A stretch of DNA of 32,000 nucleotides, from the NCBI GenBank assembly GCA_004563595.2, contig CP042461.1, forward strand, positions 540,001 to 572,000, written 5' to 3'. Under the pieces are notes generated by a model. The model saw only the letters and a list, made by a program, of their open reading frames with translations, did not search any database and was not told the DNA's origin. A program made the position numbers and the translations under genes. This DNA is from Candidatus Saccharimonadota bacterium. GTDB taxonomy: Bacteria; Patescibacteriota; Gracilibacteria; BD1-5; UBA6164. The first letter of the stretch is position 1. Each line of letters opens with the position of its first letter. This document shows, piece by piece, positions 1 to 32,000 of the stretch.

Positions 1-94
1 TAGATAATTTTTCTCAGCTATGTCTAACGGCTAAAATTACTTGAGTATAATAGATGTCACGTATTTCTGGAGGAGTCATGTCTGTATTTTTTAT

Positions 95-1165
95 TTAATC
101 AATAAACTCAGTACAGTAGTGCGTTGTTACATAATAGTTATAATAGTTTTTTCATCACCATCCGTTTTCATCTACAGGAGCATCACTGATTGCAAGTCAT
201 AATCATATTTTTGATATATCTGCATGAGTTATTGCCTTATAATGTGCATTAGCTGGGTAGGAAAGTCATTTTTCAGCCATGTATATATCAAAAATTTCTT
301 TGAGTGAGTTTATGAGTTCATCAGTACAGTCATTATCAGTACATTTATAACCATATTTTCAAATACTTTCACTGCTGGTGGCTCTATTTTTCACTTTACA
401 GATTACTCATCTATCATTAAACCATTTTTCTATTACTTTATAATCATAATATACATCAAAATAGTTTCTTTTATGCTCCATTACTCATTTTTGATCACTT
501 ATATATGACCATTCATATGCTGAATTATCAAGCCTAGAATCATATGTATAGAGTGATACTCAAAGATCTCTCCTTGCTGTATTATGCCAATCTTTCCAAG
601 TACTTTTTACTTTATTCATATCAATTTTATATTTTTTGTAATGACGTGTATATGTTGGTTCGAGGCTTATTTTTTTTGTTCAAACAATAATTTCATTAAT
701 AATGACATATTTTTTTGTGCCTTCTTTGAGTTTCCTTAAAGTTTTCTCAAGTTTATAAATGAGGACTTCTTTATATTTTATTCATTTTGAATTCACGAGT
801 TTTTTAATTTTTCCAATTACTTTTCCAGCAATTTTTTTATCACTACTTGATATAATATATTTTTTCGTGAGTATTTTATCTGATTTCTTTAATGATTGAT
901 CCCATACCCATCAAGTACTCCCATTATCAAGCTCTATTTTATAGTATGAATCAACTTTTGCAATAATATTATAGGTTTCACCAGCTTTTACTCATCATAT
1001 TACCGTTGATTTATTTTTACAGGGGTAATTCCTGATATTTGATCAAAACTTTACTTCAGCAACAAAAGTTATACTTTCTGGTTTAAAAGTATCACATGCA
1101 TTCGTTGCAAAGCTATTTCAATAAGAAATGAAGAGTAGGACTATAATTAAGAGTATTTTTTTCAT
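95..1165 (-). CDS. secreted SH3b-domain + CAP/SCP (PR-1/YkwD-like) domain protein, 356 aa under table 25
   Basis: ATG at 1165 is followed by signal peptide MKKILLIIVLLFISY. SH3b-like block GSNIRNYPCKNKSTVIGGVKAGETYNII..GSTGWVWDQSL. CAP-like block WHNTARRDLGVSLYTYDSRLDNSAYEWS..GVMEHKR and a C-terminal ..IGLGLA..TTHYCTEFID. Ends in TAA at 95-97; the frame contains many TGA read as Gly. Confidence 0.75.
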
Positions 1166-1186
1166 AGAGAGTCTGGTAATTGGATA

Positions 1187-2293
1187 TTATTGGAGCTCAG
1201 TACAGTAGTGAGTTGTCATATATAATACGTAATTATTTCATCATTGACTTTGGATATCAAGTCAGAGTCATATTTTCCTAAAATCTTTATTTGTGATTCA
1301 TCTATAATGAGCATTTTGAGAATTAGAAAGTCACTTTTCAGACATATAATAATCAAAAGTTTTTTTAGCAGCAGATACAGCTCAGTCTGTACAATCATTA
1401 GTGCTACAGTTGAACCAGAATGCTCCAGTACTTTCACTATAGGTAGTTCAATTTACATTTTTACATACTACTCATCGATCTTTCATCCATCATTCAATTT
1501 TTGTATAGTTATAGAATGAATCTCATACATCTCTTTTATGAGATATATATCATCGTTGTGTTGCAAACTCTGACCATTCTTGAGCTGTTTTATCAAGTTT
1601 AGAGTCATATGAGTATAGCTCTACTCATATGTTTTTTCTTTCGGTATTTTGCCATTTCAACCATTCGGATCGTACTTTATTAATATCAAAACTAAGATTT
1701 GTATCGTTGCTAACCTCATAATTACTGGTAGTATTCTCAGTTGTAGGTGACTCTTGCTCAATTTCCTTTGTCCTATTTATGACATGTAAAATAATTTCAT
1801 ATTTTCGTGATCATGGTGATAGTTTTTGAAGTGCTTTTTCAAGAATAGTTATAATTTTTGACTTATAAATAAATCATTTTTTTCTTACTATTTTTTCAAT
1901 TCGAGAGTTGATTTTATATATAAGAATTCGATCTTTTGAGCTGAAATTATAATCAATTGTTACTGCTGTATTTGTTTGAATTATTTGGGGTGTGTCTATT
2001 GTTTCGTTCGTTTGTGAAATTGCTTGATCCCATACCCGAGCTGTAGTTCAATTCGTTAGCTTGATAAAGTACCATCCATCGACTTTTGATATAACTTGAA
2101 ATTTTTCTCATACTTTTGCAGTTCACACAACACTTGAATTGTAAGTACAAGGGTAGCTTCTGATATTTGCTCATCGTACTACTTTTCATACAAAACTTGC
2201 TTCTTGAGGGACTATTTTTATACAACTATCGGTTGCATATGAGTGTGGAGTCCAGATTATAGAAGCCAGTATGAGAAAAAATATTTTTTTCAT
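1187..2293 (-). CDS. secreted SH3b + CAP/SCP domain protein, tandem paralog of 95..1165, 368 aa
   Basis: Same architecture as 95..1165: signal peptide MKKIFFLILASIIW, SH3b block GANIRSYPCTYNSSVVGTAKVGEKF..TTARVWDQ, CAP block WQNTERKNIGVELYSYDSKLDKTAQEWS..GYISHKR. The 3' end (ctcagtacagtagtgNgttgt) is nearly identical to the 3' end of the neighbouring gene. Confidence 0.75.
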
Positions 2294-2491
2294 GATCATT
2301 ACTATTAAGTATATAATGCCTAACTTAAGGAATCCTAGAATTATAAAATATTTCTGAGTAAAATCAAGTTTTAGTAGAAAATACTTTTAGTATATCATCC
2401 ATGTATTGACTAAATAATATTAAGTTGACTTATTTGTTAAAATGATTACTTTAGTGCCTGACTATTTTGTCACAGAAAAGGAGAGAGTGAT

Positions 2492-2866
2492 ATGGCTTTA
2501 ATTGTATGTTTGAACCAATCTGGTGGTGAAGGTGATAAAAATGTCTTTGCTAATACAGAAAAACGATTAAGGAGGAAGTCTAAAGGTACTGACAAAGGAC
2601 AATTTAACTATAAAGAAGCTGCAGTTCCACTTTTACAATATAATACTAAAACAGAAAAATTTATTGTAAAAGAAATTGATGTTAATTATACAAAACCTGT
2701 TATGCTTGGAAGTTTCCAGAAAACAGAAGATACAATTACAGTATTGTTATCGGTAAATGATACAAAATGCATAAAAGTGATTGGTAATAGAAAAAAATAT
2801 ACATTCATTTCTGAGGAAATTACAAGTGAACAAGCAGTACTTTATATGCAATCTATCAATACTTAA
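2492..2866 (+). CDS. small hypothetical protein, 124 aa, TGA-free
   Basis: Intact ORF in the track, with a strong SD (aaaaggagagag) 6-8 nt upstream of the ATG. A perfect intrinsic terminator follows directly. All 7 Gly codons are GGN. Confidence 0.7.
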   Translation: MALIVCLNQSGGEGDKNVFANTEKRLRRKSKGTDKGQFNYKEAAVPLLQYNTKTEKFIVKEIDVNYTKPVMLGSFQKTEDTITVLLSVNDTKCIKVIGNRKKYTFISEEITSEQAVLYMQSINT

Positions 2867-2899
2867 TAAAAACCAGGAGGGTTTCCCTCCTGGTTTTTT
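2867..2899. terminator. bidirectional rho-independent terminator
   Basis: aaccaggaggg-ttt-ccctcctggtt is an 11-bp GC-rich stem flanked by an A-run and a T-run. It lies between convergent genes and overlaps the stop of the minus-strand gene at 2898-2900. Confidence 0.85.
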
Positions 2900-4628
2900 A
2901 CTTTCATATTTTTTTTAATATCTCCTGTAATCTTGAATATTTTGGGCTCAAGAATCTCTTAGAATCAACAAAATACTTAATTAAGAACATATCGTGATAC
3001 TTAGAATTTTTATTCCATAAATCAGGAAGTTTTTCAACTCATTTCTTATAAAGATGAATGCTTTCATTCTCAAATCAAAACTTTTCTAATATTTCTCAGC
3101 AGTAGAAGTAATTCTCAACGGTAGGGTAATAAATGATCAAGTTATTACAATCAGATACAAGATTACTTCATTTTACTATTATGGATATAAAATACTTTTC
3201 AGACTGTATTTTCTCTATTTCTCATCACTTCTCTACTTCTCAAATTTGATAAAAGTTATCTGGATTATAGGGGAATATTTCAATCGCTTTGTTATATTCT
3301 TGTTTGTATGCAAGAGTTTCAGATACATAAATTTTGTATGAGTAAAATATATTTATGAGTGCGAAACATGATATTATAATAAAGTAAAAAAGAGGTGGTA
3401 TTAAATGAGTTGTTTTTTTATACTTTGAATTTTCTTTGATAGAATAAATCAGGTATACTATAACAATTAAATAACTTGCTATTGATGCAAAGTTAAAGAG
3501 CAAAAATATACTTCATAAAAAGAGGGAATAGTTATAATGTTTTCTATAGCGGAGTTGCCTTAGTATTATATAATATATGTAGCTAATGAACGCTAAACCT
3601 CATATTCATAGATGTACAAAAAATTGTAAGAATATGTTATGAGGCCTATCTGCTGTAAATCAGATATTTTCAAATATATAGAGATATTCTGATTTGTGTA
3701 TATCAAAAAAATGCGAGAGGTTTTCAAATCATACTCCCAAGGTCAATATTTTTATATCTGAAAATATAATATTTAAAGTAGTATCCCAGATATAAAATCT
3801 AGAAACAAATGAATGTATTTTTTCTGGATAAAACTTTAATATCAAAAGAGCTCATATGATGATAGTTATTATTCAACCAATATTTTTTCATTTTGATGAT
3901 AAGGGGAGAACGCTATATAGTAGGTAACTGATTCATAAAAATATTCAAATAGCACTCTTTGTGAGAATAAGAGTTATAAAAAGAAGTATTCATATTCAAA
4001 GAAAGATAAGCTTCTTTATTTTATTTTTTGTTTTGAGTGTTACGTCAACAACGTAGGGGATAATAAGAATCAAAAATAATGCAACATAGTTTGGGTGTCA
4101 AAAAGTTGAGAGGAGTCTGTTTGAAAGCCCTCAATAATCAAAACTAGGGAAATACAATTCTTTTATTCAAAGGATACTTAGAAGTATAGCTGGCACTATT
4201 ATGGTAATATTTATTTGTTTGAATAGTTTTTTATCAAGAATATTGAATAAAATATAACTTATTCAGATAAGATTATTCCACATTAAAAATGAGTGGGCTT
4301 TTGAATTATTTCAGAAAAATGAGATGAATGGGGATGTTGAGAAATAAGAAGAGATAAGCATGACTAACCAAATAATACTCAGGAACATTATACTATTCTT
4401 TGAAATAAATATTCTTTGTTTGTTTAATATTATTTGGAATCAATATCATAAGATTATGAGACTTGAAATGATATTGAAATACATTACTTTTGTAAACTCA
4501 TAATTTCCAGAAACTCAGAGACTTATATTTATTCAAAAGAGCTCAAGTAAACGAGAATTGATAAGAGGTAGGAATCAAAAAAGGAGTATAATGAGGAACT
4601 GAATTATTTTATGTGATTTTATTGACAT
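2898..4628 (-). CDS. O-antigen ligase (Wzy_C)-like polytopic membrane protein with weakly TPR-like C-terminal extension, ~576 aa
   Basis: Continuous table-25 frame containing track ORF 3240..3503. There are many hydrophobic segments and the Wzy_C-type motif ADRPHNIFLQFFVHLGIGGL. The C-terminal soluble part (AYKQEYNKAIEIFPYNPDNFYQIG..) looks TPR-like. The start at 4628 is the first ATG after an upstream TAA, has no SD, and is uncertain. Confidence 0.72.
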
Positions 4629-4649
4629 ATATGTAGTTATTAGTAAAAT
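4622..4649 (+). promoter_or_regulatory. sigma70-type promoter of cassette gene A1
   Basis: TTGACA (4622-4627), a 16-nt spacer, then TAAAAT (4644-4649). The context attttattgacat..N13..agtaaaata is repeated with identical spacing at 5597-5633. Confidence 0.6.
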
Positions 4650-4690
4650 AATTAAATAAAACTTACTCTTATCATTTTAAGGATATTATT

Positions 4691-5035
4691 ATGACTACAG
4701 TTAATTGAAATATAGTTAATTTTCCAGAAATTACAACTGGTGAAGTCAGTGATTTCATGGAAAATGTAGATCATGAACCAGATAGCCTTAATTGTGAGTT
4801 TATAATTTGGTCGAAAACAGCAAATCTGCTGATTGATGAGATATTAAATGGAGTGAAAATTAACATTAAACTTATTGATCCCTCTGATGATGATGAAATT
4901 GATGAATGTTTGAGTAACGAAAGAAATAAACTGTTAGAGGAATGAGGATACAATTCTATACAATTGACAGGAGATGAAATTAAAGAAATCACTTACAATG
5001 TGAGAAATAATTTTTCTCGTATCAATGCTTGATAA
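4691..5035 (+). CDS. hypothetical acidic protein A1, 114 aa (three in-frame TGA=Gly)
   Basis: The ATG at 4691 is in frame with track ORF 4757..4945. Read-through of TGA extends it to TAA at 5033-5035, and a terminator follows. Confidence 0.6.
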
Positions 5036-5054
5036 AGCATAATTTAGTATATAT

Positions 5055-5084
5055 AAAATCACTTCCTGTAAGTGATTTTTTTTT
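5055..5084 (+). terminator. rho-independent terminator after A1
   Basis: aaaatcactt-cctgt-aagtgatttt followed by a T-run. Confidence 0.75.
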
Positions 5085-5159
5085 AAAATTATATTATGTT
5101 GTTTACATGTATTATATGTAGATGACATCATTGTAACTTTAAATAAAAAAGGAGGATTT

Positions 5160-5528
5160 ATGGAAGAATCAGTATCTCTATCGTATTTTACGAATGGAGT
5201 ACCGAGGGATTTCGAAGAAGCAATGAGTACAATATGGGAGGATAACACTAGTATAAAAGCATTATTGCATGATGGTAATAATGTTACATGGTTTATTCAT
5301 TCCTATTCATGCCAAACCAAAATTGCCAGAATATCTTGTTCTAACCTATTCGGAGAAATCTGCTTGTTAGAAGATTATATTGTAGCAAAAAAGGGGAGGT
5401 ATTTTTCTGTACAACTATCAGAATTACCTAAAAGCTTATTTTATTATATTCATATTTTGGATAAACCAGTCTCGTATTCTCAGGCTGTGAATATGCAAAT
5501 GAATAAAATGATGGAGTCACGTATATAG
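5160..5528 (+). CDS. hypothetical protein B1, 122 aa, TGA-free; paralog of 6160..6522
   Basis: Strong SD aaaaaaggagga. Shares the blocks HSYS/FSYS, ISCSN/VFCEN, LEDYI/LKDYL and GRYFSVQLSELPKSLF / GVYRVFLHELPKNEF with B2. Confidence 0.7.
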   Translation: MEESVSLSYFTNGVPRDFEEAMSTIWEDNTSIKALLHDGNNVTWFIHSYSCQTKIARISCSNLFGEICLLEDYIVAKKGRYFSVQLSELPKSLFYYIHILDKPVSYSQAVNMQMNKMMESRI

Positions 5529-5550
5529 GGGGATTCTTTTAACTAGGAAT

Positions 5551-5578
5551 AGGGCTGAGCAATCAGCCCTACTTTTTT
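5551..5578 (+). terminator. rho-independent terminator after B1
   Basis: agggctga-gcaa-tcagccct followed by a T-run. The core ctgagcaatcag is identical to the core of the terminator at 6561-6595. Confidence 0.8.
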
Positions 5579-5602
5579 GTTTATTTTTTAGTATATATTT
5601 TA

Positions 5603-5630
5603 TTGACATGAATACTGTTTTCAGTAAAAT
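5603..5630 (+). promoter_or_regulatory. sigma70-type promoter of cassette gene A2
   Basis: TTGACA (5603-5608), a 16-nt spacer, then TAAAAT (5625-5630). Flanks are the same as in the A1 promoter. Confidence 0.6.
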
Positions 5631-5665
5631 ATTTGAATATCAATAATATTTTTTTATAAAGAATT

Positions 5666-6064
5666 ATGAATAATATTTGAGCAAACGTTGTACCAGTTAA
5701 TTTTAAGCAAAAAGAAATTGTTGAGTACAGACTTTCAGAGACTACTTATATAGTTGATGCAACAATTTTATTGCCATCGGGGGGGGAAGAAATAATTGAG
5801 AATATTCACTTTATTCCTTTTAAGTGTTTTGTAACTGATGTTTCTTCAGGTGAAGATTATGAAGATGAGGAAAAAAGTGATGTTAAGTATATAGAAGCTA
5901 GGAATTCTGCTTTTATTGCAAAATTAGCAATAAGCAATTTATTACTTGATGCGTCGGCTATTGATATAGATTTAGTAAAATTTTCTCTTCCGTACATTAA
6001 AGACTCTGAAGAGATAACCATAGGACAAACGAAAAAAACTGTTTTATCAATTGTTTCAAAATAA
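5666..6064 (+). CDS. hypothetical acidic protein A2, 132 aa (one in-frame TGA=Gly)
   Basis: The ATG at 5666 is in frame with track ORF 5771..6064, which the track starts at a TTG. The N-terminus MNNIGANVVPVNF resembles the A1 N-terminus MTTVNGNIVNF. Confidence 0.6.
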
Positions 6065-6071
6065 ATGTATA

Positions 6072-6137
6072 AAAAAATCTAATTTTCTTGTTTCTCTTGA
6101 TGTTTTTAGAGATACAAGAATGGTTAGATTTTTTTTA
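6072..6137 (+). terminator. long imperfect hairpin plus T-run (terminator or processing structure) between A2 and B2
   Basis: aaaaaatctaa..cttgtttctct..agagatacaag..ttagatttttttt forms nested arms. It ends about 20 nt before the B2 SD. Confidence 0.5.
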
Positions 6138-6159
6138 ATACCAAAAAAAGGAGTTATCT

Positions 6160-6522
6160 ATGGAGAAAGCAAAGGCTATAGACCTAAGCGTAGTTTTTTT
6201 AGAAACCGCAAGGAAGTATAAGAAAGTAGCCTTATCAAATCCAGACGTATTTGCACAAATTACATTTAGTCCAGATATTACAACGTTTTCTACTATATAT
6301 GTATTTTCATATAGTGAAGAACGTGGAGAGGCTACGGTTTTTTGTGAAAATGCTTCTAATAAGTTGAAGGATTATTTACGGCCTTATGGGAAGTTAGATG
6401 GGGTCTATAGAGTGTTTCTTCATGAGTTACCTAAAAATGAATTTTCTGAACCGAGTCTTATGCGACCATTAAGTTTGTCGAAAAGATTATTGTCAGATCA
6501 TTCAGATCATTTGGTAGCATAA
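6160..6522 (+). CDS. hypothetical protein B2, 120 aa, TGA-free; paralog of 5160..5528
   Basis: Strong SD aaaaaaggag, intact in the track, and similar to B1 (see the B1 entry). Confidence 0.7.
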   Translation: MEKAKAIDLSVVFLETARKYKKVALSNPDVFAQITFSPDITTFSTIYVFSYSEERGEATVFCENASNKLKDYLRPYGKLDGVYRVFLHELPKNEFSEPSLMRPLSLSKRLLSDHSDHLVA

Positions 6523-6560
6523 CAATAACAAAAACAACTTTCAAGTTGTTTACAAAACAA

Positions 6561-6595
6561 AAAGGGACTGAGCAATCAGTCCCTTTTATTTTTAT
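6561..6595. terminator. bidirectional rho-independent terminator (B2 / elp3)
   Basis: aaagggactga-gcaa-tcagtcccttt followed by a T-run. It overlaps the elp3 stop at 6592-6594. Confidence 0.8.
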
Positions 6596-8295
6596 ATATC
6601 TTTTAACATATATTCGCCTTCAAGAATATATCATCTTTTTTCATAGTATCACCTCACTCAAACACCAGCTATTACAGCCATACGTTTATATCCATTTTCT
6701 GAGGCTACTCTTTCTGATTCAGCAATAAGCCTTTTTCAAAAACCTAAGTGTTGTCAAAATGTAGATCCTTTTTCTCAGATACTAAGCTGATCTCAAAAAG
6801 TATGAATTTCTCTTACGATAGCAGCTCATTTAAGCTCTGGGAGTGCATCTGTTATTTCTTTGTTTTCTCCTGGAAGCCTGAGCCTTAATAGACTAAAAAT
6901 AGTTCTATCGCTTGGATCTTCAAATGTCATGAAGTATTCTTTTCCATCAGAAGCTTCATATTCAAAAGTATGAAGAGTAGCTTTTTTGGGATCATTTTTC
7001 CCATCTTTGATTTCCCTATGTCTCACTTCAATAAGTTTTATTCAATCAGCTTCAAGTTTTTTCTCTACTATTTGTCTGAGATTACTGAGATGACTTCATT
7101 CAAGTATTTGAGAAGCTGGTATATCTCTGTAAGTTCTATTGAGTCTGATATATTCAGGTATCATTGCTTCTAAGTCTGCTGTCAGATTTATTAATGTTTC
7201 ATCATCATATGCGGTGAATCATCATTCTTTCCATATATCTGTAAGCTCAGATTTATCAGTTACTACCATTGGATATATTTTGAGTTCATCAGGCCTAAAG
7301 TTCTGGTCATCAAATATTTTTTGAAGAGACTCTCTATCCATATCTGGGTTTGATCCAAGTAGATTTGGCATCATATGCGCAACAACCTTGAACCCTGCAT
7401 CTTTGAGCATTTTTGTTGCAGCTATACTTTCTTTATTTCAGTGTCACCTTTTATTAAGTTCATTTATATCGTCAAAAGTTGTTTGGTATCAAATTTCAAC
7501 TCTCGTAACACCATATCATCTGAGTCTTGCTATTTCTTCAGGGTTTAACCAGTCAGGTCTCGTTTCAATTGCTACTCATATTACTCTACACCTGCTTGTT
7601 TCATTCAGTTTTTTTGCTTCTTCTAAAGTCTTAGAAAGCTTTGCTTTATATGTTTGTTTGATTTTAAAACTCGCAAACCTATCTGTTGAGAGATCAGTTT
7701 TTTCTATATACTCCTTCATCTCATCATAAGTATTGAATGCATCATAGATACCTTTCATAAATGCTTCTTGATACTCTTTTGGATATACTGACCATGTCCC
7801 ACCTATAACTCTTATATCATTTTTTTCAATTTTATGCCCTGTTACCTCTAATGCTCTGAGCCTATTATGAATTTGCATAACAGGGTCAAATTTATTGAGC
7901 TCTGCTCTCATCACAGCTGGTTCATTCGGGATATATGATTTAGGAAGTCATTCAAAGGTAGGACAATATACACATTGACCTGGGCATCAAAAAAACTTCG
8001 TTAATAAGCTGATAACAGTAACCCCTGATAAACTTCTTACTCATCTTTTCCTAATAATCTTTTTGAATTTTAAGTCTTCCTCTGCTTCTCAAGTTGCGAT
8101 GAGTTCGTTATATCTTTCAATAATTTCAATATTTGGGATAGGTTTTGGGAGTTTATGTTTTCAATAAATCTTATTTTTTAATTTATGATAGATATCTCTA
8201 TCTAAAGTTGCTATTTCTTGTAATCAGATTTGAATAAGCTCGTCTATTATTTTTGTCTTTTCTTCACTAGGAAGCCTTAAATTTAAATGCGTCAT
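6592..8295 (-). CDS. elp3: Elp3-family radical SAM + GNAT acetyltransferase (tRNA U34 modification enzyme homolog), 567 aa
   Basis: Radical-SAM cluster motif CPGQCVYCP, then IRVIGGTWSVYPKEYQEAF. The C-terminal GNAT part reads QHLGFGKRLIAESERVASENGYKRMAVIAGVGVRGYYEKRGY. The frame links track ORFs 7576..7914, 7222..7410 and 6826..7026 through TGA codons. Confidence 0.88.
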
Positions 8296-8358
8296 TTTTA
8301 TTATTTAGAGTTATGTTTTCATTAATGCACATTATATGCTAAAAGAATATTTTGCAAT

Positions 8359-8398
8359 AAAAAAACATATAAAAAGTTTAATTTTTATATGTTTTTTT
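8359..8398. terminator. AT-rich hairpin terminator downstream of the pilin gene
   Basis: aaaaacatataaaaa-gtttaat-tttttatatgttttt, a symmetric stem with A and T runs on both sides. Confidence 0.6.
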
Positions 8399-8414
8399 AA
8401 ATTACTTATTTATC

Positions 8415-9722
8415 TTAACGAGGAGTCATTACTGTTGTTTTTGTAACACCGCTATTTAAGGCTTCAGTTATGGTAATAGTACCAGCTGTTTCATCATAAC
8501 GAAGCACTGTTGCTTGGTTATTTATAACATAGGTTCTGTTAAAATCATTTGTATTACAGTTCGTTCTACATGTAAAATAGCCTGGATCTGCATTATTTAA
8601 TAATAGAAATCAATTATTTATTTGATTACAATCAGTATCTAAGTCTCTATATCATGAAACCGTATATTGTGCTTGAGTTATCCAAGGGAAAGTATATACC
8701 ACACTTGTTGTTGTTTCTCCGCACATTGAAGTACTGATAACTGCATCCCAAACAGTATTAACAAAACCAGTATTTGCTAGTGTTATAGATGATACTGTAG
8801 CTTGGTTTTCATCTGGAAGTATAATATCTACATCTCAACCAAAACTATCATTTATTATATGTCATATGAGGTTACTTACTTCTTCATCACTTCATGTATT
8901 CATAGTTAAGAGACCTTGATATACAACATCATTTATTAAATCTGATCAGCTATATACATTTTGCAGGTTTGCTGCAAGGATAATTTGATTCGTAATATCC
9001 TCAAAATCATCAAGAAAAGTTTCTGATACTCATGCGTATACAAGTATATCTTTTCAAGTGAGTCAGAATGAAAATTGTCCCGTACCTGTTAACCTACTTG
9101 TTACACCATCAGAAGGGAGATTTGCATAACCATTAAATGCAAGTCAGAGTTTTTTTATTATTTCTATAATATCAGGGTTTGATATATCAGATCAAATTAT
9201 ACTTGGCATTGCAAGTATAAATGTTGTTCATCATGTACTTGTTTGAATACTTATAGCATTATAGGTTCATGTAATATATGCCAGGAGGTCTCATACAGCA
9301 TTTGCAGAGTTTAATGGAGCGTTTTGGGTAATATTTCCTTGTTCGAGAACTGATCAAATTTCGTATTCTTTTTGTGAACTTGTTACTGAATATACATATT
9401 CGGTATTTAATATGGGATCGATTGGAGTATTTGATAGCTGACTGATATTCGTAGTGACTGAATTTCAGACTGTTCATTGGGTCCAAACGAGTCACCCACT
9501 ATATGTAATAGCCATTCAGTTCGATGGAATTGGATACTTTCAAGTTTTCACAGAAAATAATTCAAGAGAAGTTCTTATATTGTTGATATCACTGATTCTT
9601 ACTGAATCTCTCGCAAGCGAACTATATCACTGTAGACTTATAAAAGCTATAGTTCATAAGATAGCAATTATTGTAATTACTACGATGAGTTCCACAAGTG
9701 TAAATGCTTTTTTACTTTTCAT
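8415..9722 (-). CDS. type IV pilin-like protein with prepilin N-terminal methylation domain and large C-terminal domain, 435 aa
   Basis: The N-terminus MKSKKAFTLVELIVVITIIAILGTIAFISL is the classic class III signal plus hydrophobic helix with Glu5. It is followed by about 400 aa of Ser/Thr/Asn-rich sequence with Cys residues near the C-terminus. Confidence 0.85.
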
Positions 9723-9848
9723 GTTTTCCATATTTTCCTTAAATTATATATAATAAAAGTGCATACGTATGTTAGTATATCTAAAGCCTATTCAAAACAA
9801 AAAACATAATTAATTTTTATTTGCATAATTTTAAAATATAATTATATT

Positions 9849-9876
9849 AATGACTAATTATATACTTTTAGTCATT
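9849..9876. promoter_or_regulatory. perfect inverted repeat, candidate TetR operator
   Basis: AATGACTAA-N10-TTAGTCATT ends 6 nt upstream of the tetR-family ATG, in the pilin/tetR divergent region. Confidence 0.6.
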
Positions 9877-9881
9877 TGGTC

Positions 9882-10508
9882 ATGAATGGGGAAAAAACAA
9901 AAGAAAAACAAATTTATAACTCTGCTGTGAAACTTTTTTGAAAGTTTTGAGTCAAAAGGGTATCAATAGATATGATTGTAAAAGATGCATGAGTTGCAAA
10001 ATGAACTTTTTATATTTATTTTAAAAATAAAGAGACGTTATATGAACAGATTATTGGTGATATATTAGAACATGGAAAGAAAGTTATGTTTCATTTAGAA
10101 AAAGAAATTCCAGATGTAAAGGAAAGGTTTTTCGTTCATATGATTGGGAGTTTAGAATTTTTTAAAAATAATAACATAGTTCTCAACTTAATTAACCATA
10201 ATGAAGACTTTTTCATTTGAAAAATTAACCATGATTATTTATATGGGAATCATATCGCGTTAATGAAAATTCTTCTATGAAATGATTTTAAAGATGAAGA
10301 TTTTGTAAATTTAGTAGCAAATGTAAAATGATTTTTTATAAATGTATTAAACCATCAAGATTGTTTTGAGTCAGAGGAAGAATACAAAGATTTCATACTG
10401 AAATTAGCCTGAGTTATTGTAAATTGATTATTTTCTGATTATAATGCTTTATTAAAAGAGAGATCTTACGATGATATATGAACACACTTTAACAAACTTA
10501 AATCTTAA
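9882..10508 (+). CDS. TetR/AcrR family transcriptional regulator, 208 aa
   Basis: HTH signature IYNSAVKLFGKFGVKRVSIDMIVKDAGVAKGTFYIYFKNKETLY. Several of its Gly residues are TGA (for example 9990-9992 and 10002-10004). Confidence 0.9.
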
Positions 10509-10518
10509 ATATTAGAAT

Positions 10519-12441
10519 ATGAAAAAAATAATTGCATGTATAGTTCTCCCATTCTTTCTGGTTTCTTGTTGATGAGCTGATATCATTGAAGATGATATAA
10601 AAAAAGATTTTTTATTAGAAACGAAATCTTTTTCTGAGTTTAATAATGTTGCTACGTTAGTAAAAACTTGAAAATTATGATCTTCTCAAGATATTTCACT
10701 TTCTTCAAACGCAACATGAAGAGTTTGACAAATTCTTGTAAAAGAATGAGATAATGTAGTAAAATGACAAGTCCTTGCTGTTCTTGAAGATACGGTTGTA
10801 AATTATGGTATTAATTTAGAAAAATCTCAAAATTGATTAGAAAGAACAAGGATTAATTATGACTCAACGGAATTAACCTTGAATAAGTCTATAGTTGATG
10901 CGGAATTAAATTTGGAAAAAGCAAAGATTAATTATGAAGCATTAAAGCAAAATACAGAGCAAAATATCAAAAAAGCAAAAAATGATTTTAATAACTCTGA
11001 TTATACAGATCTTGATTCTGAATCTGCTCTCAATCTTCAAAAACTTGATAATACAATTGAAAAAATGCAATTGGATTATGATAATATGTTAATATCAGAT
11101 GTTGAAACTATAGAATGATTTCTTTCAACTCTCAAAAAGGATTATAACAGTTTACTTATTTTAATAGATGATGTTATTGAATTTTGAGATACATTATTAT
11201 GAGCAACTGAGTTAAATAAAGATGAAGACGATGATTTTGAGGATTTCCTATGAGCAAAAGATTGATCACAAAAGAATATAACTAAAAGTGAATTGTTAAG
11301 CTTGATCAGTTATAAAAGTTGAGATTTTAGTAACTTAAGCCTTACAAATACTTGAAATATTATAGAGTATTTAGATACATTAACTGAATGATATGAAAGT
11401 ACAAAAAAGTTTTTAAACTCTATTGAGCAAACAATAAATAACTCTATTGTGAGTGAATGATCGCTATGAACTACGGATATTTCATGATATATAACTTCTG
11501 TAAATACTTATCAATCTTCTTTACAAATAAACTATGCTACGTTTATTGCATTTGATAATGCAACAAAAAGCTTTCTTAGAACGTATGAAAACTCTCAATC
11601 ATCAAGCTTAAAACAGATTGAATTAACAAAAAAAGATAGAGAAATTTTATTAAAATCACTTACTACTTGAGAACTAAATGCGGAAGTAGGTTACAATAAT
11701 ACATTAATTAACTCAGAAGATTCACTTCTGAGTATGGAAATTCAGGTAAAAAACGCAACGAACTTACTTGAAAATGCGAGAGATAATAAGAATGTTACTC
11801 TGAGAAGTTTAAATAATGCTATTAGTGACGCTTCTATATCATATAGAAGTACATTAAAAGAATATAATAAATTAACTATCACATCTCCAATAGATTGAGT
11901 GATTTGATCTGTACTTATAGATTTATGACAAGAAATTGCGACAGGTACTCCAGTATTTACAGTCTTAAATACATGAGATAATGAGGTTTCTATCTCATTT
12001 AATAAAAAAGAACTCGACTTTGTCTCTGCTGGAACCGAAGCATTCTTAGATTTCGAATGAAAAACCTATACGGGTTCTATTTACTCTGTTGCGACTACAG
12101 CTGATAGTAATCTAAAATATGTTTCTAAAGTAACATTTTCAGATGATATGAATTTAATATGAAATATTGTTTCTATCAAAATTCCAGTGAAAGTGAATAA
12201 AACTCTATTACCAATTAATGTTTTAAAAATAAAAGATTCATGAGTATGAACTTTAAATGTATTGAAATCAGATCCTGAGAGTGGTACAGGAGCATTAAAA
12301 ATCGCATTTGTAGAAGTAGAGTTAGGAAATATATATTCTGACCAGGTTGAGATTTTAAGTGATATTGAGGGATCCGAAGAAATTATTTTAAATTATGTAG
12401 ATAATTTTGATCCAGAGAAATTTATTTTAAAAGTTAAATAA
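10519..12441 (+). CDS. efflux RND periplasmic adaptor (membrane fusion protein, HlyD family) lipoprotein, 640 aa
   Basis: Lipobox FFLVSCG. Lipoyl-like hairpin motifs GRVGQILVKEGDNVVKGQVLAVLED and ITSPIDGVIGSVLIDLGQEIATGTPVFTV flank a long coiled-coil region. In frame with track ORF 10879..11118. Confidence 0.85.
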
Positions 12442-12558
12442 AAACTCCCCCTGCCTTTCAGGCATCCCCTCCATAAGGGGGAACTCAAAAAAGTCCTACT
12501 ATATATTTTAGTCTCCCTCTTGGAGGGAGATGTCCGTTAGGACAGAGGGAGTTTTTTT
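12442..12558 (+). terminator. GC-rich multi-hairpin element ending in an intrinsic terminator, between adaptor and pump genes
   Basis: Hairpins tgcc-tttca-ggca, tcccc-tccataa-gggga, tctccct-cttgg-agggaga and gtcc-gtta-ggac. ctccctct (12513-12520) can alternatively pair with agagggag (12544-12551), which is followed by T7. Confidence 0.6.
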
Positions 12559-12594
12559 AACCAGACCTCTTAATATAATTACATTAAAAACAAT

Positions 12595-15500
12595 ATGTCT
12601 AATACTATAGAAAAAATTAACCAAAAAATAGAAAAATGATTTTTCGGTTTTTGGGTGAAAAAATTTAGAGTCTCTTTTTTGGCTATATTCTTAATTATTG
12701 TAGCCGGAGCTTTTTCTCTTGTCACTATTCCAAAGGAATCAAGTCCAGATATTAAGTTTGGGGTTATCTCTGTTGTAACTCCATATATATGAGTGAACCC
12801 AACTGATATTGATTCTCTTATTACTGATAAAATTGAGAAAGAAATTAAAGATCTTGATTGAATTAAAAAAATCACATCAAGATCATCAGTATGAGTAAGT
12901 TCTATCACTGTTGAACTCCATAATTGAGTTGAGACAAGGAATGTACTCACGGATATCAAAGATGAGATTGATAAAATCTCACTTCCAGAAGATGCTGAGG
13001 ATACTCTCGTAACAGAATTATCAAGTAGTAATGAACTTATGTTTGAGGTTTTACTCTATTGAGATGCTACAAGGTACACTCAATTTGACCTTGTAAATAA
13101 CTCTCAAATAATTAAGAATGCTCTTGAGTGATCAAATTGAATTTCTTCAATTGATTTATGATGAGCTGATGTAAATTCAGGGGCTGGAAGTTCTTCAGCT
13201 GATGATTATGAAATCAAAGTATTACTTGATAGAGATAAAGTTGAGCTTTTAAACTTAACATTATGAGAGATTTCTAATACTATTAAAAGTTATAATAAAA
13301 ATACTCCAATTTGAAATTATACTATTTGAGATTTAAATTATGATTTCAGGTTTGATTGAGAGCTTGCGAATATTACGGAATTAAAAAATGTTGTCATCAA
13401 ATGAACAAAATGATCAAACATACTATTAGGGGATATTGCAGAAATTAAAAGAGAGTACAAAGATGATAGTATTAAAAAACTATGATTTTTAGATAATAAA
13501 TGACTCAACTATACCTCACTTGTTTTTAATAAAGGAAAATGATCGAATGTATTTGATGTATCAGATAGTGCAAAAAATGCTTTGGAGGACTATTTAAAAT
13601 CAAATCCAAATTTTGAATGACTGGATATTTTTTATACAAAAGATATGTCAGAAGCAATTATTGAAGATTATACAAATCTCTCATCAACAGCAATGCAAAC
13701 TCTTGTTTTAGTATTTATTACTATCTTACTATTTGTTTGATTAAGAGAATCATTGATTGCTTCCATGTTGTTACCTCTTTCGTTCCTCATTACGTTTATA
13801 GTTCTTGATACTCTTGGTTTTTCATTAAATTTTCTCACGAATTTTTCTTTAGTATTAACCCTTTGAATTGCTATTGATACTATGATTGTAATCATAGAGT
13901 GAGCCTCAGAAAAGATTAAATTATGATATAATAAAAAGTCTGCTGTATTACTTGCTGTAAAAGATTATAAAGCACCTTTGATAGCAGGGACACTCACAAC
14001 ATTGGTAGCTTTCTTACCTCTGATGTTCTTACCTGGAGTGATGTGAAAATTCTTGGCATATATCCCAATTACAGTTTTTGTAACTCTTGTTGCAGCATTA
14101 ATACTCTCACTAACTGTAAGTTCTGCTCTGTTTGTGAAGTTTGTAAAAGATTTAGATTATTATCATAAAGATGAGAAGCTTGAAGCTACTTTTTCTAAAA
14201 ATCAGGCAGAGTATTTAGCCTTTGAAAGGCAATGAAAGAGAGAACAAACACACGATAAGTCAAATATGAGAGATAAGGTGCTTTTATGAATGGGGTTAAA
14301 ATATTACAATCTTTTAAAAAAGGTGATTATAAGTAGGAGGAATAGATTAATACTGATTTTTTCTCCGATAATAATTCTTATTTTTACGTTCATATTTATA
14401 TCACCTCAGTTATGATTTACACTTTTCCCTGCAAGTGATCAATGAGTAATAACTTGATCAATTGAAACAAAAGAATGAACTGATAAAAGAGCACTTGTTA
14501 AGTACTTGTCTCAATTGGATGAAGCTATCTATAAAATCCCAGAATTAAAGGTTTATTATACAACTCTTTCATGAAATAGAATCGATATTTATATTGAATT
14601 ACTTCAAAAATCAATTCGAGAAGATATGTGAATGAGGGATGTATTTGAGGTAGAAAAAGTTATCTTATCTCAATTAGGTGAATTAGAATCTGATTGACTC
14701 ACTGTTTCTATTGAAACACTCAAGGATGGTCCTCCAACAGGAAAGGCTGTATGAATTAAGCTTATTGCAAATAACTCAAAAAAGGTAGAGGATTTAAAAA
14801 ATACAGCATCAATATTCAAGGAAAAATTTAGAGGTATAGAATGAGTCAAAAATGTTACAACAACCAGTAGTGAGAGCCCAGGGCAATTTATCTTTAAATT
14901 TAATAAAGATAAGCTCGCAGAATCATGACTGACTCCTAATGATATAGTCTCTGAAGTGTATTTTTACACGAATGGTATGAAAGCTGGCTCTATAAAGTCA
15001 GAGTATGAAGATAATGATGTTGTTTTGAAAATAGCACAATTTGATGAAAACTTAAGCCCAGAGGATATTAATAACTTGTTAATAGATACAAGAATTTGAA
15101 AAGTAAGGGTAGGGGATTTTGCTACATATGAATTTACAAAAGCAGTTTCTTCTATTAATAGAGAAAAATGAAAAATTGCTATTACTGTTGAAGCTGATGT
15201 TGTAAGTTGAATTCTTCCAAGTGAAATCCAGCCAGCATTGGAAAAAATCGCTGCAGAGTATATTTACCCAGAAGGGATTATATATACAAGTGGATGAGAG
15301 AACGAAGAGAACAAAGACTTGATTGTTTCTACATTTAAATCACTTTTTATCACACTATTTTTGATATTTAGTATACTTGTATTTCAATTTAACTCTTTTG
15401 GTCAGCCTGCAGTGGTAATGTACTCAGTTGTACTGGCGATGTTATGAGTAAATATATGATTATTTCTTACCTGAAATCCATACTCTATGGCATTTATGAT

Positions 15501-15822
15501 TTGATTTATTGCCTTGATGTGAGTTGTGGTAAATGATGCGATTATTCTTATTGATAGAATTAATAAGAATCTTGAGAAATGAATAGATAGTCTCCATGCA
15601 GTAATTTGAGCAGGGAAGACAAGACTGCAACCAATTATCGTTACTACACTTACAACTGTGTTTTGAATCCTACCTCTTGCTTTCAAAGATGAGTTTTGGG
15701 CATGACTGTGATATACGATAGTATTCTGATTGTTCGCAGGCTCTGCTATGACATTGTTTGTGATACCATCACTGTATTATGAAGTATTTTTAAGGAAGAA
15801 AGAAAATAAGTTGACAAAATAG
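12595..15822 (+). CDS. RND superfamily efflux transporter permease (AcrB/HAE-like), 1075 aa
   Basis: Twelve-TM, two-large-loop architecture. Conserved TM4/TM10-type segments LVLTLGIAIDTMIVIIEG and LMGVVVNDAIILIDRIN. In frame with track ORF 14053..14235. Many TGA codons read as Gly. Confidence 0.93.
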
Positions 15823-15881
15823 TTTTTTATAGTAACCTTCTAATTAAGGAGAAATAATAATAATTTCTAAAACATTCTACT

Positions 15882-16043
15882 ATGATTGAAAACAACATTT
15901 GATTTAATCCTAATTCTGAGGCGATGAAAAATTATAAACCAGAAACGAATGCACAGTATCAGGAAAGAAAATTTATAGAAGCAATCGAACATATAGCAAG
16001 AACTGCTAAGAAACCATTACAAGAAATAGAATATAATTCATAG
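15882..16043 (+). CDS. small hypothetical ORF, 53 aa
   Basis: ATG..TAG with one TGA, followed immediately by a 17-bp-stem terminator. The only SD-like aaggag is about 30 nt upstream, so support is weak. Confidence 0.35.
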
Positions 16044-16081
16044 ACAAATTAAAAGACCTTATATAAGGTCTTTTAATTTGT
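16044..16081. terminator. bidirectional terminator (perfect long inverted repeat)
   Basis: acaaattaaaagacctta-ta-taaggtcttttaatttgt lies between convergent genes and includes the nrnA stop. Confidence 0.8.
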
Positions 16082-17039
16082 CTAAAATTTCTTTTTCTGC
16101 TTCTTTCATTGAAAGTTCTGTATAGAATCATGCTGCTTGTTTGTGTCATCATCATCCATATGAAGCACACAGGCTTGCTACATCATAACCAGTTGATCTA
16201 AAGCTTGTTTTTAGTTTGGTGTCATCTATATAGTAGATAAGGAAGCAAACTTCCATTCATTCCATGTTTGATAAGAATTCATTTATGAGTCATGAAGTCT
16301 CTTTATCTGTAGTATTTGTTTTTTCAAAGAGTTCTTTTGGTATTAAACCCCATACAATTTTTCAATTCTCGCTTGATTTCAGGTTTTTTAGTACTTCTCA
16401 CCAGAGTCTTGATTTTGTAAGATTTTTCTTTTTATAGAAGTGAAACATAGGAGATCTAAAATCAGCTCAAAGTTCCATGAGTTTTGCTGCTGTATGGAGT
16501 GTTGTTGGAGTTGTATTTGAATTATAGAATATATTTGTATCTGTGTGAATTCATGTTGTGAGAAGAGTTGCTATTTTTGGATCAATATATGAATCAAGTC
16601 ATATAGATTCCAATACTCTGAATAGTAATTCACATGTAGATGATGATTTTGTATCTATAATATTGAGACTTCAAAATCATGGATTGGTAATATGGTGATC
16701 AAAAACTACAAAATCTGTATTTTTAAATATTTCTATATTATTTTTATAAGTATTTCAGAGTTGATCAAGAGATGCAGCATCTAAACTAATTATCAAGTCG
16801 GGGCTAAATTGTTTTATATCTAATTCTGGAGTGACAATATCATCCATTCATAAAAAACTAAAATCAGCAGGTGATTTCTCATCATTTATAGCAGCTACAT
16901 TATAGTTTAATTTTTTAAGGATGAGATATAGTGCAGTCAAGCTTCAAAAGCAATCAGGATCCATTCTTATATGATTTATAAGAAGGATATTCTTAGCTAA
17001 AGCGAGTTTTTTTCAAAACTCTGCAATTTTTTGTTCCAT
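16059..17039 (-). CDS. nrnA: DHH/DHHA1 family phosphoesterase (NrnA-like oligoribonuclease/pAp phosphatase), 326 aa
   Basis: Motifs NHIRMDPDCFGS, DHH (VVFDHHITN) and DHHA1 (YGGGGHKQAAGF). Three consecutive Gly codons at 16146-16154 are TGA. Confidence 0.85.
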
Positions 17040-17921
17040 TGTATATGTATTATGATTTATATTGAAGAGATTATAGGTTTAATTTATTTTTAGTAAAGTT
17101 ATATCAAAAAAATAGGCGTAAAAAAAAGTTAAGTATATTGGGTAATAGGGACTTAACTTATATATTGTCTAATTCTCACGCTAGACAATATATAAGTTGT
17201 TGTCTAGGAAGAGTAGATCGATTTCGAAAAACTAACCTGTGTTTCTCTATGAAGATGCTCAATCTTCTTAATTTAAACCTCGTTTGGGCAATTATTTAAA
17301 AGCTATTCACCATGCTTTTTTATTTTTGTTTTTTGAACTATTTCTCAAGTTCTTTTTTTTGTTGTTGGGTGATAGTTATATTCATCCAATAATCAATATG
17401 AATTGATTACTCAATGAATATAACTACTTAACCGTTTTTATTTTTATTTTTGGATATAAATAAATCTATATCATCTTTTTTGGTAGGAGGTCTTACTAGG
17501 TTTCTGTAAGTTCCGTTCTAACGAAGAAAAAATTATTTTAATGAACAAGTAAGTTATTAATCTAACTTACACATTTATTATAACAGTTTATCAAAAATAT
17601 CTCTAAAATATTATATTGACTTTTCTGTTTTCTCTAGGGTCTCCTATATTATTACCCACTGTTAAGCTCTATTTTAAAGGAAAAGTAGAATTAATATTTT
17701 CTTAAGGTTTGATTTGAAAATAGTCTCTATTTTAAAGGAATTATTGTGTTTTTTAGGTCTATAAAAAGGCTACTTTGTTTCAAAAATGTATACATCTATT
17801 GAGGATACCTTTTATTGTTAATAACTTGTAGAAAACTAAGTGAAAGTCTCTTCTGTAATAAATTTGTAATTATAAAAAAATCCTTAATATAAGAGTAATT
17901 GTTTAAAAATAACACTTATAA
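17040..17921. other. ~880 bp non-coding spacer with multiple stable hairpins and terminator-like elements; candidate ncRNA(s), unidentified
   Basis: All six frames are dense in TAA/TAG. A perfect 16-bp stem lies at 17156-17171/17182-17197, overlapping a 9-bp stem at 17130s/17151-17159. A hairpin sits at 17251-17267 and a stem plus T-run at 17298-17321. A 12-bp stem with a nested 7-bp stem at 17374-17425 is followed by a T-rich run. A 7-bp hairpin lies at 17549-17570. The 16-nt direct repeat ctctattttaaaggaa occurs at 17667 and 17725. Confidence 0.5.
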
Positions 17922-19988
17922 ATGCCTGAAAATACTTACTTTACTAGGTCAAAAGGATTTCTTGGAAAAGAAATAGATACGTATGTAGAAAAAGATATCA
18001 TCGAGTTGCAAGATCTTATTTCATATCACAATGACTTATATTATAATAAAGAAGATCCTATTATCAGTGATTTTGAATATGATCAACTTTTTAAAAACTT
18101 AGCTTTCCTTGAAAAAAAGTTTTGAATTCAATCAATGCAAACGTCAGAAGTTGGTTCTACACTTAAAGAATCTACTTTTGAGAAAGTGAAGCATAGTAGG
18201 CCAATGATTAGTCTAGATAATACTTACAATGAGGATGATTTAAATGACTTTAATGAGAGGGTTTCAAAATTGTCTGATTCGGTTTGAATTATAGACTATA
18301 CTCTTGAATTCAAATTCGACTGACTATGAGTAGAGCTAATTTATAAAAATTGAAAATTGGTTCAAGCGATCACAAGGTGAAATGGTATAGAATGAGAGGA
18401 CGTTACTGAGAACGCAATGCAGGTGAGCAATATACCTAAAGAGATAGAGTATAAAGATCATTTAGAGGTGAGATGAGAAGTTGTAATGCCCATTTCTATA
18501 TTTAATGAATTGAACGAGGATGCAAAAAAGACTTGAGACAAAGTATTCTCGAATCCTAGAAATGCAGCGAGTTGAAGCTTGAGATTGATAGATAATAGTG
18601 TTACAAAAAAAAGAAAACTGAAGTTTTTTGCTTATGATCTTGCTAACTTCGAGGAGTTTAGAATAAAAGAAAATAAAACAGAGTATTTTGATGTTATTAA
18701 AGATATCGATAATTTATGATTTGAAACATCAAGTTATTTCAAAAAATTATCTTGAATATCAGAAGTTATTACAGCAGTTGAAAACTTTTGAGATACAAAG
18801 AATAATATTGATTTTGAAATTGATGGATTAGTTTTAAAAGTAAATCATATTGATTATTGGAAAAAAATAGGCTCTACTGAGCATCATCCACGTTATGCAA
18901 TTGCATATAAATTTCCTGCTGAGATATTTACCACTCAGATATTATCTGTTGAACATCAAGTTTGAAGAACTTGAGCCATCACACCAGTTGCTAATTTAGA
19001 AGCTGTAAATATGTGATGAGCTATTATTAAAAGGGCTACTTTACATAACTATGAAGAAGTAGAAAGCTTAGATGTCAGAATAGGGGATACAGTGTTTATT
19101 AAAAGAGCATGAGAAGTGATTCCTAAAATAATTTCAGTTGTAAAAACTTGAGAGAGGGATAACTTAGAGAAAATATTTCCTCCAAAATTTTGCCCGAGTT
19201 GTGAGACTGAAGTGGTAAAAGATGAGTGAAAAGTGAGGTATTATTGTCCAAATGACCTAGATTGTCCTGCAAAACATTCTGAAAAATTAGCATTCTCGGT
19301 AGGGAAACAATGATTTAATATAGATGGTCTATGAGAACGACAAGTAGAAATATTTTTACAAGAAGGGATTATTCATAACTTAGTTGATGTATTTCAGATA
19401 GAAAATAAAAGAGAAGAGATATTAGCTCTTGAATGATTTAAAGAAAAAGCGGTATCAAATCTGATTACTTGAGTAAATAATGCAAAAGATGTAAGTATAG
19501 CAACCTTCCTTACCGCACTTTGAATTGCATGAGTTGGGAAGAAGACAGCAAAGACTTTGGCTCAATTATTTGAAAATAAAGAAGATTTACTTTTATTTTC
19601 TTCATCTGTTGAAAGTTTAGAAAAACTTGCTGATATTTGACCAGAAATAGCAAAGAATGTAATTGAATATTTTTGAAATGCTGCTCATAAGAGGTTATTA
19701 GAAGAGTTAAGTGGCATATTAGATATTAGTTATTATAAAAATATTTTATTAGATTCAGATTTAATATTCACTTGAAAGAAGATGTGTATAACTTGAAGTT
19801 TTGATATATACAAAAGGGAAGAGTTAGCAAAGATACTAGAAGAAAATGGTTGAGAATTTATGAGTAGTGTCACAAAAAAAACAGATTTTTTACTTGCTTG
19901 AGACAAAGCTTGAAGTAAACTAAAAAAAGCGAATGATTTATGAGTAGAAGTTGTAAGTTTAAATGAATTTTTAGAAAGAGTAAGCTAA
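17922..19988 (+). CDS. ligA: NAD-dependent DNA ligase LigA, 688 aa
   Basis: Adenylation motif EFKFD-G-L-G with Lys at 18312-18314 and both Gly as TGA (18321-18323 and 18327-18329). Also ITRGNGIEGEDVTEN, the Zn-finger CPSCETEVVKDEG..YYCPNDLDCP, then HhH and BRCT-like regions. Confidence 0.95.
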
Positions 19989-20053
19989 TTTGTCACTTTT
20001 ATCTAAAAATATCGTTTTAATACATGTTATAAAATATTATTTTAAATGTTAAT

Positions 20054-21253
20054 TTTTTTATTATGGCTATGCAAAACTATGCAAAATTTGAATCAAGTAT
20101 TTCTGCTGATTCTGCGAGAGGAAATATGATTGAGCAGTCTTTTGGTGGATCAAACTACTACTGAAATTCATTCTTGAGTGAATTATTTAACTTTATAGGT
20201 GATTTACTTGGTTTCTTACTGGGTGCTATTATTGCTTTTTCAGTTGTATTTACATTTTTCTTCTTTGTATACATGATTGTTTCACTTTTTACAAAAGGTG
20301 GAGAAAAAACAATGTGAGAAGTAAAAATGTTATGAACTTCGTGTATAAATATGATCAAAAGATTTATTTATTGAATCGTTTCTTATTTGAAAAGAACAAT
20401 CAAATGTTTATGGAATAGGAAATACATTGTTTTAGCTGCAATACTATTACTTGCTTTTACTTCATTTGGAAAAGATGTAATAAACTGACAATCTAGATTT
20501 TTAAAACTTGATAAAATTAATCCAGGGTATGTAGGAATTGATTTGAAAAATTCTAGACTATTACAACCATGATATCATTTATATAGTCCATTAAAAACAA
20601 GCGTATTTTTATCACCTACGAATGATTTCAGTTTTCAAATTGCTGAGGTTACAGCAAACTCAAGTGAAGAGTTAGGAGTTACTCTTGATTATAAAGTATG
20701 ATTTCAATTAATAGATGACAAAAGATTAGATTTCTATAATAAATTTGGAGCAAAAAATATCAGACTTGTTTCATCTGAGATTGTTATGCCAAGACTTCTT
20801 GAGGTTATCAAATGAACTATTAAAAATTATTCATTTAAAGACATCTCATCTAAACATGATGAAATTAAGGAAATTACTATTACTGAAGCAAATAAAAAAT
20901 TAAAAGAATTAGGGGTTTCTATTCAAGATATCACCATTATAGATATTAGACTTCCAAAAAGTTATCTTTCTTCTAAAGAAGAATTACTCAAAGCTGAGAA
21001 TGGATTAAAATTAGCTGAAGCAAGGTTTGAGGCTCAAAAGAAAGAGTCAGAGAAAAGATTACTAGAGGCAAAAAATTTAAAAGAAGTAAAAATTATTGAA
21101 GCAGAGGCTCTCGCTGAGTATAATAAAATTGTTAAGTCAGAGAGTGTGACTGATAATATGTTAGAGATGAAGAAGTTAGAAAATGAAACTTTGAAGATTA
21201 AAAAATGGGATGGGAAGATGCCAAGTACAGTAGGGGATAATTCAGGGTTGTAG
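20054..21253 (+). CDS. SPFH/Band-7 (prohibitin/HflK-like) domain membrane protein, 399 aa
   Basis: N-terminal TM segments, then an SPFH core (GYVGIDL..PGYHLYSPL..LGVTLDYKVGFQLID..IVMPRLLEVIKG..GVSIQDITIIDIRLP) and a C-terminal coiled coil (AEARFEAQKKESEKRLLEAK). Confidence 0.85.
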
Positions 21254-21337
21254 GGAGGAAGGAGAACTTTTAAAAACCCATCCCCCTTCGGGGACTTTCC
21301 TTCATTCGAATGGAAGATATAAAATATAGTAATAAAA

Positions 21338-21369
21338 AAATAAAAGAGTGAATGTTCTTTTATTTTTTT
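21338..21369. terminator. bidirectional AT-rich terminator (SPFH / trmB)
   Basis: aaataaaaga-gtgaatgt-tcttttattt with flanking A/T runs. It overlaps the trmB stop. Confidence 0.6.
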
Positions 21370-22007
21370 GTGAGTTCTATGTAGCAGATTTCTAGTTTGT
21401 GTCCTCTGAAGATTTGTTCAAATTCGGTTATGTTTGTGACGTCGAATTCTTCTATGTCTTTTTCGTAGTGGTATGTTTTTCTTGATTGTTCCCAGAGATT
21501 GAGTTCATCTAAGATTTCGAGTGTTTCATCAAAGTATTCTTTATGATCGGTTTTAAATATTACTTTTCAGCCTATCTTTGTTTTATTACAAAGGTTTGTT
21601 AAGAATTCTTCTTGGAGGAGTTTATGTTTTTTTTGTCTGTCTTTTTTTGCCCAGGGGTCAGGGAAGAATATATATGTGAGTTCGAGTTCTCAGTCTGCGA
21701 AGATATCAGTTATCTTTTGTGCAAAGTCTTTGATAACTACAAAGTTTTCTCATCATTTTGCGATGGTTTTTTCTGCTGTATTATAGACTCTTTTATATTT
21801 TATTTCCATTCCGATATAATTTTTGTCTGGATTTTTTGAAGCTTCTGTACTAAAAAAATTCCCAAGTCCTGTCCCTATCTCTAGGACAATTGGATTATTA
21901 TTTCAAAAAAACTCATTCCATTTTCACTTGTGTTTTGATGCTTCTTCAGACTTTGTTATTATATTTGGGTGCGCTTTTACCTTCTCTATATAGGGGTTAT
22001 TTATCAC
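21360..22007 (-). CDS. trmB: tRNA (guanine-N7)-methyltransferase TrmB, 215 aa
   Basis: SAM motif [11 protein letters not shown], then IGMEIKY and the family signature [20 protein letters not shown] start with aagga 9 nt upstream; an in-frame TAA lies just upstream of it. Confidence 0.88.
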
Positions 22008-22096
22008 GGTTTTATTTCCTTAAAAAATATTTGCAATTTACAGCATTATATATAGACTAAAGCAGCTTCAAAAAGATTTTACAAAAATCTTTATAC

Positions 22097-22172
22097 GGAT
22101 CCATAGCTCAGTTGGTAGAGCACTCGCCTCTTAAGCGATAGGTCCCGGGATCGTAGCCCGGTGGGTCCACCA
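22097..22172 (+). tRNA. tRNA-Lys (anticodon CTT) with encoded CCA
   Basis: Cloverleaf by hand: acceptor GGATCCA/TGGGTCC, D arm GCTC-AGTTGGTA-GAGC, anticodon arm CTCGC-CTCTTAA-GCGAT, variable loop AGGTC, T arm CCGGG-ATCGTAG-CCCGG, discriminator A, then CCA. Confidence 0.93.
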
Positions 22173-22190
22173 AATAAATAAACCGCATAA

Positions 22191-22238
22191 AATAGCCGTT
22201 TTTAGTTTTAATTAACTAAGAGACGGCTATTTTTATTT
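22191..22238 (+). terminator. long hairpin terminator after the tRNA
   Basis: aatagccgt..ttagtt-ttaatt-aactaa..acggctatt followed by a T-rich run. Confidence 0.6.
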
Positions 22239-22269
22239 TATATATTGGCTTTGTATAAGTAAAAAGTAT

Positions 22270-22285
22270 GATCGTAGCCCGATGG
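22270..22285 (+). repeat. partial duplicate of the tRNA-Lys 3' T-arm (att-like direct repeat)
   Basis: gatcgtagcccgAtgg matches tRNA positions 22149-22164 (gatcgtagcccgGtgg) at 15 of 16 bases, and it is GC-rich in an AT-rich context. Confidence 0.6.
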
Positions 22286-22288
22286 AAC

Positions 22289-22687
22289 TTATGTTGAAAT
22301 ATTTGATTTTTTAAATTCTGAGACTGGTGTAGCTTGATGAAATTTCATTTTCCATTTATTATTACTTTTAGACCAAATTGAAGTTCTTTTTGCATGTCTA
22401 CTTAAAACACCATCTTGATCCAATCTTGCTTCAAGATAATTTAATATAAATAAATCTGGTTTTAGTTCTATGCATGAATAATCTTGAGACCAAATTACGT
22501 ATTCAGTTTTGTGTTCATTTAATAAATCTGCAAGTGTTGAGTCATAAGTATGCGTTGAACCACTATATCAAATTTCAATAAAAGATTCATCTAATAATTC
22601 TTTGAGTTTAGACTGATTGATTCTGTTTTCGTAATTATGTAAAATTATTTCATGTTTTTTAAGTATATCTAATATTTTATTATTCAT
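22289..22687 (-). CDS. DUF4440 / NTF2-like (SnoaL-like) domain protein, 132 aa
   Basis: LLDESFIEIGYSGSTHTYD and the C-terminal RTSIWSKSNNKWKMKFHQATP match the DUF4440 signature (..F.E.G.SG..; RSSIW....W...FHQGTP). Confidence 0.75.
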
Positions 22688-22935
22688 ATATTTTATATTG
22701 ATAATTAATTATATTTCAAATGTATTCAAATTATAAATAACATATTATATGAGAGTGGATTTATTTCAATAATTTCTTTAATTTTTCATAAATTTCAAAA
22801 ACTTCATCCTGATTTCAGGCAATATATTTCAAAGAATAAATTCAGTATAAAACCTTCTGATCTGATTATTGACTTTTCAACAAAAACTATTATATATTAG
22901 TGTAATAGTTTTTTATTTTTTTAACATACTAATCT

Positions 22936-23409
22936 ATGTCTACAAATACCCTGAAAACATCAATCGTAGATGAACATAGTTTATGAGAAAAACCATCTCA
23001 TGTATCCTTTGAATCTTCAGAAAAAAACAAAATTATAAAAAGAATTTTAATTTTGATAGCACAAAAATTTAATGGTGATATCAAGAGGATTTTAAATAAC
23101 AGAGAAATGAATTTCGAGGAATTCTATAGTGCTGTAAGTTGTGATAATTCTAGATTAGCACTTACCTTATCAGCGCTCAAAAAAGACATAATAGATCATT
23201 CAAGGGGAGATTTATTATCATTATTTGAAGGATATAATAATCATGAAATAAATCAAGAGATAAGTGAAATCGTATATTGTGTTACAGTACTATTAGATGA
23301 TAAAGATTCTTTTCTTAGTACTCTTTCTAGATGGGAAGAAGGTGATGAGAGTGATTTTTTAGATATATATGATTTGATACGTAGTTTAATGAGTAAAAAC
23401 TCTGTGTAA
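22936..23409 (+). CDS. hypothetical protein, 157 aa
   Basis: The ATG at 22936 is in frame with track ORF 23053..23409, with one TGA (Gly) in between. A TTGACT..TATATT promoter-like pair lies about 60 nt upstream. Confidence 0.6.
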
Positions 23410-23410
23410 T

Positions 23411-23647
23411 TTAAACCTTACTAATTTGAAAAGCATATATATAGCTAAGAATAACCTTAGTACTCTTCCTAGAGAAATGTGAAATCTTACTAATTTTGAA
23501 TCATTACAAATGGGGTTGAATGAGGAATTATCTCCATTGGATACATTCTATTTTGAAAAATATTCAGATAATGATAATACTAAATGAAACATAAGAATAA
23601 TATGGAATAAATTTACAAAAAAGGTGGAGATAACATTTGATAATTAA
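23411..23647 (+). pseudogene. leucine-rich-repeat protein C-terminal fragment (no credible start)
   Basis: The frame opens only at 23390. NLTNLKSIYIAKNNLSTLPREMGNLTNFESLQM fits the LRR consensus LxxLxLxxNxLxxLPxxIGxLxxLxxL. There is no ATG or SD; a TTG occurs at 23426. Confidence 0.4.
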
Positions 23648-23681
23648 TATAAATAATACAATAAAAATACTGAAAATAAAT

Positions 23682-24896
23682 ATGAAAAAAAACTTACATG
23701 AAGAATTACTTCAATTAATTGAAGCTGAACCTACTAATGAATCAGTATTAGATCTACTATGTCAAATTGATGATAATATTCAAAAAATCATAGAGAGTAG
23801 ATTTCAGTGAAAGAGAAGTGAAAGGTTAGAAGAAAAAATTAACTGAAGTATATTTAAAGCTTTTAAAGATAATGAAACTGGGTACTCTATTAATAATTAT
23901 TTAGATATTATTATTAATAGAGTTGAAAAAATTTTAGGAAATTCTGAAAAAAATATTTCTGAAATTTTAAGTGAATTATGAATATTTGCTCTACATCATT
24001 CTCAAACTCTACTGATAGCTAATGAAAATAAAAATAAATGAGTGATTAAATGAAGTTGAGAGTGATATGTAGAATCATATAATAATGATAAATTAAAATC
24101 TTTATTAGAGATACTAAATTGATTATGAATATATTGAGACGATATTATTTGTCATATTTGAGGGGTAGAAAAAAATATGATGAGAAAATATTGATATATT
24201 TATATTCAAATACCTCAATTAAATAGATCAGTTTTGATTTCTGATGGTTCTTGAGAAAATACCTTTGTAATAAAATGACTCCCAAAGGATGCATATTTTT
24301 TTCAAAGTACCAAGATAGATATTTTTAATGATTTTGAAGTCGATTCTATCCCATATACAAAACGTTGGTGAGAGTTGATATTAGAAAAACTACAAGAAGA
24401 TTTTATACCAAAAATCAAAATGAAAGAAAAAATTTCTATGTTTACCACTTCAGAACTATTAAATATATTTCAGAATGATAAAAGGTACCACCCTGATATA
24501 TTAATGAAATCAAGTGCAAAAAACTTGAAGCAGATAAATATATGATGATATAACCTCACACAGATTGCTAGACTGTTCCATATAAAAGGTGCAGAAAATA
24601 TATTATGAGAAGTAAGACCAGAAAATAAAAAATTACATCTTGCATATTTATTGAAGTCTATCTTTTGAGTTGGTTATGAAAGTATTATGGAGGTTATTAA
24701 TTTGTCTCAATCCCAAGAAAAAGCACCGAAAGAAGCCTCTTGATGGAAGGTTAAATCTCAACAACTAGGATATTTTCCGGAAGTTTTATTATCAAAAACA
24801 CAAGCAGAACTTAAGCTCTGTCGAGTATGTGGTTTTACGTTATCTGAAATAGCATGAGAATTAAAGGTTGCAGATACGTATGGTATCAAGTGATAA
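23682..24896 (+). CDS. N-terminal part (404 aa) of a tandem-repeat HTH-like protein, ending at in-frame TAA 24894-24896
   Basis: ATG at 23682. About 270 aa of unique domain is followed by repeats starting at 24492 and 24777. The TAA sits in the middle of repeat 2. Confidence 0.7.
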
Positions 24897-26357
24897 TATA
24901 ATTATTCTGGTAACAAATACCATTTAGCTTGTTTATTGCAAACTATTTTTTGAAAGTGAGCAGAAGTTATCGATAGTATCATCACAAAATATGAAGAAGA
25001 AGTGTTTAAATCTTGAGATGAATGGAAAGGAATTATTAAGGATGTATATACACCAGAAAATTTTATGGATTTAACTTGAGAGAAGTTTTCAAAAATGATT
25101 GTTAGATCAGGAGAAACAATAATAGATATATGGAAAAAAAAGAATCAAGATGGAAAGAGAATTTTTACATCTCTACATCCGTGAAAATCTATATATAATA
25201 GGGCCTGATTCGCATCAGAAATATATGGAGATATGTATGAATGTATTAATGATGTAATAGTCAGGGAAGATAATAGATTAAATGTTCCTATTGATTGACA
25301 TAATTGGAAAAAAAGTTTTCTATCAGAAGAAATTACTCCAGATATATTGATGAAATTAACAAACGTAAAATTAAGAAAAACTTATGTCTCTTGATATTCT
25401 TTATGAGAAATTGCATGATTTTTAGGAGTAAGAAAAACAAATAATTTAGATAATAAAGTAGAAGTCTATGGATCGAAATATTTTTTAGCATTGCTATGAC
25501 AATTAATATTTTGAATGTGATATGATTGTTTTGATTTTGTTGTAAGTAGGGAAAGAGACTTATGAAGATTTCCAAAAAATATAAGTGAAATTAAAAATTT
25601 AATAATTAAAGAATGATATAATCCAGATACAATTATGGGATTAAGCTTTTGAGATTTTAAGACCGCTCAAGTTGCAGGAATATTGTTCAGTGATATTACG
25701 AGAGTAGTTGATAAAAAAGGAAATCATGTTTTATCTTGTGAACGTCCAACAAAAAATTTATATAGCAGAGCGCTGTTTTGTAAGATAATTTTTTGAGAAT
25801 GACATAAATCTGTAGATCAAAAAATTGAAGATGAAGAAGAAAAATTACTGGCTCCGACTACGAAAGAAGGCTGGGAAAGAGAATTTGTAAAAAAATGATA
25901 TACTCCTGATATGTTATTCTCATATTCTATAATACAAATTGAAGAAATAAGGATTTGTGGTTTTAGTTTAGGAGAATTATGATCACAATTTGAGATAAAA
26001 AAGGTATACGGTATTTCAGGAAATTCAAATCCATCAAAGAATAAATATAATTTAGCATGTTTACTTTTGTTAATTTTTTGAGGGTGATATCAAAAAATTG
26101 ATAGAATATTTTATAGTATAGATGATTGGAAGAATGAATTTGAAAAAATATGATATTCGAAAGAACATATTTATTGATTATCAGAAGATAATATAAAAGG
26201 TATAAAAATATGCTGATTGTCTTTTTGAGATATTGCATTGTTATTACAAGTAAAAAAATATTTTGGGTATAAAGAAAAATCAAATTTTTATAACAAAAAG
26301 AAACACCTACCTTATTTATTAGATTTTATTTGATTAAGGCAGGGGGAATTAAATTAG
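24897..26357 (+). pseudogene. continuation (486 codons) of the same repeat protein after the in-frame TAA; no start of its own at the junction
   Basis: Same frame, open to TAG at 26355-26357 under table 25. Repeat homology continues straight across the stop: YGIKG*YNYSGNKYHLACLL versus YGISGNSNPSKNKYNLACLL in repeat 6. The first in-frame ATG is only at 25065. Confidence 0.65.
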
Positions 26358-26560
26358 AATCAACAGAATTAATATATTATTTATATTCATTCAGATAAAA
26401 AAATAATAAATTCAAAATCTCCTCAGTCCGTTGTTTTATAATCATTAGATTTAAGAGTAGAAGAAAAATCAATTTGAAAATCACCAAGACCTTTTTTTGT
26501 TATATTCTATTCAAAATAGAAGTACTTTTATTATCATCTAAATAATTATTCATTTTCACT

Positions 26561-26593
26561 AAAAAAGACTAGATTAATTTCTAGTCTTTTTTT
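26561..26593. terminator. bidirectional terminator
   Basis: aaaagactaga-ttaatt-tctagtctttt with an A-run and a T-run, between convergent genes. Confidence 0.8.
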
Positions 26594-26617
26594 AATCAGG
26601 TCTGGATGAGAATAAAA

Positions 26618-26947
26618 TTAAATATTTTTTTCTAAAATTCTAAATTCTATTTTCCCACCTTTATGTAATTGAATAATACATTGAGGCTCCTGTTCAGTTT
26701 TTATTTCTGCAAAAGCATCTATTATGACCTTTTTTGCACCGTCTAAAGTATTTACCTTTATAGTATATTTTGGATTTCCTATAAAATTTACTTTAAACTC
26801 TTTTGCTATAGATCTTACATGTTGTAATATATCTTCATCACTTGGGATATCATACTCTTCTTCACAAGTAAAAGATATACTCTTTAATTTATAGCGTTTA
26901 TTTAAATCTCTCAAACTGAGAGAACAAAGGATTGTACTAGGAATCAT
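26618..26947 (-). CDS. small hypothetical protein, 109 aa, TGA-free
   Basis: Intact in the track. SD-like aagga lies 7 nt upstream and a terminator lies downstream. Confidence 0.6.
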   Translation of the reverse strand: MIPSTILCSLSLRDLNKRYKLKSISFTCEEEYDIPSDEDILQHVRSIAKEFKVNFIGNPKYTIKVNTLDGAKKVIIDAFAEIKTEQEPQCIIQLHKGGKIEFRILEKNI

Positions 26948-27084
26948 AGATTGTCCTTATTTGTTTCGGGATAACTATTTTGGTTACCTAACTTTAATAT
27001 ATATCAAAATTATACAATGTCAAAAAAAGACTCACTTGATGTAGATTAGTCAAGAACATAAAGTTTTAAAGGAGAAGTACACTT

Positions 27085-27159
27085 ATGTATAAGTGCAGCG
27101 TTTGCGGATATCGTGAAGAAGATGTATTTAATAATGGGGTTGGGAGTACACATATGTAA
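27085..27159 (+). CDS. 24-aa mini-ORF resembling a rubredoxin N-terminal knuckle (possible remnant)
   Basis: Strong SD aaaggaga. MYKCSVCGYREEDVFNNGVGSTHM can be compared with the rubredoxin N-terminus MKKYxCxVCGYIYxPExGDPDNGVxPGT. The second CPxCG knuckle is absent. Confidence 0.4.
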   Translation: MYKCSVCGYREEDVFNNGVGSTHM

Positions 27160-27226
27160 CTAATCTACCATAAAATGTATGAAGATATAAAACATAAAAA
27201 AATATTCTATATCTAAAAAGGGAGCC

Positions 27227-27415
27227 ATGAAAAAGAAAAACTTTATTGCTAGATTTTTAATCAAAATAAAAGAAGTGAGATTGAATAGAAACTGATGATT
27301 CTGTATTATATGTGCATGAAATAATATAAAAGACAAGCAGTGGTTTATATGGACCCGTTGGAGAAAATTTGAAGATAAAAAAAAGCCCGTTTGGTACGGG
27401 CACTTTAGATCTTAG
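27227..27415 (+). CDS. possible small basic protein, 62 aa (three TGA=Gly)
   Basis: SD aaaaagggag lies 2-3 nt from the ATG. The product contains GGFCIICAG. The 3' end overlaps the terminator of the convergent gene, so this call is uncertain. Confidence 0.35.
27376..27402 (-). terminator. rho-independent terminator of 27424..27693
   Basis: On the minus strand: gcccgt-accaa-acgggct followed by T8. Confidence 0.8.
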
Positions 27416-27423
27416 CTTAACAA

Positions 27424-27693
27424 TTACTTCCCTGTAAAAAGCAAGTATAGTAATGGAAAAGCTATGGTACTAACTATAAAAAGAAGAGAATACATAAAGC
27501 CTTTTGATTGATAAAAACGTGTCCCAAATGAATGTACTCCATGCTTCATAGCATTTTTCATTCTTTTCTCATCTCTCTCATGACTGACTCTTCTGTATTC
27601 TGCTATTTTTGTTCTAATAGCATCACCAGTGTTATCAATATTAGAGGTTTTGTTATTCATGATTCTTCTCTCTATTGTTGAAAGTAAACTCAT
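27424..27693 (-). CDS. small tail-anchored membrane protein, 89 aa, TGA-free
   Basis: Intact in the track. A basic N-terminal part is followed by a single C-terminal TM segment, FMYSLLFIVSTIAFPLLYLLF. An alternative start exists at Met12. Confidence 0.55.
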   Translation of the reverse strand: MSLLSTIERRIMNNKTSNIDNTGDAIRTKIAEYRRVSHERDEKRMKNAMKHGVHSFGTRFYQSKGFMYSLLFIVSTIAFPLLYLLFTGK

Positions 27694-27744
27694 TATATAT
27701 AAGTATTAGCAATATCAAATAAAAAGTGTCAATAAACTTCAGAA

Positions 27745-27776
27745 ATAAAAAAAGACCTAGTTATTCACTAGGCCTA
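27745..27776 (-). terminator. rho-independent terminator of the Cys-rich gene
   Basis: On the minus strand: aggcctag-tgaataa-ctaggtct followed by a T-run. Confidence 0.75.
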
Positions 27777-27803
27777 ATATGTAAGTATTATGATGGTATT
27801 TTA

Positions 27804-27992
27804 TTAACAATCCTCACACAAATCCACACCTAAAATATTTTTAACTGCAGGTTGGGGGCATTCTTCACATGTTTCACTTGTTGGAGTAGTATCTACTTCA
27901 TGACAAGGCTGGCACATACCATCAATAAGATCATCAGGGTCACATATCTCTGGACAACGTGAACATTTAACATTTTTGTTTTCATCAGACAC
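27804..27992 (-). CDS. acidic Cys-rich small protein, 62 aa (four CxxC knuckles plus one extra Cys), TGA-free
   Basis: GTG start with aggag 8 nt upstream. Sequence is VSDENKNVKCSRCPEICDPDDLIDGMCQPCHEVDTTPTSETCEECPQPAVKNILGVDLCEDC. The longer TTG-start version in the track begins inside the promoter. Confidence 0.6.
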   Translation of the reverse strand: MSDENKNVKCSRCPEICDPDDLIDGMCQPCHEVDTTPTSETCEECPQPAVKNILGVDLCEDC

Positions 27993-28019
27993 TATTTTAT
28001 CTCCTATAGGTTGAGAGGA

Positions 28020-28049
28020 TTTATTATATAAAAATAAATTATATGTCAA
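28020..28049 (-). promoter_or_regulatory. promoter of the Cys-rich gene
   Basis: On the minus strand, TTGACA (28049-28044) and TATAAT (28028-23). The spacer is 15 nt, or 17 nt to TAATAA. Confidence 0.4.
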
Positions 28050-28062
28050 TATATATTACAGT

Positions 28063-28758
28063 TTAATAACCATAAAATGGGTCATTTAGAATTCTTTTTT
28101 TAGTGATCTTATTTTCTGTTAAAGTATTTGTTGCTCACTTTATCATATCAAGAGTTCCTGAAATATAAAAATATCATCTATTACTATACTGAAGAGCATA
28201 GTTTTTTATATATTTCGATAATTCTTGTCTCCCAGTTAAATAATGAAGAGTTATTGTATCATTATTTTTTTCTATTTCATTAAACTCTTCCTGAAACAAA
28301 TATCAATCATGTGAAGAGTAGAGAAGTATTACCTCTCTTGATGTATTATGTTTTAGTTTTTCTAAAAAAGCTCTCATAGGTGCGATACCGATTCCTCACG
28401 CTATTAATATAATAGGGGAAGACTGGTCTTGTATTTTAAAGTTTCCAAATGGACCACGTAATTTTATAGTATCTCATTTTTTCATACTCTTTAATTTTGC
28501 TTTGAATTGACTCGGCTTGTTACCGATTTTTGTTGCTACTTTCATAATCCCTTCTTCTGGATTTGATGCAATACTCAATGCTCTCCATCATCTATCTTTT
28601 ATTTTTTCTGTGAGTGAAAAAAATCAATGTTCTCATGTGAACCATTTTGAATTCGGTGCTTTAAAGTCAAATACATAATAATCTCCAAATGGATTCTCAC
28701 TTTTTACAAGCTCTATAATATCGGTTTTAAATACTCATTTATAATCATTTAGTGCCAT
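28063..28758 (-). CDS. FNR-like FAD/NAD(P)-binding oxidoreductase (ferredoxin reductase-type), 231 aa
   Basis: FAD motif RALSIAS (RxYSxxS type), GPFG, and NAD(P)-binding loop ILIAGGIGIAPMRAF, in which the first Gly of GG is TGA. Confidence 0.8.
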
Positions 28759-28846
28759 GGTTTTTTGTTATATTATTAAATGGAAATCTTGTATTATTTC
28801 TTTTATTTGTTAAGATTCACACATATAATATAACCATGGAGTATAG

Positions 28847-28857
28847 TTGACGGTCAA
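28847..28857. promoter_or_regulatory. palindrome TTGACgGTCAA in the merR / reductase divergent region, candidate operator
   Basis: On the minus strand it reads TTGACC, then a 19-nt spacer, then TATATT. A 19-nt spacer is the length typical of MerR-controlled promoters. Confidence 0.35.
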
Positions 28858-28878
28858 TACTTTTTTATAAAAATTATT

Positions 28879-29229
28879 ATGAGGATTTGAGAATTAGTTC
28901 AGAAAACAGGAATTAGTAGGGATACAATTCGTTTCTATGAAAAAAAGTGACTCATTACTTCTTCTGAGTGAAAGGATATTTCTAATAATTATAGAGATTA
29001 TGATGAAGAGAACATAAAGAATATATCGCAAATTCAATTTATGAAAAAGTTATGATTTACTCTCAAAGAATGTGAAGTTTGAATCAGGAAAAGAAAAAAT
29101 AATGAATTTAACCCAGAATCTAATAAAAAATTTATAAAAGAAAGGATTGCACTTATAGATAAACAGATTCAAGAACTTGTTGATATAAGAACTGAGTTTG
29201 AAGTGTTGTATAAAGAGCAATGAAAATAA
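28879..29229 (+). CDS. MerR family transcriptional regulator, 116 aa
   Basis: MRIGELVQKTGISRDTIRFYEKKGLI; the Gly of M-R-I-G-E is TGA at 28888-28890. A coiled-coil dimerisation helix is present, along with a single Cys in ..LKECEV.. Confidence 0.9.
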
Positions 29230-29306
29230 GTATAATCGGATGAGAATGTAAAATGAAATGAACTATTGAGAGAATATCTTAGGATTATAAGTATTTAAAT
29301 AAATAT

Positions 29307-29340
29307 AAAAACGATTACATGGACTGTAATCGTTTTTATT
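29307..29340. terminator. bidirectional terminator (merR / 29356..29883)
   Basis: aaaaacgattaca-tggac-tgtaatcgttttt. Confidence 0.8.
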
Positions 29341-29355
29341 ATACCTAAATGTTTA

Positions 29356-29883
29356 TTAAAGTTCTGCTAAACAAGTTCCTAAAAATGGTATTTTTTTAGA
29401 GCGTGAACACATACAAGTTTGTAGTAATTCACATTCTGTCAGTACCTCACTCCTTAATTGTAATGACATTATCTCCTTATCTGTCCAAAAACAAAAATCA
29501 TCACTTAATTCAAAGCATGTTTTTTGAAGTTTAAATTGTTTTTGATTTAACTCATGGAGCATAGAATTAACTTTTTCTTCTAGCTCATGAACAGTTTTAT
29601 AACATCTGGTCATAATTGGTTCGATTTTTTTTCGAGAGATATTATCGTTATCTGTAAAAAAAAAGTCTAAATCAAAGCAGAATTCTTCTATAAGATTTTG
29701 CTGGGATTCGTAATAATCGTGTGGTTGAAAATGAATTAAGTATATATATCTATCATAAAGAGTAGATAAAACCTTTGTATAATATGTAATTATTCGTTTT
29801 CTTTTTTCTTGTACTTCTGCAACGGTATAAGTTTGTGGATTAGAGAATTGAGAATATGATAGTCTATCAATTGATACTCGCAT
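29356..29883 (-). CDS. hypothetical helical Cys-containing protein, 175 aa, TGA-free, only one Gly
   Basis: Intact in the track. SD gagagg lies 8 nt upstream and a terminator lies downstream. Confidence 0.65.
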   Translation of the reverse strand: MRVSIDRLSYSQFSNPQTYTVAEVQEKRKRIITYYTKVLSTLYDRYIYLIHFQPHDYYESQQNLIEEFCFDLDFFFTDNDNISRKKIEPIMTRCYKTVHELEEKVNSMLHELNQKQFKLQKTCFELSDDFCFWTDKEIMSLQLRSEVLTECELLQTCMCSRSKKIPFLGTCLAEL

Positions 29884-30084
29884 TTTAATTACCTCTCACA
29901 TATACATAGCTTAATGTAATATTATATTATAGTAATAGAATATAAAGTCAATTTTTGTGTGATATATTTAGAAGCTAATGTCTTTTAATGAAAAGAGCTT
30001 TCATTTATATTCTTTGTCTCGGTTGTAATTTTTAGTCAAAGCAATATTGAAAAACCCTGAAATATTAGTATCATTGCAACATCA

Positions 30085-30121
30085 AAAAAGATTAGAGGTT
30101 AATCTAATCTTTTATTTTTTT
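30085..30121 (+). terminator. orphan terminator-like hairpin inside a divergent intergenic region
   Basis: aaaagattag-aggttaat-ctaatctttt followed by a T-run. No ORF precedes it. Confidence 0.5.
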
Positions 30122-30258
30122 GAGTAGGGGTATTGATCTATTGCAGTATCATTATTTAAGTATTATTAATTCTACTTATTTTAGTTATTTCATATGATCA
30201 GTCGGAATAATTACAATTATTATAAATTAGCTTCAAAATATTATTAACAACCCTTTTT

Positions 30259-31506
30259 ATGAAAAAAAACATACTTTTAACACTGATAATATTATCTATA
30301 TTTATATTTACTACTCATGCTTATAATCTAAACAATAAAGACCAATTATTCATCAACAATATCACTCTGAAAATAGAAAAAATAATTTCTAAAAAATGAG
30401 AAAAATATAGAAATCTATTTATTAATAAATTAACAAAATATTCTATAAAGTATAGGGATACAAAACCAAGATATTCAGAGATATTTATATGAGTTGCTGA
30501 AAATATAACAATAGAAGCAATTCCTAAAAAATGTTATCTATGAATGGAAGTACCATCTGATTTAATGAGATTTTCAAAAGATTCTCCATGGAGACAAAAA
30601 ATATTAAGCACTCAGACGCTTGATAGTAATTCGGATGCTATGATAGCAAACTTAAAAAAGATCCTTACCATTGATCTTAAAAAATCAAAAGCAGTATTAA
30701 ATCCAAGCATTCAAAAATGGTCGTCACCAGTTCATATAATAGATAGTGATAACTGCGAACTATTTGACGTACAAAATGAAAACTGAAGTTACCATGACTC
30801 TATTGATCCTGATAGGGATTGAATTATTAAGAACATACCAATACCAAAAGAAATTTGGGCAGAACCAGAAGTAGACTGACATACAATTTTGATCGATTTG
30901 AATAAAAGAAAAGTTCGGGAATTTTCAAGGTTTCAACAGTTATCAAACTGAAAATATCAAGCGAGTACAGCTGCGATATGGGATCTAGATTCAAAATGAA
31001 TATGAAAAGCGTTTGATTGAAAAACTTGGTATAGGCAGTGAGTAAATGGAGCAGGAACGTCTTACTTTGGATGAATGATTACGTTTGAAGAAATGAAAGC
31101 CTGAAAAATTGAGCATGTACTTGCGGTGAGTACTCCAGCAAATAGGAAAAAAATGAGTAAATGATGAGCTTATAATTCTGAACTTTGTGCTGATGTAGCA
31201 ACAAGAACAGATGGATGGGGAATAGGACCAGAATTCATTTTAGAAGGTCAAAAAATTCAATTAAATCCAGATTTAGATCTTGATAAAATAGGCCTTTCTG
31301 AGAATGCAAAAATTATAGCAAGAGCATTGCAAGAGTATTGAGCATATGTAATGGATAATGCAAGATGATTTAATCTTATTATGCAAAACATGGATAGTGA
31401 TTGATCTGGAAAAACTTGGATAAAAGATTTTTCAGATGTAAATTTATTTGATATCCCCCTTGATGAATTTAGAGTGTTGAGTTGTGATAATGTAATGAGG
31501 AAATAA
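30259..31506 (+). CDS. secreted hypothetical protein, 415 aa
   Basis: Signal peptide MKKNILLTLIILSIFIFTTHA. In frame with track ORF 30544..30786. Many TGA codons read as Gly. I recognised no family. Confidence 0.7.
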
Positions 31507-31566
31507 CAAAATCAAACATAGCTATATTCATGTTTTGAATCTTTGCTCATTTGTAAAATGCTAATA

Positions 31567-31594
31567 AAAGAGAGGAATTAATCCCTCTCTTTTA
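31567..31594 (+). terminator. rho-independent terminator
   Basis: aaaagagagg-aattaat-ccctctctttt. Confidence 0.8.
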
Positions 31595-31666
31595 TGTTAT
31601 TTTTTGACTTAAGTCTTTTTTCCATATATACTACATGAAAATATAATATACGTAATATCTGAAATA

Positions 31667-32000
31667 ATGGATAAAAAATTAAACATAAAAATCTACTGAG
31701 TAACAACTGTTTGACCGAAATGACAAGTAATTATTCCTCGTGATTGTAGGCCAGAATTTGGAATAAATATTTGAGATGACCGTCCTATTATAACAATTGA
31801 TAATATTGCTTTTGGTTTACCTAATCCAGATAATTGAGATGAAATATGCGAGGATGGTGAACTTGATGAGAAATCGATTGATTGTTTTTGATCTGTTAAA
31901 ATATGAACAAAACACCAATTTGTAATCCCAAGTGAGATCAGGAGTGCTCTTTGAATAAAGAGTTGAGATTCGTTAGTTGTTATATGAAAAGAGTGAGAAT
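31667..32000 (+). CDS. AbrB/MazE/SpoVT-family DNA-binding protein with two SpoVT-AbrB domains (3' partial)
   Basis: VGPKGQVIIPRDCRPEFGINIGD and IGTKHQFVIPSEIRSALGIKSGDSLVVIGKE both match the swapped-hairpin consensus. The gene runs off the end of the window. Confidence 0.8.

Follow-up and report, generated by a model that had tools for sequence, protein, structure and literature searches.

TGA-free, Shine-Dalgarno-led genes in a Gracilibacteria genome that reads TGA as glycine

Eight ORFs without TGA and their surroundings

The window analyzed here is a stretch of 32,000 nt (contig CP042461.1, positions 540,001 to 572,000) from Candidatus Gracilibacteria bacterium 28_42_T64, an organism that decodes TGA as Gly under genetic code 25. 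All checks were run under this code, and the assignment was verified beforehand; when TGA-masked LigA was aligned with E. coli LigA (2owo), G stood opposite about 22 of the 34 TGA positions, A opposite 6, and W opposite none of them. A preliminary description had listed eight ORFs without TGA and with about 29 Gly codons of the GGN type. Counting gave 0 TGA and 29 GGN codons (7, 4, 3, 4, 3, 5, 2, and 1 in order of position).

The first of these ORFs (2492..2866, plus strand, 7 GGN) encodes a hypothetical protein of 124 aa (QFR39097.1) and scores best in its own frame. Its Shine-Dalgarno (SD) motif AGGAG at 2479-2483 (plus) lies 8 nt upstream of the ATG (duplex energy −9.3). A perfect 14-bp hairpin, AAAAACCAGGAGGG / CCCTCCTGGTTTTT, at 2868..2898 (inverted repeat I11, 100% complementary) is a bidirectional terminator common to this ORF and the convergent membrane gene at 2898-4628. 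Then follows a cassette in which TGA-containing (A) and TGA-free (B) genes alternate on the plus strand. A1 (4691..5035) is a code-25-dependent neighbor of the TGA-free genes that encodes an acidic protein of 114 aa, contains three TGA, has only a weak AAGGA, and possesses its own promoter, TTGACA-16-TAAAAT, at 4622-4649. A hairpin read directly from the sequence, AATCACTT-CCTGT-AAGTGATT followed by TTTTTTT (5057..5084, plus), divides the transcription units of A1 and B1. The conserved promoter and 5′ leader of B1, with the near-palindrome TTTACATGTATTATATGTAGA, occupy 5085..5159 (plus) and include the SD AAGGAGG at 5149-5155 (plus). B1 itself (5160..5528; 122 aa, QFR39100.1, 4 GGN, duplex energy −12.2) is followed by a terminator hairpin at 5550..5571 (plus) that is similar to the one after B2 (repeat family D1). 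A2 (5666..6064; 132 aa, acidic) has a single TGA at codon 5 and no SD, and its promoter TTGACA-16-TAAAAT at 5603-5630 repeats that of A1 (repeat D2). B2 (6160..6522; 120 aa, QFR39102.1, 3 GGN, duplex energy −8.8) has the SD AGGAG at 6149-6153 (plus) and shares a bidirectional hairpin terminator (6560..6587) with the convergent Elp3-like gene (6592-8295, minus).

The remaining ORFs are located near the other end of the window, all but one on the minus strand. The ORF at 26618..26947 (minus; 109 aa, QFR39116.1, 4 GGN, own frame best) has a promoter TTGACA-16-TATATT at 27023-26996, a weak SD AAGGA at 26958-26954 (duplex energy −4.8), and downstream an A/T-extended hairpin read from the sequence, AAAAAAGACTAGA-TTAATT-TCTAGTCTTTTTT (26561..26592, minus). 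The ORF at 27424..27693 (minus; 89 aa, 5 GGN), annotated in a 78-aa form as QFR39117.1, encodes a C-terminal hydrophobic helix, has no clear SD, and ends at a terminator at 27401-27385 (minus). The ORF at 27804..27992, for which the strand and start are corrected here to minus and GTG, encodes a Cys-rich, zinc-ribbon-like protein of 62 aa (QFR39118.1, 2 GGN), with an SD AGGAG at 28005-28001 and a terminator at 27775-27753 (both minus). The last ORF (29356..29883, minus; 175 aa, 1 GGN) is Cys-rich, predicted to be helical with a poor structure model, and has an SD GAGAGG at 29897-29892 (minus; duplex energy −7.2) and a 15-bp hairpin terminator at 29305..29339 (minus); an alternative start at 29907 adds one TGA (codon 4). 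The plus strand carries a 24-codon ORF with a CxxC motif (27085..27159, 3 GGN; SD AGGAG at 27070-27074). At 24 codons, the coding score is uninformative, and this ORF is too short to be judged as a gene.

The 62-codon ORF at 27227..27415 (plus), which contains three TGA and had been considered a potential exception with an SD, is probably spurious: it encloses the terminator of the 27424 ORF, its own frame does not score best, and its GGGAG is only 2–3 nt from the ATG.

Altogether, AGGAG- or GAGG-type SD motifs precede six of the eight TGA-free ORFs, so that the earlier statement that most carry strong sites holds. AGGAG or GGAGG is found 4–10 nt upstream of the start at 2492, 5160, 6160, 27085, and 27804, and GAGAGG at 29356; the motif is weaker (AAGGA) at 26618 and absent at 27424. 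Hairpin terminators, likewise attributed to most of them, were found for seven (2492, 5160, 6160, 26618, 27424, 27804, and 29356), those of 2492 and 6160 being common to the convergent neighbor. A doubled TAA TAA stop ends three of the eight ORFs, and six are annotated as proteins in GenBank.

Initiation signals and glycine codons in the two kinds of genes

The native genes present a different picture. TGA accounts for 68% of the 509 Gly codons in the 17 TGA-rich genes of the window and is thus the majority Gly codon, as first described; a recount for the RND pump again gave five TGA among the first eight Gly codons (TGA GGT GGA GGG TGA TGA TGA TGA). A strong SD was found in none of 138 native genes, and no TGA-rich gene in the window reaches a duplex energy of −5.5 or lower, in agreement with the lack of SD motifs noted by eye. 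Instead, native leaders are A-rich and G-poor, with G making up 2–9% of the bases from −22 to −1 and A enriched at −3.

The suspected correlation between SD presence and TGA avoidance was recovered in an unbiased census of code-25 ORFs and in independent genomes. In the window, all six SD-led genes are TGA-free, compared with 2 of 26 other genes (p = 3e-5); in independent Gracilibacteria code-25 contigs, the corresponding values are five of seven SD-led genes and 8 of 187 others (p = 1e-5). Given 0.047 TGA per codon, as in native genes, the probability of finding 825 codons without TGA is 6e-18, and 19 standard-code ORFs of at least 100 codons were observed, versus 1.5 in shuffled sequences. 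Thus, a separate class of short, self-contained, TGA-free, SD-led genes is real, and the pattern extends beyond the window.

These results largely refute the reading that the ORFs are chance or mis-called frames, seen because they are open in the standard code and preceded by fortuitous purine stretches, which we now regard as very improbable indeed. The caveat of ascertainment bias was fair with respect to how the ORFs had been noticed, the 27085 ORF with its 24 codons and the 29356 ORF with its one Gly codon are weak members, and the structure predictions are poor. However, apart from the census, the highest coding score falls in the own frame for all seven testable ORFs, albeit below the scores of native genes; with the gaps given above, each is bracketed by a promoter, a properly spaced SD, and a terminator; and B1 and B2 are paralogous (E = 2e-4), with an orthologue under purifying selection.

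The proteins have an atypical composition, with 3.5% Gly versus 6.9% and 3.4% Cys versus 0.7% in native proteins. The Gly content is thus halved, rather than Gly being re-encoded by GGN. Synonymous usage of the non-Gly codons and GC3 are host-like (G = 60 versus a null of 51 ± 17, p = 0.24); therefore, any donor was equally AT-rich, or the genes are old. Both observations bear on the proposal that TGA is avoided as slow or inaccurate in genes expressed at very high levels, with initiation driven by a strong SD. A strong SD usually goes with high translation rates, and none of the six SD-led genes contains TGA. Yet the non-Gly codons show no shift toward a preferred set, the genes are poorly conserved ORFans and not core functions, and TGA is abundant and a strong SD lacking in genes for which good expression is usual, such as a Clp-type ATPase in contig L015 (44 TGA among 55 Gly codons) and the pilin-like gene at 8415-9731 (23 of 36). 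In addition, proteomics of a BD1-5 bacterium detected 97 peptides specific for UGA as Gly alongside 27 ribosomal proteins (PMC4032931). Selection against TGA in highly translated genes, one of the explanations offered initially, therefore appears quite improbable.

SD-like motifs are depleted within native genes (observed/expected 0.74–0.87), whereas their reverse complements are not (0.93–1.03). Together with the conservation of the B1 leader described below, this depletion suggests that the SD motifs are probably functional. As a point to the contrary, the CCUCC core is absent from the 16S tails of the sister phyla Absconditabacteria and Peregrinibacteria (PMC10783764).

Conservation, relatives, and possible origin

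Among 1.84 billion representatives, the sole relative of B1 was P0009. B1 is vertically shared with a sister species (L088), where its orthologue has a dS of 1.18 and a dN/dS of 0.36; the gene is TGA-free and SD-led in both species. The leader including the SD is about 90% identical over about 75 nt, compared with 55–65% for the flanking ORFs. The neighbors there evolve fast and do use TGA: A1 also has an orthologue (36% identical, dN/dS 0.39), and the similarity runs past an in-frame TGA. For a conserved Gly of the flanking genes, a GGN codon in one species corresponds to TGA in its counterpart in about 39% of cases. Taking the two species together, the B genes contain no TGA among 19 Gly codons, whereas the adjacent A genes contain 11 among 21 (Fisher p ~1.5e-4), a contrast that simple shared ancestry of the whole cassette fails to explain. 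The position of B2 is occupied in the sister species by a different SD-led, TGA-free gene. In at least one family, 5160/6160, selection thus appears to preserve both marks, as opposed to their simply having had too little time to disappear.

Syntenic relatives lack the window ORFs, which are lineage-specific and lie at variable spots between syntenic genes. Unrelated SD-led, TGA-free genes adjoin Elp3 in the window, L088, L007, and L015. The gene in L015, for a Peptidase_C39-like lipoprotein, has a perfect GGGAGG and 15 Gly codons, none of them TGA, and its homologues are confined to standard-code, SD-using contigs. Its GC content is 26%, in a contig of 22%, and that of the homologues is 37–41%. 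By sequence, this analogue is clearly derived from standard-code bacteria. For the window ORFs, no donor, phage, or plasmid homologue and no match to a family, including known defence families, was found, and neither sequence nor fold pointed to a function. Two of the large protein searches were run with concatenated queries, and their outcomes are weak negatives because the query proteins themselves were not recovered.

The flagged class is probably foreign-derived. The best explanation, which we give about an even chance, is that these are autonomous accessory genes with an ancestry in a standard-code, SD-using gene pool and that both marks have been at least partly maintained. Two kinds of genes coexist in the window and differ in translation start and in Gly codon choice. 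Native genes initiate on A-rich, G-poor leaders that lack an SD, with TGA serving for about two-thirds of their glycines, and the flagged genes are small accessory units in which a sigma-70-like promoter and a canonical SD precede a short lineage-specific ORF closed by a hairpin terminator. We infer that the source was other bacteria together with TGA-free phages or mobile elements known to target Gracilibacteria; most predicted Gracilibacteria phages lack in-frame TGA and represent a known source pool (PMC10746230). Insertion would have occurred at varying locations, the 3′ flank of the Elp3-like gene being one of them, and the SD and the absence of TGA would be two marks of one origin. Because the ORFs contain no TGA, codes 11 and 25 read them alike. 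In the Gracilibacterium, translation would probably proceed via SD-anti-SD pairing. Both marks are slow to fade; GGN can turn into TGA only via GGA and a G-to-T change.

Of the acquisition proposed originally, the standard-code donor is now the best-supported origin, in view of the lineage-specific genes, their variable spots, and the L015 analogue. That it was recent is doubtful, given host-like codons and GC3, a B1 shared at a dS of ~1.2 with both marks intact, and searches that found neither phage nor plasmid relatives of the window ORFs.

Alternatively, selection might keep the genes TGA-free and equipped with a strong SD so that they can be translated where decoding of UGA as Gly is unavailable, a reading that is clearly less probable but deserves consideration. 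This could occur when a phage attack disables tRNA-Gly(UCA) or brings a UGA-reading release factor, or upon expression in standard-code cells that are contacted by, or swap DNA with, the episymbiont; the TGA-containing A genes could be made only in a code-25 cell. Several observations fit. B1 has kept its SD and leader and stayed TGA-free while its protein evolves fast, the B and A genes differ in two species, the B2 position is taken in the sister species by a different gene of the same kind, and the L015 gene has retained both marks at a GC content near that of its contig. Codon usage that is host-like except for Gly suggests a TGA-specific constraint, and a promoter, an SD, and a terminator together would allow expression in almost any bacterium. 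However, the statistics for maintenance are modest and come from one orthologous family (B1 alone, p ~0.02–0.05), a defence function has no family match to build on, this lineage has no documented mechanism for transfer or for losing the ability to decode UGA, and shared foreign ancestry accounts for the link between SD and TGA without new biology.

Comparison with known systems

Stop-codon-recoded phages (Borges et al.; Ivanova et al.) reportedly use code differences to time gene expression. As in these phages, a reassigned stop codon splits the genes of the window by their translatability in a given decoding state. However, the direction is reversed, in that recoding affects the host and code neutrality is limited to a minority of genes residing in it. 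Furthermore, genes for code switching, such as a suppressor tRNA or a release factor, are missing from the window, whose sole tRNA is Lys-CTT.

In SD-poor bacteria, such as Bacteroidota, A-rich leaders dominate and few SD-led genes are kept. The window is similar, with A-rich, G-depleted native leaders and a handful of canonical SD motifs. Among such bacteria, however, the SD-led minority is untied to codon reassignment, whereas here it is exactly the TGA-free minority.

The TGA-free phages of Liu et al. (2023, mBio; PMC10746230), with Gracilibacteria and Absconditabacteria as predicted hosts, resemble the window ORFs in lacking in-frame TGA, so that both codes read the genes in the same way. 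The authors propose that code neutrality is advantageous and describe back-up stops, which are echoed by TAA TAA in the window. In contrast to these phage genomes, the window contains isolated one-gene chromosomal units, and its ORFs include no phage hallmark gene or phage homologue. All integrated prophages of these hosts are reported there to be TGA-rich, so that chromosomal TGA-free genes are not what the article describes, and its discussion section makes no mention of SD usage.

Horizontally acquired genomic islets, which are recognized by atypical sequence signatures under the amelioration model, share with the window lineage-specific ORFans at variable spots, atypical amino acid composition, and, for the L015 gene, homologues exclusively under the standard code. 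The window differs in that GC3 and synonymous codon usage are host-like, and its sole foreign marks are avoidance of a codon read elsewhere as a stop, together with a non-native initiation signal. One family of the window, 5160/6160, keeps both marks across a speciation event.

Genetic code and the two gene classes

The window has a G+C content of 28.4% and contains 59 stop-to-stop ORFs of at least 100 aa if TGA is treated as a sense codon, versus 19 under the standard code (code 11). When LigA, with its TGA codons masked, was aligned to LigA of E. coli, about 22 of the 34 TGA positions fell on glycine, 6 on alanine and none on tryptophan. This alignment, with glycine at most of the TGA positions, indicates that TGA encodes glycine and that the window uses genetic code 25. 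Exact protein matches place the window with Candidatus Gracilibacteria bacterium 28_42_T64, the closed 1.34-Mb genome of which is reported to lack prfB (Sieber et al., 2019; PMC6851277), and the loci nearest to that of the Elp3-like radical-SAM gene also come from Gracilibacteria MAGs. Neither a tRNA-Gly(UCA) gene nor a release factor 2 gene lies inside the window, where the sole tRNA is tRNA-Lys(CTT). Among the relatives of the Elp3-like gene, there is a sharp code switch between loci L001–L015 and L016–L021: TGA is a sense codon at about 65–78% Elp3 identity, and the loci at 55–62% identity (38–44% G+C) are standard-code in appearance and probably Peregrinibacteria-like.

Eight short ORFs, designated here by their lower window coordinates (2492, 5160, 6160, 26618, 27085, 27424, 27804 and 29356), had been singled out in a preliminary description as free of TGA and mostly led by a Shine-Dalgarno (SD) motif. 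The first claim was borne out: read with code 25, the eight have 29 GGN codons and no TGA in 825 codons. In the 17 clearly native genes of the window, that is, the TGA-rich, SD-less Gracilibacteria genes, TGA makes up 68% of the 509 Gly codons, and it supplies 5 of the first 8 Gly codons of the RND pump, exactly as described before. With TGA at the native frequency of 0.047 per codon, the probability that none occurs in 825 codons is 6e-18. Chance occurrence of such ORFs, which would have spoken against a separate class, was checked with composition-preserving shuffles of the window; these yielded 1.5 standard-code ORFs of at least 100 codons versus 19 observed. Strong SD motifs are indeed present at most of the eight ORFs: the core AGGAG or GGAGG precedes five of them, at distances to the start codon of 8 nt (2492), 4–5 nt (5160), 6 nt (6160), 10 nt (27085) and 8 nt (27804), and 29356 is preceded by GAGAGG. 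The AAGGA of 26618 is weaker, and 27424 has no clear SD. Hairpin terminators follow seven of the eight ORFs and are shared with a convergent neighbor in two cases.

All seven testable ORFs scored best in their own reading frame under a codon model trained on native genes with Gly codons left out, and six of the eight are annotated as hypothetical proteins in the 28_42_T64 genome; the view that the class is an artefact is largely excluded. Two details required revision: 27804..27992 is a minus-strand ORF with a GTG start codon, and the ORF at 27227, considered earlier as a possible exception, encloses the terminator of 27424, shows no coding signal in its own frame and is probably not a gene. 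GenBank and other public sources differ over the start codons of 27424–27693 (78 or 89 aa) and 27804–27992 (62 or 81 aa), and gene finders appear to handle the SD-led, TGA-free class inconsistently. Several of the small genes with few TGA codons (4691–5035, 5666–6064, 15882–16043, 22936–23409 and 29356–29907) have these codons very near the annotated N-terminus (codons 4–17); some starts may be mis-assigned or the early TGA codons may have a role.

The caveat that the eight ORFs had been noticed with an ascertainment bias is answered by an unbiased census of the code-25 ORFs in the window and by independent loci, which agree. In the window, all six SD-led genes are TGA-free, versus 2 of the 26 others (p = 3e-5). 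The independent set comprised loci with the Elp3-like gene and its surroundings (4 from genomes and 80 from metagenomes), 18 of them clearly code 25; with a duplex energy of −5.5 or lower as the threshold for SD-led genes, 5 of the 7 SD-led genes in the code-25 loci were TGA-free, versus 8 of the 187 others (p = 1e-5). Both genes with a very strong SD in these loci, at 12358–12885 of contig L007 and 8920–9693 of contig L015, contain many Gly codons and no TGA (0 of 11 and 0 of 15, respectively). None of 138 well-supported native genes has a strong SD, and their positions −22 to −1 contain only 2–9% G and about 50% A. Because the same association recurs in independent code-25 loci, the two-class pattern is a property of this Gracilibacteria clade and not a quirk of one window. 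In the 6 kb past the right edge of the window, native-type genes were found throughout. Preferential non-conservation of TGA-poor genes was not significant among the fetched loci (p = 0.23), the synteny around Elp3 being insufficient for this comparison.

Sister-species comparison of the A and B genes

Downstream of the Elp3-like gene, two tandem copies of a unit of roughly 1 kb are present (4616–6614), each consisting of a promoter, an acidic TGA-containing gene (A1, 4691..5035; A2, 5666..6064), an SD-led, TGA-free gene (B1, 5160..5528; B2, 6160..6522) and a hairpin. Similarity between the two copies is 79% for the promoters and 70% for the terminator regions; the proteins are down to 26–31% identity or unrecognizable. 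A type II toxin-antitoxin operon was considered and rejected, as A and B are separate transcription units, with a terminator following A1 and a conserved promoter preceding B1; no toxin or antitoxin family was matched by the cassette genes in Pfam, NCBIfam or PADLOC.

A HMMER profile of the paralogous pair formed by 5160 and 6160, run against 1.84 billion representatives, recovered only these two proteins themselves and one further protein, P0009. The latter is located on the sister-species contigs L088–L091, the Elp3 of which is 90.7% identical in protein to that of the window. The layout downstream of Elp3 (A1, B1, A2, B2, hairpin) is the same in L088 and in the window. Nei-Gojobori estimates between the two gave a dS of 1.20 and a dN/dS of 0.05 for Elp3, 1.35 and 0.39 for A1, and 1.18 and 0.36 for B1. 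These values indicate that A1 and B1 encode real, vertically inherited, fast-evolving proteins. B1 does not fit the recent acquisition proposed at the outset: it is shared by vertical descent with the sister species, where it is TGA-free and keeps its SD.

The non-coding promoter and leader of B1, including the SD (window 5085–5159), are about 90% conserved, versus 55–65% DNA identity for the ORFs; at a dS of about 1.2, the SD of the window, AAGGAGG, corresponds to AAGGAGA in L088. Over this same divergence, where the flanking genes have a conserved glycine encoded by GGN in one species, the codon of the other species is TGA in about 39% of cases. For both species combined, the B genes contain no TGA among 19 Gly codons, versus 11 of 21 in the neighboring SD-less A genes (Fisher p ~1.5e-4, computed by hand). 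The L088 gene at the position of B2 cannot be aligned with B2 of the window, yet it is TGA-free and SD-led (AAAGGAGG, GTG start). Taken together, the TGA-free B genes, the kept B1 leader and the gene at the B2 position argue, for this single family, that SD and TGA absence have both been retained over the divergence of the sister species.

Three further features of the cassettes were observed. A near-palindrome in the 5085–5159 block, TTTACATGTATTATATGTAGA, overlaps the B1 promoter and looks like an operator, a prediction which suggests that B1 is regulated. A1 terminates in TGA TAA in both species. In L088 (520–600; also in L089–L091), the ATG nearest to the B1 SD does not share the reading frame of the homologous ORF, owing to a 1-nt difference in an A-run in a sequence that is identical in four independent assemblies, and the resulting 20-codon upstream ORF stops at TAATG, overlapping the next in-frame ATG. 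This arrangement suggests either termination-reinitiation coupling or a slippery homopolymer.

Origin of the SD-led, TGA-free genes

The analogue in L015 is a Peptidase_C39-like lipoprotein, the only homologues of which (36–44% identity) are found on standard-code contigs whose genes carry strong SDs. Judging from this distribution, it is a clear case of transfer, and it shows that standard-code genes enter with their own SD and without TGA. In four Gracilibacteria genomes, unrelated SD-led, TGA-free genes adjoin the Elp3-like gene (window 6522–6592; L007 11700–12900; L015 8900–9990; L088 1450–1870), and thus its 3′ flank appears to behave as an insertion hot spot. In several relatives, the CAP gene and the membrane gene at 2898–4628 remain syntenic with Elp3. 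Elsewhere in the window, the last 16 nt of tRNA-Lys(CTT) (22149–22164, GATCGTAGCCCGGTGG) are repeated with one mismatch 121 nt downstream at 22270–22285 (region 22097–22285), which looks like what remains of an integrative element's attachment site; the adjoining small genes 22289–22687 and 22936–23409 contain one TGA apiece. No convincing attachment-site repeats flank the small-ORF clusters. Two pairs of adjacent paralogues, one encoding CAP-domain-like secreted proteins (95–2299) and the other large repeat proteins (23682–26357), are TGA-rich throughout.

Eighteen code-25 loci have Elp3, the membrane gene and the CAP genes in common with the window and lack the small ORFs, the only exception being the A1/B1 pair in L088. 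The proteins of the small ORFs had no match in Pfam, PHROGs, PADLOC, NCBIfam or PDB sequences, and tblastn of the ORFs gave none among GenBank phages (50,697 records) and PLSDB plasmids. Scans of IMG/VR gave none apart from a chance match of 26618 to a terminase; with 32 bits and an exact 8-mer seed, it is not significant at database scale, and phage origin on this basis was rejected. No integrase, terminase or capsid gene was found among the window ORFs so far as they are annotated. Large protein searches with concatenated queries returned nothing and missed even query proteins that are present in the collection, so that these are weak negatives. Altogether, no donor-side homologue of the window ORFs emerged from the family, phage, plasmid and representative-set searches, two large ones of which were weakened by query concatenation; for the L015 analogue, such homologues were found. 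AlphaFold models were poor (pLDDT 54 and 46), and Foldseek against the PDB gave no match below E = 0.08 that would point to a function.

In base composition and codon usage, the flagged ORFs resemble the host: GC3 is 0.203 versus 0.197, and non-Gly synonymous usage is host-like (G = 60 versus a null of 51 +/- 17, p = 0.24). Gly is scarce in them (3.5% versus 6.9%) and Cys abundant (3.4% versus 0.7%), and they differ from the host only in amino-acid make-up and Gly codons. The alternative cause offered in the preliminary description, namely that TGA is selected against in highly translated genes, is poorly supported. De novo birth in place was rejected because, at the base composition of the window, about 2% of the codons in random AT-rich sequence are TGA; 817 codons should therefore include approximately 16, and they include none.

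The most economical account is that the flagged genes are autonomous accessory genes from a standard-code, SD-using gene pool, which would include the TGA-free phages described for Gracilibacteria (PMC10746230). SD and TGA absence would be joint marks of standard-code ancestry and, given this common ancestry, would go together without any new mechanism. Such ancestry leaves the host-like codon usage, the retention of B1 and the contrast between the A and B genes only partly explained. Because of these gaps, we also considered that active selection for code-independent translation keeps both marks, which we regard as rather unlikely. Less probable still, the SD-led, TGA-free genes could form a selection-maintained, code-independent set, the products of which can be made when decoding of UGA as Gly fails or is sabotaged (e.g., by code-11 phages) or in standard-code neighbors; the adjacent A genes could be expressed only in a code-25 cell, and the difference in code would act as an expression switch or lock.

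Use of the SD and comparison with known systems

Neither the window nor any of the fetched loci contains rRNA genes. Absconditabacteria and Peregrinibacteria, which are sister phyla, have published 16S tails without CCUCC (PMC10783764), which weakens the case for use of the SD in 28_42_T64. Across all code-25 loci, SD-like motifs inside native genes are depleted relative to synonymous shuffles (observed/expected 0.74–0.87, z down to −5.1; for the pentamer AAGGA, 0.74 and −5.1), and the reverse-complement controls are not (observed/expected 0.93–1.03). Together with the conservation of the B1 SD, this depletion indirectly favors a working anti-SD in the host and hints that the anti-SD is still active in a lineage with SD-less genes of its own.

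A canonical SD combined with zero TGA provides a simple two-mark test for a distinct gene class in code-25 bacteria, applicable to every Gracilibacteria and Absconditabacteria genome for mapping gene flow across the code boundary. Recoding, natural or engineered, is often called a barrier to gene transfer; the SD-led, TGA-free genes show passage in the permissive direction and persistence of the marks. Gene finders trained on the SD-less native starts may mis-call the starts of such genes. Should selection be what maintains the marks, the class would be a natural example of a separately translatable gene set defined by the absence of a codon, with bearing on phage-host conflict in recoded hosts.

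We found no account in the literature of chromosomal genes in code-25 bacteria that form an SD-led, TGA-free class. Genes of horizontal origin, or neutral to the code, are themselves known in kind; what is new here is that they can be told by an unusual pair of marks. With the code-11-compatible phage and mobile genes of Gracilibacteria, the genes described here share the lack of in-frame TGA, but no phage hallmark gene was found among the annotated window ORFs and no phage homologue in the searches. The closest published case is that of the TGA-free phages; according to the same report, the prophages integrated in their hosts are TGA-rich (PMC10746230), unlike the TGA-free chromosomal genes described here.

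What the first reader, a model, noticed from the sequence alone, without database searches (positions are those of the whole stretch)
17040..17921. Unusually long (~880 bp) non-coding, hairpin-dense spacer between nrnA and ligA: candidate structured ncRNA(s)
Other intergenic regions in this window are about 20-375 bp; this one is ~880 bp and closed in all six frames under table 25. Its structural content is as follows.
- A perfect 16-bp stem (17156-17171/17182-17197) shares 4 nt with an adjacent 9-bp stem, and a third copy of ttgtcta (17200-06) could re-pair. This suggests mutually exclusive folds.
- A stem plus T-run lies at 17298-17321.
- A 12-bp stem with a nested 7-bp stem (17374-17425) is followed by a T-rich run.
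- GTAAGTT/AACTTAC elements allow alternative pairings at 17491-17570.
- A 16-nt direct repeat, ctctattttaaaggaa, occurs at 17667 and 17725.
These features suggest at least two terminated plus-strand transcripts, roughly 17110-17330 and 17340-17450, plus a further ~470 bp of unexplained sequence.
Basis: seen in the sequence. Interest (0 to 1): 0.6.

Follow-up and report, generated by a model that had tools for sequence, protein, structure and literature searches.

The report
New large folded RNA in Gracilibacteria
The long "empty" gap between the nrnA and ligA genes holds a separate gene, read on the opposite strand from the one first proposed, for a roughly 450-base intricately folded RNA that matches no catalogued RNA family, is kept by compensating mutations across one whole family of Gracilibacteria, and has no known function.

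Summary
They belong to one minus-strand RNA gene (window about 17572 to 17120, about 450 nt), not to two plus-strand transcripts.

- **Transcription unit:** it has its own conserved extended -10 promoter and an intrinsic terminator. The plus-strand "T-runs" are the complements of two nearly invariant A-rich 18-mers.
- **Fold:** across 50 homologues, 74 base pairs in 12 helices are 92% paired, against 77% in shuffles. These include an H-type pseudoknot and a long-range loop-loop contact joining the 5' and 3' halves (99.5% paired, 7 sequence states).
- **Alternative pairing:** A strand GUCUAG can pair with either of two CUAGAC copies.
- **Distribution:** the RNA occurs in nearly every genome searched of one table-25 Gracilibacteria family. 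It was not found in sister families, in the rest of the class, or on viral contigs.
- **Not a known RNA:** Rfam 15 gives nothing at E up to 10. RNase P RNA and tmRNA lie elsewhere, and the genome has no SRP proteins.
- **Not a leader of nrnA:** the next gene is convergent in at least 8 genomes, and three genomes carry tandem copies.

The function is unknown. My best inference is a trans-acting scaffold or self-assembling "ornate" RNA.

The parts
17577..17605 (-). Promoter of the RNA gene: a -35-like TAGAGA, a 17-nt spacer, and a TG-extended -10 TATAAT (17577-17582).
   Evidence: Promoter scan, 10 of 12 matches plus TG. The -10 box and its fixed distance to helix P1 are conserved in the 50-sequence alignment (columns 148-163).
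17120..17572 (-). The whole RNA gene, about 450 nt, from the inferred start just before P1 to the end of the terminator U-tail.
   Evidence: Conserved at 66-83% identity across genera with a sharp edge at 17121. 74 covarying pairs. R1 scores 195 bits on 17117-17378. The ends are inferred, not mapped.
17549..17570 (-). P1, the 5'-terminal hairpin (GUAAGUUA / UAACUUAC). It is followed by the conserved single strand GUUCAUUAAAAU (17535-17546).
   Evidence: 96.8% paired with compensatory changes (helix 1). A hairpin is present in 44 of 50 homologues.
17486..17528 (-). P2 (17525-17528 / 17516-17519) and P3 (17506-17514 / 17486-17496). Loop L3 (17497-17505) carries the 5' side of the kissing contact (17498-17501).
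   Evidence: helices 2-4: 94-96% paired, with 18 of 50 double changes at two P3 pairs.
17453..17475 (-). P4, a hairpin of variable sequence.
   Evidence: A hairpin of at least 4 bp in 44 of 50 homologues, with unrelated sequences.
17434..17452 (-). A-rich motif 1 (CAAAAAUAAAAAUAAAAAC), a nearly invariant single strand.
   Evidence: Invariant and nearly invariant columns A150-A166. Direct repeat D1/D4.
17375..17424 (-). P5, a long hairpin of two stacked helices.
   Evidence: I1. helices 6-7: 22 pairs, 91-95% paired, 20 of them with double changes.
17335..17352 (-). P6, a small hairpin of variable sequence (GAAC / GUUC in this genome).
   Evidence: A hairpin in 44 of 50 homologues.
17315..17334 (-). 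A-rich motif 2 (AAAAAACAAAAAUAAAAAAG). Its 3' end enters P7.
   Evidence: Nearly invariant columns. Repeat D1.
17287..17318 (-). P7 hairpin (17314-17318 / 17299-17303) and an H-type pseudoknot. GGUGA in the P7 loop (17307-17311) pairs with UUGCC (17287-17291).
   Evidence: helices 8 and 9: 96.0% and 98.4% paired. Variants such as GGCA/UGCC, CGUG/CACG and GGUU/GACC keep the pseudoknot.
17251..17267 (-). P8, a hairpin of variable length. In many relatives it is extended by a GUUC-tetraloop-GAAUC tip.
   Evidence: A hairpin in 50 of 50 homologues, mean z = -3.3. Alignment, columns 690-748.
17226..17247 (-). P9 hairpin. Loop L9 carries the 3' side of the kissing contact (17235-17238).
   Evidence: helix 10 (7 of 7 pairs with double changes) and helix 5 (kissing loop 99.5% paired; UA 31 / CG 18 and CG 30 / UA 18).
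17155..17208 (-). Three-strand switch region. 'Up' is CCUAGACAA (17200-17208), 'mid' ends in ...UUGUCUAG (17181-17198), and 'down' is UAGACAA... (17155-17171). Up-mid forms P10, which is conserved in all homologues.
   Evidence: Cognate against non-cognate duplex energies: up-mid -9.9 against -6.4 kcal/mol, and mid-down -7.9 against -5.5 kcal/mol, each 0 of 2000 permutations. By columns, 77% and 58% paired.
17120..17159 (-). P11, the intrinsic terminator: a 9-bp stem, a conserved 16-nt loop containing UAUUACCCAAUAU, and a U8 tail (17120-17127).
   Evidence: helix 12: 91.5% paired, 8 of 9 pairs with double changes. The U-tail is conserved. This edge is where conservation ends.
17667..17740 (+). 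Two copies of CTCTATTTTAAAGGAA (17667-17682 and 17725-17740) in the divergent promoter region between the RNA gene and ligA. They are a possible regulator site or part of the ligA promoter.
   Evidence: D5. These are the only two matches to CTCTATTTTAARG in the 1.34-Mb genome. A related motif lies about 85 nt upstream of the RNA's -10 box in 5 other genomes, in the other orientation.
17070..17097 (-). Probable own promoter of nrnA (TTTACT, 16-nt spacer, TATAAT), between the RNA terminator and the nrnA start codon.
   Evidence: Promoter scan, 10 of 12 matches. This is an inference only.

Best explanation
Window 17572 to 17120 on the minus strand is a free-standing gene for a non-coding RNA of about 450 nt from a previously uncatalogued family.

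**Shown:**
- It is bracketed by a conserved extended -10 promoter and an intrinsic terminator.
- It folds into at least 12 helices.
- An H-type pseudoknot (the P7 loop with a downstream UUACC) and a 4-5-bp loop-loop contact between L3 in the 5' half and L9 in the 3' half tie it into one architecture.
- Two nearly invariant A-rich 18-mers sit as single strands between hairpins.
- One strand (GUCUAG) can pair with either of two CUAGAC copies.

**Inferred:**
- The RNA acts in trans as a constitutively made structural RNA.
- It would be either the scaffold of a ribonucleoprotein, with the A-rich strands and conserved loops as the binding surfaces, or a self-assembling 'ornate' RNA.
- The P10/P10' exchange would be a folding or conformational step.

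I put about 0.9 on 'a real, novel minus-strand structured RNA gene'. I put about 0.35-0.4 on the trans-acting scaffold or assembly mechanism.
For: **Conservation.** About 490 bp is conserved at 66-83% identity across 24 genera of the family, with a sharp edge at 17121. That is better than the flanking coding DNA.

**Covariation.**
- In 22 sequences: 93.2% paired against 78.2% shuffled, and 100 double-change cells against 26.
- In 50 sequences: 74 pairs, 92.0% against 77.2%, 572 double-change cells against 163.5, 0 of 500 shuffles as good, and slid controls at 36-47%.
- Kissing loop: 7 states, at least 12 changes on the tree, and 4-7 independent pairs that all change in the same direction.
- Variable hairpins are kept in 44-50 of 50 homologues despite unrelated sequences.

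**Strand.** The promoter, the U-tail, and 243 GU/UG against 85 AC/CA cells.

**Distribution.**
- Model R1 scores 87-230 bits in 19 of 20 and 7 of 7 family genomes. It finds nothing in 40 genomes of the two sister families or in the rest of the class.
- 39 further Gracilibacteria MAGs and 30 metagenome contigs carry it.

**Stand-alone gene.**
- Tandem copies, each found as a complete unit, occur in three genomes.
- The next gene is convergent in at least 8 genomes.

**Not a known family.**
- Rfam has nothing at E up to 10 on either strand.
- RNase P RNA and tmRNA are elsewhere in the genome.
Against: - The transcript, its ends and its abundance are inferred from sequence signals only.
- The function is not shown by anything here.
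- No partner protein is conserved next to the gene. Hfq is absent, so the obvious reader of A-rich strands is missing.
- The sign test on independent kissing-loop changes cannot reach significance with 4 pairs (p = 0.125).
- Covariation cannot tell an intramolecular contact from an intermolecular one.
- The mid-down helix is strong in only about 20 of 50 homologues and is 58% paired by columns. A conserved 'switch' is therefore less secure than the main fold.
Confidence: 0.85

Rival explanations
1. The RNA is a cis-acting leader (riboswitch- or attenuator-like) that controls nrnA by termination or read-through. The up/mid/down alternative pairing would be its expression platform.
For: In most genomes nrnA follows on the same strand, 55-135 nt after the terminator. 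The alternative pairings lie just upstream of the terminator. In this genome P10' overlaps the terminator stem by 5 nt.
Against: - In at least 8 genomes the next gene is convergent. In others nrnA is 0.85-3.5 kb away or absent from the locus.
- Tandem copies, each found as a complete unit, exist.
- A promoter-like site for nrnA lies after the terminator.
- The overlap with the terminator is not conserved.
- 450 nt with 12 helices is far larger than known leaders.
- No aptamer family matches.
Confidence: 0.06
2. The RNA is an extremely diverged member of a known housekeeping RNA family that Rfam models fail to recognise, such as 6S RNA or SRP RNA.
For: Neither 6S nor SRP RNA is detectable anywhere in this single-contig genome. 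The gene is nearly universal in the family and has a strong promoter.
Against: - SRP RNA: the genome has no detectable Ffh M domain and no SRP54-type GTPase domain. SRP RNA is undetected in 41 of 41 genomes of the order, whereas this RNA is limited to one family. There is therefore no SRP for it to serve.
- 6S RNA: the 5' and 3' ends sit in local hairpins and do not form a closing stem around a central bubble. The RNA is also 2.5 times too long.
- RNase P RNA and tmRNA are found elsewhere.
Confidence: 0.04
3. One reading: two or more short plus-strand transcripts (about 17110-17330 and 17340-17450), each ended by a hairpin plus T-run.
For: Hairpins followed by T-rich runs exist on the plus strand. 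The plus strand also folds better than shuffles (z = -5.3).
Against: - The T-runs are the complements of two invariant A-rich motifs.
- G-U pairs outnumber A-C pairs by 243 to 85 on the minus strand.
- The conserved extended -10 box and the U-tail are on the minus strand.
- The covarying contact between 17498-17501 and 17235-17238 joins the supposed separate units.
- No plus-strand promoter is conserved.
Confidence: 0.02
4. The spacer is a decayed pseudogene or other non-functional spacer DNA.
For: The spacer is long and A+T-rich, and it contains short ORFs of up to 86 aa.
Against: - Conservation is higher than in the flanking genes.
- Indels are not in multiples of three.
- No ORF is shared among relatives.
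- Changes are compensatory in helices.
- The sequence is unique in the genome.
Confidence: 0.01

Closest known systems
Large 'ornate' bacterial RNAs of unknown function (OLE, ROOL, GOLLD, raiA)
   Same: - Length in the hundreds of nucleotides and a separate transcription unit.
- Many helices tied together by pseudoknots and kissing loops.
- A-rich strands.
- A narrow phylogenetic range and unknown function.

OLE, ROOL and GOLLD form RNA-only homo-oligomers held by kissing loops, A-minor contacts and an A-A helix, and their intermolecular contacts covary (PMC12286853). That gives a concrete model for what the L3-L9 contact and the A-rich strands could do here.
   Different: - No sequence or structure match to any of them. 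The Rfam 15 cmscan of both strands found nothing at E up to 10.
- It is chromosomal, at a fixed site between ligA and nrnA.
- It is mostly single-copy and was not found on viral contigs.
- The host is a Candidate Phyla Radiation (CPR) lineage (Gracilibacteria) that uses genetic code 25.
- Oligomerisation was not tested.
Protein-titrating RNAs such as CsrB/RsmZ (works-like comparison only)
   Same: Repeated, sequence-conserved single-stranded motifs are displayed between hairpins on an abundant, independently transcribed RNA.
   Different: Here there are only two motifs, each an A-rich 18-mer rather than many GGA loops. No partner protein is known, and Hfq is absent. CsrA was not searched for.
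6S RNA
   Same: A housekeeping-type non-coding RNA gene with a strong promoter. No canonical 6S RNA is detectable in this genome.
   Different: There is no closing stem, central bubble or terminal loop architecture. The length is about 450 nt rather than about 185 nt. RF00013 gives no match.
Terminator-based leaders (riboswitches, T-boxes)
   Same: A conserved intrinsic terminator is preceded by mutually exclusive pairings. The element is often upstream of the same gene, nrnA.
   Different: The downstream gene is not constant and is often convergent. Tandem copies exist. The size and number of helices far exceed known leaders, and no aptamer family matches.

Membership tests
Any Rfam 15 family (4227 models, including OLE, ROOL, GOLLD, raiA, HEARO, riboswitches) | A covariance-model match at or near the family's gathering score. 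| tested here: not met
   The gathering-score scan of the window found only a tRNA at 22097. The permissive scan of 16900-18050 on both strands gave a best hit of 18 bits, E = 2.8-7.5, all to eukaryotic or viral families.
RNase P RNA / tmRNA | This locus is the genome's copy of the family. | tested here: not met
   RF00010 scores 160 bits at genome position 722390-722777. RF00023 scores 75.5 bits at 839962-840420. Both lie outside the window.
SRP RNA | A match to the small or large bacterial SRP RNA model (conserved helix 8). | tested here: not met
   RF00169 and RF01854 give no match at E up to 1 anywhere in the genome.
SRP RNA | Presence of its obligatory protein partner Ffh (M domain). | tested here: not met
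   PF02978 and PF00448 give no match in the six-frame search of the genome, while all 14 control genomes match. Loss of SRP subunits in CPR bacteria is already reported (PMC8080830).
6S RNA | A match to RF00013. | tested here: not met
   No match in the genome or in the spacer.
6S RNA | The 5' and 3' ends pair into a long rod that encloses a central bubble. | tested here: not met
   The 5' end is the local hairpin P1 and the 3' end is the local terminator P11, and both covary. No end-to-end pairing appears in the predicted fold.
Cis-regulatory leader (riboswitch or attenuator) | Always directly followed by a co-directional regulated gene. | tested here: not met
   The next gene is convergent in at least 8 loci. 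nrnA is displaced or absent in others.
Ornate large RNAs as a kind (not one family) | A large, stand-alone RNA with many covarying helices and tertiary contacts. | tested here: met
   About 450 nt, 12 helices, a pseudoknot and a long-range loop-loop contact. Promoter and terminator are present.
Ornate large RNAs as a kind (not one family) | Homo-oligomeric assembly. | not testable with these tools
   This needs mass photometry or cryo-EM of the transcript. Covariation cannot separate intramolecular from intermolecular contacts.
Expressed RNA gene | A discrete transcript with mapped 5' and 3' ends. | not testable with these tools
The ends are inferred from the promoter and terminator.

The most novel reading that the evidence does not exclude
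This is a new class of large RNA with tertiary structure, serving as a core, housekeeping-like component of one Gracilibacteria (CPR) family. It would be a self-assembling RNA-only complex, a ribozyme, or the core of an unknown ribonucleoprotein. Its two invariant A-rich strands and its duplicated partner strands (two CUAGAC copies for one GUCUAG) would drive assembly or a conformational switch.
Probability: 0.35. Interest if true: 0.85.

Novelty: new variant of a known kind. Interest (0 to 1): 0.72.

Why it matters
Only a handful of large bacterial RNAs with complex, tertiary-structured folds are known. Examples are the rRNAs, RNase P RNA, tmRNA, group I and II introns, OLE, GOLLD, ROOL, HEARO and raiA. 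Each has turned out to be a catalyst, a machine component or, recently, a self-assembling nanostructure.

This one is nearly universal in one family of Gracilibacteria. These are uncultivated, small-genome CPR bacteria with a reassigned stop codon, and I found no described non-coding RNA for them in the searchable literature. The RNA sits at a fixed chromosomal site rather than on a mobile element, which points to a cellular function rather than a phage-related one.

The 50-sequence alignment, with its pseudoknot, long-range contact and alternative pairing, is enough to start work directly. That includes structure determination, oligomerisation assays and pull-downs, and it allows the gene to be annotated in MAGs, where the region is currently an unexplained 0.9-kb gap.

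Tried and rejected
**Identity tests that came back negative:**
- Rfam at gathering and at permissive thresholds found nothing.
- Coding potential: six-frame translation under table 25 is full of stops, and the ORFs differ between relatives.
- Repeat or mobile element: the sequence is unique in the genome apart from its own internal palindrome.
- RNase P RNA and tmRNA are found elsewhere.
- SRP RNA is rejected. There is no model match and no Ffh or FtsY domain. SRP RNA is undetected in the whole order, so its absence does not track this RNA.
- 6S RNA: no match, and the architecture is wrong.
- Hfq as reader of the A-rich (A-A-N)-like strands: Hfq is absent.
- Phage association: 0 viral contigs.

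**Structural ideas that did not hold:**
- The second UUACCCAA copy, in the terminator loop, as an alternative pseudoknot partner. In the three informative homologues it does not covary with the P7 loop (alignment), so I dropped it.
The two helices vary independently.
- A homologue at the syntenic site in sister families. ligA there has no long upstream spacer.

**Technical failures:**
- An automatic helix finder on the A+U-rich alignment was too noisy to use.
- Two genome searches with the model failed for technical reasons and were repeated with fewer genomes.

Full report
**Observation**

The window is part of a 1.34-Mb single-contig genome that reads TGA as a sense codon (table 25). The flagged gap, 17040-17921, lies between two divergent genes:
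- a DHH+DHHA1 (NrnA-like) gene on the minus strand, 16059-17039;
- an NAD-dependent DNA ligase gene on the plus strand, 17922-19988.

- the perfect stem, actually 17 bp, 17155-17171 / 17182-17198;
- the adjacent 9-bp stem that shares bases with it;
- the third ttgtcta copy;
- the stem at 17299-17318;
- the 25-nt inverted repeat at 17373-17426;
- the GTAAGTT/AACTTAC elements;
- the 16-nt direct repeat at 17667 and 17725.

The largest ORFs under table 25 are 86 aa and 59 aa.

**The key result is conservation**

I searched a DNA query spanning the spacer against 40 relatives. Window 17121-17625 matched at 66-83% identity in nearly all 24 other genera of the same family. Many matches stop at exactly 17121. 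This is at least as good as the matches to the flanking coding DNA.

In relatives the nrnA-ligA gap has the same size of about 0.9 kb, and the gap holds no shared ORF. Aligned homologues differ by indels that are not multiples of three, and by changes that keep hairpins intact.

**Strand and ends**

Read on the minus strand, the conserved block has clear start and stop signals.
- It begins 6-7 nt after a conserved TG-extended TATAAT box (17577-17585). A -35-like hexamer lies 17 nt upstream (alignment).
- It ends in a 9-bp hairpin followed by eight U (17120-17159).

The base pairs themselves confirm the strand. Within the 74 pairs there are 243 G-U cells against 85 A-C cells.

The inferred RNA is about 450 nt, from 17572 to 17120. 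The ends are inferred from these signals and were not mapped.

**Structure**

On 22 homologues of the 3' half, five helices are 93.2% paired against 78.2% in shuffles. They show 100 double-change cells against 26.

On a 50-sequence full-length alignment, 74 pairs in 12 helices give these figures:

| Measure | Observed | Control |
|---|---|---|
| Pairs formed | 92.0% | 77.2% in shuffles |
| Double-change cells | 572 | 163.5 |
| Shuffles as good | 0 of 500 | - |
| Pairing with partners slid by 1-3 columns | - | 36-47% |

Four hairpins of unrelated sequence (P1, P4, P6, P8) are present in 44-50 of 50 homologues.

Two tertiary features stand out.
- **Pseudoknot.** GGUGA in the loop of P7 pairs with a downstream UUACC, forming an H-type pseudoknot. 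It is 98.4% paired, and variants such as GGCA/UGCC, CGUG/CACG and GGUU/GACC keep it.
- **Loop-loop contact.** Four bases in the loop of P3 (17498-17501) pair with four bases in the loop of P9 (17235-17238), about 260 nt away. All 50 sequences keep the pairing. There are seven states, including ACCU/AGGU, AUCC/GGAU and AUCU/AGAU.

On a tree built without those columns, the loop state changes at least 12 times. The 4-7 phylogenetically independent pairs all change in the same direction. With four pairs the sign test cannot go below p = 0.125.

This contact shows that the supposed separate units are one molecule, or copies of one molecule that touch each other. Covariation cannot tell which.

**Alternative pairing**

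A 'mid' strand ending in GUCUAG (17181-17198) can pair with either of two partners:
- an upstream CCUAGAC (17200-17208), forming helix P10;
- a downstream UAGAC...

I ran an alignment-free test that pairs each strand with its own partner or with another species' partner. Cognate duplexes were better in both cases:

| Pairing | Cognate | Non-cognate | Permutations as good |
|---|---|---|---|
| Up-mid (P10) | -9.9 kcal/mol | -6.4 kcal/mol | 0 of 2000 |
| Mid-down (P10') | -7.9 kcal/mol | -5.5 kcal/mol | 0 of 2000 |

P10 is present in all homologues. P10' is strong (-8 to -24 kcal/mol) in about 20 of 50, including this genome (-19.2 kcal/mol). It is weak in the rest and only 58% paired by columns.

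Two other suggested alternatives did not hold up:
- The GTAAGTT/AACTTAC alternative is not conserved.
- The second UUACCCAA copy, in the terminator loop, does not covary with the P7 loop in the three informative homologues.

**Distribution and context**

A covariance model of the 3' half (R1) gave the following:

| Search set | Result |
|---|---|
| Genomes of the family (order-level sample) | 19 of 20, 87-230 bits |
| Two sister families of the same order | 0 of 40 |
| Family genomes (class-wide sample) | 7 of 7 |
| 113 genomes from 30+ other families of the class | none, apart from two marginal hits of about 30 bits |

A 23-nt pattern scan produced these hits:
- 39 Gracilibacteria or Patescibacteria MAGs that R1 confirms, plus five chance hits in other phyla that R1 rejects;
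- 30 confirmed metagenome contigs;
- no viral contig.

The gene almost always lies head-to-head with ligA. nrnA usually follows it 55-135 nt after the terminator, but it can be up to 3.5 kb away or missing from the locus. In at least 8 genomes the next gene is convergent. Three genomes carry two tandem copies. In the sister families, ligA has no long upstream spacer.

Together these facts argue against a leader of nrnA and for an independent, trans-acting gene.

**What it is not**

- Rfam 15 has no match on either strand at E up to 10.
- RNase P RNA and tmRNA are elsewhere in the genome.
- No 6S RNA is detectable, but this RNA lacks the 6S rod-and-bubble design.
- No SRP RNA is detectable. The genome also lacks the Ffh M domain and any SRP54-type GTPase domain. 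SRP RNA is undetected across the whole order. It therefore cannot be an SRP RNA.
- Hfq is absent.
- Full-text searches combining Gracilibacteria, Patescibacteria or CPR with terms for non-coding RNA returned nothing relevant.
- An earlier-notes search by sequence found no look-alike.

**Mechanism**

What is shown is a separate transcription unit, a compact multi-helix fold with a pseudoknot and a long-range loop-loop contact, two invariant A-rich single strands displayed between hairpins, and one conserved strand-exchange element.

What is inferred is that the RNA works in trans as a structural RNA. I see two plausible forms:
- It could be a ribonucleoprotein scaffold whose A-rich strands and conserved loops (AAGUGA, UAUUACCCAAUAU) are protein-binding sites.
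- It could be a self-assembling RNA like OLE, ROOL and GOLLD. In those, kissing loops, A-minor contacts and an A-A helix hold homo-oligomers together, and the intermolecular contacts covary (PMC12286853).

I cannot separate these two, and a ribozyme is not excluded.

**The rest of the spacer**

The remaining 17600-17921 is the shared divergent promoter region. Its two CTCTATTTTAAAGGAA copies are the only matches to CTCTATTTTAARG in the whole genome. A related motif lies upstream of the RNA promoter in five other genomes. This suggests a locus-specific regulatory site.

**Verdict**

The interpretation as structured non-coding RNA is right in kind but wrong in strand and in partition. The object is an uncatalogued, family-wide, large structured RNA gene of unknown function.

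Noticed in passing
whole genome (G000) and 40 relatives of the order: The genome has no detectable SRP RNA (RF00169, RF01854), no Ffh M domain (PF02978) and no SRP54-type GTPase domain (PF00448, found in Ffh and FtsY). SRP RNA was also undetected in 41 of 41 genomes of the order. Loss of SRP subunits in some CPR bacteria is already reported (PMC8080830), so this is a confirmation rather than a new point.
   Followed up: partly
window 17667-17682 and 17725-17740 (+): Two copies of CTCTATTTTAAAGGAA lie 58 bp apart. They are the only two matches to CTCTATTTTAARG in the 1.34-Mb genome. A related motif lies about 85 nt upstream of the RNA gene's -10 box in five other genomes, in the opposite orientation. 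It may be a locus-specific regulator site in the shared ligA/RNA promoter region.
   Followed up: partly
L082 (G004:C12) 1631-2796; L066 5099-6339; L059 1742-3104: Three genomes carry two tandem, diverged copies of the RNA gene between ligA and nrnA. G009 and G008 show a second DNA match on another contig in the DNA search; the G009 one aligns with the family, the G008 one was not examined further.
   Followed up: partly
alignment A4 columns 700-735 (P8 tip), e.g. L045, L055, L069, L070: In many homologues, but not in this window, P8 is extended by a conserved GUUC-(GNRA or UUUU)-GAAUC hairpin tip. This is the kind of element that docks into a receptor in large RNAs.
   Followed up: no
window 17039 and 17922 (start codons of nrnA and ligA): Neither gene has a visible Shine-Dalgarno sequence, and both leaders are A/U-rich. 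If this holds genome-wide, the RNA's A-rich strands would resemble this organism's translation-initiation regions.
   Followed up: no
G021 (same family): This is the only family genome in the sample without an R1 hit under the stricter filters. An earlier DNA search showed a weak match to the promoter/P1 part on contig C6.
   Followed up: no

What the first reader, a model, noticed from the sequence alone, without database searches (positions are those of the whole stretch)
23682..26357. ~890-codon protein made of seven ~95-aa tandem repeats, each with an HTH-like segment, split by a single in-frame TAA
After a ~270-aa unique N-terminal region, the frame contains seven repeats starting at 24492, 24777, 25053, 25338, 25623, 25905 and ~26160, with a period of 258-285 nt. 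Each repeat begins GY(T/N/S)-P(D/E)x(L/I/M), for example PDILMK.. The core resembles sigma-70 region 4 / LuxR-type HTH units: CGFTLSEIAGELKV, SGYSLGEIAGFLGV, CGFSLGELGSQFEI, CGLSFGDIALLLQV. The core is followed by NKY(H/N)LACLLxxIFG.
I do not recognise a named family with this architecture. A chain of six or seven HTH-like modules would be unusual.
A TAA at 24894-24896 interrupts repeat 2, yet homology continues in frame across it. Candidate explanations are a recent nonsense mutation (pseudogene), an assembly error, or population heterogeneity.
Basis: partly seen in the sequence, partly recalled or inferred. Interest (0 to 1): 0.65.

Follow-up and report, generated by a model that had tools for sequence, protein, structure and literature searches.

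The report
Nonsense-split gene, undescribed helical-repeat family
In a Gracilibacteria genome that reads UGA as glycine, one real stop codon splits a gene for an undescribed protein family (a new N-terminal domain plus seven ~90-residue helical repeats), and the repeats are not the DNA-binding helix-turn-helix units first suspected.

Summary
Read with UGA as Gly, 23682-26357(+) is one 891-codon frame. It has a 261-aa unique N-terminus and seven 65-95-aa repeats, each scoring 31-77 bits in leave-one-out tests against a shuffle maximum of 7. A single in-frame TAA at 24894 interrupts it.

The TAA is present in every independent assembly I could find. One appears to be the closed, hand-curated 1.343-Mb BD1-5 genome. 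The TAA aligns with a Tyr codon (TAC) in the nearest relatives. It is followed by 486 stop-free codons where about 39 stops are expected, so this is a recent nonsense mutation in a formerly single gene.

An exhaustive HMM search found about 37 relatives. Nearly all have the same N-terminal domain followed by 3-11 repeats in one polypeptide.

The HTH reading is not supported:
- Pfam Sigma70_r4_2 is below threshold.
- hhalign gives 1.5-5% probability, against 96.5% for the positive control.
- Confident AlphaFold models (pLDDT 81-86) find no PDB or viral match.
- There is no recognition helix.
- Most family members are acidic.

Function is unknown. My best guess is a modular binding array attached to an unknown effector domain. 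The family is new but rare, and the split itself is ordinary gene decay.

The parts
23682..24896 (+). Upstream ORF (404 aa from ATG 23682). It holds the N-terminal domain, repeat 1 and the first 39 residues of repeat 2, and ends at the TAA. JGI and Logan call it from TTG 23637 (419 aa).
   Evidence: NCBI protein P0003 (404 aa) equals this translation in code 25. The N-termini of homologues align with the ATG start.
23682..23975 (+). N-terminal helical region (aa 1-98, five helices).
   Evidence: AlphaFold2 with a 31-sequence family MSA: pLDDT 86.2, helices H5-15, H20-41, H47-63, H70-85, H92-98.
23976..24416 (+). Conserved alpha/beta domain (aa 99-245). It carries the family motifs G-x-G-x-G loop, IY(T/G)DD, MR..SY.LIEIP and GE(A/N)TFV. 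Y172 and P178 are invariant. G160, R168 and K211 are near-invariant.
   Evidence: Family alignment A4. Model elements: E102-109, H136-147, E156-161, E173-177, E182-186, E194-198, H203-217, E220-223, H229-237. There is no PDB match by fold or by sequence profile.
24492..24776 (+). Repeat 1 (95 aa).
   Evidence: Leave-one-out score 76.6 bits.
24777..25052 (+). Repeat 2 (92 codons), interrupted by the TAA.
   Evidence: Leave-one-out score 73.3 bits.
24894..24896 (+). In-frame TAA in the variable loop of repeat 2. It aligns with the Tyr codon TAC in the nearest relatives.
   Evidence: The site is identical in the JGI and Logan assemblies, and NCBI splits the gene at the same place. Codon alignment: 'GGA TAC TAT' in L072 against 'TGA TAA TAT' here.
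24897..26357 (+). Continuation of the same frame: the rest of repeat 2, repeats 3-7 and the terminal TAG. It is called as a 473-aa gene from TTG 24936.
   Evidence: It has 0 stops in 486 codons against a mean of 38.7 in shuffles.
25053..25337 (+). Repeat 3 (95 aa, the most divergent).
   Evidence: Leave-one-out score 30.8 bits.
25338..25622 (+). Repeat 4 (95 aa).
   Evidence: Leave-one-out score 69.3 bits. Modelled unit: pLDDT 80.9.
25623..25904 (+). Repeat 5 (94 aa).
   Evidence: Leave-one-out score 56.7 bits.
25905..26159 (+). Repeat 6 (85 aa).
   Evidence: Leave-one-out score 66.8 bits.
26160..26354 (+). Repeat 7 (65 aa). It is a truncated terminal unit, as in the homologues.
   Evidence: Leave-one-out score 30.6 bits. 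Family arrays also end in a shortened unit.

Best explanation
The locus is a recently inactivated copy of a single gene. The gene belongs to an undescribed, sparsely distributed bacterial protein family.

Family architecture (shown). A ~100-aa helical N-terminus is followed by a ~145-aa alpha/beta domain with invariant Tyr and Pro, a near-invariant Arg and a Gly-rich loop. Then come 3-11 tandem copies of an 80-95-aa unit. Each unit has six to seven helices and one small beta-hairpin.

The split (shown, apart from the ancestral codon). In this gracilibacterium a point mutation created UAA in the loop of repeat 2. The original codon was most likely TAY (Tyr). UAA is the genome's usual stop codon. 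The expected main product is therefore the N-terminal domain plus 1.4 repeats, and the remaining 5.6 repeats are stranded.

Function (inferred). The repeats are not HTH modules. They have a strongly conserved hydrophobic scaffold (W1, YPTPE, G30, IYGE(G)H). This scaffold displays two variable segments: the helix before the hairpin, and the long loop after the 'IA' helix. The array also changes faster than the N-terminal domain. I therefore think the array is a modular, multivalent binding platform for a protein or another non-nucleic-acid partner, and that it positions the N-terminal alpha/beta domain, which acts as the effector.
For: One gene:
- The repeats continue in frame across the TAA.
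- About 37 true relatives were found by exhaustive HMMER. In 31 of them the N-terminal domain and the repeat array form one polypeptide.
- The two other UGA=Gly members, P0011 and P0018, are also intact.

The stop is real and recent:
- The DNA is identical in the JGI and Logan assemblies.
- The 1,343,103-bp NCBI contig carries the same split. It matches the 1.343-Mb closed genome that was curated for perfect read support at 42x, from a near-clonal population (PMC6851277).
- The TAA aligns with TAC (Tyr) in the closest relatives.
- The 486 codons downstream contain no stop, against about 39 expected.
- TAA terminates 5 of 7 checked genes in the window.

New family:
- Nothing in Pfam, NCBIfam, PADLOC or PHROGs.
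- No PDB relative by sequence profile.
- Confident models (pLDDT 80.9 and 86.2) have no Foldseek match. The best E-values are 3.4, 2.4 and 0.65.

Binding-array idea:
- The entropy profile over 183 repeats shows a conserved scaffold and two variable stretches.
- Tandem paralogues in L072 are 99.7% identical in the N-terminal DNA but 91% in the repeats, with mosaic reshuffling.
- Copy number ranges from 3 to 11.
- In P0051 the repeat also occurs behind a different N-terminus.
Against: - No experiment and no structural or sequence analogy supports any particular ligand or activity. The binding-array and effector roles are inference only.
- I could not inspect reads, so a minority sense allele cannot be excluded.
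- The downstream ORF is perfectly intact and could in principle be expressed from an internal start. Genes here lack SD motifs, so restart sites cannot be ruled in or out.
- Foldseek was run only against the PDB and BFVD. No AlphaFold DB search was possible, so the novelty of the fold is provisional.
- No conserved gene neighbourhood was seen in seven contexts, so context gives no functional hint.
Confidence: 0.6

Rival explanations
1. A chain of seven sigma-70 r4 / LuxR-like HTH modules forms a multi-site DNA-binding protein.
For: - The local motif G-[FYL]-[ST]-L-x-[ED]-I-[AG]-x-x-L-x-V resembles the HTH helix-2 region.
- Pfam Sigma70_r4_2 gives E=0.0012 for the whole protein and E=0.046 for homologue P0034.
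- The weak local hhalign alignment falls on the HTH region of LuxR (P=0.008).
- The consensus has a K/R-rich stretch, 'KEKRKFKI.GKG'.
Against: - The Pfam score of 18.8 bits is below the gathering score of 25.7, and no single stretch passes.
- Only 1 of 7 repeats hits alone, at E=0.07.
- hhalign probability is 5.1% (LuxR) and 1.5% (sigma r4), against 96.5% for the control.
- The models show no recognition helix. The segment that would form it is a variable-length loop.
- There are no HTH hits in Foldseek.
- The median net charge of the family is -7, and 26 of 35 members have pI below 7.
Confidence: 0.08
2. It is a functional split gene. Two polypeptides are made: the N-terminal domain with 1.4 repeats, and a 5.6-repeat array started at an internal codon such as TTG 24936 or ATG 25065. 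They work separately or reassemble.
For: - The downstream 486 codons are fully open.
- All annotation pipelines call two genes.
- Repeat-only proteins exist in the database (P0030, P0045, P0046), although they may be fragments.
- Genes here need no SD motif.
Against: - The break falls inside a repeat domain and not between domains.
- The candidate restart at 24936 lies in the middle of the 'KYxLAxLLxxIFG' helix.
- No family member with an N-terminal domain has fewer than 3 complete repeats.
- No promoter or terminator signal above background flanks the break.
- An intact downstream frame is also what a very recent mutation would leave.
Confidence: 0.15
3. The TAA is a sequencing or assembly artefact, or a minority allele, and the gene is intact in most cells.
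For: - It is a single-base difference from a Tyr codon.
- The rest of the frame is intact.
- All assemblies may derive from the same sequencing experiment, so they are independent assemblers but not independent samples.
Against: - The base is the same in the JGI assembly, the Logan assembly, the ENA/NCBI 416,895-bp contig and the 1,343,103-bp contig.
- The published genome was curated for perfect read support at 42x coverage. Its population is described as near-identical genome-wide outside one unrelated locus (PMC6851277).
Confidence: 0.07
4. UAA is read through or recoded at this site in a programmed way, giving the full 891-aa protein.
For: - The codon pair 'UGA UAA' is unusual in an organism that has already reassigned UGA.
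- The downstream frame is conserved.
Against: - TAA is the normal terminator of most genes in the window.
- No other gene in the window shows an in-frame TAA with continuing homology.
- No recoding signal was found.
- Relatives have an ordinary Tyr codon at this position.
Confidence: 0.03

Closest known systems
Sigma-70 region 4 / LuxR-GerE type helix-turn-helix domains (Pfam PF08281, PF04545, PF00196)
   Same: A short local motif, G-h-[ST]-h-x-E-I-A-x-x-L-x-V, looks like the first HTH helix and turn. There is a sub-threshold Pfam hit.
   Different: No recognition helix follows. The next 12-15 residues are a variable-length loop. hhalign gives 1.5-5% probability against 96.5% for the control. 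There is no structural match. The family is mostly acidic. The unit is 80-95 aa with 6-7 helices and a hairpin, whereas an HTH domain is a 50-60-aa three- to four-helix bundle.
Alpha-helical tandem-repeat scaffolds (ARM/HEAT, ankyrin, TPR/Sel1, TALE, PPR)
   Same: Both are tandem arrays of helical units with a conserved core and variable surface positions. Copy number varies between homologues (3-11), and the arrays reshuffle between paralogues. This is a resemblance in logic only.
   Different: The unit is two to three times longer (80-95 aa). It contains a beta-hairpin and folds confidently on its own (pTM 0.70). No Pfam repeat family matches. Nothing shows that it forms a continuous solenoid.
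Death-fold six-helix bundles, including bacterial death-like and CARD domains (PDB 8ss1, 9cs7)
   Same: The size (~90-100 aa) and helix count are similar. These structures are among the top-ranked Foldseek hits for the single repeat.
   Different: The hits are not significant (E=3.8 and 7.2, TM 0.25-0.28, rmsd 10-12 A). The resemblance is a lead, not a match.
E2/UBC-RWD-like alpha-beta4-alpha fold (compared with the N-terminal alpha/beta domain)
   Same: The predicted order of elements is a helix, four strands, then helices. UBC domains of UBE2O and an entry with BIRC6 recur among the top Foldseek hits, with a best E of 0.65.
   Different: The Foldseek probability is at most 0.07 and the TM score about 0.15. 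hhalign against E2 sequences gives 0.1%. There is no conserved catalytic Cys or HPN motif in alignment A4.
PTD-tripeptide hypervariable surface protein of what is most likely the same BD1-5 genome (Sieber et al. 2019, PMC6851277)
   Same: It is the other repeat-containing protein noted in this organism.
   Different: It has 3-aa repeats, is hypervariable at the DNA level, and is predicted to be extracellular with an N-terminal TM helix. The present protein has 85-95-aa repeats that are old and divergent, and it has no signal peptide. The two are unrelated.

Membership tests
Sigma-70 region 4 / LuxR-type HTH | Match to the Pfam model at or above the gathering score | tested here: not met
   Sigma70_r4_2 scores 18.8 bits against GA 25.7, with 0 stretches passing. 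One of 7 repeats hits alone, at E=0.07. GerE and Sigma70_r4 are not listed at all.
Sigma-70 region 4 / LuxR-type HTH | Profile-profile similarity to HTH families | tested here: not met
   hhalign gives 5.1% (LuxR-type) and 1.5% (sigma r4). The positive control gives 96.5%.
Sigma-70 region 4 / LuxR-type HTH | Helix-turn-recognition-helix geometry of conserved length | tested here: not met
   The models show hairpin, 7-8-aa helix, 4-5-aa helical turn, then a 12-aa loop. That segment has indels among the repeats and the highest entropy.
Sigma-70 region 4 / LuxR-type HTH | Structural similarity to solved HTH domains | tested here: not met
   Foldseek against the PDB and BFVD gives a best E above 2 and no sigma or LuxR hit.
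Sigma-70 region 4 / LuxR-type HTH | DNA binding | not testable with these tools
   Only indirect evidence is available: the median family charge is -7 and 26 of 35 members have pI below 7.
Undescribed family (N-terminal alpha/beta domain + 80-95-aa repeats; P0011-P0048) | N-terminal domain with the IYTDD, MR..SY.LIEIP and GEATFV motifs | tested here: met
   The target aligns over its whole N-terminus. Invariant Y172 and P178 and near-invariant G160, R168 and K211 are all present.
Undescribed family (N-terminal alpha/beta domain + 80-95-aa repeats; P0011-P0048) | Three or more tandem repeats running to the C-terminus | tested here: met
   There are seven repeats if the TAA is read through. The family range is 3-11.
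Undescribed family (N-terminal alpha/beta domain + 80-95-aa repeats; P0011-P0048) | N-terminal domain and array in one uninterrupted polypeptide | tested here: not met
   The target is interrupted by the TAA at 24894. All 31 relatives that have the N-terminal domain are uninterrupted.
Pseudogene by nonsense mutation | In-frame stop at a position that is a sense codon in intact homologues, with homology on both sides | tested here: met
   (TAC in the L072 paralogues).
Pseudogene by nonsense mutation | The stop is supported by the sequence data and not by a single assembly | tested here: inconclusive
   The base is the same in 3-4 assemblies and in what is most likely a hand-curated closed genome. 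Reads were not available, and the assemblies probably share their source data.
Pseudogene by nonsense mutation | Loss of expression or function of the downstream part | not testable with these tools
   This needs transcriptome or proteome data.
Known helical repeat families (ARM/HEAT/ANK/TPR/Sel1/PPR/TALE) | Pfam or profile match | tested here: not met
   The only hit is ARMH5 at E=0.06-0.09 on one repeat. Nothing appears in the homologues.
E2/UBC-like fold (N-terminal alpha/beta domain) | Significant structural or profile similarity, plus a catalytic Cys and HPN motif | tested here: not met
   Foldseek E=0.65 with probability 0.07. hhalign 0.1%. No conserved Cys or HPN in A4.

The most novel reading that the evidence does not exclude
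The gene belongs to a new protein family. It combines a new ~90-residue helical repeat fold with a new alpha/beta domain. The repeats display hypervariable patches on a rigid scaffold and recombine between paralogues. Under this reading the family is a programmable, multivalent recognition array, comparable in logic to ankyrin, LRR or TALE arrays. Episymbiotic CPR bacteria and a scattering of other lineages would use it in interactions with hosts, phages or competitors. Its loss in this gracilibacterium would then reflect turnover under such conflict.
Probability: 0.15. Interest if true: 0.7.

Novelty: categorically new. Interest (0 to 1): 0.45.

Why it matters
Two points are practical. First, genes of UGA=Gly organisms are invisible to table-11 tools and to word-indexed protein searches. 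Here the family appeared only with an exhaustive profile search. Second, the case defines an undescribed two-module family of about 37 clusters among 1.84 billion representatives. The family has confident AlphaFold models and no relative among solved structures, so it is a tractable target for structure and function work using a standard-code homologue. The split in this window is most likely ordinary recent gene decay. It sits next to an LRR gene remnant, in a stretch that is not conserved in related Gracilibacteria. That is of modest interest for how CPR genomes turn over accessory genes. The idea of a seven-HTH protein should be dropped.

Tried and rejected
- Word-indexed protein searches with the full 891-aa product and with the repeat profile found nothing, not even the window's own proteins. 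I treat that tool as insensitive for this query and not as evidence of absence.
- The search for related loci with the full protein found no relative in genome or metagenome contigs. The source locus itself was not found either, so it is absent from or masked in those collections.
- The family alignment was too divergent for the locus finder.
- A degenerate 'IYGEGHEC' DNA pattern in viral contigs gave one hit. It is out of frame and has no HMM match, so it is chance.
- A scan for the TAA site with a degenerate third base found 0 hits in metagenome contigs.
I got round this by recovering the NCBI code-25 proteins P0003 and P0005 with the listing of cluster members and using exact substrings.
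- The 31 Gracilibacteria loci syntenic around LigA contain no homologue of the target, its N-terminal domain or the flanking orphan genes.
- The E2/UBC lead for the N-terminal domain was rejected by hhalign (0.1%).
- The death-fold lead for the repeat is not significant.
- A GIY-YIG-like spacing (GIY...G-x7-R-x3-Y), which I noticed by eye, gets no Pfam support. I did not pursue it.
- The apparent similarity among the small ORFs at 4691-6522 was not confirmed by BLASTP.
- SD motifs cannot be used to judge start sites, because genes in this window lack them.
- The promoter scan is at background: 41 sites found against 34 +/- 5.6 expected.
- The many sub-threshold Pfam, NCBIfam, PADLOC and PHROG hits on homologues all have '0 stretches'. 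They are artefacts of summing over repeats.
- P0037, P0043, P0049 and P0050 from the HMM search are unrelated eukaryotic repeat proteins.
Full report
1. THE OBSERVATION

Translated with table 11, the interval 23682-26357(+) is broken by 51 stops. Of these, 49 are TGA, one is TAA (24894-24896) and the last is the terminal TAG. The whole window behaves the same way. Long ORFs appear only when TGA is read as sense. These include LigA, an RND pump, an ELP3-like radical-SAM protein and a pilin-like protein. The meaning of UGA can be read directly from the window: the invariant glycines of the LigA KxDG and TRGxG motifs are TGA codons.

In code 25 the frame encodes 891 codons. Pairwise identity between repeats is only 18-43%, but the repetition is far beyond chance. 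When an HMM is built from six repeats and scored on the seventh, the scores are 30.6-76.6 bits. Three hundred shuffles of each repeat never exceed 7.2 bits.

There are no long DNA repeats, so the duplications are old. R2, R4 and R6 are the most alike, and a short DNA repeat recurs every 561/567 nt. This suggests that the array grew by duplicating two-repeat units. No other copy of the repeat exists in the window.

2. THE SOURCE, AND WHETHER THE TAA IS REAL

An exact look-up of a neighbouring 109-aa ORF led to a 418,566-bp JGI metagenome contig (sample 3300030037) and a Logan assembly of SRR3580189. Both are 100% identical to window 16618-32000, including 'TGA TAA'.

Exact-sequence look-ups showed that the two halves are catalogued as separate proteins by JGI, by Logan/ENA (a 416,895-bp contig) and by NCBI. 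The NCBI entries are 404 aa and 473 aa, on a contig of 1,343,103 bp.

That length, the 28% G+C and the UGA=Gly code match the closed BD1-5 gracilibacterium genome of Sieber et al. 2019 (1.343 Mb, 28.87% G+C, GenBank CP042461). That genome was curated by hand for perfect read support at 42x coverage. Its population was described as near-identical genome-wide apart from one unrelated PTD-repeat locus (PMC6851277). The identification is an inference from size and composition, not a sequence comparison.

An assembler error is therefore very unlikely, and heterogeneity is unlikely. I could not see reads, and a scan for the site with a degenerate third base found nothing elsewhere.

TAA is the normal terminator in this window, ending 5 of 7 checked genes. 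The 486 codons after the TAA contain no TAA or TAG, while shuffles of the same DNA give 38.7 on average and never fewer than 19. The downstream part was therefore under coding constraint until very recently, or still is.

3. RELATIVES

Word-indexed protein searches and pattern-based locus searches found nothing. They also missed the window's own catalogued proteins, so those negatives carry little weight.

They accepted exact substrings of the NCBI proteins P0003 and P0005. An exhaustive hmmsearch of the seven-repeat profile against 1.84 billion representatives then returned 43 proteins at E<=1e-3. Two are the window's own halves, four are unrelated eukaryotic repeat proteins, and about 37 are real relatives.

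Thirty-one of the relatives also share the N-terminal domain. Its motifs are a Gly-rich loop, IYTDD, MR..SY.LIEIPR..R.VL.C and GEATFV. Y172 and P178 are invariant, and G160, R168 and K211 are nearly so. In these proteins a 226-315-aa N-terminus is followed by 3-11 repeats that run to the C-terminus, all in one polypeptide.

Two relatives come from other UGA=Gly organisms. This is visible as Trp at glycine positions where the source translated with code 4. Both are intact when re-translated. In the closest of them (32% identity to the target's N-terminal product P0003), the codon aligned with the TAA is TAC (Tyr): 'GGA TAC TAT' against 'TGA TAA TAT'. One transversion explains the stop.

The 31 LigA-syntenic regions of other Gracilibacteria carry no homologue of the gene or of its orphan neighbours. 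Immediately upstream lies a two-unit LRR remnant. The gene thus sits in a non-conserved stretch that appears to be decaying.

4. WHAT THE PROTEIN IS

No curated library recognises either module. Pfam, NCBIfam, PADLOC and PHROGs give only sub-threshold hits with no passing stretch, which is an artefact of summing over repeats. Family profiles find nothing among PDB sequences.

AlphaFold2 was run on one repeat, using the other six repeats as its alignment. The model is confident (pLDDT 80.9, pTM 0.70). Its elements, in order, are:
- a linker helix starting at the conserved Trp;
- two short helices around 'YPTPE.LM';
- a small beta-hairpin at 'FKI.G.GL';
- the 'IA..L' helix;
- a 4-5-residue helical turn;
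- a ~12-residue loop;
- two long helices carrying 'KY.LA.LL..IFG' and 'YE.ID'.

The 404-aa N-terminal product was modelled with the 31-sequence family alignment (pLDDT 86.2, pTM 0.74). Repeat 1 shows the same pattern. Before it come a five-helix region (aa 1-98) and an alpha/beta domain (aa 99-245) with the order strand, Gly-rich loop, helix, four strands, helices.

Foldseek found no significant match for either model in the PDB or BFVD. The best E-values are 3.4, 2.4 and 0.65, with TM scores at or below 0.3. Two weak leads did not hold up. Death-fold bundles for the repeat were not significant. An E2/UBC-like fold for the alpha/beta domain scored 0.1% in hhalign, and no catalytic Cys or HPN motif is conserved.

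5. THE HTH IDEA

The resemblance is confined to the 'G-h-[ST]-L-x-E-I-A-x-x-L-x-V' stretch.
- The Pfam Sigma70_r4_2 score (18.8 bits) is below the gathering score (25.7) and comes from summed fragments.
- hhalign of the 183-repeat family profile gives 5.1% against LuxR-type and 1.5% against sigma r4 domains.
- The segment that would have to be the recognition helix is the most variable part of the repeat in both sequence and length. It is modelled as a loop.
- The family is mostly acidic. The median net charge is -7, 26 of 35 members have pI below 7, and some reach -28.

I conclude that the repeats are not sigma/LuxR-type HTH domains and are unlikely to be generic DNA binders.

6. HOW IT PROBABLY WORKS

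Shown: the two-module architecture, the conserved scaffold of the repeat (W1, YPTPE, G30, IYGE(G)H), and two variable stretches at HMM columns 19-24 and 40-56. Also shown are a copy number of 3-11 and an array that evolves faster than the N-terminal domain. The two tandem paralogues in L072 are 867/870 nt identical in the N-terminal domain but 679/744 nt in the repeats, with mosaic reshuffling. The repeat also occurs behind a different N-terminus in P0051.

Inferred: the array is a modular, multivalent binding platform for a protein or other non-nucleic-acid partner. The alpha/beta domain, with its invariant Tyr and Pro, conserved Arg and Lys, and Gly-rich loop, is the effector or catalytic module.

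Seven genomic contexts show no conserved partner genes. The N-terminus has no signal peptide, so I assume a cytoplasmic location.

In this genome the TAA should truncate the product after 1.4 repeats. Whether the stranded 5.6-repeat ORF is ever translated cannot be judged, because genes here lack SD motifs and promoter-like sites are at background.

7. VERDICT

The split is ordinary recent pseudogenisation, with a lesser chance of a tolerated split gene. The family itself appears to be undescribed in sequence and, as far as the PDB and BFVD show, in fold. It is rare and has no functional handle yet, so interest is moderate.

Noticed in passing
window 23390-23647 (+): An open frame between the upstream orphan gene and the target reads as two 23-aa leucine-rich-repeat units (NLTNLKSIYIAKNNLSTLPREMGNLTNFESLQ...). 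A matching DNA direct repeat lies at 23413 and 23482. Pfam LRR_4 (E=9.7e-4) and LRR_8 (E=2.6e-3) are both below threshold. It looks like a remnant of an LRR gene, and pipelines call it as a 73-aa gene. Its frame overlaps the end of the 157-aa ORF (22936-23409) in another frame.
   Followed up: partly
window 22900-27000: The stretch holding the 157-aa orphan, the LRR remnant, the split repeat gene and a 109-aa orphan (26618-26947, minus strand) has no counterpart in 31 LigA-syntenic loci of other Gracilibacteria. Only TrmB is conserved near LigA, in 3 of those loci. It appears to be a strain-specific, decaying accessory region.
   Followed up: partly
L072 111-1751 and 1880-3514 (ENA ERZ25068762, UGA=Gly contig): There are two tandem paralogues of the family. 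Their N-terminal domains are 99.7% identical in DNA (3 differences, all non-synonymous). Their repeat arrays are 91% identical, with repeat variants reshuffled in a mosaic. Part of the upstream region is duplicated too.
   Followed up: partly
P0051 (425 aa, from the representative search): Four copies of the repeat sit behind a different N-terminus that has a weak 'Helicase associated domain' hit (PF03457, E=9.3e-4). The repeat therefore behaves as a mobile module and is not tied to one N-terminal domain.
   Followed up: no
window 95-1165 (-) and 1187-2299 (-): These are tandem paralogous genes (43% identity over 375 aa), each with an N-terminal signal-peptide-like segment. They are separated by 21 in-frame nucleotides and one stop. 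Their domain content was not tested.
   Followed up: no
whole window (starts of 15 confident genes): Almost no gene has a Shine-Dalgarno-like motif within 25 nt upstream of its start. The GGTGGAG before TTG 23637 lies inside the end of the LRR-remnant ORF. SD-based start prediction is uninformative in this genome.
   Followed up: partly
tools / databases: The word-indexed protein search missed the window's own catalogued proteins (P0001-P0006). Sources translate this genome inconsistently: JGI, Logan and ENA use Trp at UGA, and NCBI uses Gly. Recoded lineages are therefore under-served by standard homology look-ups.
   Followed up: yes
window 8415-9731 (-): A 438-aa protein has a type IV prepilin-like N-terminus (KAFTLVELIVVITIIAILG) and a long Cys-containing C-terminal region. 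It was noted by eye only.
   Followed up: no
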